Part shown: piece after piece, positions 1-25,416 of the stretch
Numbering within the stretch: position 1 is the first letter of the stretch
How the letters are laid out: every line of letters begins with the position of its first letter
Assembly (NCBI GenBank): GCA_043734795.1
Contig: JAYTEY010000338.1
Span: forward strand, 1-25,416
Source: Abditibacteriaceae bacterium
Lineage (GTDB): Bacteria; Armatimonadota; Abditibacteriia; Abditibacteriales; Abditibacteriaceae
Reading direction: 5' to 3'
DNA: 25,416 nucleotides
Made by a program: the position numbers and the translations under genes
The notes under the pieces: model-generated
Database searches by the model: none
What the model was told of the DNA's origin: nothing
What the model saw: the letters and a program-made list of their open reading frames with translations, nothing else

Positions 1-46
1 GAAGAATCTAATTGCAATTAGATTCTTCGCTGCGCTCAGAATGACA
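1..46. repeat. REP-like inverted-repeat dimer (GTCATTC...GAATCT family), truncated by window start
   Basis: Perfect 28-bp palindrome at 1-28, followed by right arm AGATTCTTCGCTGCGCTCAGAATGACA; same family as the copies at 10357, 13948, 22339 and 24440. Confidence 0.85.
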
Positions 47-111
47 ACTTGCTAATTTGTTCTTTTTTCGACTTATGAAAGAGGTCTATTCTCTGAAACC
101 CACAAATTCCT

Positions 112-600
112 ATGACCTTTTTCTATCTCGATGCCGAAGCCACGACGTTTCAAAGCGCGCCCGACGGGACTTTGCGCGTGGTCGTGCCGGATCAAGTGTG
201 CGGTTTGCAGGTGCAGGCGCTGCGCGCTTTTCCGCTTTCTCACAACGAGGAGCACATCGTTTTGCGCGATGGCGCCAACAAGGAAATCGGGGTTTTGCGC
301 GACTTGAAAGCCTTGCCGCAAAACGCGCAGGAATTGGTGCGGGCGCAGCTTCATCGTCGCTATTTTCTGCCGCGCATTTTGAAAATCTACAGCGTTTTCG
401 AGCGTTTTGGCACGACGCAATGGGAACTCGAAACCGACCGCGGCTACCGCGAAATTACGACCAAACCGATCAACGACGCTTTGCACGAAATGTCGCCGGG
501 TCGCTATTTCATCACCGATAACGAAAACAATCGTTACGAAATCGAAAACCTGAGCGAACTCGACGAAGCCAGCCGCGCGCTGTTTCTGGGCAAAAGCTGA
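112..600 (+). CDS. DUF1854-like domain protein (162 aa)
   Basis: Recognisable pattern RAFPLS...EIG.L.DL..L...R.YFLPRI..I...W.LETDRG...ITD...NRYEI..L..LD..SR. Confidence 0.75.
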   Translation: MTFFYLDAEATTFQSAPDGTLRVVVPDQVCGLQVQALRAFPLSHNEEHIVLRDGANKEIGVLRDLKALPQNAQELVRAQLHRRYFLPRILKIYSVFERFGTTQWELETDRGYREITTKPINDALHEMSPGRYFITDNENNRYEIENLSELDEASRALFLGKS

Positions 601-627
601 ACACAGTTGGCGATTGCGCAATGACGA

Positions 628-641
628 ATCGAGTACTCGAT
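628..641. repeat. Iterated palindrome ATCGAGTACTCGAT (exact)
   Basis: Intergenic; extends to a 16-bp palindrome at 627-642. Confidence 0.95.
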
Positions 642-664
642 TGATGAAGTCCCGGGGGAAAACG

Positions 665-922
665 ATGACGATTTCTTACGAGCCGACGAGCGACGTTTTG
701 ACGATCACACTCGAAGCTGCGCCGCTTGCGCAAAGCCAGTTGCAAGGCACCGTTTCCGTGGGCCTTGCGGCGAACGGCGCACCGGTTTCAGTCGCGGTTT
801 CGCAAGCCAGCACGTTGCTGTGGGAGCACGGCGGCCAGGTCAGCGTAATGCTGCCGCAAACCGTCGTGACGCAAGTCGTGCTCATCTCGCAAGTCGTGGA
901 AACGCGCGTTGTCGAACTATGA
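665..922 (+). CDS. DUF2283-like small protein (85 aa)
   Basis: GGGGGAA RBS-like sequence before ATG 665; N-terminus MTISYEPTSDVLTITL resembles the DUF2283 pattern M.I.YD...D.L.I.L. Confidence 0.55.
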   Translation: MTISYEPTSDVLTITLEAAPLAQSQLQGTVSVGLAANGAPVSVAVSQASTLLWEHGGQVSVMLPQTVVTQVVLISQVVETRVVEL

Positions 923-943
923 AAACGCGAGAAAGCGAATTGT

Positions 944-2725
944 TCAATTGGGAACGAGCGCATTGAGAATCGCGTTTTGCAGCGCTTTTTCGTCGCCGAA
1001 CGGCACGATTTGAACGCCGTCGAGGTCATTCAATCCGCACGCGGCTGTCGCGATAATCGGCACGCCGCGGCTCCACGCTTCGAGCAAAAAACGCGGACAA
1101 TCTTCAGCCAAAGCCGGTTGTACAACAGCTGCGACCTGATTTATCCACGCATCACACCGCGATTTTTCGACGCGCCGCGTTTTCAGGCCGCGCCAGAAAT
1201 CGTCGCCTTCCAGTTCGCTTCCCCAAAGCCACACTTCTAACTTCAGCGCGCGCGCGACTTCGCGCAACTCGTAAGCGCCTTTGCGCGCGGCTGTCGGGCC
1301 GGGAAAAAGCACGATTCGATTTCGTGTCGTCACTCGTTGCTGGCGCGTTTGGGTTTTCCAACTCAAATCGAGTACTCGATTGGCGAATAAAACCGCGATT
1401 TTTGGGTGCGGCGAAACCAGAAATCGCGCGTTTTGGAGCGCGGTTCGTTCGGTTTCAACCAGCTTTTGCGGCGCGCGAAACTCGCGCAGGGTGGCGCGTT
1501 CGGGGTGAATGGCGCTTTGTGCGTCCAGTCGGCGATGCAGTTCGTGAAAAGGCAGACGCGTCATCAAGACATCGAAAGTGCGACCGCCCAGGGCACCGTC
1601 GCGCCACAAAAACGGCAGAAAGCTTTGCGCGACAACGACATGTGTCGCATCGTGCGCCAGTTTTTTCGCCAAAGCGCGACTCAAAAGTTCTGTCGTTTCG
1701 AGTTGCGCGTTCAAACGTTGCGCGCCCAAATTGCCCTGGCGCCGCGCTTGAAAGCTGCGCCACAAAGCCGCCGTTCGCGCTTCAAAAACTGTCTTGAAAT
1801 CGTGGGTTTTCCACGAATTGCGCGCGCGTTTTCCTACCCAACTTTCGGCTCGCAGTGGAACCAGAACGTCGTCATCGCCGCCGATTTGGGCGCGCACAAA
1901 ATCTTGCCATTCCGGCCAGGGTTCATCCAACAGAAAAGCGGTTTTGCCGACAACCGTCTCGCTTTCACGATGGCGAAAACACGCGGTTTGCGCGCACGAA
2001 GCGCAACTGTGAACCGGGACATCGAGCCGCGGACGCGCGGTTTTTTGCGGCTCAAACACGACGTTTGGCGCGGCTGGCTTGGGCGTTTTCGCCCACAATT
2101 GGACGACCAGTTCGTCGCGTGTCAGGGAAGTTCGCAGCAGCAAATCGCACGGCGCGCGAAAGCGAAAATCGACGTAATTCCAGGCGACTGTCGCGTCGCG
2201 CCCGCTTTGCGCCTGCGAGCCGGGAACGATTTGCGAATGCGCGTGGCGCTCGACGATTTCGAGTTGCGCCTGCAACGCTACATCATAAAGCGCATTCGAC
2301 AACTGGCACAAACCGCCGCCAACTGCGGGCATCAAACAGCCTTCGCGCAGCAAGCGGCCACGTGCAAAACCGCGCCGAGTTGTCGCTCGCCCGACTTGCT
2401 TCCAAAAGCTGAAAACCTGCCCGCCAGGAATCAGAACGCGGTTCAAGCGCCGAGAGGCGACACGCAAGTTCTGCACTTTGCCGATTTGCAGCGCGCGTTC
2501 GGACTGGGTTTCGTCGTTCCACAAAGCCGTGCGCGACTGCGCGTGCAACATCGAGTACTCGATTGTGTCATCGCTTGGTTTCCAGCGCCGCACATTGCGC
2601 ACGACATCGAAAAACGCGCGCCGCATCTGATGAACGGTCGCTTTCGCGTGAAAGATCGCGGCTTCGCGGCGTGTCGGAAGGCGGCGCGAATCGGGCTGCG
2701 TCGGGATTTTCGCGGAAGGTTTCAT
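944..2725 (-). CDS. VanW-family domain fused to a C-terminal glycosyltransferase-like (GT-B/GT4-type) domain (593 aa)
   Basis: VanW motifs NLRVA...FSFWKQVG...GGGLCQLSNALY...ERHAHS...DATVAWNYVDFRF; C-terminal RKGAYEL...QPALAEDCPRFLLEAWSRGVPIIAT resembles the GT4 nucleotide-sugar-binding half. Confidence 0.75.
   Translation of the reverse strand: MKPSAKIPTQPDSRRLPTRREAAIFHAKATVHQMRRAFFDVVRNVRRWKPSDDTIEYSMLHAQSRTALWNDETQSERALQIGKVQNLRVASRRLNRVLIPGGQVFSFWKQVGRATTRRGFARGRLLREGCLMPAVGGGLCQLSNALYDVALQAQLEIVERHAHSQIVPGSQAQSGRDATVAWNYVDFRFRAPCDLLLRTSLTRDELVVQLWAKTPKPAAPNVVFEPQKTARPRLDVPVHSCASCAQTACFRHRESETVVGKTAFLLDEPWPEWQDFVRAQIGGDDDVLVPLRAESWVGKRARNSWKTHDFKTVFEARTAALWRSFQARRQGNLGAQRLNAQLETTELLSRALAKKLAHDATHVVVAQSFLPFLWRDGALGGRTFDVLMTRLPFHELHRRLDAQSAIHPERATLREFRAPQKLVETERTALQNARFLVSPHPKIAVLFANRVLDLSWKTQTRQQRVTTRNRIVLFPGPTAARKGAYELREVARALKLEVWLWGSELEGDDFWRGLKTRRVEKSRCDAWINQVAAVVQPALAEDCPRFLLEAWSRGVPIIATAACGLNDLDGVQIVPFGDEKALQNAILNALVPN
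1367..1380. repeat. Iterated palindrome (exact)
   Basis: In the VanW-GT CDS, read as RVLD. Confidence 0.95.
2550..2563. repeat. Iterated palindrome (exact)
   Basis: In the VanW-GT N-terminal region, read as IEYS. Confidence 0.95.
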
Positions 2726-2775
2726 GGCGTCGGAAGAAACAACGCGCCATGCCGCGCGTTTGTCTCAAGTCGTAT

Positions 2776-2788
2776 TGTTATAATTATA
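2776..2788. promoter_or_regulatory. Extended -10 (TGtTATAAT, +) overlapping a minus-strand TATAAT
   Basis: TGTTATAAT at 2776-2784; TATAATTATA (2779-2788) is self-complementary; lies in the 72-bp gap between divergent genes. Confidence 0.55.
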
Positions 2789-2797
2789 GCCGCCACG

Positions 2798-3343
2798 ATG
2801 AATCGCTCTCACACTTCAAAACCTAAAAACGCGCGCGCGCCGCAGCATCGCGCCGCGCGTTTTCGTGGCGCCAGTGCGCTGCTGGCGACGGCGATGTTGC
2901 TGCTCGCTTTTGCGCCGTTTCAAAGTGCCAACGCCGATTCGCTGAAAAGTTTCAACGCGCAATGGGCGCAGGTTTCGTCCAGCTTGGTTTCTTCGCTGGG
3001 CGCGACCGATGAGGCGACCGCGCGCGTTCAAAGCGAGCAGTTGTTCTTGTGGATGCAAACGCGCGTTGCATCGTTCGAGAATCCGCAAGGTTTGTCGGTC
3101 GGCCAGTTCGTCGCTTTGCTCGATGAATGGCGCCAAACCGAGCGCGGCAAAATCAGCGTTCCCCAAATTCACGCCAAGACGAAACAACCGCAATCGAGTA
3201 CTCGATTGCGCGCGAGTTCGTTTCTCGAGCTTGCTTTCGCGCCACAAATTGCCACTTTCAACCCGCGCTCTCATGCGCCGTTTTCTTCTTCTCATGCCGC
3301 CGCGAAACTTTCCGGCGTGCGCACCAATCGTCGTCACGAATAG
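2798..3343 (+). CDS. Exported protein with Sec signal peptide directly upstream of secA; candidate SecM-like monitor peptide (181 aa)
   Basis: Basic n-region, hydrophobic ASALLATAMLLLAFAPF, ANA-D cleavage site; C-terminus FSSSHAAAKLSGVRTNRRHE. This is the last 181 codons of track ORF 1406..3343. Confidence 0.7.
   Translation: MNRSHTSKPKNARAPQHRAARFRGASALLATAMLLLAFAPFQSANADSLKSFNAQWAQVSSSLVSSLGATDEATARVQSEQLFLWMQTRVASFENPQGLSVGQFVALLDEWRQTERGKISVPQIHAKTKQPQSSTRLRASSFLELAFAPQIATFNPRSHAPFSSSHAAAKLSGVRTNRRHE
3193..3206. repeat. Iterated palindrome (exact)
   Basis: In the secA-upstream ORF, read as SSTR; extends to a 22-bp palindrome at 3189-3210. Confidence 0.95.
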
Positions 3344-3466
3344 CTTTCAGTTGTCGGTGTTCAGTGTTCGGTGGCCAGTTCCATCGCGCTGCGCCGCGCT
3401 TCGTCGCGCCTGACAATCAATAACCCAATTTCAAAAACCGCGAGAAATCTCGCCTGGAGACACACG

Positions 3467-6400
3467 ATGTTGAACTTGAAACATTTGTTCGGCGGCAAGC
3501 CGAAAGACGAAGACGCAAAGTCGGGCGCCGTTCAACTGGCGCCCGGAGCGCAGACGCCCGGAATCGCCGGAGCCGTCGCCAAACTGTTCGACAAAAACGA
3601 ACAAGAAGTCGCCAAACTGCGCCCGACAGTCGAACGCGTCAACACCCTGGCCGCTGAACTCAAAGCGTTGTCCGACGAAGAACTCAAAGCGCGTTCGCAA
3701 AAGCTGCGCGAAACTTTCCAGGAAATCGTGACGCAAAAACTGTCGCGTTCGCGCAACGCGGAAGGCGAAGCGTTCGGCTGGCAGGAACTGGCGACGGAAA
3801 TGGACTGGAGCGACGAATATCATCGCGCGCGCAAAGCCGCGGAAAAAGAAACGCTGGAAGAATTGCTGCCCGAAGCGTTTGCGCTCACGCGCGAAGCCGG
3901 CGACCGCACGATCGGGCTGCGTCACTTCGATGTGCAGCTCATCGGCGGCGCGGTTTTGCACAGCGGCCGCATCGGCGAAATGCGCACCGGCGAAGGGAAA
4001 ACGCTTGTTGCCACGCTGCCGACGTACCTCAATGCGCTCAGCGGGCGCGGCGTTCACGTCGTCACAGTCAACGATTATCTGGCCGAGCGCGACGCCAACT
4101 GGATGCGCCCGATTTATGAATTCTTGGGACTCAGCGTCGCGTTTTTGACCAACGACCTGGAAAACGACGCGCGCAAACCCGCTTATGCGTGCGACGTTTT
4201 GTATGGCACCAACAGCGAGTTCGGCTTCGATTATCTGCGCGACAACATGGCGCGCACGTCCGACGACATGGTGCAGCGCGCGCTCAACTTCGCCATCGTC
4301 GATGAAGTCGATAACATCCTGATCGACGAAGCGCGCACGCCTTTGATTATCTCGGCGCAGGTCGCCAAAACCGACCGCGCTTTGCGGCGCCAGCAGATGG
4401 CGAAAACCTGCGACGGTCTGGCGCGCAACCTCATGCCCGCCGTCACCGACCGCGAAATCGAAAACCTGCAAGACAGTCTGACTGAGCGCGGGCGCATCGA
4501 CATCGACGGCTTGATGCGCGAAATTCTCAAAAACGGCGCCTTCGATCAGGCCGCGAGCTATCTTGTCGATTCCTACTTAATAGGCGAACGCAGCGCGCGC
4601 GTGGAAAACGCGTCGCACCTGCTCGATGTCGCAATCGAGTACTCGAATGCCGGTTTGATCGACGCCGCAGGCCGTGATCATCTGCAAAACATCGCGGTCG
4701 AAGCGGTTCATCCCGACCGTTTGCGCGACGCCTGGACTCAAGAAATCGCGCGCCTGAGCGAACCGTTCGCGCAAGCATTCGCGTTCAACATGGAAGAAGG
4801 CAACGCGCGCGCGCTGGCGATGTCGCTCGATTTGGGCGACGACGCGAGCATCGAATTCGCGCCGCGACTGGACGAAACCCAAAGCAAAATGCCGGTCGTC
4901 GCGCAAATCGTCGCCGAAGAAATGGCGCGCCGCAACCTGGTTTCCGAAGGCGCAGTTGCGGACGTTTCGGCTGCTCTGTTGGGCGCGGGGAATTCGCCCC
5001 AAGCGATTCATTCGGCGTTAATGGAAGCGGTTTTGGCATCGCCCGGCGGCGTTCAGGAAGCCGACGCTTTGCTGCATGAAGCGGTCGCGGAAAGCGGCGC
5101 AATCGGCGGCATCAAGAACGAGGACAGCGCGCGTCGCATCATCGGCGCGCTGGAAGAAGTTTCGCTGCGCGGACTTTTGCCTTTCGAGACCGGCGAGCGT
5201 TTGTGGGAATCGGTGAAATTAACGCAAGGCCGCGACGCTTTGCGCAGCGAGATTGCGCGCACAGTCGAAGCGCATCCGGGCGAAGCCGCGCAAAAAATCG
5301 CGCAACTGGCAAACGAGTACTCGAACGCGCGCCAGGCGTTCTTGCAAACCGAATCGGAGACTTTGAAGTCGCAGTTGGGCGCTTATGAAATCGTGGCGAA
5401 GCAGGCGCGAAACGGTGCAACGGCCAACGCGTTGCGCGCGACTCTGCAAAGCGAAATCGGCAAAAGCGGCGCGTTCGGCGAAGCGACCAAGCTGGTGAAA
5501 AACTTCGTGCGCGAGCAAAATCGCGCGCACGAATCTTTGGCCGGAAGTTTGGCCGAAGAAATGGCGCAGTGGGTCGAAGTTCCGCGCGACGCCAACAAAA
5601 TTCTGGCGCAACTGTTCGGCGAAGGCGGCAAAACCGGCGAAGTGCGCGAGCGCATTCTGTTGGCTGTGCGTGATTTGCCCGGCGAAAATACCGAGCTTCC
5701 CGCGCTGATCGGCGAAAGCGTGCGCCAACTTCAAGAATGGCGCAGCGAACACGCGCATCTTTTGGTGACGGAAATTAGCGAGCGTGTCGAGCTTCCCGCC
5801 GAATCGAGTACTGGAATTGTGGCCGCGATTGAAAACGGCGAGTTCGCGGGCAATTTGGAAGATTTCATCGGCGAGCAGCTGCTGGCTTCTCCGCAAATCG
5901 CGCTTCAAGCGCAGGCGATTGACGAATTCGGCGCGCGCCTGGCGGCTTTCGAAGACGAATCCGACACGCAAATCCTGAGTTCGATTCATGACGTTTTGCC
6001 TTTGTCGGACGACGCGCGCGACGCCTTGCAGGAAACGCTGGACGCGACCGAAACCGATCTGCACAAAGCGATTTTCGGGACTTTGGCCGCCGACGCCGTG
6101 AGCCGCCATCTGGAGCCATTGTTGACCGAAGAAAACGCGGTCGCTTTTGCCGAAGAAGTGACGCGGCGTTTGCCGCTGGCGAAAAACGTCCGCAAGCGCG
6201 TCAAGGCGAACGCGTTCGTCGGTCGTTCCGCCGAGCAGCTGATGCGCGCGATCGTGCGTTTGGTGCAGGAAACTTTCGCGGTCGTGCAAGTCGATGAAGG
6301 TGTCGGCGAAGACAGCCTGAAACGCGTCGTGCGCAACCTGGGCTGGCTGGTCGAAAAAGACGAGAAACGTCGCCAGGCGGCGCTGACCGACATGGGAACT

Positions 6401-9400
6401 TTGGTCGCCGAGCGCGAAGCCGGAACGCCCGCCTTTAGCGACCCGGAAAATTTCCTGGAAACGCTGGTCTCCAACGAAATTTTGACCGAAGACGAAGCCG
6501 CCGTTTTGCGTCGCGCGCAAGCCGAAAACCCAAATGACACGATTTCGACAACAGTCGATCGAGTGCTGCGTTTGCCTGCCGACCGCCGCCGCCGTTTGGC
6601 CGAAGCCAAGCTGCAAGAGATTCAGCCGGTTTTGGATCAGGCGGTCAAGGCGCACGCGCTGTTTCACCGCGAAGTGCATTACGTCATCGCCAGCAACCCG
6701 GAAACCGGCAAGCAGGAAATCGTCATCGTCGACGAATTTACAGGCCGCAAAATGCCGGGACGCCGCTTCAGCGAAGGCTTGCACGAAGCCTTGGAAGGCA
6801 AACACGATTTGGAAGTCCAATTGGAATCTCAAACGGTTGCGACGGTCACGATTCAGAATTATTTCCGGCTTTATAACAAGCTGGGCGGCATGACGGGAAC
6901 CGCGAAAACCGAAGAAGCCGAGTTCGCCAAAACCTATGGCATCGAGGTCGTTTCGATCCCGACCAACCGCCAGATCAAGCGCCGCGACTTTCCCGATGTC
7001 GTCTACAAAACCGCCGAAGCCAAGTTCCGCGCGATTACGTTCGAGATTTTGGAACATCATTGCGCCGGTCAGCCGGTTTTGGTCGGAACGCGCAGCGTCG
7101 AGGTTTCGGAACGCATGAGCGAGCGTTTGAAAGCGCAGCCTTTGCAGCTTTTGGCCTTGCAGCAATTGATCAAGTCGAAGTTGTGGGATGACAAAAGCGT
7201 GCCCGCCGACCAAAAAGCCGAGATCGTGCAAGGCTTGAATACGCCGATCGCGCAGCTCAACATGATGCAGGTCAAAGCCGTCGCGCGTCAGTTCAGCATC
7301 AATCCCGACGCCAATCACGAAGACAACATCAACGCGCTGCTGGGTTTGTTCACGGTCGCTAACCCCAGCCGCGAAAAGCTCGAAACCGCGCTCAAAGTCG
7401 GCTTGCCGCACAACGTTTTGAACGCCAAAAACCATCGCAACGAAGCGCGCATCGTCGCCGAAGCCGCGCGCCCCGCGAGCGTCACGATCGCGACCAACAT
7501 GGCCGGTCGCGGCGTCGATATCGTTTTGGGCGGAACGCTTGACGTTGAATCGCGCTGGCGCGTGATGACGCTGCAAACCTTGGCGCGCGCGTTGGAAAAC
7601 AAAAGCGTGCAGGTGCGTTCGCGCAACGAAGAAACCACGCAAAAGTTCGTCGAACGATTGGCGCCCGAGCGTTTGCAGGATTTGGCGTGGATGAGTTTGA
7701 TGACGCAAACCGTCGATCAGTTGGAGCGCGAAGGCAAGCTGCAAGGCCAGATCGCCAAAGAACTGCGCGACACCCTGGCGCAGGAACTGACGACGCCCGA
7801 CCTGAAAAACAAAGTCCGTTCGCGCGCGCGGCGCTTGAACTTGCTGGATCAATTGCCGCTGGACGCCGCGCCGATGGACGACAATCGAGTACTCGATGCG
7901 CTCAACAACGACTTCAAGCGCTTGATGAACTTGAGCTTTCCCAACGAACAGCTTTTGATGGCGCTATCGAATGGCGTTTCGAGCCGCGCGACGGGACGCG
8001 ATCCGGGCGAAAGCGCTTTGCTGATGGCGCTTTCGCGGCCTCTTTCGATTGCACAAAACTCGTGCGAACGTTTGCTCGAAGTGTTGGACGAAACGCCCGA
8101 TCTGGACGAAATGCTGCTCGAAGCCGCGTCGCAATCCGCCGATTTGGGATATGCGCAGTCGTTCCTCGATTTGGCTTCACAGCTTCCCCACGTCACGCCG
8201 GAATGGGTCGAAGGCGAACTGAAACTGTTCAACGTGAGCAATGCCGCCGACGCCAAACGAGTACTCGATTTGCGCCAGAACACGCGCAAAGAAACCAACG
8301 AAGCGCAGATTCTCGCCGAACTGGGCGAACAAAATCTGGGTTTGCAATGGCTGCGCGAACGCTTGCGCGAATGGAACGTGGCGAGCGAAGCGCGCGCATT
8401 TCAAGCGACGCCCGAACTTCAGGAAATGCTCGGCGACAGTGCCGTCGTGCACTTGAAACTGGACAAAGAGCGCGTCGCAGCTTTGCGCAAAGAATGGCAA
8501 AACGGCGGCGATCATCGGCGCGCTTTGGTCACAGTCGAGGCGCCGAACCTGATTTTGCTGGGCGATGTCGCCGAAGTCGCCGGACACGACGCGCCATTTC
8601 TGCATCCTGAATGGATGCACGCGACGATGGTGCAGCTCGATTTACTCACGGGCGACGACGTTTTTGAAGCGCAGATCATGGGTCAAGCCGAAGACGAAGC
8701 GGGCAACTTGCAGGAAATGCCGATCGACGTTCTGGTCTACCGCATTCGACTCAATCGAGTACTCGATGCGCTGGCTCCCACGCTGCGCGAAGCCGTGCAA
8801 ATCGTCGGAAGCGAACCGAAAGACGTGTTGCGCGAGTTGGAGCGCCAGGCGCCGTGGGCAGCGCAATTCATCGACGAAAATTGGGTTGCGGGCAAACTGC
8901 AAAGCCTCGATATGACGAGCGTGCCGGTTCAAAGCGGCGCGCCGGTTCGCATCGAAACCGGCGTGGCCGGACAAAGCGCCGACATCGTTTTGGAAGGCGA
9001 AGCGCGCGCGGAAGACATTGCGCACACGTCCGAGCAAGACGAAGTGAAAGCTTCGGGCGGTTTGCACATCATCGGAACCGAGCGCCACGAAAGCCGCCGC
9101 ATTGACAATCAGTTGAGAGGCCGCGCCGGTCGTCAGGGCGATCCGGGTTCTTCGCGTTTCTATGTTTCTCTGGAAGACGAATTGTGGCGTTTGTTCGGCG
9201 TGCGCGGACAAGGGCTTTTGAACAAATGGGACGAGGACGAAGCGGTCGAGCATCCGATGATTTCTAAGAGCGTCGAGCGCGCGCAAAAGAAAGTCGAGCT
9301 GAATCACTTTGAAGGCCGCAAAAACGTTTTGCAATATGACGACGTGATGAACGTGCAGCGCGAAGTGATTTACCGCGAGCGCCGTCGCGCGCTTTTGGGC

Positions 9401-10249
9401 GGCGACTTGCGCGATACAGTTCTCGATATGGCGCAGCAGGCGGCACTTTCCGAAGCCGAAAAACAGTGTCCGCGGGCGGTTCGTTCCGAGGAATGGGACA
9501 AGCACAAACTCTTCGTCGGATTGGGTCGTTTGTTCGGCGCGTCCTTGCTGCACAAGCATTTGCAGGAAGACGAACTCGCGGCAATCGCCAACCGCGACGA
9601 GATCGACGAGCGCTTGATGGAAGTTGCCGAGGCTTGCTACAACGCGCGCGAAACCGAAATGGGCGAGGAAAACTTGCGCAGTCTGGAAGCGTGGCAAGTC
9701 ACGCGTTCAATAGACGAGTATTGGATGGAACATCTGGCGGAAATGGACTATCTGCGCGACGCGATCTGGCAGGAAGGCTATGCGCAGAAAGAGCCGATCG
9801 GCGTTTATCGCCAGGAAGGTTTCGCCCTGTTCCAAAAGATGCAGGACGAGATTCGGCGCGAAGTCACAGAAGCGGTTTTTTCGGCGCAAAACGAAATGTC
9901 GCTGGATGACTTCGCTTATGGCGGCCCGGAACTGAGCGAGTTGCAAGAAGCGCGTTTGGTGCAAATGATGCCGATGGACGACGGCGGAATCGAAGACGGC
10001 GCCTTGCTGGACAAAGACGCCGACGGCGATGACGACGAAGAAATCCTGGTTTCCAGTTCGCCGATGACGATTCCCAATGCGCCCAATCGCGAAGTGGCGA
10101 CACAATCGAGTACTCGATTGCAAAGCGGCGGCTCGGTTTCGGGCAACTCGTTTCCTGGCGCGAACAATGGCGGAACAAACAGCGGCAATCAACCGCTGAG
10201 TCGGGCAGAACGGCGCGCGCGTGAACGCGACGGCAAAAAGCGCGGTTGA
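3467..10249 (+). CDS. secA: Preprotein translocase ATPase SecA, giant form (~2260 aa) with large insertions
   Basis: GGAGA RBS before ATG 3467. Motifs in SecA order: [50 protein letters not shown]...[101 protein letters not shown]. Confidence 0.97.
4634..4647. repeat. Iterated palindrome (1 mismatch, ATCGAGTACTCGAA)
   Basis: In the SecA PPXD insertion, read as IEYS. Confidence 0.85.
5312..5325. repeat. Iterated palindrome (2 mismatches, AACGAGTACTCGAA)
   Basis: In the SecA PPXD insertion, read as NEYS. Confidence 0.7.
5803..5816. repeat. Iterated palindrome (2 mismatches, ATCGAGTACTGGAA)
   Basis: In the SecA PPXD insertion, read as SSTG; the same variant occurs as reverse complement at 18205. 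Confidence 0.7.
7884..7897. repeat. Iterated palindrome (exact)
   Basis: In the SecA VAR insertion, read as RVLD. Confidence 0.95.
8256..8269. repeat. Iterated palindrome (1 mismatch, AACGAGTACTCGAT)
   Basis: In the SecA VAR insertion, read as RVLD. Confidence 0.85.
8754..8767. repeat. Iterated palindrome (exact)
   Basis: In the SecA VAR insertion, read as RVLD. Confidence 0.95.
10105..10118. repeat. Iterated palindrome (exact)
   Basis: In the SecA C-terminal tail, read as SSTR; extends to 18 bp at 10103-10120. Confidence 0.95.
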
Positions 10250-10313
10250 CGACTATTCGCAGTGCGCACGAGCCGTTGAGAAAGTTTGGGAAATAGGAGT
10301 TTGGCTTTTTTCC

Positions 10314-10484
10314 TTAGAATCAGTTTGAAAAGTCGAAAAATAAGTGTCAAACCGGCAGTTTGTCATTCTGAGCAAAGCGAAAAATCTGACTTTTCATATA
10401 GATTCTTCGCTTTGCTCAGAATGACAAACTCTTACTTTTTCGATAATTTGCTGGCTCTTTACGACTTCAAAAACAGCCTCTTAA
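10314..10484. mobile_element. MITE-like composite element A (~170 bp) with imperfect outer inverted ends and a central REP dimer
   Basis: Left end TTAGAATCAGTTTGAAAAGTCG versus reverse complement of right end TTAAGAGGCTGTTTTTGAAGTCG; flanks homologous to the element at 13900-14064. Confidence 0.55.
10357..10430. repeat. REP-like inverted-repeat dimer
   Basis: 31-bp arms (1 mismatch) AGTTTGTCATTCTGAGCAAAGCGAAAAATCT around a 12-nt loop. Confidence 0.9.
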
Positions 10485-10511
10485 AACGCCTTCGTTGCAT
10501 CGAATTCAACC

Positions 10512-10548
10512 AGGCATCGAGTACTCGAAACGCGACTCGATGCTTTTT
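10512..10548 (+). terminator. Probable intrinsic terminator downstream of secA, built on palindrome half-sites
   Basis: Stem GCATCGAGT (10514-10522) / ACTCGATGC (10535-10543) followed by TTTTT. Confidence 0.6.
10516..10529. repeat. Iterated palindrome (1 mismatch)
   Basis: Intergenic, ATCGAGTACTCGAA. Confidence 0.85.
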
Positions 10549-10609
10549 GTGCGTCTTCTGCGCGCCCAAATCGTATAAAATCCGACTACTGAAACTTGGC
10601 GAGGAAAAC

Positions 10610-11635
10610 ATGGGAAACACCAACAAGACATTGACGACTTTGGCGATTGGAATTGGCGCCGTAATGACGTGGCGCGCGATTTTGCGCACCAAACGCGCTT
10701 ACGACGTGAGCGGAAAAACCGTTCTCATCGTCGGCGGCTCGCGCGGTCTGGGGCTTATTCTGGCGCGACAACTGGCCGAGCAGGGCGCCAACCTGTCGAT
10801 TTGCGCGCGCGGTGAACGCGAATTGGCCAAAGCGAAAATCGACCTTGAAGGTCGTGGCGCGCGCGTCCTGACGACTGTTTGCGACGTGACCGACAAAGCT
10901 CAAATCGAAAACGTCATCGCTAAAACAGCCGAGCATTTCGGCGGTATCGACGTGCTGTTTTATGTCGCGGGCGTTTTCATCGCCGGGCCGCTCGAAGCGA
11001 TGACTGACCACGATTTCGAGTACTCGATGCAGGTCAATTTTTGGGGCGCTTATTATTCCACGATGGCGGCTTTGCCCCATCTCAAGAAAAACGGCGGGCG
11101 CGTGATTCATATGTCCTCAGTCGGCGGACGCATCGCCACGCCGCATTTGCTGGCCTACAACGCCAGCAAATTCGCGCTGAGCGGTTTGTCGCAGGGCTTG
11201 CGCGTCGAACTGGAAAAAGAAGGCGTTCTGGTGACGACGGTTTATCCGTGGATTATGCGCGTGGGAAGTTTGCGCAACGCGACTTTCAAAGGCCGCCATC
11301 GCACGGAATATGCGATTGGCTCGATTATGAACGCCAACCGCTTGCTTTCCGACGACCCGGAACGCGCCGCTGCGGCGATGATCGCGGCGATGAAGCGCGG
11401 CGATTCGCAAGCGACGTTGTGGTTCACTAACGCGACGATCTTGCTCGACACGCTTTTGCCCGAACTGTCGAAAGACGCGATGTGCATCGCCAACCGCCTG
11501 ATGCCGGGCGCCGAGGGCGAAGATTCCATCGGCACATTGGGCTTGCGCGGCCACGAAAGCGAATCGAAATTGTCCGAATCGTCGCTGACCGCGCCTTTGC
11601 AAATCGCTGCAGAGAAGTACAACGAGATTTTGTAA
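10610..11635 (+). CDS. SDR family NAD(P)-dependent oxidoreductase (341 aa)
   Basis: GAGGA RBS before ATG 10610; VLIVGGSRGLG Rossmann motif; YNASK catalytic YxxxK. Confidence 0.92.
   Translation: MGNTNKTLTTLAIGIGAVMTWRAILRTKRAYDVSGKTVLIVGGSRGLGLILARQLAEQGANLSICARGERELAKAKIDLEGRGARVLTTVCDVTDKAQIENVIAKTAEHFGGIDVLFYVAGVFIAGPLEAMTDHDFEYSMQVNFWGAYYSTMAALPHLKKNGGRVIHMSSVGGRIATPHLLAYNASKFALSGLSQGLRVELEKEGVLVTTVYPWIMRVGSLRNATFKGRHRTEYAIGSIMNANRLLSDDPERAAAAMIAAMKRGDSQATLWFTNATILLDTLLPELSKDAMCIANRLMPGAEGEDSIGTLGLRGHESESKLSESSLTAPLQIAAEKYNEIL
11015..11028. repeat. Iterated palindrome (1 mismatch, TTCGAGTACTCGAT)
   Basis: In the SDR CDS, read as FEYS. Confidence 0.85.
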
Positions 11636-11639
11636 AGCA

Positions 11640-11653
11640 ATCGAGTACTCGAT
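11640..11653. repeat. Iterated palindrome (exact)
   Basis: Begins 4 bp after the SDR stop; 16-bp form. Confidence 0.95.
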
Positions 11654-11663
11654 TAGCGTCGAT

Positions 11664-12023
11664 ATGAAAATAGCGACCAAGCGCATGAAGATGCCGTCAC
11701 GCCATTTTCCAGGCGCCAATTTGCGCATTGAAAAACACACGCAATACGAATTTCGATGCGTTTCGTGCGATGAAACGTTGCTGGCACCTTTGAATTGGGT
11801 TATCGAGGGCACGGCTAACAACGAAGTCGACGCCGATGTTCTGGCGGCTATCGATTTTCATTTCGGTTGTTCGTTAGACAAAATTCCACATAGTCAACGA
11901 CATAACATCGTGCAATGCAGAAATTGCGCAAGTGTTTATATCGTCTATCTGCGAGTCGAAGAAACTTCCATGTGCGCCTATCGCGCGACCATTTCCTCCG
12001 TCATTCAAATTCTTAACCGTTGA
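11664..12023 (+). CDS. Hypothetical protein with two CxxC motifs (possible zinc ribbon), low GC
   Basis: CVSC and CRNC motifs; fills the gap between two palindromes; ~47% GC (142/300 counted at 11701-12000). Alternative start at 11685. Confidence 0.6.
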   Translation: MKIATKRMKMPSRHFPGANLRIEKHTQYEFRCVSCDETLLAPLNWVIEGTANNEVDADVLAAIDFHFGCSLDKIPHSQRHNIVQCRNCASVYIVYLRVEETSMCAYRATISSVIQILNR

Positions 12024-12041
12024 AAGCGCCCAAAATAGCAA

Positions 12042-12055
12042 ATCGAGTACTCGAA
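12042..12055. repeat. Iterated palindrome (1 mismatch)
   Basis: Intergenic; ends 6 bp before ATG 12062. Confidence 0.85.
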
Positions 12056-12061
12056 TCGACA

Positions 12062-12583
12062 ATGAAACCAGAAACCGAACGCGCGCCGAACGACGAACCG
12101 CAGCCCGGCGACATTTTGCTGTTTTGCCGCGCGCGGCAGTGGAACAAGCTGATCACGTGGTTCACCAAGTCGCCGTATTATCACGCGGCGATTTACAAAG
12201 GCGAAGGCTGGGTTGTCGAGGCGCGACCGCGCGGCGTTGTCGCGCGCGACCTCAACGGGCCGGACGGCGACAAAGCGTTCGATGTGATCGTTCTTCCCCA
12301 CGACCGCCAAAAGTGCGAAAGCGCGTTGCGTTGGGCGCAATCGCAAATCGGCGCGCCCTACGACAAAGCTGATGTCGCCGTGATAGTCATCGAGCGTCTG
12401 CTGAAAACGGTGAAACTCAAGCGCGCCGATCTCACCCGGTTTTCGTGCGGCGAATTGATCGCTTGCGCTTTTGAAAACGCGGGCGTTCGGCTGTTTCCCG
12501 ACCGCGAAGCCAGCGAAGTCGTGCCCGCCGATTTCGTCGTTTATCTGCCGCCAGAAAAATCGCGACAACGCGAACAGGAATGA
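12062..12583 (+). CDS. Permuted papain-like amidase, YiiX/YaeF (NlpC/P60-related) family (173 aa)
   Basis: PGDILL...HAAIY...PYD...FSCGELIA: His precedes the catalytic Cys, the permuted order. Confidence 0.85.
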   Translation: MKPETERAPNDEPQPGDILLFCRARQWNKLITWFTKSPYYHAAIYKGEGWVVEARPRGVVARDLNGPDGDKAFDVIVLPHDRQKCESALRWAQSQIGAPYDKADVAVIVIERLLKTVKLKRADLTRFSCGELIACAFENAGVRLFPDREASEVVPADFVVYLPPEKSRQREQE

Positions 12584-12585
12584 CG

Positions 12586-12621
12586 AAAAAGCGCTCATCG
12601 AGTACTCGATGGGCGCTTTTT
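12586..12621. terminator. Bidirectional intrinsic terminator centred on the iterated palindrome
   Basis: AAAAAGCGCTC-ATCGAGTACTCGAT-GGGCGCTTTTT is fully self-complementary apart from one G-U pair, has A5/T5 ends and lies between convergent genes. Confidence 0.8.
12597..12610. repeat. Iterated palindrome (exact)
   Basis: Apex of the bidirectional terminator. Confidence 0.95.
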
Positions 12622-12645
12622 ATCTCTCTAATTTCAAGTGGACGT

Positions 12646-13885
12646 TCATAAACGTAAACGCCCGAAGTGTCCAGCTGCTTCAGCAATACCATTTTCGGCG
12701 CGCAACTGTTCGCCAAGCGATGCGGCACGCGCGCTCATCGCCTGGTCGTTCGTGGCTTTTTTGAGCGCCTCCGCCAGTTTTTCTGGACGTGAGTCGTTTG
12801 CGTGGAATTGGCTGCGGCCCAACGCCAAGAGCTGCCACGCGCAAACCCCAAAAAGGCTGATCCATCGTGAAAGGCACGACAACGGCGGGAACGCCCACTT
12901 GGAGTGCCGCTCCTGTCGTTCCTGCGCCGCCGTGATGAACAACTGCCGCCACGCGTGCGAAGAGCCAGTCGTGCGGTATGGAATCGGCAAAAAATATGTT
13001 GTCGACGTTTGGCAAAGATTTGATTCCGTTCCAACCGGACAGCAACACAGCGCGCACGCCCGCGCCGCGAACGGCTTCGAGCAAGAGTTTTGTTACGGCT
13101 TCGGGTTTATCGCTCGCCATGCTGCCGAAACCAATGCTGACAACGGGGCCGCCGCGCGTGAGAAACTCTTCTAAGCCAGGCGGCGGCTTCCACGTCGTGG
13201 AGGCCGGGAGCGACCAGTATCCAGTCGCGTGACGCTCCCGGTCGCCGTTGCCATTAGAAGTCACTGGCACGACATGGCGACTAAACCCGTAAAGCACCAT
13301 CTGACGATTGGCTGCGTTCCGACCTTTTAAGCCGAGAGTTTTCTCTCGTGCCGAAGTCATCGCTTTTTGAAACGACATCCACAGCGCTTTGTCGGAGAGA
13401 AAATGACTAAAGCGTCGTCCCGGTTTTCCAAGCCATTGTGGTGTCCGCGCCAGCAAAACGCCCGGATAAACATCGCTGACCACACCAACGGGTTGCAAAT
13501 GCGTCTCGATGAACGGAACAGCCAGTTTTTCGGCGACCGAAAGACCGATCACCATGCCGCCCACGCCACCCGTTATCACATCGGCGCCCTCGCACGCCTC
13601 CAGAGTTTCTTTGGTCCACGTGTTGATGCGCGCTGGAAGTTCGCGCGCCATGAAACGCATAGTGGCGATGATGCCGCGCTCAGAAATGTTGGTCGAACCC
13701 TGCAATTCGGCTTCGCTTGTTCCCGAAAGCGGCGTCGCAGGGATGCCCGACTCGACGAACAAAGGCGCGAAGTCTGAAGGCGCCACGGCACGCACATCGT
13801 GTCCGACTTTTTTCAGGCCTTGTGCCAGCGCGAGGTATGGCTGAATGCCGCCGCGCGTGTCGTTGCATAACACAGCAATTTTCAT
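12646..13885 (-). pseudogene. GT1-type (GT28-N / sterol glucosyltransferase-like) glycosyltransferase with a 1-nt frameshift near 12778-12787
   Basis: TRGGIQPYLALA, HDWLF..VAAVVHHGGAGTT..AL..GVP.VVVPF..DQPFWG. The natural C-terminus (EKLAEALKKAT...RAENGIAEAA...) continues in another frame to TGA at 12646. Could be a sequencing error. Confidence 0.8.
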
Positions 13886-13899
13886 GAGCTTCCCCCCAA

Positions 13900-14064
13900 A
13901 AAGCTGTTTTGGAACTCAAAACAGCCACCAAAACATCGAAAAAGTAAGAGTTTGTCATTCTGTACTCAGCGAAGAATCTGACTCAAGATATAGATTCTTC
14001 GCTGAGTACAGAATGACAAACTCGCAGTTTGACGGCTTTTTACGACTTCCAAAACAGTCTCTAA
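13900..14064. mobile_element. MITE-like composite element B, inverted relative to element A
   Basis: Outer inverted repeat CTGTTTTGGAACTC (13904-13917) / GACTTCCAAAACAG (14044-14057), 13/14 match; flank ATCGAAAAAGTAAGAGTTTGTCAT is the exact reverse complement of 10421-10444. Confidence 0.6.
13948..14023. repeat. REP-like inverted-repeat dimer
   Basis: Perfect 32-bp arms GAGTTTGTCATTCTGTACTCAGCGAAGAATCT around a 12-nt loop. Confidence 0.9.
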
Positions 14065-14107
14065 GCACGAAAGCGCATCGAACTCTGAAATCGAGTACTC
14101 GATGCGC
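14063..14107 (-). terminator. Probable terminator for tRNA-Ser that includes a palindrome half-site
   Basis: On the minus strand, stem GCGCATCGA / TCGATGCGC (14099-14107 with 14073-14081) is followed by TTTCGTGCTT and starts 9 nt after the tRNA CCA. Confidence 0.5.
14090..14103. repeat. Iterated palindrome (exact)
   Basis: 13 bp downstream of the tRNA-Ser 3' end. Confidence 0.95.
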
Positions 14108-14116
14108 TCTCAAGTT

Positions 14117-14204
<88 letters not shown>

Positions 14205-14280
14205 AAATCAACTTTTAGCTCTTGGCCGTTTCGTAATATAGCTGAAATGAGAAGTCGAAGCTTCTCGTTTTCGCGAATCA

Positions 14281-14760
14281 CTATTTTCCTGTATGCCCGA
14301 AACCGCCTCTTCCGCGTTCCGTTTCGTCCAGTTCTTTCACGATCTGCAAGGGCAAACGCTCGACGCGCGCCACGACCATTTGCGCGATTCTGTCACCGCG
14401 ATCGACCTGAAAAACCTCGCGCCCCAGATTCGTCAAAATCACTTTGACTTCGCCGCGGTAATCCGAATCGATCGTTGCGGGCGAATTGAGCAACGTGATT
14501 CCGTATTTCAGCGCCAAGCCGGAACGCGGGCGAAGTTGAACTTCGTAGCCATCAGGAATCGCCAGCGAAAAACCGGTCGCGACCAGTTTCGTTTCGCCGA
14601 TCGACAACGTGCAATTTTCCGCTGCGCGCACGTCCATTCCGGCTGCGCCCGCAGTTTGATAGGACGGCAATTCCAAGCCGTCGCTGCCGATTTCGCGCTT
14701 GAATTTTAAAACCGGCGCCGTCGAAGCGTCGTTCGAGTCCTCGATAGGTTCAGTTGGCAC
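14281..14760 (-). CDS. dut: dUTP diphosphatase (trimeric dUTPase)
   Basis: Motifs [37 protein letters not shown]; likely GTG start at 14760 after AAGGGG, overlapping the upstream stop. Confidence 0.95.
14732..14745. repeat. Iterated palindrome (2 mismatches, TTCGAGTCCTCGAT)
   Basis: In the dut N-terminal extension, read as IEDS. Confidence 0.55.
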
Positions 14761-15304
14761 GAAGCCCCTTTTTGTCGCGCTTGCGATTGGAGTTCGGAAT
14801 GTCCGCCAAAGCGCGCAAACCGCCATTCAAAGCCATTTGCAAAGCGTCGTTTTCTTCGTCGGAAAGCGTTTGTTCGGTTTGCGCCGCGACGACGCTTTTG
14901 GCGAAGCAGCGGCCGTCATTGCGGCCCATAAGGCCGGTCAAAATCGTGCCGTTTCGATAGTCATCGAGCAACGCCAGAGAAAACGATTGCGCACCGCTGA
15001 CATCGCCATACGCGTCGTAGCGCACCAATCCGATGTGCTGCACACAACTTTTCAAGGTTTCGTTGGCGCTTTCGATTTGCGTTTGCAATCCGTCGCAACG
15101 CTCGAGCGACTGCGCGCTTTCGCCCAGACAACGAGCCAGCATCGCTTCCAAATCGGCACCGTTTGGCCCCAAAAGCGCCGAACGCAGCGCACGATTGGTT
15201 TTCTTCATGCGAGCGCTCAAGTTCAGATAAAGCAGAAACTGCAAAGCGCACAAAACCATCAGCGCCAAGGCGATGAGCGAAAGATATGGTTGGAGAGCTT
15301 GCAT
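14750..15304 (-). CDS. DUF4446-like membrane-anchored protein (184 aa)
   Basis: N-terminal TM helix, coiled coil, then [26 protein letters not shown]...NG.ILT...GR...FAK.V...LSDEE..AL. This is the last 184 codons of track ORF 14750..16801. Confidence 0.8.
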
Positions 15305-15336
15305 GAAATCGAGAGTTGGAATGGAGCCGAACGGCG

Positions 15337-15371
15337 AACTGTAGGGGCGGAGTTTCCCCGCTCCTACAGTT
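15337..15371. repeat. GTAG-type REP-like hairpin
   Basis: AACTGTAGGGGCGG-AGTTTCC-CCGCTCCTACAGTT between secF and the DUF4446 gene. Confidence 0.65.
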
Positions 15372-15381
15372 ACGTGAAGAA

Positions 15382-16848
15382 CTAAAAGCGACGGCGCGCG
15401 CGCGCTTTGGGATGAACGCGTTGCGGCGCGCGCTCCTTTTCGGTGGCGGTTTCTTCGCCTGGCGAGAAATCTTCCGCAGCGAAATCTTCGTCGCGCGCTT
15501 GGGGATTTGAAGTTGAATCGCGGAAGTCGTCGGTTGGCGAGACGACGTTCTCGCTCGACGACAAAACCGCATCGACGGGAACCGAAACCGTTTCCGAAGA
15601 AACCGTCGCAATCGTCGCTGTGGAAAGCGATGAACTTGAAGCCGTCTGACCTGAAACCGATGGACTTTGTAGCGGATGCGTCGCCGCGTTTGTGGCATCG
15701 GGCGAAGGCAAAACTGTCGTGGCGAACGAGCCGCGACGCGGCGGCGCAACCGAAGTTTTGGCCGCTGAAGTCGTTGCCGCTGAAGCCGAGGCAGATGAAG
15801 GCGCAAGTGAGGCACGGTTTGGCGTCGTCAATCGAGTACTCGATGCCGCGTTGAGACCGCCCGAAGCGCGCAATCGCGCGGCCTTCTTTTCGTCCCAGCG
15901 ATGCCACGCGACCAGAACCATCGAAGCGTTGAAAATCGAGGAATACAAGCCAGACGCGATGCCGACCAACATCGCCAAAACGAAGTTGTAGATGCTTTCG
16001 CCGCCCAGCATTAGCAGCACGAAAAGCATGATGAGAACCGTCAAACCGGTATTGATGGAACGGCTCATGGTTTCCAGCAGCGAATCGTTGACGACTTTTT
16101 CGAACGGTTCTTTGCGCCGCAGCCGCAGGTTTTCGCGCAAGCGGTCGAAAATGACGACGCTGTCGTTGATCGAATAGCCGACAACAGTCAGAAGAGCGGC
16201 GATGAAAGCGCCATCGATTTCGACACTGGGTTTCAAATGCCCGATCAGCGCGAACAAACCGACCAAAACCAAAACGTCGTGGACCAGCGCGACAACGCCC
16301 GCGACCGCGTAGCGCGTTCCGTCGCCAGCGAAGTTGTAGCGAATGTAAATCCACAGCGCGATGAGGGCGACGCCCAGCAAAACGCCGGTAATCGCGTTGC
16401 GCTTGAGTTCGTCGCCGATGACCGGCCCGACGAACTGCTGTCCCAGCGGCGTCAAGGTCGCGGCCTGACCGTTTTGGGTCTGGCCGCCCGCGAAAAACGT
16501 CGTCAGGGCGCGGCGCACGCGCTTTTCCTGGCCTGTCAATTCGCTCTGGTCTTTGGCCAAGGTTTGAATCACGAGGGTATCGCCGCCCGCGATGCGCGGT
16601 TGCGTTTTCAGGCCCTGAGTTTCCAGCGCCGACCGCGCGCGGTCTTGCAGTGCGGCTTCTTGTCCGGCTTGCGGGCGCATCGAATAGGGAATGCGATATT
16701 GGAACTGACCGCCGCCTTTGAAATCGATGCCCAGGTTCAGGCCGAACAAAGCCCACGACGCCAATCCAACCAGAATCAGTGCCAGCGAAATGCCGAACCA
16801 CAACTTCATCTTGCCCACTAAATCGATGTGTTTTCGTCTGAAATCCAT
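15382..16848 (-). CDS. secF: Protein translocase subunit SecF with a ~170-aa low-complexity C-terminal tail (488 aa)
   Basis: LNLGIDFKGG, VGPVIGDEL, ALVHDV, GYSINDSVVIFDRLREN, SLLETMSRSINT, GLYSSIF. Confidence 0.96.
   Translation of the reverse strand: MDFRRKHIDLVGKMKLWFGISLALILVGLASWALFGLNLGIDFKGGGQFQYRIPYSMRPQAGQEAALQDRARSALETQGLKTQPRIAGGDTLVIQTLAKDQSELTGQEKRVRRALTTFFAGGQTQNGQAATLTPLGQQFVGPVIGDELKRNAITGVLLGVALIALWIYIRYNFAGDGTRYAVAGVVALVHDVLVLVGLFALIGHLKPSVEIDGAFIAALLTVVGYSINDSVVIFDRLRENLRLRRKEPFEKVVNDSLLETMSRSINTGLTVLIMLFVLLMLGGESIYNFVLAMLVGIASGLYSSIFNASMVLVAWHRWDEKKAARLRASGGLNAASSTRLTTPNRASLAPSSASASAATTSAAKTSVAPPRRGSFATTVLPSPDATNAATHPLQSPSVSGQTASSSSLSTATIATVSSETVSVPVDAVLSSSENVVSPTDDFRDSTSNPQARDEDFAAEDFSPGEETATEKERAPQRVHPKARARRRF
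15831..15844. repeat. Iterated palindrome (exact)
   Basis: Near the start of the SecF tail, read as SSTR. Confidence 0.95.
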
Positions 16849-16886
16849 GAGATTATTCTTTAATTTGTTGCGTCAATTGTTGCATT

Positions 16887-16914
16887 GTAAGGGCGTAGCA
16901 TGCTACGCCCTTAC
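16887..16914. repeat. GTAG-type REP-like perfect 28-bp palindrome
   Basis: GTAAGGGCGTAGCATGCTACGCCCTTAC in the secD-secF gap. Confidence 0.7.
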
Positions 16915-16921
16915 CTTTCGA

Positions 16922-19030
16922 TTAACGCCTTTGTGTGCTTTCGGTCGCCAATCGAGTACTCGATTCGGCTTCGACGGCACTGCGCGCGACCGGAGTTCCG
17001 AACAGGTTGCGGTTGCGTTCGCCTGTTCCGACAACGCTCCACATGAACAAGCGCGTCACGCTGATGGCCGAAAACAACGACAGCAAAACTCCCACGCCCA
17101 ACGTCAAGGCGAAACCTTTGACCGGCCCGGTTCCGAAGAAGAACAAGACTGTCGCAGCGATCAACGTCGTGACGTGCGAATCCAAAATCGCCGTCCAGGC
17201 GCGACTAAAAGCGGCGCGCAAAGCAGCCGTAAATGTCGGCTGAATCGCCATTTCTTCACGCAAGCGTTCAAAAACCAGGATGTTGGTGTCCAATGACATC
17301 GCAATCGCCAGGAGAAAACCGGCGATTCCCGGCAGTGTCAGCGTTCCGCCCAACAAGATGAAAACCGCGAGGTTGAGCAAACAGTAGATCACGAGCGCCA
17401 AGTCGGCCAAAAGTCCCGGCAAGCGATAAAAAACGATCATAAAGAGCGCGACAGCCACCAACCCGATGGCGCCCGCGCGCAAGCTTTTGCTCAGCGAATC
17501 CTGGCCCAAAGTCGCGGAAACCGTGCGGTTCTCTACGACATCGATCGGCGCTGGAAGCGCGCCGCTGTTCAAAAGCGAAGTCAGGGTTTGCGCTTCTTCG
17601 ATGGTTTTGAAGCCGCCCGAAATCTGGCCTTCGCCCGATGTAATGGCGCTGTTGACGCTGGGAGCCGTAATGCAGCGCTCGTCCAGAAAAACTGGAATGT
17701 AGCGGTTTTTGCCGGGGTCGGCTTCCGAGTTCGGGTTTTGCACACGGCGCGTCACATCCGCGAAACGCTGAACGCTGTCGCCCTGCAATTCAAAGGAAAC
17801 CGCGGGCTGGCCGTTTTGCTGAAAAACCGCTTTGGTGTTCGGCTTGACATCCTGGCCGGGAACGACCAATTCCGACAATTGGCGCGCGACATTGGTCGGC
17901 ACAGCCGTGGTTGGTTTGCCGCCTTCCAAACGATAAAAGACGACGTTTTCGGTTCCCGTTGTCGGGTCGCGCTGTGGAATAGGAAGCAAGTTGGCGGGCA
18001 GCAAACGGATTTCCATTTGCGCCGTCGTGCCGATCACTTCAACCGCTTTTTGCGGATCGTTGACGCCCGGCAATTGAACGATGATGCGGTCGGTTCCCTG
18101 CTTTTGAATCAAAGGCTCGGAAACGCCCAACTTGTCGACTCGCGAGCGCACGATTTCCACCGTTCTGTCCAAACGCTCGCTGCTTTGACTCGCGCCCATG
18201 CCATTTCCAGTACTCGATCCCGCATTTGGGTCATAAAATTTGGCTTCGCCGTTGGGCGAAAACTTGGCGCCGCTCACGGTTTGCAGCGCTGCCGCGATCG
18301 CGGTTTTCTGCGCGTTGAACTCGTTCAAATCTTTGGCTTGCGTGCGCACTTCCAAAGTGTCGCTGCTGCCGCTCGAAAAGTTGACATCGGCGCGATCCAA
18401 GCCCGCGCCGCCGTTCGCCAAAGCCGCCCGAACCTGCGCTAAAAAGGCGTCGCGCGCATCGGCGTCGGCCAGCTTACGGTCAAAGCGAAACGGGAAAAGC
18501 GCGCGGCGCACTTGCAGCACGAGGTTGACGCCGCCGCGCAAATCGAGTCCCAGCTTGACCGCCGTGTTGCGCTCATATGGAAAAATCGCGTAGTTGGCGG
18601 TCTGAAAAATTGGCGCCGGTTGAAAGGCATTGAAATCGACTTTTTGCGCCGTCGTCACGCCCGGCAAGGTTTTGCTGACGACAGCCGCAATGCGCGCCGC
18701 GCGATTTTGCCCTTCCTGGCGTGTCGTGGCCTTGTCGGAAACCGTCGCGGTTTTGGAATTGGCGTCGTAGGTCAAGCTCGAAAGCGGGACGTGATCGCGC
18801 CCGGACGGAAACTCCTTGATGAACGCGTCGTCGACCAGGTTGGCGGCGGTTTTTGCGGTTTGTCCTTTGGCGGGTTTGGGCGCCAATTGGTCGAATGGCT
18901 TGGCCGAAGCGAAGGTGAGCGTGTAGTTTTGCGATTGCGGCGGCGCGCCAATCGGGTAAAAAATGACGCCCAGACACGCGAGAACGAGGAGCGCAAGCCC
19001 CAGATATTGAACCGGACGGCGACGTAACAT
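16922..19030 (-). CDS. secD: Protein translocase subunit SecD (702 aa)
   Basis: KLGLDLRGG, RVDKLGVSEP.IQ.QG..RI.VQLPGV, AP.V...I..G.GQISG, LNSGALP, TVSATLG, TLTLPGIAG, DTNILVFER.REE, AILDSHVTT, GTGPVKGFA.TL; GAGG RBS. Confidence 0.96.
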   Translation of the reverse strand: MLRRRPVQYLGLALLVLACLGVIFYPIGAPPQSQNYTLTFASAKPFDQLAPKPAKGQTAKTAANLVDDAFIKEFPSGRDHVPLSSLTYDANSKTATVSDKATTRQEGQNRAARIAAVVSKTLPGVTTAQKVDFNAFQPAPIFQTANYAIFPYERNTAVKLGLDLRGGVNLVLQVRRALFPFRFDRKLADADARDAFLAQVRAALANGGAGLDRADVNFSSGSSDTLEVRTQAKDLNEFNAQKTAIAAALQTVSGAKFSPNGEAKFYDPNAGSSTGNGMGASQSSERLDRTVEIVRSRVDKLGVSEPLIQKQGTDRIIVQLPGVNDPQKAVEVIGTTAQMEIRLLPANLLPIPQRDPTTGTENVVFYRLEGGKPTTAVPTNVARQLSELVVPGQDVKPNTKAVFQQNGQPAVSFELQGDSVQRFADVTRRVQNPNSEADPGKNRYIPVFLDERCITAPSVNSAITSGEGQISGGFKTIEEAQTLTSLLNSGALPAPIDVVENRTVSATLGQDSLSKSLRAGAIGLVAVALFMIVFYRLPGLLADLALVIYCLLNLAVFILLGGTLTLPGIAGFLLAIAMSLDTNILVFERLREEMAIQPTFTAALRAAFSRAWTAILDSHVTTLIAATVLFFFGTGPVKGFALTLGVGVLLSLFSAISVTRLFMWSVVGTGERNRNLFGTPVARSAVEAESSTRLATESTQRR
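16951..16964. repeat. Iterated palindrome (exact)
   Basis: In the last codons of secD, read as SSTR. Confidence 0.95.
18205..18218. repeat. Iterated palindrome (2 mismatches, TTCCAGTACTCGAT)
   Basis: In a SecD Gly/Ser linker (AGSSTGNG). Confidence 0.7.
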
Positions 19031-19061
19031 TGAAAAACCTCTTGGGAAATCAGACTTTCAA

Positions 19062-19090
19062 ATTATAACGCCGCGCGGCGCGACGCACAA
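19062..19090 (-). promoter_or_regulatory. Sigma70-type promoter for secDF
   Basis: TTGTGC-N17-TATAAT on the minus strand. Confidence 0.7.
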
Positions 19091-19094
19091 CGAA

Positions 19095-19108
19095 ATCGAG
19101 TACTCGAT
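19095..19108. repeat. Iterated palindrome (exact)
   Basis: Between the divergent secD and tRNA-Val promoters. Confidence 0.95.
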
Positions 19109-19132
19109 GCGCGTCTTTCGCTCGATTCGGCC

Positions 19133-19161
19133 TTGAAGAACGCGTTTTGCCGCGTTATAAT
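19133..19161 (+). promoter_or_regulatory. Sigma70-type promoter for tRNA-Val
   Basis: TTGAAG-N17-TATAAT. Confidence 0.75.
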
Positions 19162-19180
19162 AATCGACGCAACGTTTCGC

Positions 19181-19252
19181 GGGCGATTAACTCAGTGGTA
19201 GAGTGCCACCTTCACACGGTGGAAGTCGCTGGTTCGAACCCAGCATCGCCCA
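19181..19252 (+). tRNA. tRNA-Val(CAC), CCA not encoded
   Basis: GGGCGAT/ATCGCCC acceptor stem, CCACC-TTCACAC-GGTGG anticodon arm, GGTTCGAACCC T-arm, discriminator A. Confidence 0.96.
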
Positions 19253-19339
19253 TCTCAAAGACAAATTTGGCCCAAAAAATTCTCGCAGAAATTGAACACG
19301 TTGTAACGTGTTATTCCAAAAGAAAGCCGGTTCTTCCAA

Positions 19340-19353
19340 ATCGAGTACTCGAT
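19340..19353. repeat. Iterated palindrome (exact)
   Basis: Intergenic; 16-bp form. Confidence 0.95.
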
Positions 19354-19396
19354 TATGTGCGAAGGATCGGCTTTTGTTATTCCCAAGGATTTTTTA

Positions 19397-20185
19397 ATGA
19401 TTCGATTGCGCATTATGTATGTTGTGCTGACTTTGGGATTGCTGGTTTTGGGCGCGTCGGGGCTTTTCACCGGCTTGCGTTATCGCGCTGTACAAAGCAT
19501 GTCCTACGCGAATTTCGCTCAGCAAAAACCCGCTGGTTGGTACCAAATCACTGGCGCTGGTTACGATTTGGCCGAAGGCTCGGTTTACATGAAGAACAAG
19601 CGCGTCGAGTCGCTTTATGTGCCCTTGCGCGGCGCCGACGAATTGGGACGGGGAGAAGACCGCTTGCCGATCCACGCATTTCTGGTCATTCGCCCCGAAC
19701 GCAGCAAGGCCATCGTGGATTTATATGAACAGCTGGGTCAGCTTTCCAAAGGCAACGACACCAAGCAGATTTTGAGTTTTTTGCAGACCTACAAAAACCG
19801 AGTTCTCGTCAAAAGCGCTTTTTTCGGCATGACTTCGCAAAGCCTGGAAATGGGCAGCGAGATCGCCGAAACCACCAAACTGCGCGGCGAGTATCCGCTT
19901 ATGACGGCCGATGTCGCATTTTTTGAACTCGACAAAACGCCGACTTTGGCCGGCCCGGCCGCAATGCTGCTGAGCGGTTTGTTTTTAAGCTGGCTGGGGA
20001 TTCGTTCGGTGCGCTCTGACCGCCAAAAGAAAGCGCGAGCCGCCGCTCCAAATTCCACTGCGCCCGGCAGTTTCGGCGATTCGGGAGCGTCGCAAAACAC
20101 GACGGCGCAGACGCCGCTCATTTCTTCGCCGACTGCGTCTTTGCCGAAAAAGTCGCCGCCCGACAATTCCAATCCGTGGAGTTGA
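19397..20185 (+). CDS. Hypothetical membrane protein with two TM segments and a Ser/Pro/Thr-rich tail (262 aa)
   Basis: AAGGA RBS before ATG 19397; hydrophobic stretches VVLTLGLLVLGASGLF and AAMLLSGLFLSWLGI. No family recognised. Confidence 0.7.
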   Translation: MIRLRIMYVVLTLGLLVLGASGLFTGLRYRAVQSMSYANFAQQKPAGWYQITGAGYDLAEGSVYMKNKRVESLYVPLRGADELGRGEDRLPIHAFLVIRPERSKAIVDLYEQLGQLSKGNDTKQILSFLQTYKNRVLVKSAFFGMTSQSLEMGSEIAETTKLRGEYPLMTADVAFFELDKTPTLAGPAAMLLSGLFLSWLGIRSVRSDRQKKARAAAPNSTAPGSFGDSGASQNTTAQTPLISSPTASLPKKSPPDNSNPWS

Positions 20186-20397
20186 AGCTCGGCTTTTGGA
20201 AACATGAAAGACGCTTTGCCGACATTGCAGAACGCTCTTTCACTTCCGTCCTATGTAGTCGCAGCTAAATTCCAGCGATAAACGCTTCCCTTGTGCGCGC
20301 GAATCTGGCATAATGGAGATGCTTACATGGGTTTTGTGTCCCGCGCGTGGCGAGTTCGGCAGGCGAAAACGCAAAAGTTTCCTGAGGTGAAAGAACT

Positions 20398-21267
20398 ATA
20401 GGACTTCGTCCGAGACAACCATTCCGCGATCCGCGCCGCGATCAGACGCTGATCAACGACCGCATTCGCTTTCCGCAAATTCGCGTCATCGATGAAAAAA
20501 ACGGGCAGTTGGGCGTGATGCAAACGCGCGACGCCCTTGAACTCGCGCGCGACCGCGACCTCGATCTCATCGTCGTCGCGCCGCAAGCGCAGCCGCCGGT
20601 CTGTCGCATCATGGACTACGGCAAGTTCAAATACGAAAAAAGCAAGCGCGATAAAGACGCGCACAAGAAAAGCGCATCCAGCGAAATGAAGATGGTGCGT
20701 CTGCATCCGCAAACAAGCGAGCACGACCGCCAGGTTTTGGTGCGTCACAGCGAGCGATTTTTGCGCAGCGGTCACAAAGTGCGCGTGATTTGTCGCTTCA
20801 AAGGCCGCGAAAACGCGCATCCCGAAATCGGTCGTGCGCAGTTGCAAGCCGTTTCCGACGCGCTAACCGAGTTCTGCACGGTCGAAGGCCTGATCGCTAA
20901 ACAGGGCCGCGACATGACGATGAACCTGACGCCGCGTCCGGGCGTGAAGCCAATCGTCAAGGAAATCAAGGTCGGCAAGAAAGGCCGCGCGTCCGACGAA
21001 GCCGCTGCTGCTGAAGCTGCTGAAGACGCCGAGTTCGCGCGCTTGCAGCAGCAAGTCATCGACGAAGTTGGCGGCGACGAAGCTGCCGCTGCCGAGGCTG
21101 CCTCAGGCGAAGTCGCAGAAACCAGCGATAACGAACTGATCAACGCCGCCGTCGCCGAAGCGATTGCTGCCGGAGAAAGTTCAAGAATCGAAGGCGCCGT
21201 TTCGGATGAAGTTGTGGCCGAATCGTCGGAAAGCAGCACGACGACGCCAGTCGCAGAATCGAGTTGA
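20398..21267 (+). CDS. infC: Translation initiation factor IF-3 with non-canonical ATA start and a ~110-aa acidic tail (289 aa)
   Basis: INDRIRFPQIRVID...GQLGVM...DLDLIVVAP...PPVCRIMDYGKFKYE...GHKVRV...FKGRE. GAGGTGA Shine-Dalgarno 7 nt before ATA 20398; in-frame TGA at 20383. Confidence 0.93.
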   Translation: MGLRPRQPFRDPRRDQTLINDRIRFPQIRVIDEKNGQLGVMQTRDALELARDRDLDLIVVAPQAQPPVCRIMDYGKFKYEKSKRDKDAHKKSASSEMKMVRLHPQTSEHDRQVLVRHSERFLRSGHKVRVICRFKGRENAHPEIGRAQLQAVSDALTEFCTVEGLIAKQGRDMTMNLTPRPGVKPIVKEIKVGKKGRASDEAAAAEAAEDAEFARLQQQVIDEVGGDEAAAAEAASGEVAETSDNELINAAVAEAIAAGESSRIEGAVSDEVVAESSESSTTTPVAESS

Positions 21268-21305
21268 GTCGTTGTAAGGCCATGGCTTGCCATGCCCGCG
21301 ACGCC

Positions 21306-21334
21306 TTGTTCTATGCGAAACGCGTTAATATCTT
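21306..21334 (+). promoter_or_regulatory. Possible promoter for rpmI-rplT
   Basis: TTGTTC-N17-TATCTT, a weak match. Confidence 0.3.
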
Positions 21335-21385
21335 AGCGGACATTTGCACATGGCGGACATGGCAAGCGATGTCCCTACAATGGCA

Positions 21386-21399
21386 ATCGAGTACTCGAT
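21386..21399. repeat. Iterated palindrome (exact)
   Basis: In the infC-rpmI gap. Confidence 0.95.
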
Positions 21400-21489
21400 A
21401 ACCCAAAAACGGAAACCGCGTAAACCGTTGAACCAAAGGTTACACCTCAAGTTCAAACTCAGGCGCGGAACCGAAGGAGAAGTGAAGAG

Positions 21490-21693
21490 ATGAGCAAAGT
21501 CAAGACACGCAAAGCCGCCGCGAAACGCATGACGTTCACGGGAACCGGCAAAATCAAGCGCCGCCGCGCCGGGTTGACGCACTTGCAGAGCAAGCGCAGC
21601 AGCCGCACGCAAAGTCGCAACAACAACGGCGCGCAAAACGTTTCCAAAGCCGACTACAAAGAGGCGCGCGGAATGTTGCCGAACTCGCAATAA
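21490..21693 (+). CDS. rpmI: 50S ribosomal protein L35
   Basis: MSKVKTRKAAAKRMTFTGTGKIKR..AG..H; canonical position between infC and rplT. Confidence 0.95.
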   Translation: MSKVKTRKAAAKRMTFTGTGKIKRRRAGLTHLQSKRSSRTQSRNNNGAQNVSKADYKEARGMLPNSQ

Positions 21694-21702
21694 TCAGTGA
21701 GG

Positions 21703-21755
21703 AGTGTTCGGTGGTCAGAAAAGTTTGAAACCGACCACCGAACACTGAAAACCGA
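21703..21755. repeat. 14-bp stem hairpin in the rpmI-rplT gap; one arm repeated upstream of secA
   Basis: AGTGTTCGGTGGTC (21703-21716) / GACCACCGAACACT (21733-21746); reverse complement of 21733-21755 matches 3354-3376 at 21/23. Confidence 0.7.
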
Positions 21756-21826
21756 TCACCGACTCAGACGCCTGACAGGTTGAAGCGACACGATGTCCAC
21801 TTGATTCAGCAAGGAAAAACAGAAAC

Positions 21827-22225
21827 ATGGCAAGAGTTAAAAGAGGTGTGACGGCTTCGGCCAAACACAAGAAAATCCGCGATTTGGCCAAAGGCTATTA
21901 CGGCGCCAAGCATCGCTGGTTTCGTACGGCCAATGAAGCGGTCATGCACGCTGGAATGTATGCCTACCGCGACCGCCGCAACAAAAAGCGCGAGTTTCGC
22001 AAGCTGTGGATCACGCGCATCAACGCCGCAGCTCGCGAAAACGGTTTGTCCTATTCGCAGTTCATCAACGGTTTACTGCGCGCGAACGTCGAAATCGACC
22101 GCAAGATGCTTTCCGAATTGGCGATTTCCAACCCCGGCGCGTTCACGCAAATCGTGCAAATCTCGAAAAACGCGCTGCTCGAAGCCGCGCCCGCCAGCGA
22201 AAACTCGGCTCCGCGCACCGTTTAA
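21827..22225 (+). CDS. rplT: 50S ribosomal protein L20
   Basis: MARVKRG...AKGYYG...[24 protein letters not shown]...YSQFINGL...[10 protein letters not shown]. Confidence 0.98.
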
Positions 22226-22232
22226 TGCGCAC

Positions 22233-22246
22233 ATCGAGTACTCGAT
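22233..22246. repeat. Iterated palindrome (exact)
   Basis: Begins 7 bp after the rplT stop. Confidence 0.95.
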
Positions 22247-22301
22247 TATGAAAACAAAGCCGTCGCTTGATCCAAAGCGACGGCTTTGCTGTTTTTGCGC
22301 G

Positions 22302-24326
22302 ATGAAATTTTTCCAGGCACATCGTGACTTTCAATATATCGTTCTGAGCAAAGCGAAGAATCTCATTGGAGTGAGATTCTTCGCTTTGCTCAGAACGACA
22401 AACCCGCGGCTGCGGCTCGTCGCTCTTTTTGCAATCAGCCTCATAATCTCTGGCTGCAACGACAAAAACCCAGCGCCGCAATCATCGCAAAAAGCTCAAA
22501 ACGGCGCTTTTCAAACTCTCGATCCGTGGATTTTGACGACGAAAATCCCCGACGCGCCGCGCGGAAATCGCGGTATTTTTCTGGGAAACGGGTTTTTGGG
22601 CGCGGGTTTCGGCGCCAATGGCGGAAGCGACGAGACCACGAAATGTTTCGCCGCCGGCGTTTACAACAACGAACATCTGGCCGAACTGCCGCAATGGAAC
22701 AAACTCGATTTGCCGCCTGGAAACCGCAATTATCAACAATCGCTCGACCTTGAAAAGGGCATTTTGACGACGCTATTTGGCGCGATTTCAGTCACGAGTT
22801 TTGTTTCGTTGCCCGTTCGCAACCTGGCGATTCTTCATGTCGAAGGCGCGGCTTTGCCGGAAAAACTGCCGCGATTTCCCGTTTCCGGCGATTGGATTTC
22901 GTCGCAAAAAGTCGTTTCCTCGCATGAAGCGATTTGGAAATTGCAATCGAGCGATGGCAAAACCGATTTGCAAATGCGCATCTGCGAAGTCGCCGATTCG
23001 CCGCGAAGCTGGACGCGGCTGGTGCAAATCGACACCGCACATCGAGTACTCGATTCCGCTTTGCCAACATATCGAACGCTTCTCGCACAACACCAAAACG
23101 CCTGGAAAAATCGCTGGCGCGCCGATATTCAAATCGACGGCGATTCTCAAACGCAGCAATTGGTCCACGCGCTGATGTTCAATTTGCTGTCGTGCGTGCG
23201 CGAAAGTTCGTCCACTTCGATTCCGCCCGAAGCCCTCGTCGGCGATCATTATCGCGGCCACATTTTCTGGGACGCCGAAATCTGGATGTTTCCCGCGCTG
23301 CTGGTGCAATATCCGAAATTGGCGAAAACGATTCTCGATTATCGCTGGAAGCACCTGAAAGCGGCGCGCCAAAACGCCACAAAGCAAGGCTTCAAAGGCG
23401 CCGATTTTCCGTGGGAAAGCGCGGCATCGGGAAACGAAGTCGCGCCGCCCGAATTTGCGCGCGAGCGACATATCACGGCTGATGTCGGCTGGGCGTTCTG
23501 GCAGTTTTGGCTGTGGACGGGCGATAAAAAATGGCTTCAATCGCGCGGACAAACGGTCATTTCCGATGTCGCCGACTTTTGGGCAAGCCGCGCGAAATGG
23601 AACGCGAAAACCGGAAAATACGACATTCTTCAGGTTTTAGGGCCGGACGAAAACGGCGGAATCGTCGACAACAATCTGTTCACAAACGCGATGGCGAAAA
23701 GTTGTCTGGAAAACGCGATTTCCGCCAATCGAGTACTCGATATTCGTCCGAATCCGCAATGGAAAATCGTCGCGCAAAAATTGAGTTTGCCATTCGATTC
23801 ACGACGAAAAATTTTCCTGAAAAACGACCGTGACAGCGCGCAAGGCACCAAACAAGCCGACGCCGAACTGGCGATTTATCCCGCTCATTTGCCGATGTCG
23901 CGCGACGTGATGCAGCGCACTTTCGATTTTCACCGCGCGCGCCCGACGCGTTTCGGCCCCGCCATGACGACTTCGATCCATACGATTATCGCCGCGCGAT
24001 TGGGCAGAAACGAGCAAGCAGAAACCTTTTTCCGCGAATCGTATCGGCCTTTTGTGCGCGGGCCGTTTCTGCTATTTTCCGAAAAACGCAGTTTGGACAG
24101 AAGCGTTTTCGCAACCGGAATCGGCGGCGTTTTGCAAAGCGTTTTCTCTGGTTTTGGCGATTTGCGAAGCGAAGATTTCAGCGCGAAAACGCCGCGACGA
24201 AAAATCGTTTTGCCCCGAAGCTGGAAGCGTTTGACGATTTCGGGAATTCGGTTTCAAGGCAAAAATTACACTTTGAAAGTGACTCCGAATTCGCGCGTTC
24301 TAAAACAGAACCCGGAACTTCAGTGA
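22302..24326 (+). CDS. Glycoside hydrolase family 65-like lipoprotein (acid trehalase / PGGHG-like)
   Basis: GHIFWDAEIWMFP, FPWES, HITADV, VLGPDE, NNLFTN, KQADA, GPAMT, FATGIGGVLQ; lipobox ISG-C (Cys codon 22455). Start uncertain: ATG 22248, ATG 22302 or GTG 22371. Confidence 0.88.
   Translation: MKFFQAHRDFQYIVLSKAKNLIGVRFFALLRTTNPRLRLVALFAISLIISGCNDKNPAPQSSQKAQNGAFQTLDPWILTTKIPDAPRGNRGIFLGNGFLGAGFGANGGSDETTKCFAAGVYNNEHLAELPQWNKLDLPPGNRNYQQSLDLEKGILTTLFGAISVTSFVSLPVRNLAILHVEGAALPEKLPRFPVSGDWISSQKVVSSHEAIWKLQSSDGKTDLQMRICEVADSPRSWTRLVQIDTAHRVLDSALPTYRTLLAQHQNAWKNRWRADIQIDGDSQTQQLVHALMFNLLSCVRESSSTSIPPEALVGDHYRGHIFWDAEIWMFPALLVQYPKLAKTILDYRWKHLKAARQNATKQGFKGADFPWESAASGNEVAPPEFARERHITADVGWAFWQFWLWTGDKKWLQSRGQTVISDVADFWASRAKWNAKTGKYDILQVLGPDENGGIVDNNLFTNAMAKSCLENAISANRVLDIRPNPQWKIVAQKLSLPFDSRRKIFLKNDRDSAQGTKQADAELAIYPAHLPMSRDVMQRTFDFHRARPTRFGPAMTTSIHTIIAARLGRNEQAETFFRESYRPFVRGPFLLFSEKRSLDRSVFATGIGGVLQSVFSGFGDLRSEDFSAKTPRRKIVLPRSWKRLTISGIRFQGKNYTLKVTPNSRVLKQNPELQ
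22339..22398. repeat. REP-like inverted-repeat dimer overlapping the GH65 5' coding region
   Basis: Perfect 27-bp arms TCGTTCTGAGCAAAGCGAAGAATCTCA around a 6-nt loop; stop-free in the GH65 frame. Confidence 0.9.
23041..23054. repeat. Iterated palindrome (exact)
   Basis: In the GH65 CDS, read as RVLD. Confidence 0.95.
23728..23741. repeat. Iterated palindrome (exact)
   Basis: In the GH65 CDS, read as RVLD. Confidence 0.95.
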
Positions 24327-24393
24327 CGGGCCTGACATAAGAGGAGCATCGCATCGTTACGCCAAGCTCGTCACCGACGTTCCGGGCTCTGTT
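24304..24393 (-). other. Long imperfect hairpin, candidate structured RNA on the minus strand
   Basis: 37-position stem with 30 Watson-Crick pairs, 5 G-U pairs (minus strand only) and 2 mismatches; 16-nt loop. Confidence 0.45.
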
Positions 24394-24439
24394 CGAGTGT
24401 TTAACCCAAGTTGCCACCCTCAGGATTGCATGATGTAGA

Positions 24440-24523
24440 AGTGTGTCATTCCGAGCGTAGCCGAGGAATCTTTGAACGTTTCAGCGACCTAAGATTCCTC
24501 GGCTACGCTCGGAATGACACACT
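24440..24523. repeat. REP-like inverted-repeat dimer (variant)
   Basis: Perfect 33-bp arms AGTGTGTCATTCCGAGCGTAGCCGAGGAATCTT around an 18-nt loop. Confidence 0.9.
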
Positions 24524-24573
24524 GTTATGATAATTCTTCAAGCAGAAACGATTCATGGCAATTTGGGTTATTT

Positions 24574-25347
24574 ATGATTTCATCTATCACGTCGCGCCAA
24601 CATCCGCTGTGCAAACTGGTGCGTTCGCTGCACAATTCCAAAGGTCGCAAGAAGGAAAAGCTGTTCGTTGTCGAAGGCGGCAATGGCGTTTCTGCCGCCT
24701 TGGGCGCGCGCTGGATGTTGCAGCGTTTGATCGTTTCCGACGACGAAATCGGCGCGGAATGGCGCACGTTGGCGGCTCGTCAAAACATCGAAGTCGCGAC
24801 GGTTTCGCCCGAGATTTTGGAATATCTGAGCGACGCGCAAACCGCGCCCGACGTGATCGCATTGGCGAAGTTGCAGACAACATCGAGTACTCGATATGAC
24901 GGTTTGACTTTGATTTTGGACGGCATCGGCGATCCGGGAAACGTCGGCACTTTGATTCGCACAGCTGATGCGGTCGGCGCGAACGGAATCGTTCTGACCG
25001 AAAACAGCGCCGATGCGTGGAGTCCCAAAGTCGTGCGCGCGAGTGCGGGAAGCGTGTTCCATTTGCCGCCAACCGAAAGCGAAATCGCCGAACTTTTAGC
25101 CAAACTTCAAGATGAAAATGTGCCGATAATCGCGGCTGTGGCGCACGACGGCGAAGATTGTTTTCATTTCAGTTGGCCGACCAAATGCGCCTTGGTTTTG
25201 GGTCACGAAACGCGCGGGGTTTCGGCTGAAATTGAAGCGGCAGCAACCGCGCGTGTGACAATTCCGATGTTTGGGCGGGCCGAAAGTTTGAATGTCGCCA
25301 ACGCGGGCGCGATTTTGATGTATGCGTGGCGGCAAGGCCAGAATTAG
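24574..25347 (+). CDS. TrmH/SpoU (SPOUT) RNA methyltransferase, TsnR/YsgA-like (257 aa)
   Basis: N-terminal ITSRQHP..K..R.L...K.R...LFVVEG; motifs DPGNVGTLIRTADA, VVRASAG, LVLGHETRGVS, IPMFGRAESLNVA. The track start at 24514 lies inside the REP. Confidence 0.93.
   Translation: MISSITSRQHPLCKLVRSLHNSKGRKKEKLFVVEGGNGVSAALGARWMLQRLIVSDDEIGAEWRTLAARQNIEVATVSPEILEYLSDAQTAPDVIALAKLQTTSSTRYDGLTLILDGIGDPGNVGTLIRTADAVGANGIVLTENSADAWSPKVVRASAGSVFHLPPTESEIAELLAKLQDENVPIIAAVAHDGEDCFHFSWPTKCALVLGHETRGVSAEIEAAATARVTIPMFGRAESLNVANAGAILMYAWRQGQN
24882..24895. repeat. Iterated palindrome (exact)
   Basis: In the TrmH interdomain linker, read as SSTR. Confidence 0.95.
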
Positions 25348-25373
25348 CCGCAGAATTTACAGAAACCACGGAA

Positions 25374-25387
25374 ATCGAGTACTCGAT
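25374..25387. repeat. Iterated palindrome (exact)
   Basis: Intergenic, downstream of the TrmH stop. Confidence 0.95.
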
Positions 25388-25416
25388 ATGCCAACGAACC
25401 CAGAGCGTAAGCGACG

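Follow-up and report, generated by a model that had tools for sequence, protein, structure and literature searches.

Introduction

HIP1 (GCGATCGC) and the alternate palindromes of cyanobacteria are exact short palindromes with hundreds-fold over-representation, located in spacers and in all frames of genes, written with non-preferred codons, spaced non-randomly, enclosing shorter Type II-like palindromes, replaced by alternate words in related lineages, and conserved between genomes above the levels of background and codon effects (PMC4390886, PMC5861425, PMC13756078). Selection maintains HIP1 (PMC5861425), for which a role as an uptake sequence has been proposed (PMC13756078); a preprint reports that HIP1 enhances transformation in a manner that depends on homology and methylation (bioRxiv 10.1101/2024.09.10.611283). 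The uptake sequences DUS (PMC3630211) and USS (PMC2817400, PMC3458573) are 10-12 bp in length, occur about once per kb with about a third of the copies in the small non-coding fraction, are written by substitution into tolerant parts of proteins, and are kept at orthologous positions across species. Groups of species use dialects around a conserved core, as in the DUS of Neisseriaceae (PMC3630211), and uptake sequences coevolve with proteomes (PMC2817400).

The 12-bp palindrome TCGAGTACTCGA described here shares these features of HIP1 and of uptake sequences. It differs from HIP1 in its length (12 bp against 8 bp), in belonging to the phylum Abditibacteriota/Armatimonadota and not to cyanobacteria, in the presence of several dialects with a common 6-bp core within one family, in being regular at the 1-kb next-neighbour scale whereas a periodicity of 10-90 kb was reported for HIP1, and in that no methyltransferase was matched to it and its core tetranucleotide is purged in sister genera. 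From DUS and USS it differs in being palindromic, each copy being its own inverted repeat without inverted-repeat pairing at terminators, and in having a core linked with GTAC avoidance in relatives. No paper joining Abditibacterium with 'palindrom' was found in the literature.

Results

Copies of the palindrome in the window

The window, the whole stretch of 25,416 nucleotides analyzed here, carries 29 copies, while dinucleotide shuffles averaged 0.05 copies and never exceeded 1. The first-pass annotation had described 20 exact copies of a 14-bp palindrome, five with one mismatch and four with two mismatches, and all were located at the coordinates claimed. Positions below are those of the 14-bp word, without strand.

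In the first part of the window, exact 14-mers are located at 628-641 (12-mer core at 629-640), 1367-1380 (coding sequence of a VanW/glycosyltransferase gene, the ortholog of which in the relative G002 also has a copy), 2550-2563 (within a coding sequence), and 3193-3206 (conserved in G002, one mismatch in G003). The giant secA gene includes the exact 12-mer core with A as the right base at 4634-4647, which is conserved in G002 and G003 and aligns without gaps to unrelated sequences in G004 and G005; the 10-mer core CGAGTACTCG at 5312-5325, also CGAGTACTCG in G005; an exact 14-mer at 7884-7897, encoding NRVLD, where the ungapped ortholog of G004 has DAVLQ; a 10-mer core copy at 8256-8269, conserved in G002 and absent in G003; an exact 14-mer at 8754-8767, where G005 has CGAGTACTCG; and an exact 14-mer at 10105-10118 close to the 3' end, with the 12-mer conserved in G002 and G003. 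The decayed copy ATCGAGTACTGGAA at 5803-5816 is identical in G002 and G003.

Further downstream, exact 12-mer cores are located at 10516-10529 and 12042-12055 (right base A in both) and at 11015-11028 (left base T; SDR gene; conserved in G002 and G003). Intergenic exact 14-mers were identified at 11640-11653, 12597-12610 (between convergent genes), 14090-14103 (adjoining a tRNA gene at 14120-14204), 19095-19108 (12-mer conserved in G002 and G003), 19340-19353, 21386-21399, and 25374-25387. Exact 14-mers are also present in secF (15831-15844) and at the secD 3' end (16951-16964), both conserved in G002, at 22233-22246, in a GH65 gene (23041-23054 and 23728-23741), and in a SpoU methylase gene (24882-24895). 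Two decayed copies complete the set, TTCGAGTCCTCGAT at 14732-14745, where G002 and G003 have the intact 12-mer, and TTCCAGTACTCGAT at 18205-18218 in secD, where G003 is similar. The division proposed between intergenic and coding positions held, at about 8-11 against 18-21 by our gene calls.

Genome-wide abundance and the repeated unit

The source organism is an uncultured sediment bacterium of the Abditibacteriaceae. In its assembly (2,376,582 bp, 565 contigs), the exact 14-mer occurs 1321 times and is the top-ranking 14-mer, so that the enrichment extends beyond the window. The iterated palindrome is thus real as first proposed, while its conserved unit is not 14 bp but the 12-mer TCGAGTACTCGA, with 2261 copies in the whole 2.38-Mb assembly; the outer A and T are preferences only (left position, A 77%, T 21%). 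The statement that the base to the left of the 14-bp word is always A or C reflected the small sample, the genome-wide frequencies being A 44, C 23, T 23, and G 10%. The density is about one per kb in genes and spacers (about 0.7-1 per kb), and 78% of all AGTACT occurrences fall within TCGAGTACTCGA. The reversed word has 0 copies against 2261. As for HIP1, the abundance exceeds composition and Markov nulls by orders of magnitude; in 450 kb of G003, 325 copies were observed against 0.1 expected from a third-order Markov model. Sites at Hamming distances 0, 1, 2, and 3 number 2261, 500, 194, and 943, respectively, classes 2 and 3 being at the control level, and internal decay most often takes the form of C>T at the TCGA CpG (46 and 49 cases). 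The HIP1 word GCGATCGC occurs just 60 times, and since the organism is an Abditibacteriaceae MAG, the palindrome should be regarded as an analogue of HIP1 and not HIP1 itself. The genome counts, together with a survey of 60 relatives in which the word was limited to part of one genus, bear out the first-pass view of a dispersed, frame-independent, lineage-specific genome-wide word of the HIP1 type.

Origin of the copies in place

Within genes all three frames are used, as had been noted for the window (578, 365, and 534 copies by frame, with 773 intergenic, in the genome). Coding sequences hold 66% of the copies, and 34% are located in non-coding DNA, which makes up 14% of the genome. USS and DUS have a similar density and placement (about 0.7-1 per kb, with non-coding enrichment). 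The codons that make up the motif, GTA, CGA, and AGT, are seldom used outside it, and codon preference does not explain the motif, as is the case for HIP1: the motif accounts for 30% of GTA and 19% of CGA codons overall, and outside it GTA makes up 2.5% of Val codons. At window position 8754, AAT CGA GTA CTC GAT (NRVLD) stands against AAC CGC GTG CTG GAC (NRVLD) in G004, with synonymous changes only. Orthologs without the motif mostly align without gaps and have other residues at the site, and no signature of a 12-bp insertion was detected at copies in the ortholog alignments. The coding copies occupy segments of lower conservation (amino-acid identity of the flanks, 0.60 against 0.78). At 76.5% nucleotide identity to G003, 55 of 93 orthologous copies (59%) are identical there against 10.8% of other 12-mers, a 5.5-fold higher interspecies conservation. 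The copies thus arise in place by substitutions, with the use of rare codons and with alteration of the protein sequence in poorly conserved segments.

An abundant palindrome could be a miniature mobile element, a REP-type repeat, or an assembly or adapter artefact. REP/BIME elements with their RAYT enzymes are likewise abundant palindromes, and a 22-bp relative of the motif in one species (G001) lies between genes in 85% of cases, flanked by A-rich and T-rich sequence as are REP or terminator hairpins. The 12-mer differs from REP/BIME in being mostly genic, perfect, and short, without a GTAG-type head; two thirds of its copies are inside genes, in all frames, with the genes undisrupted. Flanks of the copies are unrelated, a weak consensus aside, and lack the longer shared stretches expected at the ends of a mobile element. 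Y1 transposase (RAYT-type) genes do not follow the motif, with no such gene detected in G001 and with several or at least one in G004, which has no motif. With respect to an artefact, contigs from four public sediment-metagenome runs cover window positions 7000-12000 with 0-1 differences, motif copies included, and the same word is present in the genomes of two further species, each assembled independently, with a single 3.83-Mb chromosome in one case; the word is therefore supported at the level of reads and at orthologous positions in three independent assemblies. These explanations are thus extremely improbable, and for the 12-mer the mobile-element and artefact readings are refuted by the genic copies, the ungapped orthologs, the unshared flanks, and the read-level support. 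The earlier exclusion of CRISPR, IS, and REP agrees with copies that are made in place, not inserted, and preferentially conserved.

Spacing along the chromosome

The copies are far more evenly spaced than chance. The coefficient of variation of the gaps is 0.61 against 0.92 in simulations, gaps shorter than 200 bp make up 3.2% against 19.9%, and eight gaps exceed 3 kb where 31 were expected; only two of the 565 contigs have no GAGTACTC, the central octamer, against 25 expected. In 2-kb bins of G003, the variance (0.98) is below the mean (1.47). In 20 samples of 20 kb along the G003 chromosome, on which origin and terminus were not located, each sample had 4-21 copies without a terminus-like gap.

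Regular coverage might be selected for the binding of a chromosome-structuring protein, such as a nucleoid factor of the SlmA/Noc type or one recruiting a topoisomerase. The motif is a perfect palindrome of operator size, its copies avoid neighbours within 200 bp, and its central 8 bp, GAGTACTC, are identical to the centre of the 12-bp palindromic E. coli site GTGAGTACTCAC, bound by the dimeric HTH protein SlmA (PMC3020112). A role in chromosome structure has also been proposed for HIP1 (PMC5861425). In both genes and spacers, the A+T content of the flanks oscillates in phase with the motif with a period near 11 bp (31% at +5, 57% at +10, 38% at +15, and 50% at +21), which is reminiscent of the phasing around the gyrase motif (PMC6379681). 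This 11-bp periodicity is, however, a property of the whole genome, just as strong at sites over 120 bp away from the nearest copy; the flanking signal exceeds a GAATTC-anchored control in the first helical turn only, and neighbouring copies show no helical phasing. The SlmA-like C-terminal domain PF22276 is absent from 27 genomes of the family, while the E. coli control was detected, and the outer bases of the two palindromes differ. SlmA sites number roughly 50, and the approximately 2000-4000 sites here are far above this, about 50-fold in copy number. No terminus exclusion was seen in the G003 samples. The fast change of dialect between close species and the complete loss in G004 would be odd for an essential architectural site. 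This explanation is doubtful. A structural binding site maintained by selection would lead one to expect preferential conservation and even spacing just as much as a self-DNA tag would.

Alternatively, the word could be a protective self-tag against a host nuclease, similar to Chi, so that degradation stops at the palindrome, which acts in either orientation, and untagged phage or foreign DNA is destroyed. The dense and even distribution, in which long gaps are few, the presence on nearly every contig, and the species-specific dialects agree with such a tag. On the other hand, Chi sites are shorter than 12 bp, no candidate nuclease was found, and GTAC purging in relatives is left unexplained. 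Among viral sequences, no phage or viral contig was rich in the word, and the 119 stretches matched, with a single site in each of the 80 listed, correspond to the chance level. A tag of this kind is quite improbable.

Dialects and avoidance of GTAC in relatives

TCGAGTACTCGA is common to three species of the genus, and a fourth has (C)GAGTACTC(G). In a non-sister genus, two species have GCAAGTACTTGC and CAAAGTACTTTG; G001 has the 22-bp palindrome and G004 no motif. GAGTACTC is present in G005 at 24 of 83 sites orthologous to those of the source genome. In sister genera, GTAC and the hexamers containing it are almost purged; in G010, AGTACT occurs once against 654 for the control, and CGTACG twice against 76. 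These dialects and the near-absence of GTAC were beyond the view of the first-pass annotation. TCGAGTACTCGA is one dialect in an Abditibacteriaceae family of AGTACT-centred palindromes, new here, and the purge argues that some endonuclease or methyltransferase activity on GTAC/AGTACT probably exists in the family.

The word could be a side effect of DNA methylation with methyl-linked repair, or the target of these processes, following the model of Elhai for HIP1, in which one or more methyltransferases would act on the nested TCGA, GTAC, and AGTACT and a sequence-specific bias in mismatch correction would turn near-matches into matches. Two TCGA are nested around AGTACT/GTAC, as HIP1 nests GATC in CGATCG (PMC4390886); the purge of GTAC hexamers is the signature expected of restriction on the motif core, and the prevalence of C>T decay at TCGA points in the same direction. 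Several N6/N4 methyltransferases are present in every species, including the motif-less G004, but no methyltransferase family follows the presence or absence of the motif. A mechanism of the Dcm/Vsr type is unsupported because C5 methyltransferase was not found in the source genome, G002, or G005, with a fragment only in G003, and Vsr was not found in G002, G003, or G005. Repair bias predicts neither the even spacing nor the avoidance of close neighbours, and twelve fixed base pairs, with flanks that vary by species, demand more specificity than is known of Type II methyltransferases. We consider methylation and repair an unlikely origin of the word.

Search for linked genes

The suggested correlation of the motif with methyltransferase or other gene families did not emerge: among the methyltransferase, Vsr, ScaI-like, SlmA-like, and competence genes, none co-varies with it, and none emerged as its reader. 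No RE_ScaI homolog was found in the 27 family genomes, a result of little weight since the model also matched none of the control genomes. All six species encode ComEC. The five relatives searched (G001-G005) have ComEA-like HHH_3 and several secretins, and DprA was identified in the source genome, G001-G003, and G005. Neither DprA nor its neighbour topA was found in G004, and the absence of both together indicates an assembly gap. Competence genes are thus encoded as in species with DUS or USS, but they are permissive only, because the motif-less G004 has them to the same extent as the other species.

Discussion

These observations altogether indicate, with near certainty, that TCGAGTACTCGA is an iterated palindrome, specific to its lineage and spread over the whole genome, of the kind of HIP1 and uptake sequences, made by point substitution in all frames of genes and denser between genes, and one dialect of the AGTACT-centred family; a force at the level of the DNA word overrides codon preference and amino-acid sequence, keeps copies perfect or makes them so again, and spaces them at about 0.9 kb. 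As to its role, we tentatively favour a tag for self-DNA, recognised by a symmetric protein and accumulated through a drive of the uptake or recombination type, possibly tied to GTAC restriction. The uptake model alone leaves the near-absence of GTAC in sister genera unexplained. The uptake sequences known to us are not palindromes, which counts against the uptake reading, and to our knowledge transformation has never been shown in this phylum.

For a self-DNA tag, the reader would be a symmetric (dimeric) sequence-specific protein recognising the word as double-stranded DNA, with conserved contacts to the central AGTACT and contacts to the three flanking base pairs that drift among species. 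The copies would build up by molecular drive and selection, as modelled for DUS and USS: tagged fragments would be preferentially taken up and recombined, near-matches would become matches where the protein tolerates the change, and one tag per recombination-sized fragment would be favoured. The purging of GTAC, the motif core, from sister genera suggests that the tag system may have evolved amid GTAC-specific restriction. TCGAGTACTCGA resembles cyanobacterial HIP1 and DNA-uptake sequences, and in these bacteria the tag would mark DNA of their own kind during exchange, in the uptake and/or recombination of transforming DNA, with a self-recognition that may depend on methylation, as now proposed for HIP1.

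Identification of the iterated unit

A pattern search recovered all of the copies of the 14-mer ATCGAGTACTCGAT that the first-pass annotation had counted in the window (20 exact, five with one mismatch and four with two mismatches), against a mean of 0.05 copies expected there from dinucleotide shuffles. The window is an entire contig (C338) of the genome under study, G000, which was placed in Abditibacteriaceae via SecD and whose assembly consists of 2,376,582 bp in 565 contigs (77% complete, 55.8% G+C). With 1321 exact copies genome-wide, ATCGAGTACTCGAT is the commonest 14-mer of G000. The nested counts are 3586 for GTAC, 2813 for AGTACT, 2650 for the 8-mer GAGTACTC, 2474 for CGAGTACTCG and 2261 for the 12-mer TCGAGTACTCGA, falling to 1321 for the 14-mer and 293 for the 16-mer, and the real unit is therefore the 12-mer TCGAGTACTCGA (hereafter the word). 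The base just outside the 12-mer is a mere preference (A 77%, T 21%), and of the GTAC sites of the genome, 78% are part of AGTACT.

Dialects of the AGTACT-centred palindrome

The same 12-mer is iterated in two other species of the genus (g1), G002 (2510 copies) and G003 (2770 copies), and drops to 144 copies in G005, two in G001, one in G004 and 0–1 in 35 further relatives. The 8-mer GAGTACTC is abundant in G002 (3172), G003 (3681) and G005 (4077), next to its 2650 copies in G000, and reaches at most 102 elsewhere. Even inside the three-species group the outer base varies, the T:A preference being about 6:4 in G003 and about 8:2 in G000.

Differently flanked versions, or dialects, were defined by k-mer censuses of samples of about 50–450 kb. 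The dialect of G005 is (C)GAGTACTC(G), of which 31% is intergenic. That of G001 is a 22–24-bp palindrome, A-GTACGGTCGA-WW-TCGACCGTAC-T, also written AGTACGGTCGA-WW-TCGACCGTACT (sample L050–L069), with 127 exact copies per 400 kb (about 0.3 per kb), 85% of them intergenic, and with A-rich upstream and T-rich downstream flanks. In appearance this palindrome resembles a stereotyped bidirectional terminator hairpin. The census found no iterated word in G004. Two species of another genus, g4, carry (CT)GCAAGTACTTGC(AG) (G008, with 3241 AGTACT) and CAAAGTACTTTG (G012, with 1987 copies of AAAGTACTTT). In a SecD plus SecF tree, g1 adjoins Abditibacterium (g2) and g4 groups with g6 and g5, so that the two tagged genera are not sisters. 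Within g1, G004 may group, with weak support, with G005; this grouping, together with the sites common to G005 and the three-species group, would make G004 a case of secondary loss.

In G004, which is otherwise motif-less, the dialect CAAAGTACTTTG of the g4 species G012 appears six times, at about one copy per kb, within 6.5 kb (contig C59, L083, positions 1154–7605). Within this stretch lie genes for one DUF4331, one HupE/UreJ and one TPR protein and for a 1452-aa protein without assignment. The stretch was probably imported from a species with the G012 dialect, unless the contig is chimeric; a search of G012, G008 and the g1 genomes gave no close match to a donor. Contig C33 or C13 of the G005 sample has 45 copies of a repeat containing GTTTCAATTCCACACTGGTTCGATTAGA, which probably form a CRISPR array.

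Placement and spacing of the word

Genes of G000 were called by a simple codon-usage gene finder, by which 85.7% of the genome is coding. A total of 773 copies (34%) are intergenic, at a density of 2.3 per kb versus 0.73 per kb within genes, and 46% of intergenic regions hold at least one copy. Coding copies are found in all three frames (578/365/534), specifying SSTR, (I/F/L)EYS and xRVL(D/E). The sole positional feature is an avoidance of positions 5–10 nt upstream of start codons. Copies between tandem or convergent genes are as frequent as elsewhere, and no pile-up was seen 3' of stop codons in G000; since this post-stop peak is missing and copies are common between divergent genes too, a terminator role was rejected.

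Spacing is far evener than chance, with a coefficient of variation of gaps of 0.61 versus 0.92 in simulation. Gaps below 200 bp make up 3.2% versus 19.9% by chance, gaps above 3 kb number eight versus 31 expected, and two of the 565 contigs lack GAGTACTC versus 25 expected. Despite the strong avoidance of spacing below 200 bp, near-tandem doublets 13–19 bp apart occur at 12 places. On the single chromosome of G003 (OZ255721.1; 3,828,131 bp), 20 evenly spread 20-kb samples each contained 4–21 copies, with neither a regional gap nor an origin/terminus trend visible, GC skew being too noisy for placing the origin.

One-mismatch variants number about 500 in G000, their frequency climbing toward the word ends, and the two-mismatch (194) and three-mismatch (943) sites fall inside the range of five control words; the sites are thus essentially two-state.

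Around the copies, A+T content oscillates with a period of about 11 bp in genes and spacers. An equally strong 11-bp periodicity pervades the G000 genome far from any copy, so that the word is phase-locked to a property of the genome and the first helical turn alone stands out. Motif-specific DNA wrapping was rejected on this ground, and helical phasing of neighbouring copies was absent. The periodicity of G000 is itself unusually strong (autocorrelation amplitude ~8e-3; the other species of the genus show one 2–5 times smaller).

The palindromy and the spacing would fit a binding site for a protein with a structural role, and the Escherichia coli SlmA site GTGAGTACTCAC has its central octamer in common with the word (PMC3020112). 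No SlmA-like domain was found in the family, however; given this, and because the sites are so numerous and the word is lost so easily, a structural site is unlikely.

The window contains a second, unrelated repeat, a hairpin some 75 nt long whose arms measure 31–33 nt (AGTTTGTCATTCTGAGCAAAGCGAAGAATCT and its complement) and whose loop measures about 12 nt, at positions 10357–10430, 13949–14022, 22332–22403, 24440–24523 and 1–51. The copy at 22332–22403 falls at the start of the GH65-region ORF or ahead of it. In G003 and G002 the element, which looks like a REP or MITE, is found scores of times, in either orientation.

Origin and maintenance of the copies

In a syntenic region, the word stands at matching positions in the three motif-rich species, and motif-less relatives have unrelated sequence of equal length there. 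At window position 8754, for example, AAT CGA GTA CTC GAT is AAC CGC GTG CTG GAC in G004, both encoding NRVLD. A total of 321 orthologous coding sites were aligned. In G003, 55 of 93 orthologous copies are identical; for the remaining 12-mers of those genes, which share 76.5% nucleotide identity, the figure is 10.8%. G005 has GAGTACTC at 24 of 83 orthologous sites. The word was found at none of those of G004 (0/42) or G001 (0/95), where the peptide encoded is different in nearly every case. The codons of the word are rare outside it: GTA makes up 2.5% of Val codons, and the word holds 30% of all GTA codons of G000. The protein segments that hold copies are less conserved (identity of the flanks 0.60 versus 0.78 in the G003 comparison) and more prone to indels.

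An origin by 12-bp insertion was rejected, exact four-codon gaps being found at 3 of 204 sites, without excess. The ungapped orthologs, the conservation, the rare codons and this lack of excess together rule out insertion or transposition. Overwriting of whole patches was also rejected, because at most sites where G000 and G003 differ in 9–10 of the 12 bases the copy sits a few codons away, in a segment prone to indels, genuine whole-patch differences being few. Contigs from four sediment-metagenome runs of one study match window positions 7000–12000, motif copies included, with 0–1 differences, and many further metagenome contigs match at the word alone and diverge beyond it. A mobile element or an artefact as the source of the word is excluded. 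The ortholog comparisons show that a force at the DNA level both builds and maintains the word.

The secA-like ORF of the window (3371–10249, plus strand; 2292 aa in one frame) keeps 83–84% nucleotide identity in G002 and G003 and contains seven motif copies or remnants, that at 10105 being near its 3' end.

Depletion of GTAC in relatives

Among 201 genomes of the phylum (G012 not being drawn), AGTACT is hyper-abundant in G000, G002, G003, G005 and G008 only, and it is nearly absent in many. It numbers 1 versus 654 for the control in G010, 5 versus 901 in G013 and 3 versus 548 in G022, and 0–11 in most genomes of g17 and g56, genera of other families. CGTACG likewise numbers 2 versus 76 (G010), 2 versus 200 (G015) and 4 versus 423 (G042). 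As both hexamers are depleted in the same family genomes, the avoided word is GTAC. Across the 3–6 Mb genomes of sister genera (G010, G013, G015, G016, G019, G022, G042 and others), g17 and g56, AGTACT occurs 0–13 and CGTACG 2–12 times, and control words occur hundreds of times. Within the family, genera g2 and g6 are classed as GTAC-purged. Such extreme depletion suggests a GTAC-directed restriction activity, or another purging force, in the family. In Helicobacter, a GTAC system limits the uptake of exogenous DNA (PMC2588503).

Search for a putative reader protein

None of the protein families tested varies in step with the word. N6/N4 methyltransferases are present in all six species of the genus, and those of PF01555, PF02086, PF02384 and PF07669 were rejected since their presence or absence does not track the motif. 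The universal small PF01555 enzyme is CcrM/PRK11524-like, below the cut-off, and a methyltransferase match on contig C189 of G000 was discarded as the rRNA methylase RlmD. Dam-type enzymes occur in G004 and G005 only, and Eco57I/N6_Mtase types vary across species. C5 methyltransferases were detected as several genes in G001 and a fragment in G003 and in no other species of the genus; with none found in G000, G002 or G005, and Vsr found, among the relatives searched, in G001 only, repair of the Dcm/Vsr type was rejected. RE_ScaI had no match in 27 genomes, the model matching no control genome either. A bias linked to methylation and repair would be in line with the nested Type II-like sites of the word and with the GTAC purge, but the lack of C5 methyltransferase and Vsr and the 12-bp specificity speak against it; we consider it improbable.

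RAYT/Y1 transposases are uncorrelated with the word and were rejected. Carriage by phages was rejected as well, viral matches being at chance level: no viral contig rich in the word was found, and each of the 80 listed among 119 matching viral stretches has a single site. As for competence, all six species of the genus have ComEC, each of the five relatives searched (G001–G005) has HHH_3 and secretins, and G000–G003 and G005 have DprA. Neither DprA nor its syntenic neighbour topA was found in G004, which points to an assembly gap and supports no inference.

Interpretation of the word

The word is an iterated palindrome of the same kind as HIP1 and uptake sequences, and the AGTACT core is conserved among its dialects. 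Iterated palindromes have been described in cyanobacteria, and uptake sequences in Neisseriaceae and Pasteurellaceae. We know of uptake sequences from these two proteobacterial families only, and to our knowledge highly iterated palindromes have had no accepted mechanism for thirty years. No literature combining Abditibacterium with "palindrom" was found. New here are the series of dialects with one hexamer core across species and two non-sister genera, the internal controls, in which the word is shortened, lengthened or lost, and the near-elimination of the same core tetranucleotide in sister genera.

In its density, non-coding enrichment, tolerant protein segments, positional conservation, even spacing of about 1 kb, core-plus-dialect evolution and presence of competence genes, taken together, the word comes closest to uptake sequences (PMC3630211, PMC2817400) and to HIP1 as it has recently been read, namely as a methylation-dependent transformation signal (PMC13756078; bioRxiv 10.1101/2024.09.10.611283). 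Because of these matching properties and the reading of HIP1, we rank first, by analogy and tentatively, a self-DNA mark in DNA exchange that would be read by a symmetric protein; this is quite possible, if short of probable. That the word is a Chi-like protective tag appears very unlikely.

A wider proposal, which we regard as rather doubtful when taken jointly, is that the word is an AGTACT-based, palindromic, dialect-forming species barcode with a dimeric reader, coupled to family-wide GTAC-directed restriction. The reader would have conserved contacts to the core and fast-evolving contacts to the flanks, and would decide which DNA is taken up, recombined or spared. The tag would be the flip side of the restriction activity, each lineage either purging GTAC wholly or restricting it to the recognised 12-bp tag.

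If true, the proposal would add a first DUS-like dialect system from beyond the Proteobacteria and would provide a mechanistic link between restriction avoidance, HIP-type palindromes and uptake sequences. As a sharp marker of species and dialect, the word can help to bin these metagenome-assembled genomes and to point out DNA that has been transferred, such as the island of G004 with its copies of CAAAGTACTTTG. The complete G003 chromosome was presumably assembled from long reads, in which case the raw data may also reveal its methylation. With the same 12-mer, a shorter form, two re-flanked forms, a 22-bp relative or none, the family offers an unusually clean natural experiment of high value as a test system, in which looking for the reader by phyletic profile becomes well-posed, as do direct tests of binding, of uptake and of methylation.

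What the first reader, a model, noticed from the sequence alone, without database searches (positions are those of the whole stretch)
2798..3343. Candidate SecM-like secretion-monitor (translation-arrest) peptide upstream of secA
Seen: a 181-aa ORF on the same strand, ending 123 bp before the secA ATG. It has a long basic n-region, a hydrophobic core, an ANA-D signal-peptidase site, and ends FSSSHAAAKLSGVRTNRRHE-stop. Established: E. coli SecM (170 aa, long signal peptide, upstream of secA) stalls ribosomes at FxxxxWIxxxxGIRAGP a few codons before its stop, and this controls secA translation. MifM, VemP and the ApcA/ApdA/ApdP peptides are analogous monitors upstream of yidC/sec genes. Here F and G-[IV]-R keep the same 11-residue spacing as in SecM and lie a similar distance from the stop, but W-I and the RAGP/RAPP proline are absent. 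Inference: this may be a new class of arrest peptide. A weak switch is possible at the secA RBS, where TCTC 3448-3451 can pair with GAGA 3442-3445 or with the SD GAGA 3457-3460.
Basis: partly seen in the sequence, partly recalled or inferred. Interest (0 to 1): 0.8.

Follow-up and report, generated by a model that had tools for sequence, protein, structure and literature searches.

The report
Conserved exported leader peptide before secA
A 181-codon gene for a small exported peptide sits just ahead of the protein-export motor gene secA in every Abditibacteriaceae genome examined, and its strictly conserved, proline-free tail a fixed distance from the stop codon makes it a good but untested candidate for a new ribosome-stalling secretion sensor.

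Summary
The ORF at 2798-3343 is real and as described: 181 aa, a signal peptide (ANA|D), the stated tail, and 123 nt to the secA ATG.

All 25 Abditibacteriaceae genomes (6 genera) with a readable upstream ORF, and a fragment in a 26th, carry a same-strand exported ORF directly before their giant secA. The middle is unalignable (6-9% identity). The last 19 codons are conserved (51%). The consensus is L..H-E/A-A-A-x-L-S-G-[VTI]-R-T-N-R-R-x-x-stop, with no indel before the stop.

A conserved extended -10 box precedes the ORF, and none lies between it and secA. The ORF meets all four published in-silico criteria for Sec "monitoring substrates".

It is not a SecM homologue, and it has no W-I, no proline and no RAPP-like motif. 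The SecM-like F spacing is coincidental, and the proposed RBS switch is not supported.

Many relatives have a terminator-like or long hairpin starting at the stop codon. This window's intergenic RNA folds no better than shuffles.

Stalling is untested. The motif is absent from the arrest-peptide surveys I could search. The scan has noted analogous secA leaders in other phyla, none related in sequence.

The parts
2776..2784 (+). Extended -10 promoter box TGTTATAAT, 13 nt before the ORF's ATG. This predicts a near-leaderless mRNA.
   Evidence: Read. A TGnTA[TA]A[AC]T box lies 19-44 nt upstream of the ORF start in 26 of 31 related loci. None lies in 5144 nt of ORF-secA spacers or in 15171 nt of the ORFs. 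Only 29 TGnTATAAT copies occur in the 2.38-Mb genome.
2798..3343 (+). Leader ORF (181 codons plus TAG). Candidate secretion-monitor peptide.
2798..2935 (+). Predicted Sec-type signal peptide. Basic n-region (residues 1-24, net +7), hydrophobic core (25-41), A-N-A|D cleavage site after residue 46.
   Evidence: Heuristic hydropathy, charge and AxA scan. The core ASALLATAMLLL is invariant in close homologues, with 43 synonymous versus 6 non-synonymous codon differences. AF2 predicts a helix at 26-43. No SignalP-type tool was available.
3035..3058 (+). Early-mature conserved motif EQLFLWMQ (residues 80-87). The family consensus is [AV]-V-L-x-W-L-Q.
   Evidence: Alignments A1 and A3. It lies in a helix with pLDDT about 80.
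3164..3274 (+). Divergent, predicted-disordered linker (residues 123-159). It carries one copy of the genome-wide palindrome at 3191-3208, translated as QSSTRL.
   Evidence: pLDDT 37-43. Inter-genus identity is 6-9%. Palindrome located.
3293..3328 (+). Conserved C-terminal motif H166-A-A-A-K-L-S-G-V-R-T-N177. The family consensus is H-E/A-A-A-x-L-S-G-[VTI]-R-T-N at positions -16 to -5 from the stop.
   Evidence: Right-aligned codon table of 25 genomes. G at -9 in 24/25, N at -5 in 22/25, L at -11 and S at -10 in 21/25. Synonymous variation at L (5 codons), S (TCN and AGC), V, H and N. Inter-genus identity is 51%.
3326..3343 (+). Last five codons AAT-CGT-CGT-CAC-GAA plus TAG. The spacer between the motif and the stop is always four codons, and the codons are non-preferred.
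   Evidence: No indel in the last 19 codons in 25 genomes. In neighbouring secA genes AAT is 24% of Asn codons and CGC is 74% of Arg codons. At position -5, AAT is used in 14/22. At -4/-3, non-CGC Arg codons are used in 24/32.
3344..3466 (+). ORF-secA spacer (123 nt) with no significant structure and no promoter-like box.
   Evidence: strand folding z = -0.36. No -10-like hexamer. No + strand terminator in the spacer.
3440..3459 (+). Small hairpin GCGAG-AAAT-CTCGC (3440-3453), followed by the secA Shine-Dalgarno GGAG (3456-3459).
   Evidence: Conserved in the 8 closest loci. One locus keeps the stem through G-U pairs, and there are no compensatory changes (alignment A2). The SD is not inside the stem.
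3467..10249 (+). Giant secA (2260 aa), the presumed regulated gene.
   Evidence: All SecA Pfam domains found. A giant secA was found in 27/27 family genomes (open frame 2153-2356 aa wherever the contig was long enough).

Best explanation
The ORF is the leader peptide of a promoter-leader-secA transcription unit and acts as a secretion monitor of the SecM/VemP kind, built on an unrelated, proline-free arrest module.

Shown:
- It is a conserved, exported, fast-evolving peptide.
- Only its signal peptide, a short early-mature motif and its last 19 residues are constrained.
- The tail motif keeps a fixed four-codon distance to the stop.
- The ORF is always upstream of secA and has its own conserved promoter.

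Inferred:
- The tail H-x-A-A-x-L-S-G-V-R-T-N, lying in the ribosomal exit tunnel, halts the ribosome within the last five codons (N177 to the stop). Non-preferred AAT-CGT-CGT codons would help.
- When the signal peptide, about 130 residues ahead, is engaged by SecA/SecYEG, the pulling force releases the stall.
- When export is slow, the ribosome stays parked over the end of the ORF. It then keeps the RNA that starts at the stop codon from folding.
- In most relatives that RNA is the 5' arm of a terminator-like hairpin or of a long hairpin reaching the secA start. Read-through or translation of secA would therefore rise.

The last coupling step is the weakest. In this window itself no significant RNA structure is predicted.
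For: (1) Linkage. A same-strand ORF of 130-207 aa lies 103-259 nt before secA in 25 of 25 family genomes with a readable upstream ORF. A 26th genome holds the motif in a broken 43-codon frame. The gene upstream of the ORF differs between relatives: VanW on the opposite strand, or a 145-aa ORF on the same strand.
(2) Architecture. All have a basic n-region, a strongly hydrophobic core (mean Kyte-Doolittle 2.1-3.5) and an AxA-type site. The spacer from the signal to the motif is far above 30 aa.
(3) Tail. Inter-genus identity is 51% in positions -19 to -5 and 30% in the last four residues, against 6-9% in the preceding 60 residues. There are no indels in the last 19 codons. Synonymous variation, including TCN/AGC serine codons, points to selection on the peptide.
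(4) Non-preferred codons are enriched at -5, -4 and -3.
(5) The extended -10 box is conserved before the ORF in 26/31 loci and absent from all ORF-secA spacers.
(6) In 8-9 loci of one genus, a hairpin whose base includes the last 2 nt of the stop codon is followed by a U-tract. The stems differ by compensatory changes. For one such locus dG is -44 kcal/mol and z is -8.1; for the closest complete genome z is -5.1. In other loci a long hairpin runs from the stop to 8-17 nt before the secA ATG.
(7) The motif occurs once in six-frame translation of the window's genome, so it is not a general sorting tag.
(8) Other families of the same GTDB phylum carry RPP-type leader ORFs before secA. Fujiwara 2024 reports RDGP and RAPP leaders in Fimbriimonadales and Armatimonadales. 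Leader-peptide control of secA is therefore common in this part of the tree.
Against: - No stalling data exist, and the motif has none of the residues known to inhibit the peptidyl-transferase centre (no Pro, no RAPP/RAGP).
- The secA SD is not sequestered. Imposing a stalled ribosome at codon -5 or at the stop did not raise predicted RBS accessibility in most loci.
- The window's own spacer has no significant fold (z -0.36) and no U-tract terminator.
- A hairpin plus U-tract after a stop codon is also what an ordinary gene end looks like.
- Within the closest clade the tail has few synonymous changes (9, against 43 in the signal core), and ACC is used for Thr in 18/18. Some constraint may therefore be on the nucleotides.
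- Two genomes of one genus have a degenerate motif.
- Residues 46-115 are predicted as three helices with pLDDT 65-82, so the peptide might have a function of its own.
Confidence: 0.6

Rival explanations
1. The ORF encodes an ordinary small exported protein with its own extracytoplasmic function. The conserved tail would be a binding or processing motif. The gene merely neighbours secA, or is co-transcribed with it, and no ribosome stalling occurs.
For: AF2 predicts three helices at residues 46-115 with pLDDT 65-82, and the motif [AV]VLxWLQ is conserved there. Terminator-like hairpins follow the stop in many relatives, as at ordinary gene ends. The secA RBS is predicted to be accessible regardless.
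Against: The mature part is unalignable between genera, while secA N-termini stay 73-90% identical. Linkage to secA is invariant although the upstream neighbour changes. The tail keeps an exact distance to the stop and uses non-preferred codons. The tail is short, basic and unique in the genome, unlike known sorting signals. No family, structure-atlas or annotation hit was found.
Confidence: 0.2
2. The conserved 3' end of the ORF is mainly an RNA or DNA cis-element of the secA leader, such as a processing site, a protein-binding site or part of an attenuator. On this view the peptide conservation is a by-product.
For: In the closest clade the 12 motif codons show only 9 synonymous differences, against 43 in the signal-peptide core. 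ACC is used in 18/18, GAA in 24/24 and GCC in 15/16 at fixed positions, above background usage of 0.51, 0.74 and 0.42. A small GCCG...CGGC hairpin is predicted inside the motif-coding stretch in several loci.
Against: Across genera, third positions vary freely at L-19, H-16, A-13, L-11, S-10 (including TCN to AGC), V-8, N-5 and R-4/-3, while the amino acids stay the same. Replacements are conservative (V/T/I, E/A). Position -12 varies at all three bases. The frame and the stop distance are fixed. No promoter-like box or significant fold is present there.
Confidence: 0.1
3. The ORF is a classical leader peptide. On this view ribosome occupancy near the stop, set by slow decoding of rare Asn/Arg codons rather than by a nascent-chain arrest, gates the downstream hairpin.
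For: Non-preferred AAT, CGT, CGG and AGG codons are enriched at -5 to -3. Hairpins start at the stop codon.
Against: This rival does not explain the conserved signal peptide. It does not explain the 12 conserved residues before the rare codons or the exclusive association with secA. Arg/Asn sensing has no evident link to secretion.
Confidence: 0.05

Closest known systems
SecM (secM-secA, Escherichia coli and other Gammaproteobacteria)
   Same: It is an exported peptide of similar size (170 vs 181 aa) with a long signal peptide, encoded directly upstream of secA on the same strand. It has a conserved C-terminal stretch of about 17 residues a few codons before the stop (4 after the arrest-site Pro166 in SecM, 4 after N177 here). 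Both share a G-[IV]-R tripeptide. The SecM description is taken from PMC10987492.
   Different: There is no sequence homology (no Pfam hit, SecM family included). There is no conserved F, no W-I and no RAGP proline. The secA SD is not inside a stem-loop, and a modelled stall does not unmask it. Many relatives have a terminator-like hairpin instead.
VemP (Vibrio alginolyticus, upstream of secD2F2)
   Same: It is an exported monitor with a proline-free arrest segment, HRISGWKETNAMYVALNSQ, followed by three residues and the stop (PMC5449182). There is a loose local resemblance: H...S-G-W-K-E-T-N versus H...S-G-V-R-T-N. An Ala-rich segment here is predicted helical at low confidence, and VemP stalls through helix formation in the tunnel.
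   Different: The resemblance is short, needs a one-residue offset and lies at a different distance from the stop. The downstream gene and the lineage differ. Homology was not shown.
RAPP-like leader peptides of Armatimonadota (uA_RQH_Fimbriimonadales, uA_RQH_Armatimonadales; Fujiwara et al. 2024, PMC10987492)
   Same: They are signal-bearing uORFs directly upstream of secA in the same GTDB phylum. I found further F-[WRQ]-R-P-P-[TN]-x-stop leaders before another family's giant secA.
   Different: Those end in RDGP, RAPP or RPP. The Abditibacteriaceae tail has no proline in the last 16 residues in 24 of 25 genomes. It is not listed in that paper's text or in the supplements held.
[quoted passage not shown]
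   Same: The conserved motif is at a fixed distance from the stop. Stalling with the stop codon in the A site is established for the uA/uDF examples (PMC10987492). A ribosome at the stop would cover the hairpin base seen in relatives.
   Different: Those motifs abut the stop, mostly with a C-terminal proline. Here the last four residues are only moderately conserved (30% inter-genus identity), and all three stop codons are used.

Membership tests
Sec/YidC monitoring substrates (regulatory arrest peptides; criteria of Sakiyama 2021 and Fujiwara 2024) | Small ORF of no annotated function directly upstream of secA, secDF or yidC | tested here: met
   No Pfam, NCBIfam or Atlas hit. The ORF is same-strand and 103-259 nt before secA in 25/25 genomes with a readable upstream ORF.
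Sec/YidC monitoring substrates (regulatory arrest peptides; criteria of Sakiyama 2021 and Fujiwara 2024) | N-terminal secretion signal or transmembrane segment | tested here: met
   Basic n-region, 12-residue core with mean hydropathy 2.1-3.5, and an AxA-type site in all 25. This is a heuristic result only, because no dedicated predictor was available.
Sec/YidC monitoring substrates (regulatory arrest peptides; criteria of Sakiyama 2021 and Fujiwara 2024) | C-terminal sequence conserved among homologues | tested here: met
   51% inter-genus identity at -19 to -5, against 6-9% upstream. Codon table.
Sec/YidC monitoring substrates (regulatory arrest peptides; criteria of Sakiyama 2021 and Fujiwara 2024) | Spacer of more than 30 residues between the localisation signal and the conserved C-terminus | tested here: met
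   About 120 residues in the window (A46 to H166). The shortest family members (130 aa) still have about 70 or more.
Sec/YidC monitoring substrates (regulatory arrest peptides; criteria of Sakiyama 2021 and Fujiwara 2024) | Nascent-chain-dependent translation arrest (peptidyl-tRNA, toeprint) | not testable with these tools
   This needs in vitro translation or ribosome profiling.
Sec/YidC monitoring substrates (regulatory arrest peptides; criteria of Sakiyama 2021 and Fujiwara 2024) | The stall is coupled to expression of the downstream gene through mRNA structure | tested here: inconclusive
   Terminator-like or long hairpins start at the stop codon in many relatives. There is no consistent RBS unmasking and no significant fold in this window.
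SecM family (Pfam SecM; motif FxxxxWIxxxxGIRAGP) | Sequence homology to SecM | tested here: not met
   0 Pfam families at E <= 0.01. The homologues found are all Abditibacteriaceae-type.
SecM family (Pfam SecM; motif FxxxxWIxxxxGIRAGP) | Arrest motif with F, W-I and R-A-G-P | tested here: not met
   Only G-[VTI]-R is shared. Position -20 (F in the window) is variable, and there is no W-I and no Pro.
RAPP-like (RQH) arrest peptides | [RQH]-[AG]-P-P, R-A-G-P or R-A-P-G near the C-terminus | tested here: not met
   No such motif was found. Proline is absent from the last 16 residues in 24/25 genomes.
Stop-codon-dependent arrest peptides (NSP-stop, NAP-stop, DGMK-stop) | Invariant residues immediately before the stop (usually Pro), with stalling when the stop is in the A site | tested here: not met
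   The last four residues vary (RRHE, SYLE, RRLI, RRRN, VRLN, SFPQ), and TAG, TGA and TAA are all used. The fixed motif-to-stop distance is met. The stall site itself is not testable.

The most novel reading that the evidence does not exclude
A proline-free arrest module (H-x-A-A-x-L-S-G-V-R-T-N plus four codons) stalls the ribosome at the very end of the leader. From there it gates an intrinsic terminator whose stem begins in the stop codon. That would make it a secretion monitor acting by transcription attenuation rather than by unmasking a ribosome-binding site, and it would set the level of a 2260-residue SecA.
Probability: 0.2. Interest if true: 0.75.

Novelty: new variant of a known kind. 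Interest (0 to 1): 0.52.

Why it matters
Secretion monitors are the best-understood examples of force-sensitive, nascent-chain-controlled gene regulation. Each new arrest motif has so far revealed a different way of silencing the ribosome.

This candidate comes from a barely studied lineage (Abditibacteriota in NCBI taxonomy; a class of Armatimonadota in GTDB). It has no proline and none of the described motifs in its tail. It keeps an exact four-codon distance to the stop and uses non-preferred codons there.

In many relatives it is followed by a terminator-like hairpin that starts in the stop codon. The arrest-peptide papers I could search describe RBS-sequestering stem-loops as the output, and none mentions an intrinsic terminator.

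The candidate is directly testable with standard arrest reporters. If confirmed, it would add a new arrest mechanism and possibly a new output logic. It would also show how a lineage with a giant SecA adjusts its export capacity.

Tried and rejected
- SecM homology: no Pfam hit, and the motif fails on F, W-I and Pro.
It lies about 100 nt from the ORF end, and the alternative pairing is 4 bp.
- SecM-style RBS unmasking: partition-function modelling was run with a ribosome footprint imposed at codon -5 or at the stop. It gave no consistent gain in RBS accessibility over 31 loci.
- Long-range pairing of the post-stop segment with the secA start region appeared in 14/31 minimum-energy folds. It is not robust to the folding window, so I do not rely on it.
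- General C-terminal sorting tag: the motif occurs once in the genome.
- Tat signal: an RR pair occurs in some genera but not in the window's clade. The spacing to hydrophobic residues does not fit the Tat consensus as I recall it, and the core is very hydrophobic.
- The tool's simple terminator scanner did not flag the long interrupted hairpins, so they rest on folding energies and my own script.
- AF2 gave only pLDDT 61, so no fold search was run.
- The ESM Atlas gave nothing.
- Class-level relatives outside the family showed no recognisable leader ORF in the flanks fetched.

Full report
**Observation**

The + strand ORF at 2798-3343 translates to 181 residues plus TAG.
- It starts with a 24-residue basic n-region (net +7).
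- A hydrophobic core follows at residues 25-41, then an A-N-A|D signal-peptidase site after residue 46.
- It ends ...FSSSHAAAKLSGVRTNRRHE.

The downstream frame is a 2260-residue SecA with all SecA Pfam domains. Its start is the ATG at 3467. This is fixed by the conserved N-terminus and by stop codons just upstream in relatives. The gap is therefore 123 nt.

**Is it a gene, and is it linked to secA?**

The protein has no Pfam, NCBIfam or Atlas match. It does have 15 homologues of 38-72% identity in public assemblies, and one is labelled Abditibacteriaceae. An exhaustive HMMER search found nothing further away.

I fetched the secA start region from all 27 genomes of the family held (6 genera). 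All have a giant secA.
- In 25 genomes a same-strand ORF of 130-207 aa lies 103-259 nt before secA.
- One locus starts inside secA and has no upstream DNA.
- One poor assembly carries the tail motif in a broken 43-codon frame.

The gene on the other side of the ORF varies. It is VanW on the opposite strand in the window and two relatives, and a 145-aa ORF on the same strand in others. The constant partner is therefore secA.

**Pattern of conservation**

The family alignment (A3) shows three constrained modules separated by unalignable sequence:
- the signal peptide;
- a short early-mature motif, [AV]-V-L-x-W-L-Q (EQLFLWMQ, residues 80-87, in the window);
- the last 19 residues.

I right-aligned the sequences without gaps and compared pairs from different genera.

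| Block (positions from the stop) | Inter-genus identity |
|---|---|
| -19 to -5 | 51% |
| last four residues | 30% |
| three preceding 20-residue blocks | 6-9% |

The consensus is L(-19)..H(-16)-E/A-A-A-x-L-S-G(-9)-[VTI]-R-T-N(-5)-R-R-[LH]-[EN]-stop. G is kept in 24/25 genomes and N in 22/25. No insertion or deletion occurs anywhere in the last 19 codons of the 25 genomes.

Selection acts on the peptide:
- L-19 and L-11 each use five codons.
- S-10 uses both TCN and AGC.
- V, H, N and the Arg codons vary at third positions.
- In the closest clade the signal-peptide core shows 43 synonymous against 6 non-synonymous codon differences.

Two caveats apply.
- In that same close clade the tail shows only 9 synonymous differences. 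ACC (18/18) and GAA (24/24) are used more uniformly than background usage of 0.51 and 0.74 predicts. Some nucleotide-level constraint cannot be excluded.
- Two genomes of one genus carry a degenerate tail.

The near-invariant S-S-T-R in the linker of close homologues is not a protein feature. It is the translation of a genome-wide palindrome copy at 3191-3208.

**Codon choice at the end**

In the neighbouring secA genes, AAC makes up 76% of Asn codons and CGC 74% of Arg codons.
- At position -5 the minor codon AAT is used in 14 of 22 cases.
- At -4/-3 the Arg codons are CGT, CGG or AGG in 24 of 32 cases.
- The window has AAT-CGT-CGT.

Slow decoding directly after the motif fits a programmed pause there. 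This is an inference.

**Transcription unit**

An extended -10 box lies 13 nt before the ORF's ATG (TGTTATAAT, 2776-2784), which predicts a near-leaderless mRNA.
- The same box (TGnTA[TA]A[AC]T) lies 19-44 nt upstream of the ORF start in 26 of 31 loci.
- It is absent from all 5144 nt of ORF-secA spacers and from the ORFs themselves.
- It is rare in the genome, with 29 copies in 2.38 Mb.

The only recognisable promoter thus drives the leader, and secA is most simply co-transcribed with it. The promoter rules of this lineage are not established, so this remains an inference.

**RNA between the ORF and secA**

In 8-9 loci of one genus, a strong hairpin starts in the last two bases of the stop codon.
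- It has a GC-rich base, and the stems differ between species by compensatory changes.
- A U-tract follows, and the hairpin ends 33-47 nt (about 65 in one locus) before the secA ATG.
- For one such locus dG is -44 kcal/mol and z is -8.1.

The closest complete genome has a similar hairpin plus UUUUU, starting 10 nt after the stop (z -5.1).

In other loci a long hairpin runs from the stop codon to 8-17 nt before the secA ATG.

A ribosome held over the last codons would cover or abut the 5' base of these structures. That would explain the fixed motif-to-stop distance.

Three results weaken this.
- The window's own 123-nt spacer folds no better than shuffles (z -0.36) and has no U-tract terminator.
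- The secA SD (GGAG, 3456-3459) lies just outside a small conserved hairpin (3440-3453) and is not sequestered.
- Imposing a ribosome footprint at codon -5 or at the stop did not consistently raise predicted RBS accessibility over 31 loci.

The coupling step is therefore plausible for relatives and unresolved for this locus.

**Other checks**

- The relaxed tail motif occurs in a long open frame next to a stop codon only once in six-frame translation of the 2.38-Mb genome. This argues against a general sorting tag.
- AlphaFold2 with the family alignment gives mean pLDDT 61. It predicts a signal helix, three helices at 46-115 (pLDDT 65-82), a disordered linker at 123-159 (about 40) and a short helix at 165-172. 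The model is too weak for a fold search.

**Comparison with what is known**

Fujiwara et al. 2024 (PMC10987492) define candidate monitoring substrates by four in-silico criteria, and all four are met here. Their survey of more than 30,000 genomes lists RDGP and RAPP leaders before secA in Fimbriimonadales and Armatimonadales. It lists nothing from Abditibacteriales, and the string GVRTN is absent from the text and the supplements held. No paper in the searchable library combines Abditibacteri* with "arrest peptide".

I also found F-[WRQ]-R-P-P-[TN]-x-stop leaders before the giant secA of another family of the phylum. Leader control of secA therefore seems common there, with different motifs in different families.

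| Known system | Relation to this ORF |
|---|---|
| SecM | Not a homologue; fails the SecM motif except for G-[VIT]-R |
| VemP (HRISGWKETN...) | Loose, offset resemblance; noted but not evidence of relatedness |
| Stop-codon arrest peptides | Share the idea of a fixed distance to the stop, but have invariant terminal residues, usually Pro |

The known secretion monitors described in these papers act by RBS-sequestering stem-loops. None of the papers returned contains "intrinsic terminator".

**Verdict**

The most likely reading (about 0.6) is a new, proline-free secretion-monitor leader controlling secA. It is restricted, so far, to Abditibacteriaceae.

Rivals:
- an ordinary exported protein (0.2);
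- a nucleotide-level cis-element (0.1);
- a rare-codon leader without nascent-chain arrest (0.05).

Stalling, the stall site and the output mechanism all need experiments. The scan has recorded analogous untested secA leaders in sphingomonads, Acidobacteria and Aminicenantes, but none shares sequence with this one.

Noticed in passing
window, 15 sites (e.g. 626-643, 3191-3208, 10103-10120, 11638-11655): The palindrome ATCGAGTACTCGAT, often extended to CAATCGAGTACTCGATTG, occurs 15 times in the window where 0 are expected. It occurs 1321 times in the 2.38-Mb genome, about one per 1.8 kb, inside genes as well as between them. In coding frames it reads S-S-T-R, which explains the 'invariant' SSTR in the leader's linker and in relatives' n-regions.
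   Followed up: partly
window 3467-10249; loci L005-L031, L038, L042, L043, L055-L058: SecA is giant (open frame 2153-2356 aa wherever the contig is long enough) in all 27 Abditibacteriaceae genomes, and about 2140-2280 aa in four class-level relatives. In another family of the phylum it is about 2500-2600 aa. Most other families have about 1000-1200 aa.
   Followed up: partly
L040, L042, L043 (another family of the same GTDB phylum): Signal-bearing ORFs directly upstream of that family's giant secA end in F-[WRQ]-R-P-P-[TN]-[AI]-stop. These are RAPP-like arrest-peptide candidates.
   Followed up: no
window 2776-2798 and the same position in 26 of 31 related loci: A conserved extended -10 box lies so close to the leader's ATG in the window's clade (10-13 nt) that the mRNA should be leaderless or nearly so. 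No Shine-Dalgarno sequence precedes the leader ORF.
   Followed up: partly
window 3440-3453: The small hairpin GCGAG-N4-CTCGC, 2-3 nt before the secA Shine-Dalgarno, is conserved in the 8 closest loci. One locus keeps it through G-U pairs. Its function is unknown. On the minus strand it scores as terminator-like.
   Followed up: partly
L013 (spacer between leader ORF and secA): A tandem heptamer repeat (CCCAACA, about 10 copies) fills the leader-secA spacer in one genome. Other relatives carry very large perfect palindromes there (dG -88 to -126 kcal/mol), which look like inserted REP/MITE-type elements on top of the terminator stem.
   Followed up: no
window 112-922 and loci L059-L065: The upstream synteny is DUF1854 gene, then a DUF2283-like gene, then (in some relatives) a 145-aa ORF, then the leader and secA. 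In the window and two relatives a divergent VanW/glycosyltransferase fusion gene (944-2725, minus strand) sits next to the leader instead.
   Followed up: no

Follow-up and report, generated by a model that had tools for sequence, protein, structure and literature searches.

Sequence evidence for a giant housekeeping SecA enlarged at two loops by internal duplication in the class Abditibacteriia

The window analysed here, a stretch of 25,416 nucleotides of DNA, comes from a metagenome-assembled genome (MAG; 565 contigs, 77% complete) of the family Abditibacteriaceae. The Abditibacteria are a soil and freshwater bacterial lineage, of which Abditibacterium utsteinense is a cultured representative. 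The main gene of the window, secA, is one unbroken frame on the + strand (3467-10249) of 2260 codons plus the stop, encoding a protein of 250.6 kDa; the surrounding ORF is open over 3371-10249, and the start ATG at 3467 is conserved in the orthologue of the genome G003. The GC content is even across the gene (0.57-0.60) and dS is alike in its inserts and its core. Furthermore, secD and secF are found within the window, and a normal-length SecY is present. The features are listed below with their window coordinates, strand, residues (res) and the evidence used:

3456..3459, + strand: GGAG ribosome-binding site, 7 nt 5' of the ATG at 3467 (sequence)
3467..10249, + strand: secA, identified as the sole housekeeping SecA, 2260 aa, 250.6 kDa
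3467..4381, + strand: N-terminal region, comprising an extension (res 1-32), 40 added residues (res 87-126) and the first part of NBD1, with Walker A (GEGKT175) and Walker B (DEVD279) (SecA_DEAD 39-312, alignment gaps)
4382..4567, + strand: first PPXD segment, res 306-367, including a lineage-specific 38-aa addition, res 324-361 (alignment)
4568..6358, + strand: insA, res 368-964 (597 aa), in the PPXD bulb (insert map, AF2, repeats)
6359..6796, + strand: second PPXD segment, res 965-1110 (SecA_PP_bind match)
6455..6616, + strand: 54 residues added to the second half of the PPXD (res 997-1050), forming a small helical module (alignment)
6797..7132, + strand: end of NBD1 (TGTA1143) and start of NBD2, res 1111-1222 (Pfam, alignment, motif)
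7133..7393, + strand: insB, res 1223-1309, 87-aa helical insert of NBD2 (alignment to 2ipc and to sister classes)
7394..7555, + strand: NBD2 core with helicase motif V (MAGRG1345) (alignment, motif)
7550..7981, + strand: opening ~145 aa of insC (res 1362-1505), which duplicate res 1185-1314 in diverged form
7556..9025, + strand: insC, res ~1364-1853, ~490-aa alpha/beta insert at the VAR position (insert map, AF2)
9026..9907, + strand: motif VI (GRQGDPG1888), helical scaffold and wing domains, res 1854-2147 (SecA_SW 1926-2141)
9908..10246, + strand: C-terminal tail, res 2148-2260, acidic/Gly-rich linker and basic end (Pfam, sequence)
15382-16848, - strand: SecF, 488 aa, its Pfam domain ending at residue 317
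20509-21267: frame of IF3, with ~110 aa after IF3_C

By its sequence, the giant protein is the housekeeping SecA. Each of the four SecA domains of Pfam was matched, and in order: PF07517 on NBD1 (381 bits), PF01043 (SecA_PP_bind) on res 965-1110 (70 bits, cut-off 23.5, profile positions 25-110), PF21090 on NBD2 (225 bits) and PF07516 (SecA_SW) on res 1926-2141 (186.5 bits, profile positions 1-200 of 200). The protein exceeds the cut-offs of both the NCBIfam SecA equivalog NF009538 (931.4 bits vs 814) and TIGR00963 (868.8 bits vs 800), is scored under their cut-offs by all four models of the accessory SecA2, and retains the motor motifs GEGKT175, DEVD279, TGTA1143, MAGRG1345 and GRQGDPG1888 intact. 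With its canonical four-domain core complete, it very probably works as the ATP-driven preprotein translocase motor. A sequence-only reading of this DNA had proposed an uninterrupted giant frame carrying every SecA motif, which the ORF, Pfam, equivalog and motif analyses bear out; its description of an essential-type SecA with more than half of its mass extra agrees with the domain and equivalog scores and with the insert map.

The insert map, obtained by alignment to E. coli SecA and to eight SecAs from sister classes, assigns ~690 aa of the extra mass to the PPXD and ~490 aa to the VAR site, in addition to the N-terminal additions. The smaller additions that had been noticed at the N-terminus and in the second PPXD half could be placed at res 1-32, 87-126 and 997-1050. 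The NBD2 insert of ~88 aa, previously put at 7136-7399, is also present, with coordinates mended to nt 7133-7393 (87 aa), but it is not lineage-specific as had been supposed: it is found without a gap in eight of eight sister-class SecAs and aligns to residues 464-545 of the Thermus thermophilus SecA (2ipc). On this sequence comparison, insB is older than insA and insC, an ancient element common to the sister classes and the Thermus SecA. The adjacent block of NBD2 core (7394..7555) is 100% identical to that of G003, with dN = 0 over 54 codons.

The insert of the PPXD, insA, is predicted to be all-alpha, with three-helix units of ~62-78 aa that recur in tandem at least 6-7 times in degenerate form, as detected by hhalign self-comparison (E 1.6e-10) and unit HMMs. 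The AF2 model has a mean pLDDT of 86.6 and a pTM of 0.78, and in it the PPXD fold is reassembled from both flanks of the insert (5k94_B, Z 6.8 over 132 aa; Atlas TM 0.60). A profile search over 1.84 billion proteins (1.84e9) matched the giant SecAs of Abditibacteriia only, and the ESM Atlas returned SecA PPXD clusters only when searched by shape with the insA model and no match for insA by features. In Pfam, the isolated insert gave scattered chance matches only at E up to 10; profile-profile comparison with the rest of SecA gave self-repeats only. The insA and insC models were searched whole (776-823 residues), so that single-domain matches may be hidden; within this scope, Foldseek of the insA model against the PDB gave nothing at E <= 1e-3, and VIA-align against 48,161 chains reached a top Z of 7.8, under the meaningful level for helical proteins. 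Residues 993-1051 resemble the MshE-N / PilB-N fold in VIA-align (Z 6.2-7.2, rmsd 2.5-2.8 over 56-58 aa; chains 5htl, 8pdk, 7lkm and 6f8l). The MshE-N or T2SS-E N-terminal domain is a four-helix c-di-GMP-binding fold with the 24-residue motif RLGxx(L/V/I)(L/V/I)xxG(L/V/I)(L/V/I)xxxxLxxxLxxQ; on a reading of the sequence, R1, G3 and G10 of this consensus are not kept in res 993-1051, and PF05157 is not reported there.

The second large insert, insC, lies between helicase motifs V and VI of NBD2. Its model has a mean pLDDT of 83.6, about 85-95 across the insert, and the RecA fold of NBD2 is reassembled in it from the insC flanks (2fsf_A, Z 16.8, rmsd 3.6 over 188 aa). Internal repeats are detected in insC (E 2e-6) and its first part, res 1362-1505, matches res 1185-1314, the NBD2 strand-helix unit plus insB, with an hhalign probability of 96% and E 3.4e-9; in the model, this part has the same helix-strand-helix order as the NBD2 start plus insB, and in SecAs of the sister classes the insC profile matches the NBD2/insB region (E 8e-13). 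No homologue of insC beyond SecAs was found by word, Pfam and fold searches. In particular, a search for shorter proteins with insC yielded SecA fragments only; Pfam gave nothing beyond scattered chance matches, whether for the isolated insert (E up to 10) or for all 58 insC homologues; Foldseek of the whole model against the PDB retrieved SecA only, through NBD2; and VIA-align against 48,161 chains retrieved only SecA and the RecA cores of SF2 helicases. A weak ESM Atlas feature lead to RapA_C / Helicase_C in the insC tail had no Pfam support and was discarded, as was a homology between insA and insC (profile-profile probability 2%), which have in common only a short 'PE(W/N)..L....L(T)' helix motif. 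In one order ~130 aa of insC are gone, a modular unit loss, and the gene is kept. Taken at the level of sequence, these comparisons show that both inserts originated by internal duplication, and the models show that both are confidently predicted to fold.

Every Abditibacteriia genome searched, among them some assembled into one, two or three contigs, encodes an orthologue of 2113-2350 aa; one of 87% identity and matching architecture is located on a single-contig chromosome of 3.83 Mb, and dozens of independent assemblies, which come from several sources, show the architecture again. As judged from these sequences, the giant form is kept across the whole class Abditibacteriia. A chimeric assembly, which had been named as a possible refutation, is ruled out by the occurrence of the giant form on closed chromosomes. 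A second secA of normal length, which had been suggested as something to look for, was not found: five of five near-closed Abditibacteriaceae genomes have one copy each. The MAG itself contains one secA and an extra secA fragment on contig C549, which is 94% identical to another Abditibacteriaceae SecA and is a binning contaminant. SecB was not found in the lineage genomes searched.

The absence of a CxC...C metal-binding motif from the C-terminus was correctly reported: the giant SecA gives no match to the CxCx8C(H/C) motif of SEC-C (PF02810) and its tail has no Cys. Many other Abditibacteriia SecAs retain C-terminal GRNDPCPCGSGKKYKKCC; this genus has lost the zinc-binding domain (MBD), which basal relatives retain. 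SEC-C is common among SecAs and not defining. The tail is also the fastest-evolving part of the protein.

Both big inserts are under purifying selection, as shown by dN/dS values of 0.19 and 0.15 against G003 and of 0.33 and 0.29 against a second genome, G005, with 0.00-0.12 for the core blocks. Evolution is 2-4 times faster in the inserts than in the core, and across the class the inserts retain their length at 25-55% identity, with invariant residues scattered through both. Within secA, a palindrome that is hyper-abundant genome-wide occurs in the inserts and the tail only, and this tolerance, together with the relaxed constraint, would be compatible with a low functional density of these regions. 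With net charges of -47 and -28, both inserts are strongly acidic, and no hydrophobic segment was found in their sequence. Electrostatic binding of the inserts to rRNA or acidic lipids is disfavoured because of this acidic charge and of the lack of a hydrophobic segment; the charge would give no pointer to a client-binding role either.

The idea of a lineage-wide accretion on core machinery was retained only in part: the enlargement of SecA is class-wide and IF3 is extended, but the IF3 extension is family-level only and SecY has a normal length everywhere checked.

We conclude with high confidence, from sequence comparison, that the protein is the sole housekeeping SecA of its bearers, in which two surface loops were expanded in situ by segmental duplication into accessory inserts. 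At the stem of Abditibacteriia, repeated duplication of segments would have enlarged, in place, two loops that are variable in all bacteria. The PPXD bulb loop would have given rise to insA, an acidic array of three-helix repeat units that is all-helical and measures ~70 kDa, and the VAR loop of NBD2 to insC, an alpha/beta module of ~55 kDa whose first third is a copy of the NBD2 beginning and of the neighbouring, older 87-aa insert. Both would stay on the mature protein as built-in accessory domains. In the SecA cycle, the PPXD makes a large rigid-body swing and nucleotide controls the opening of the NBD1-NBD2 cleft, and the VAR lid of E. coli SecA modulates ATPase activity and tunes ADP release. 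insA, carried by the swinging PPXD, is probably an enlarged platform on which unfolded clients or partner proteins dock or are held, and insC, at the VAR-equivalent site, probably covers the nucleotide cleft as an enlarged lid with a regulatory role; taken jointly, these specific functions are tentative, with somewhat less than an even chance of being right. The setting of the platform idea is a lineage in whose searched genomes SecB was not found and a genus that has lost the zinc finger. No structural neighbour suggesting a function was found for either insert with the models searched whole (best Z for insA 7.8).

A more ambitious version would make the protein a self-contained targeting and holding machine, with insA as a new helical-repeat holdase or docking arm on the swinging PPXD, replacing both SecB and the zinc finger in the capture of unfolded clients or partner machinery, and insC as an autoinhibitory lid, a pseudo-NBD2 arisen by partial duplication of the motor, that would gate nucleotide exchange and be released by binding of a client or of SecY. 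We consider this distinctly unlikely; if it were true, the SecA of 2500-2600 aa in Fimbriimonadaceae would be a recurrent, phylum-level answer to one need. An improbable reading that nevertheless deserves weight is that the inserts are entrenched ballast, folded yet without function, generated by runaway in-frame duplication in tolerant surface loops and constructive neutral evolution and kept only because their loss would destabilise or misfold an essential protein. The two- to fourfold faster evolution of the inserts, their location in loops variable in all bacteria (PMC6620043), the loss of ~130 aa of insC in one order with retention of the gene, the palindrome tolerated in inserts and tail only, and the quite different sites at which the SecA of other lineages is enlarged are all in line with it; against it stand dN/dS values of 0.15-0.33, well under 1, insert length and order kept over the whole class, invariant residues dispersed through both inserts, confident models from a shallow alignment and the cost of ~150 kDa of additional protein for each SecA made.

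The remaining alternatives deny either that the inserts persist or that the giant is what it appears to be. Removal of the inserts after translation, by intein-like splicing or by proteolysis, to leave a normal-size SecA is very improbable: a search of both inserts, at E up to 10, and of the 58 insC homologues detected no Hint, intein or endonuclease (LAGLIDADG) family, the predicted helical repeat array and NBD2 copy are not intein folds, the PPXD alone has three separate additions, and proteolysis would cut the PPXD and NBD2 chains. Splicing to normal size, which had been listed among the outcomes that could overturn the idea of a giant SecA, thus finds no support in the search for Hint/intein signals. 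Accessory SecA2s do exist. SecA modules of giant proteins are found beside a normal SecA in Omnitrophota (bioRxiv 10.1101/2023.11.21.568195), a precedent for the protein being a SecA2-like or giant-protein-associated paralogue that serves special clients and accompanies a normal housekeeping SecA. That it is such a paralogue is hardly credible when the five near-closed genomes and every relative searched have one SecA gene, when the protein scores over the SecA equivalog cut-off and under all SecA2 cut-offs, and when it has the scaffold/wing domain missing from giant-protein modules. Finally, the window derives from a fragmented MAG, and an artefact of assembly or gene calling, such as a chimeric contig or a frameshift that joins unrelated genes, was tested and rejected, its probability being next to nil: the 87%-identical architecture on the 3.83-Mb single-contig chromosome, its recurrence among dozens of independent assemblies and the codon-level purifying selection along the whole frame speak against it.

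SecA is among the best-studied molecular motors, and on the preferred explanation, a sole SecA expanded in situ, a whole class would depend on a SecA with a predicted folded load of ~70 kDa on its swinging PPXD. This would be a clean example of an ancient essential enzyme that more than doubles by duplicating its own segments in place, with an independent parallel at another SecA site in a neighbouring Armatimonadota family. If functional, the inserts would represent a new class of built-in accessory domains and natural experiments on the load and regulation that the SecA motor bears.

In comparison with canonical SecAs (E. coli, 901 aa, 2fsf; B. subtilis, 1m6n), the giant protein has the common domain order NBD1, PPXD, NBD1, NBD2 and HSD/HWD, every motor motif and 50-55% identity in the NBD2 core where aligned, but it is 2.5 times longer, with ~690 aa extra in the PPXD and ~490 aa extra at VAR, and has no zinc-binding tail. 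The best PDB sequence match, the Thermus thermophilus SecA (997 aa, 2ipc; 684 bits), has an insB-type insert and neither insA nor insC. The position of insC, between motifs V and VI, equals that of the E. coli VAR (residues ~519-547, ~30 aa); unlike VAR, insC has ~490 aa, forms its own predicted alpha/beta module and opens with the duplicate of the NBD2 start. PMC6620043 reports, citing Das et al. 2012, that the E. coli VAR regulates SecA activity, and species-specific SecA loops have been suggested to be regulators likewise (PMC6620043); the insert sites are loops variable across bacteria (PMC6620043).

No paper describing these proteins was found in a literature search for SecA with Abditibacteria, Armatimonadetes, insertions and giant size, and the possible refutation named earlier, that such lengths are already documented for the clade, was thus not encountered, although databases already label the Abditibacteriia giants SecA. 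The SecA-like modules on giant proteins of Omnitrophota and others, which coexist with a normal SecA (bioRxiv 10.1101/2023.11.21.568195), resemble the present protein in having SecA DEAD and PPXD in very large chains; however, they are divergent paralogues with many transmembrane helices and no scaffold/wing, whereas here the SecA is sole, complete and predicted to be soluble. Lengths were surveyed among the top matches listed, and further SecAs of >2000 aa may exist elsewhere; there are 6575 SecA protein clusters of at least 1243 aa, and long SecAs of other phyla comprise those of Anaerolineae (1340-1380 aa), Planctomycetes and Omnitrophica (1250-1480 aa) and others to 1762 aa. Those sampled carry most of their additional mass at either terminus or within the wing domain; a VAR-site addition of 231 aa occurs in one of them, and a large PPXD insert in none. 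A tandem SecA-SecA fusion, suspected from odd high scores in P0004, P0006 and P0008 (1562-1640 aa), was discarded; by Pfam, P0004 and P0008 are single SecAs with an N-terminal extension of ~300 aa and a wing-domain insert.

The closest parallel in size is found in a second Armatimonadota family (NCBI 'Fimbriimonadaceae bacterium', L029-L031), with which the GTDB phylum is shared and whose SecA, of 2494-2608 aa, is likewise a full four-domain protein of >2000 aa present once per genome (SecA_SW search). In contrast to the protein described here, it has a normal PPXD and NBD2, carries ~1350 aa inside the scaffold/wing domain and keeps SEC-C. Since its insert has no similarity to the insA and insC profiles (hmmsearch E > 1) and occupies another site, the enlargement of SecA in Fimbriimonadaceae is independent of that in Abditibacteriia.

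The frame 3371-10249 (+) contains no stop, and, since the starts of the orthologues match a Met codon at 3467, with a GGAG 7 nt ahead of it, the gene is bounded as follows:

3467-10249, forward strand: secA, 2260 codons, 250.6 kDa, pI 4.95

The single uninterrupted giant frame described in the sequence-only reading is therefore confirmed, and its statement that all SecA motifs are intact and in order is borne out by the canonical order of the Pfam domains (SecA_DEAD, SecA_PP_bind, P-loop_SecA, SecA_SW) and by the motor motifs GEGKT175, DEVD279, TGTA1143, MAGRG1345 and GRQGDPG1888. The protein passes the NCBIfam SecA equivalog models (931 bits, cut-off 814) and falls below the cut-offs of all four NCBIfam SecA2 models; GC content is uniform along the gene. 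The 181-codon ORF directly upstream (2798-3343, +) matches no Pfam family. The protein is a genuine, conserved and single-copy giant SecA.

A frame of this size could result from a chimeric assembly, or be accompanied elsewhere in the genome by a SecA of normal length. Both possibilities are excluded, as far as present data reach, by several lines of evidence: an orthologue of about 2260 aa, 87% identical, lies on the 3.83-Mb single-contig chromosome OZ255721.1; all genomes searched in the family, order and class have a SecA frame, about 2140-2340 aa long, and dozens of independent versions of 2113-2350 aa were found by protein-database search in NCBI, ENA, JGI and Logan assemblies; and exactly one secA is present in each of five near-closed genomes, in which the two SecA_DEAD matches are the NBD1 halves flanking the preprotein cross-linking domain (PPXD) of one gene. 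In the eight sister-class genomes the frames measure 1037-1153 aa. The MAG containing the window also holds a 2-kb contig (C549, 1-2015) with a 671-aa piece of a further giant SecA, sharing 53% identity with the one studied here and 94% with that of a different Abditibacteriaceae lineage (P0035); it was rejected as a paralogue, this match identifying it as co-binned contamination from a different Abditibacteriaceae organism.

In one long-contig MAG (G017, C12:518921-525555, CAVYKL010000012.1) the giant secA is interrupted by shifts and by a number of stops (TGA, TAA and TAG), and gene callers cut it into pieces of 200-570 aa; long-read consensus errors, rather than a pseudogene, seem likely.

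Alignment with the SecAs of E. coli and of eight sister-class members of the phylum recovered all the additions previously proposed by eye (N-terminal, PPXD, NBD2 and the VAR, or variable subdomain, site), which lie, counting the Met at nt 3467 as residue 1, at:

residues 1-32 and 87-126: N-terminal additions
residues 324-361, 368-964 (insA, 597 aa) and 997-1050: PPXD additions
residues 1223-1309: NBD2 addition (insB, 87 aa)
residues about 1364-1853: insC, about 490 aa, at the VAR position, between helicase motifs V and VI
C-terminus: long tail, zero Cys

The tail, ending in a short basic stretch, lacks the metal-binding motif, as had been noted. insB, however, is not lineage-specific as previously claimed, being present in all eight sister-class SecAs and aligning with SecA of Thermus thermophilus (PDB 2ipc) at residues ~464-545.

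The inserts were modelled by AlphaFold2 with alignments of 58 family members, and both predictions are confident. The region of PPXD and insA (residues 296-1118; mean pLDDT 86.6, pTM 0.78) is all-alpha, with about 40 helices; that of NBD2, insB and insC (residues 1160-1935; mean pLDDT 83.6, insert blocks mostly 85-95) is mixed alpha/beta. In these models insA and insC are predicted excursions from loops that leave the core undisturbed, since a canonical PPXD and NBD2 are each rebuilt from the two flanks: the reassembled PPXD matches an isolated PPXD, 5k94_B (Z 6.8, 132 aa), and an Atlas PPXD cluster (TM 0.60), and the reassembled NBD2 matches E. coli SecA with Z 16.8. The inserts are acidic, with a net charge of -47 (residues 320-1052) and -28 (insC), and no hydrophobic segment was found in them.

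No Pfam family matches insA or insC, and word-based searches for shorter proteins carrying them returned only truncated Abditibacterial SecA pieces. Run exhaustively with HMMER against 1.84 billion representative proteins, the insA profile (A3) gave 18 matches, all of them giant SecAs of this group or their fragments. Neither insert has a meaningful match among solved structures; because whole models were compared, this does not establish new folds. A local resemblance was seen only for the 54-aa addition at residues 997-1050, which superposes on the helical modules MshE-N, PilF GSPII-B and PilB-N (Z 6.2-7.2, rmsd 2.5-2.8, 56-58 aa); key c-di-GMP motif residues, on reading the sequence by eye, are missing.

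The inserts arose by internal duplication, insC being partly copied from NBD2. Compared with itself, the insA profile gives strong off-diagonal matches (E 1.6e-10) at offsets of about 64-94 aa; in the model a long helix (~30 aa) and then two short helices form the recurring unit, and single-unit HMMs place the beginning of copies near residues 455-475, 590-611, 668, 744, 812 and 888. insA matches nothing in the remaining SecA. The first ~145 aa of insC (1362-1505) align with residues 1185-1314, which comprise insB and the helix-strand-helix that opens NBD2 (hhalign: E 3.4e-9, probability 96%), and the order of secondary structures is identical in the two modelled segments. Furthermore, the insC profile matches the NBD2/insB region of sister-class SecAs, which were outside its building set (E 8e-13). 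The remaining insC contains more repeats, with a recurring 'PEW...L' motif; one order-level lineage is without residues 1534-1576 and 1620-1706, which fits modular gain or loss.

With respect to G003, the closest genome, dN/dS is 0.19 for insA, 0.15 for insC, 0.00-0.12 for the core blocks and 0.21 for the C tail; with G005 the values are 0.33, 0.29, 0.06-0.10 and 0.47, respectively. Across the class, identity falls to 23-37% in the inserts and is about 50-80% in the core blocks; despite this, insert lengths are maintained, and invariant residues are present in each of insA and insC. Taken together, dN/dS, lengths and invariant residues indicate that the inserts are translated and constrained, although under looser constraint than the motor.

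Copies of the 12-nt palindrome TCGAGTACTCGA number 29 in the 25 kb (0.01 expected), with seven in secA (4635, 5313, 5804, 7885, 8257, 8755 and 10106) and 22 more across the window. All seven lie within insA, insC or the C tail, none in the conserved core, and they are read in two phases (..EYS.. and ..RVLD..).

In SecA the PPXD touches SecY and, by its swing, closes the clamp on the client; an appendage of 70 kDa on this moving domain must find steric room. Judging from position, insA might serve as a platform for clients or partners and insC as an enlarged lid over the nucleotide cleft. A search of five family genomes detected no SecB gene. Basal Abditibacteriia and several genera retain the zinc-binding SEC-C motif, which in this genus gives way to a short basic tail. 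The C-terminal zinc-binding domain (MBD) of SecA binds ribosomes besides SecB, and alternative basic tails may preserve ribosome binding (PMC6620043). The same source states that SecA may be regulated by species-specific loops, among them VAR of E. coli (residues ~519-547).

Long extensions of SecF and IF3 had suggested lineage-wide accretion on core machinery; these two genes, SecD and a DUF4446 gene lie at:

16922-19030, reverse strand: SecD, 702 aa
15382-16848, reverse strand: SecF, 488 aa, of which about 170 follow the SecD_SecF_C domain
about 14750-15274, reverse strand: DUF4446 gene, after SecF
20509-21267, forward strand: IF3, about 110 aa past the IF3_C domain

On the first listed codon the IF3_N match is already at profile position 20; the true IF3 start is therefore upstream, probably at a non-canonical codon. 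IF3 frames measure 233-309 aa in all family genomes but one (180 aa) and 171-198 aa in other orders, so that within the class this extension is confined to Abditibacteriaceae. The accretion proposal is only partly supported: the SecF and IF3 extensions are real, but of differing evolutionary depth, and SecY, the channel partner of SecA, is of normal length (437-504 aa) in all genomes scanned.

In a scan of 121 genomes of the phylum, most Armatimonadota SecAs measure 975-1222 aa, and a second family (f18) has frames of 2494-2608 aa in four uncut genomes and two others, probably truncated, of 2084 and 1868 aa; one f18-type genome is labelled 'Fimbriimonadaceae bacterium' at NCBI. A further Armatimonadota lineage has SecAs of ~1560-1640 aa (P0004, P0006 and P0008, 1562-1640 aa), with an N-terminal extension of ~300 aa, a wing-domain insertion and a retained SEC-C motif. 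Examples are:

L029, 1505-9088, forward strand: f18 giant SecA
L030, 658-8481, reverse strand: f18 giant SecA
L031, 822-8477, reverse strand: f18 giant SecA
L032, 1146-5885 (genome G046): 1580-aa SecA of the ~1560-1640-aa lineage

In the two f18 proteins scanned, about 1350 aa rich in Ala, Leu, Glu and Arg lie inside the scaffold/wing domain, whereas the Abditibacterial growth is in the PPXD and at the VAR site; unlike the window's SecA, both have a normal PPXD and NBD2 and carry the SEC-C motif. As the insertion site differs and the f18 insert bears no relation to insA or insC, SecA gigantism in Armatimonadota arose at least twice, at different sites.

Elsewhere there are 6575 SecA clusters with lengths of at least 1243 aa; the sampled ones reach 1762 aa, their extra residues mostly at the termini or in the wing domain, and one carries 231 aa at the VAR site. 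No paper on Abditibacterial or Fimbriimonadaceae-type giant SecAs was found in the literature, and databases label both plain SecA. What is new here is the scale, 2.5 times E. coli SecA; a helical-repeat domain, predicted to be folded, carried by the PPXD; a module at the VAR site copied in part from NBD2; the lack of homologues of insA in an exhaustive search and of insC in more limited ones; and an independent, parallel giant SecA in a second family. The SecA-like modules in giant proteins of Omnitrophota differ from these, being divergent paralogues without the scaffold/wing domain that occur beside a normal SecA (bioRxiv 10.1101/2023.11.21.568195).
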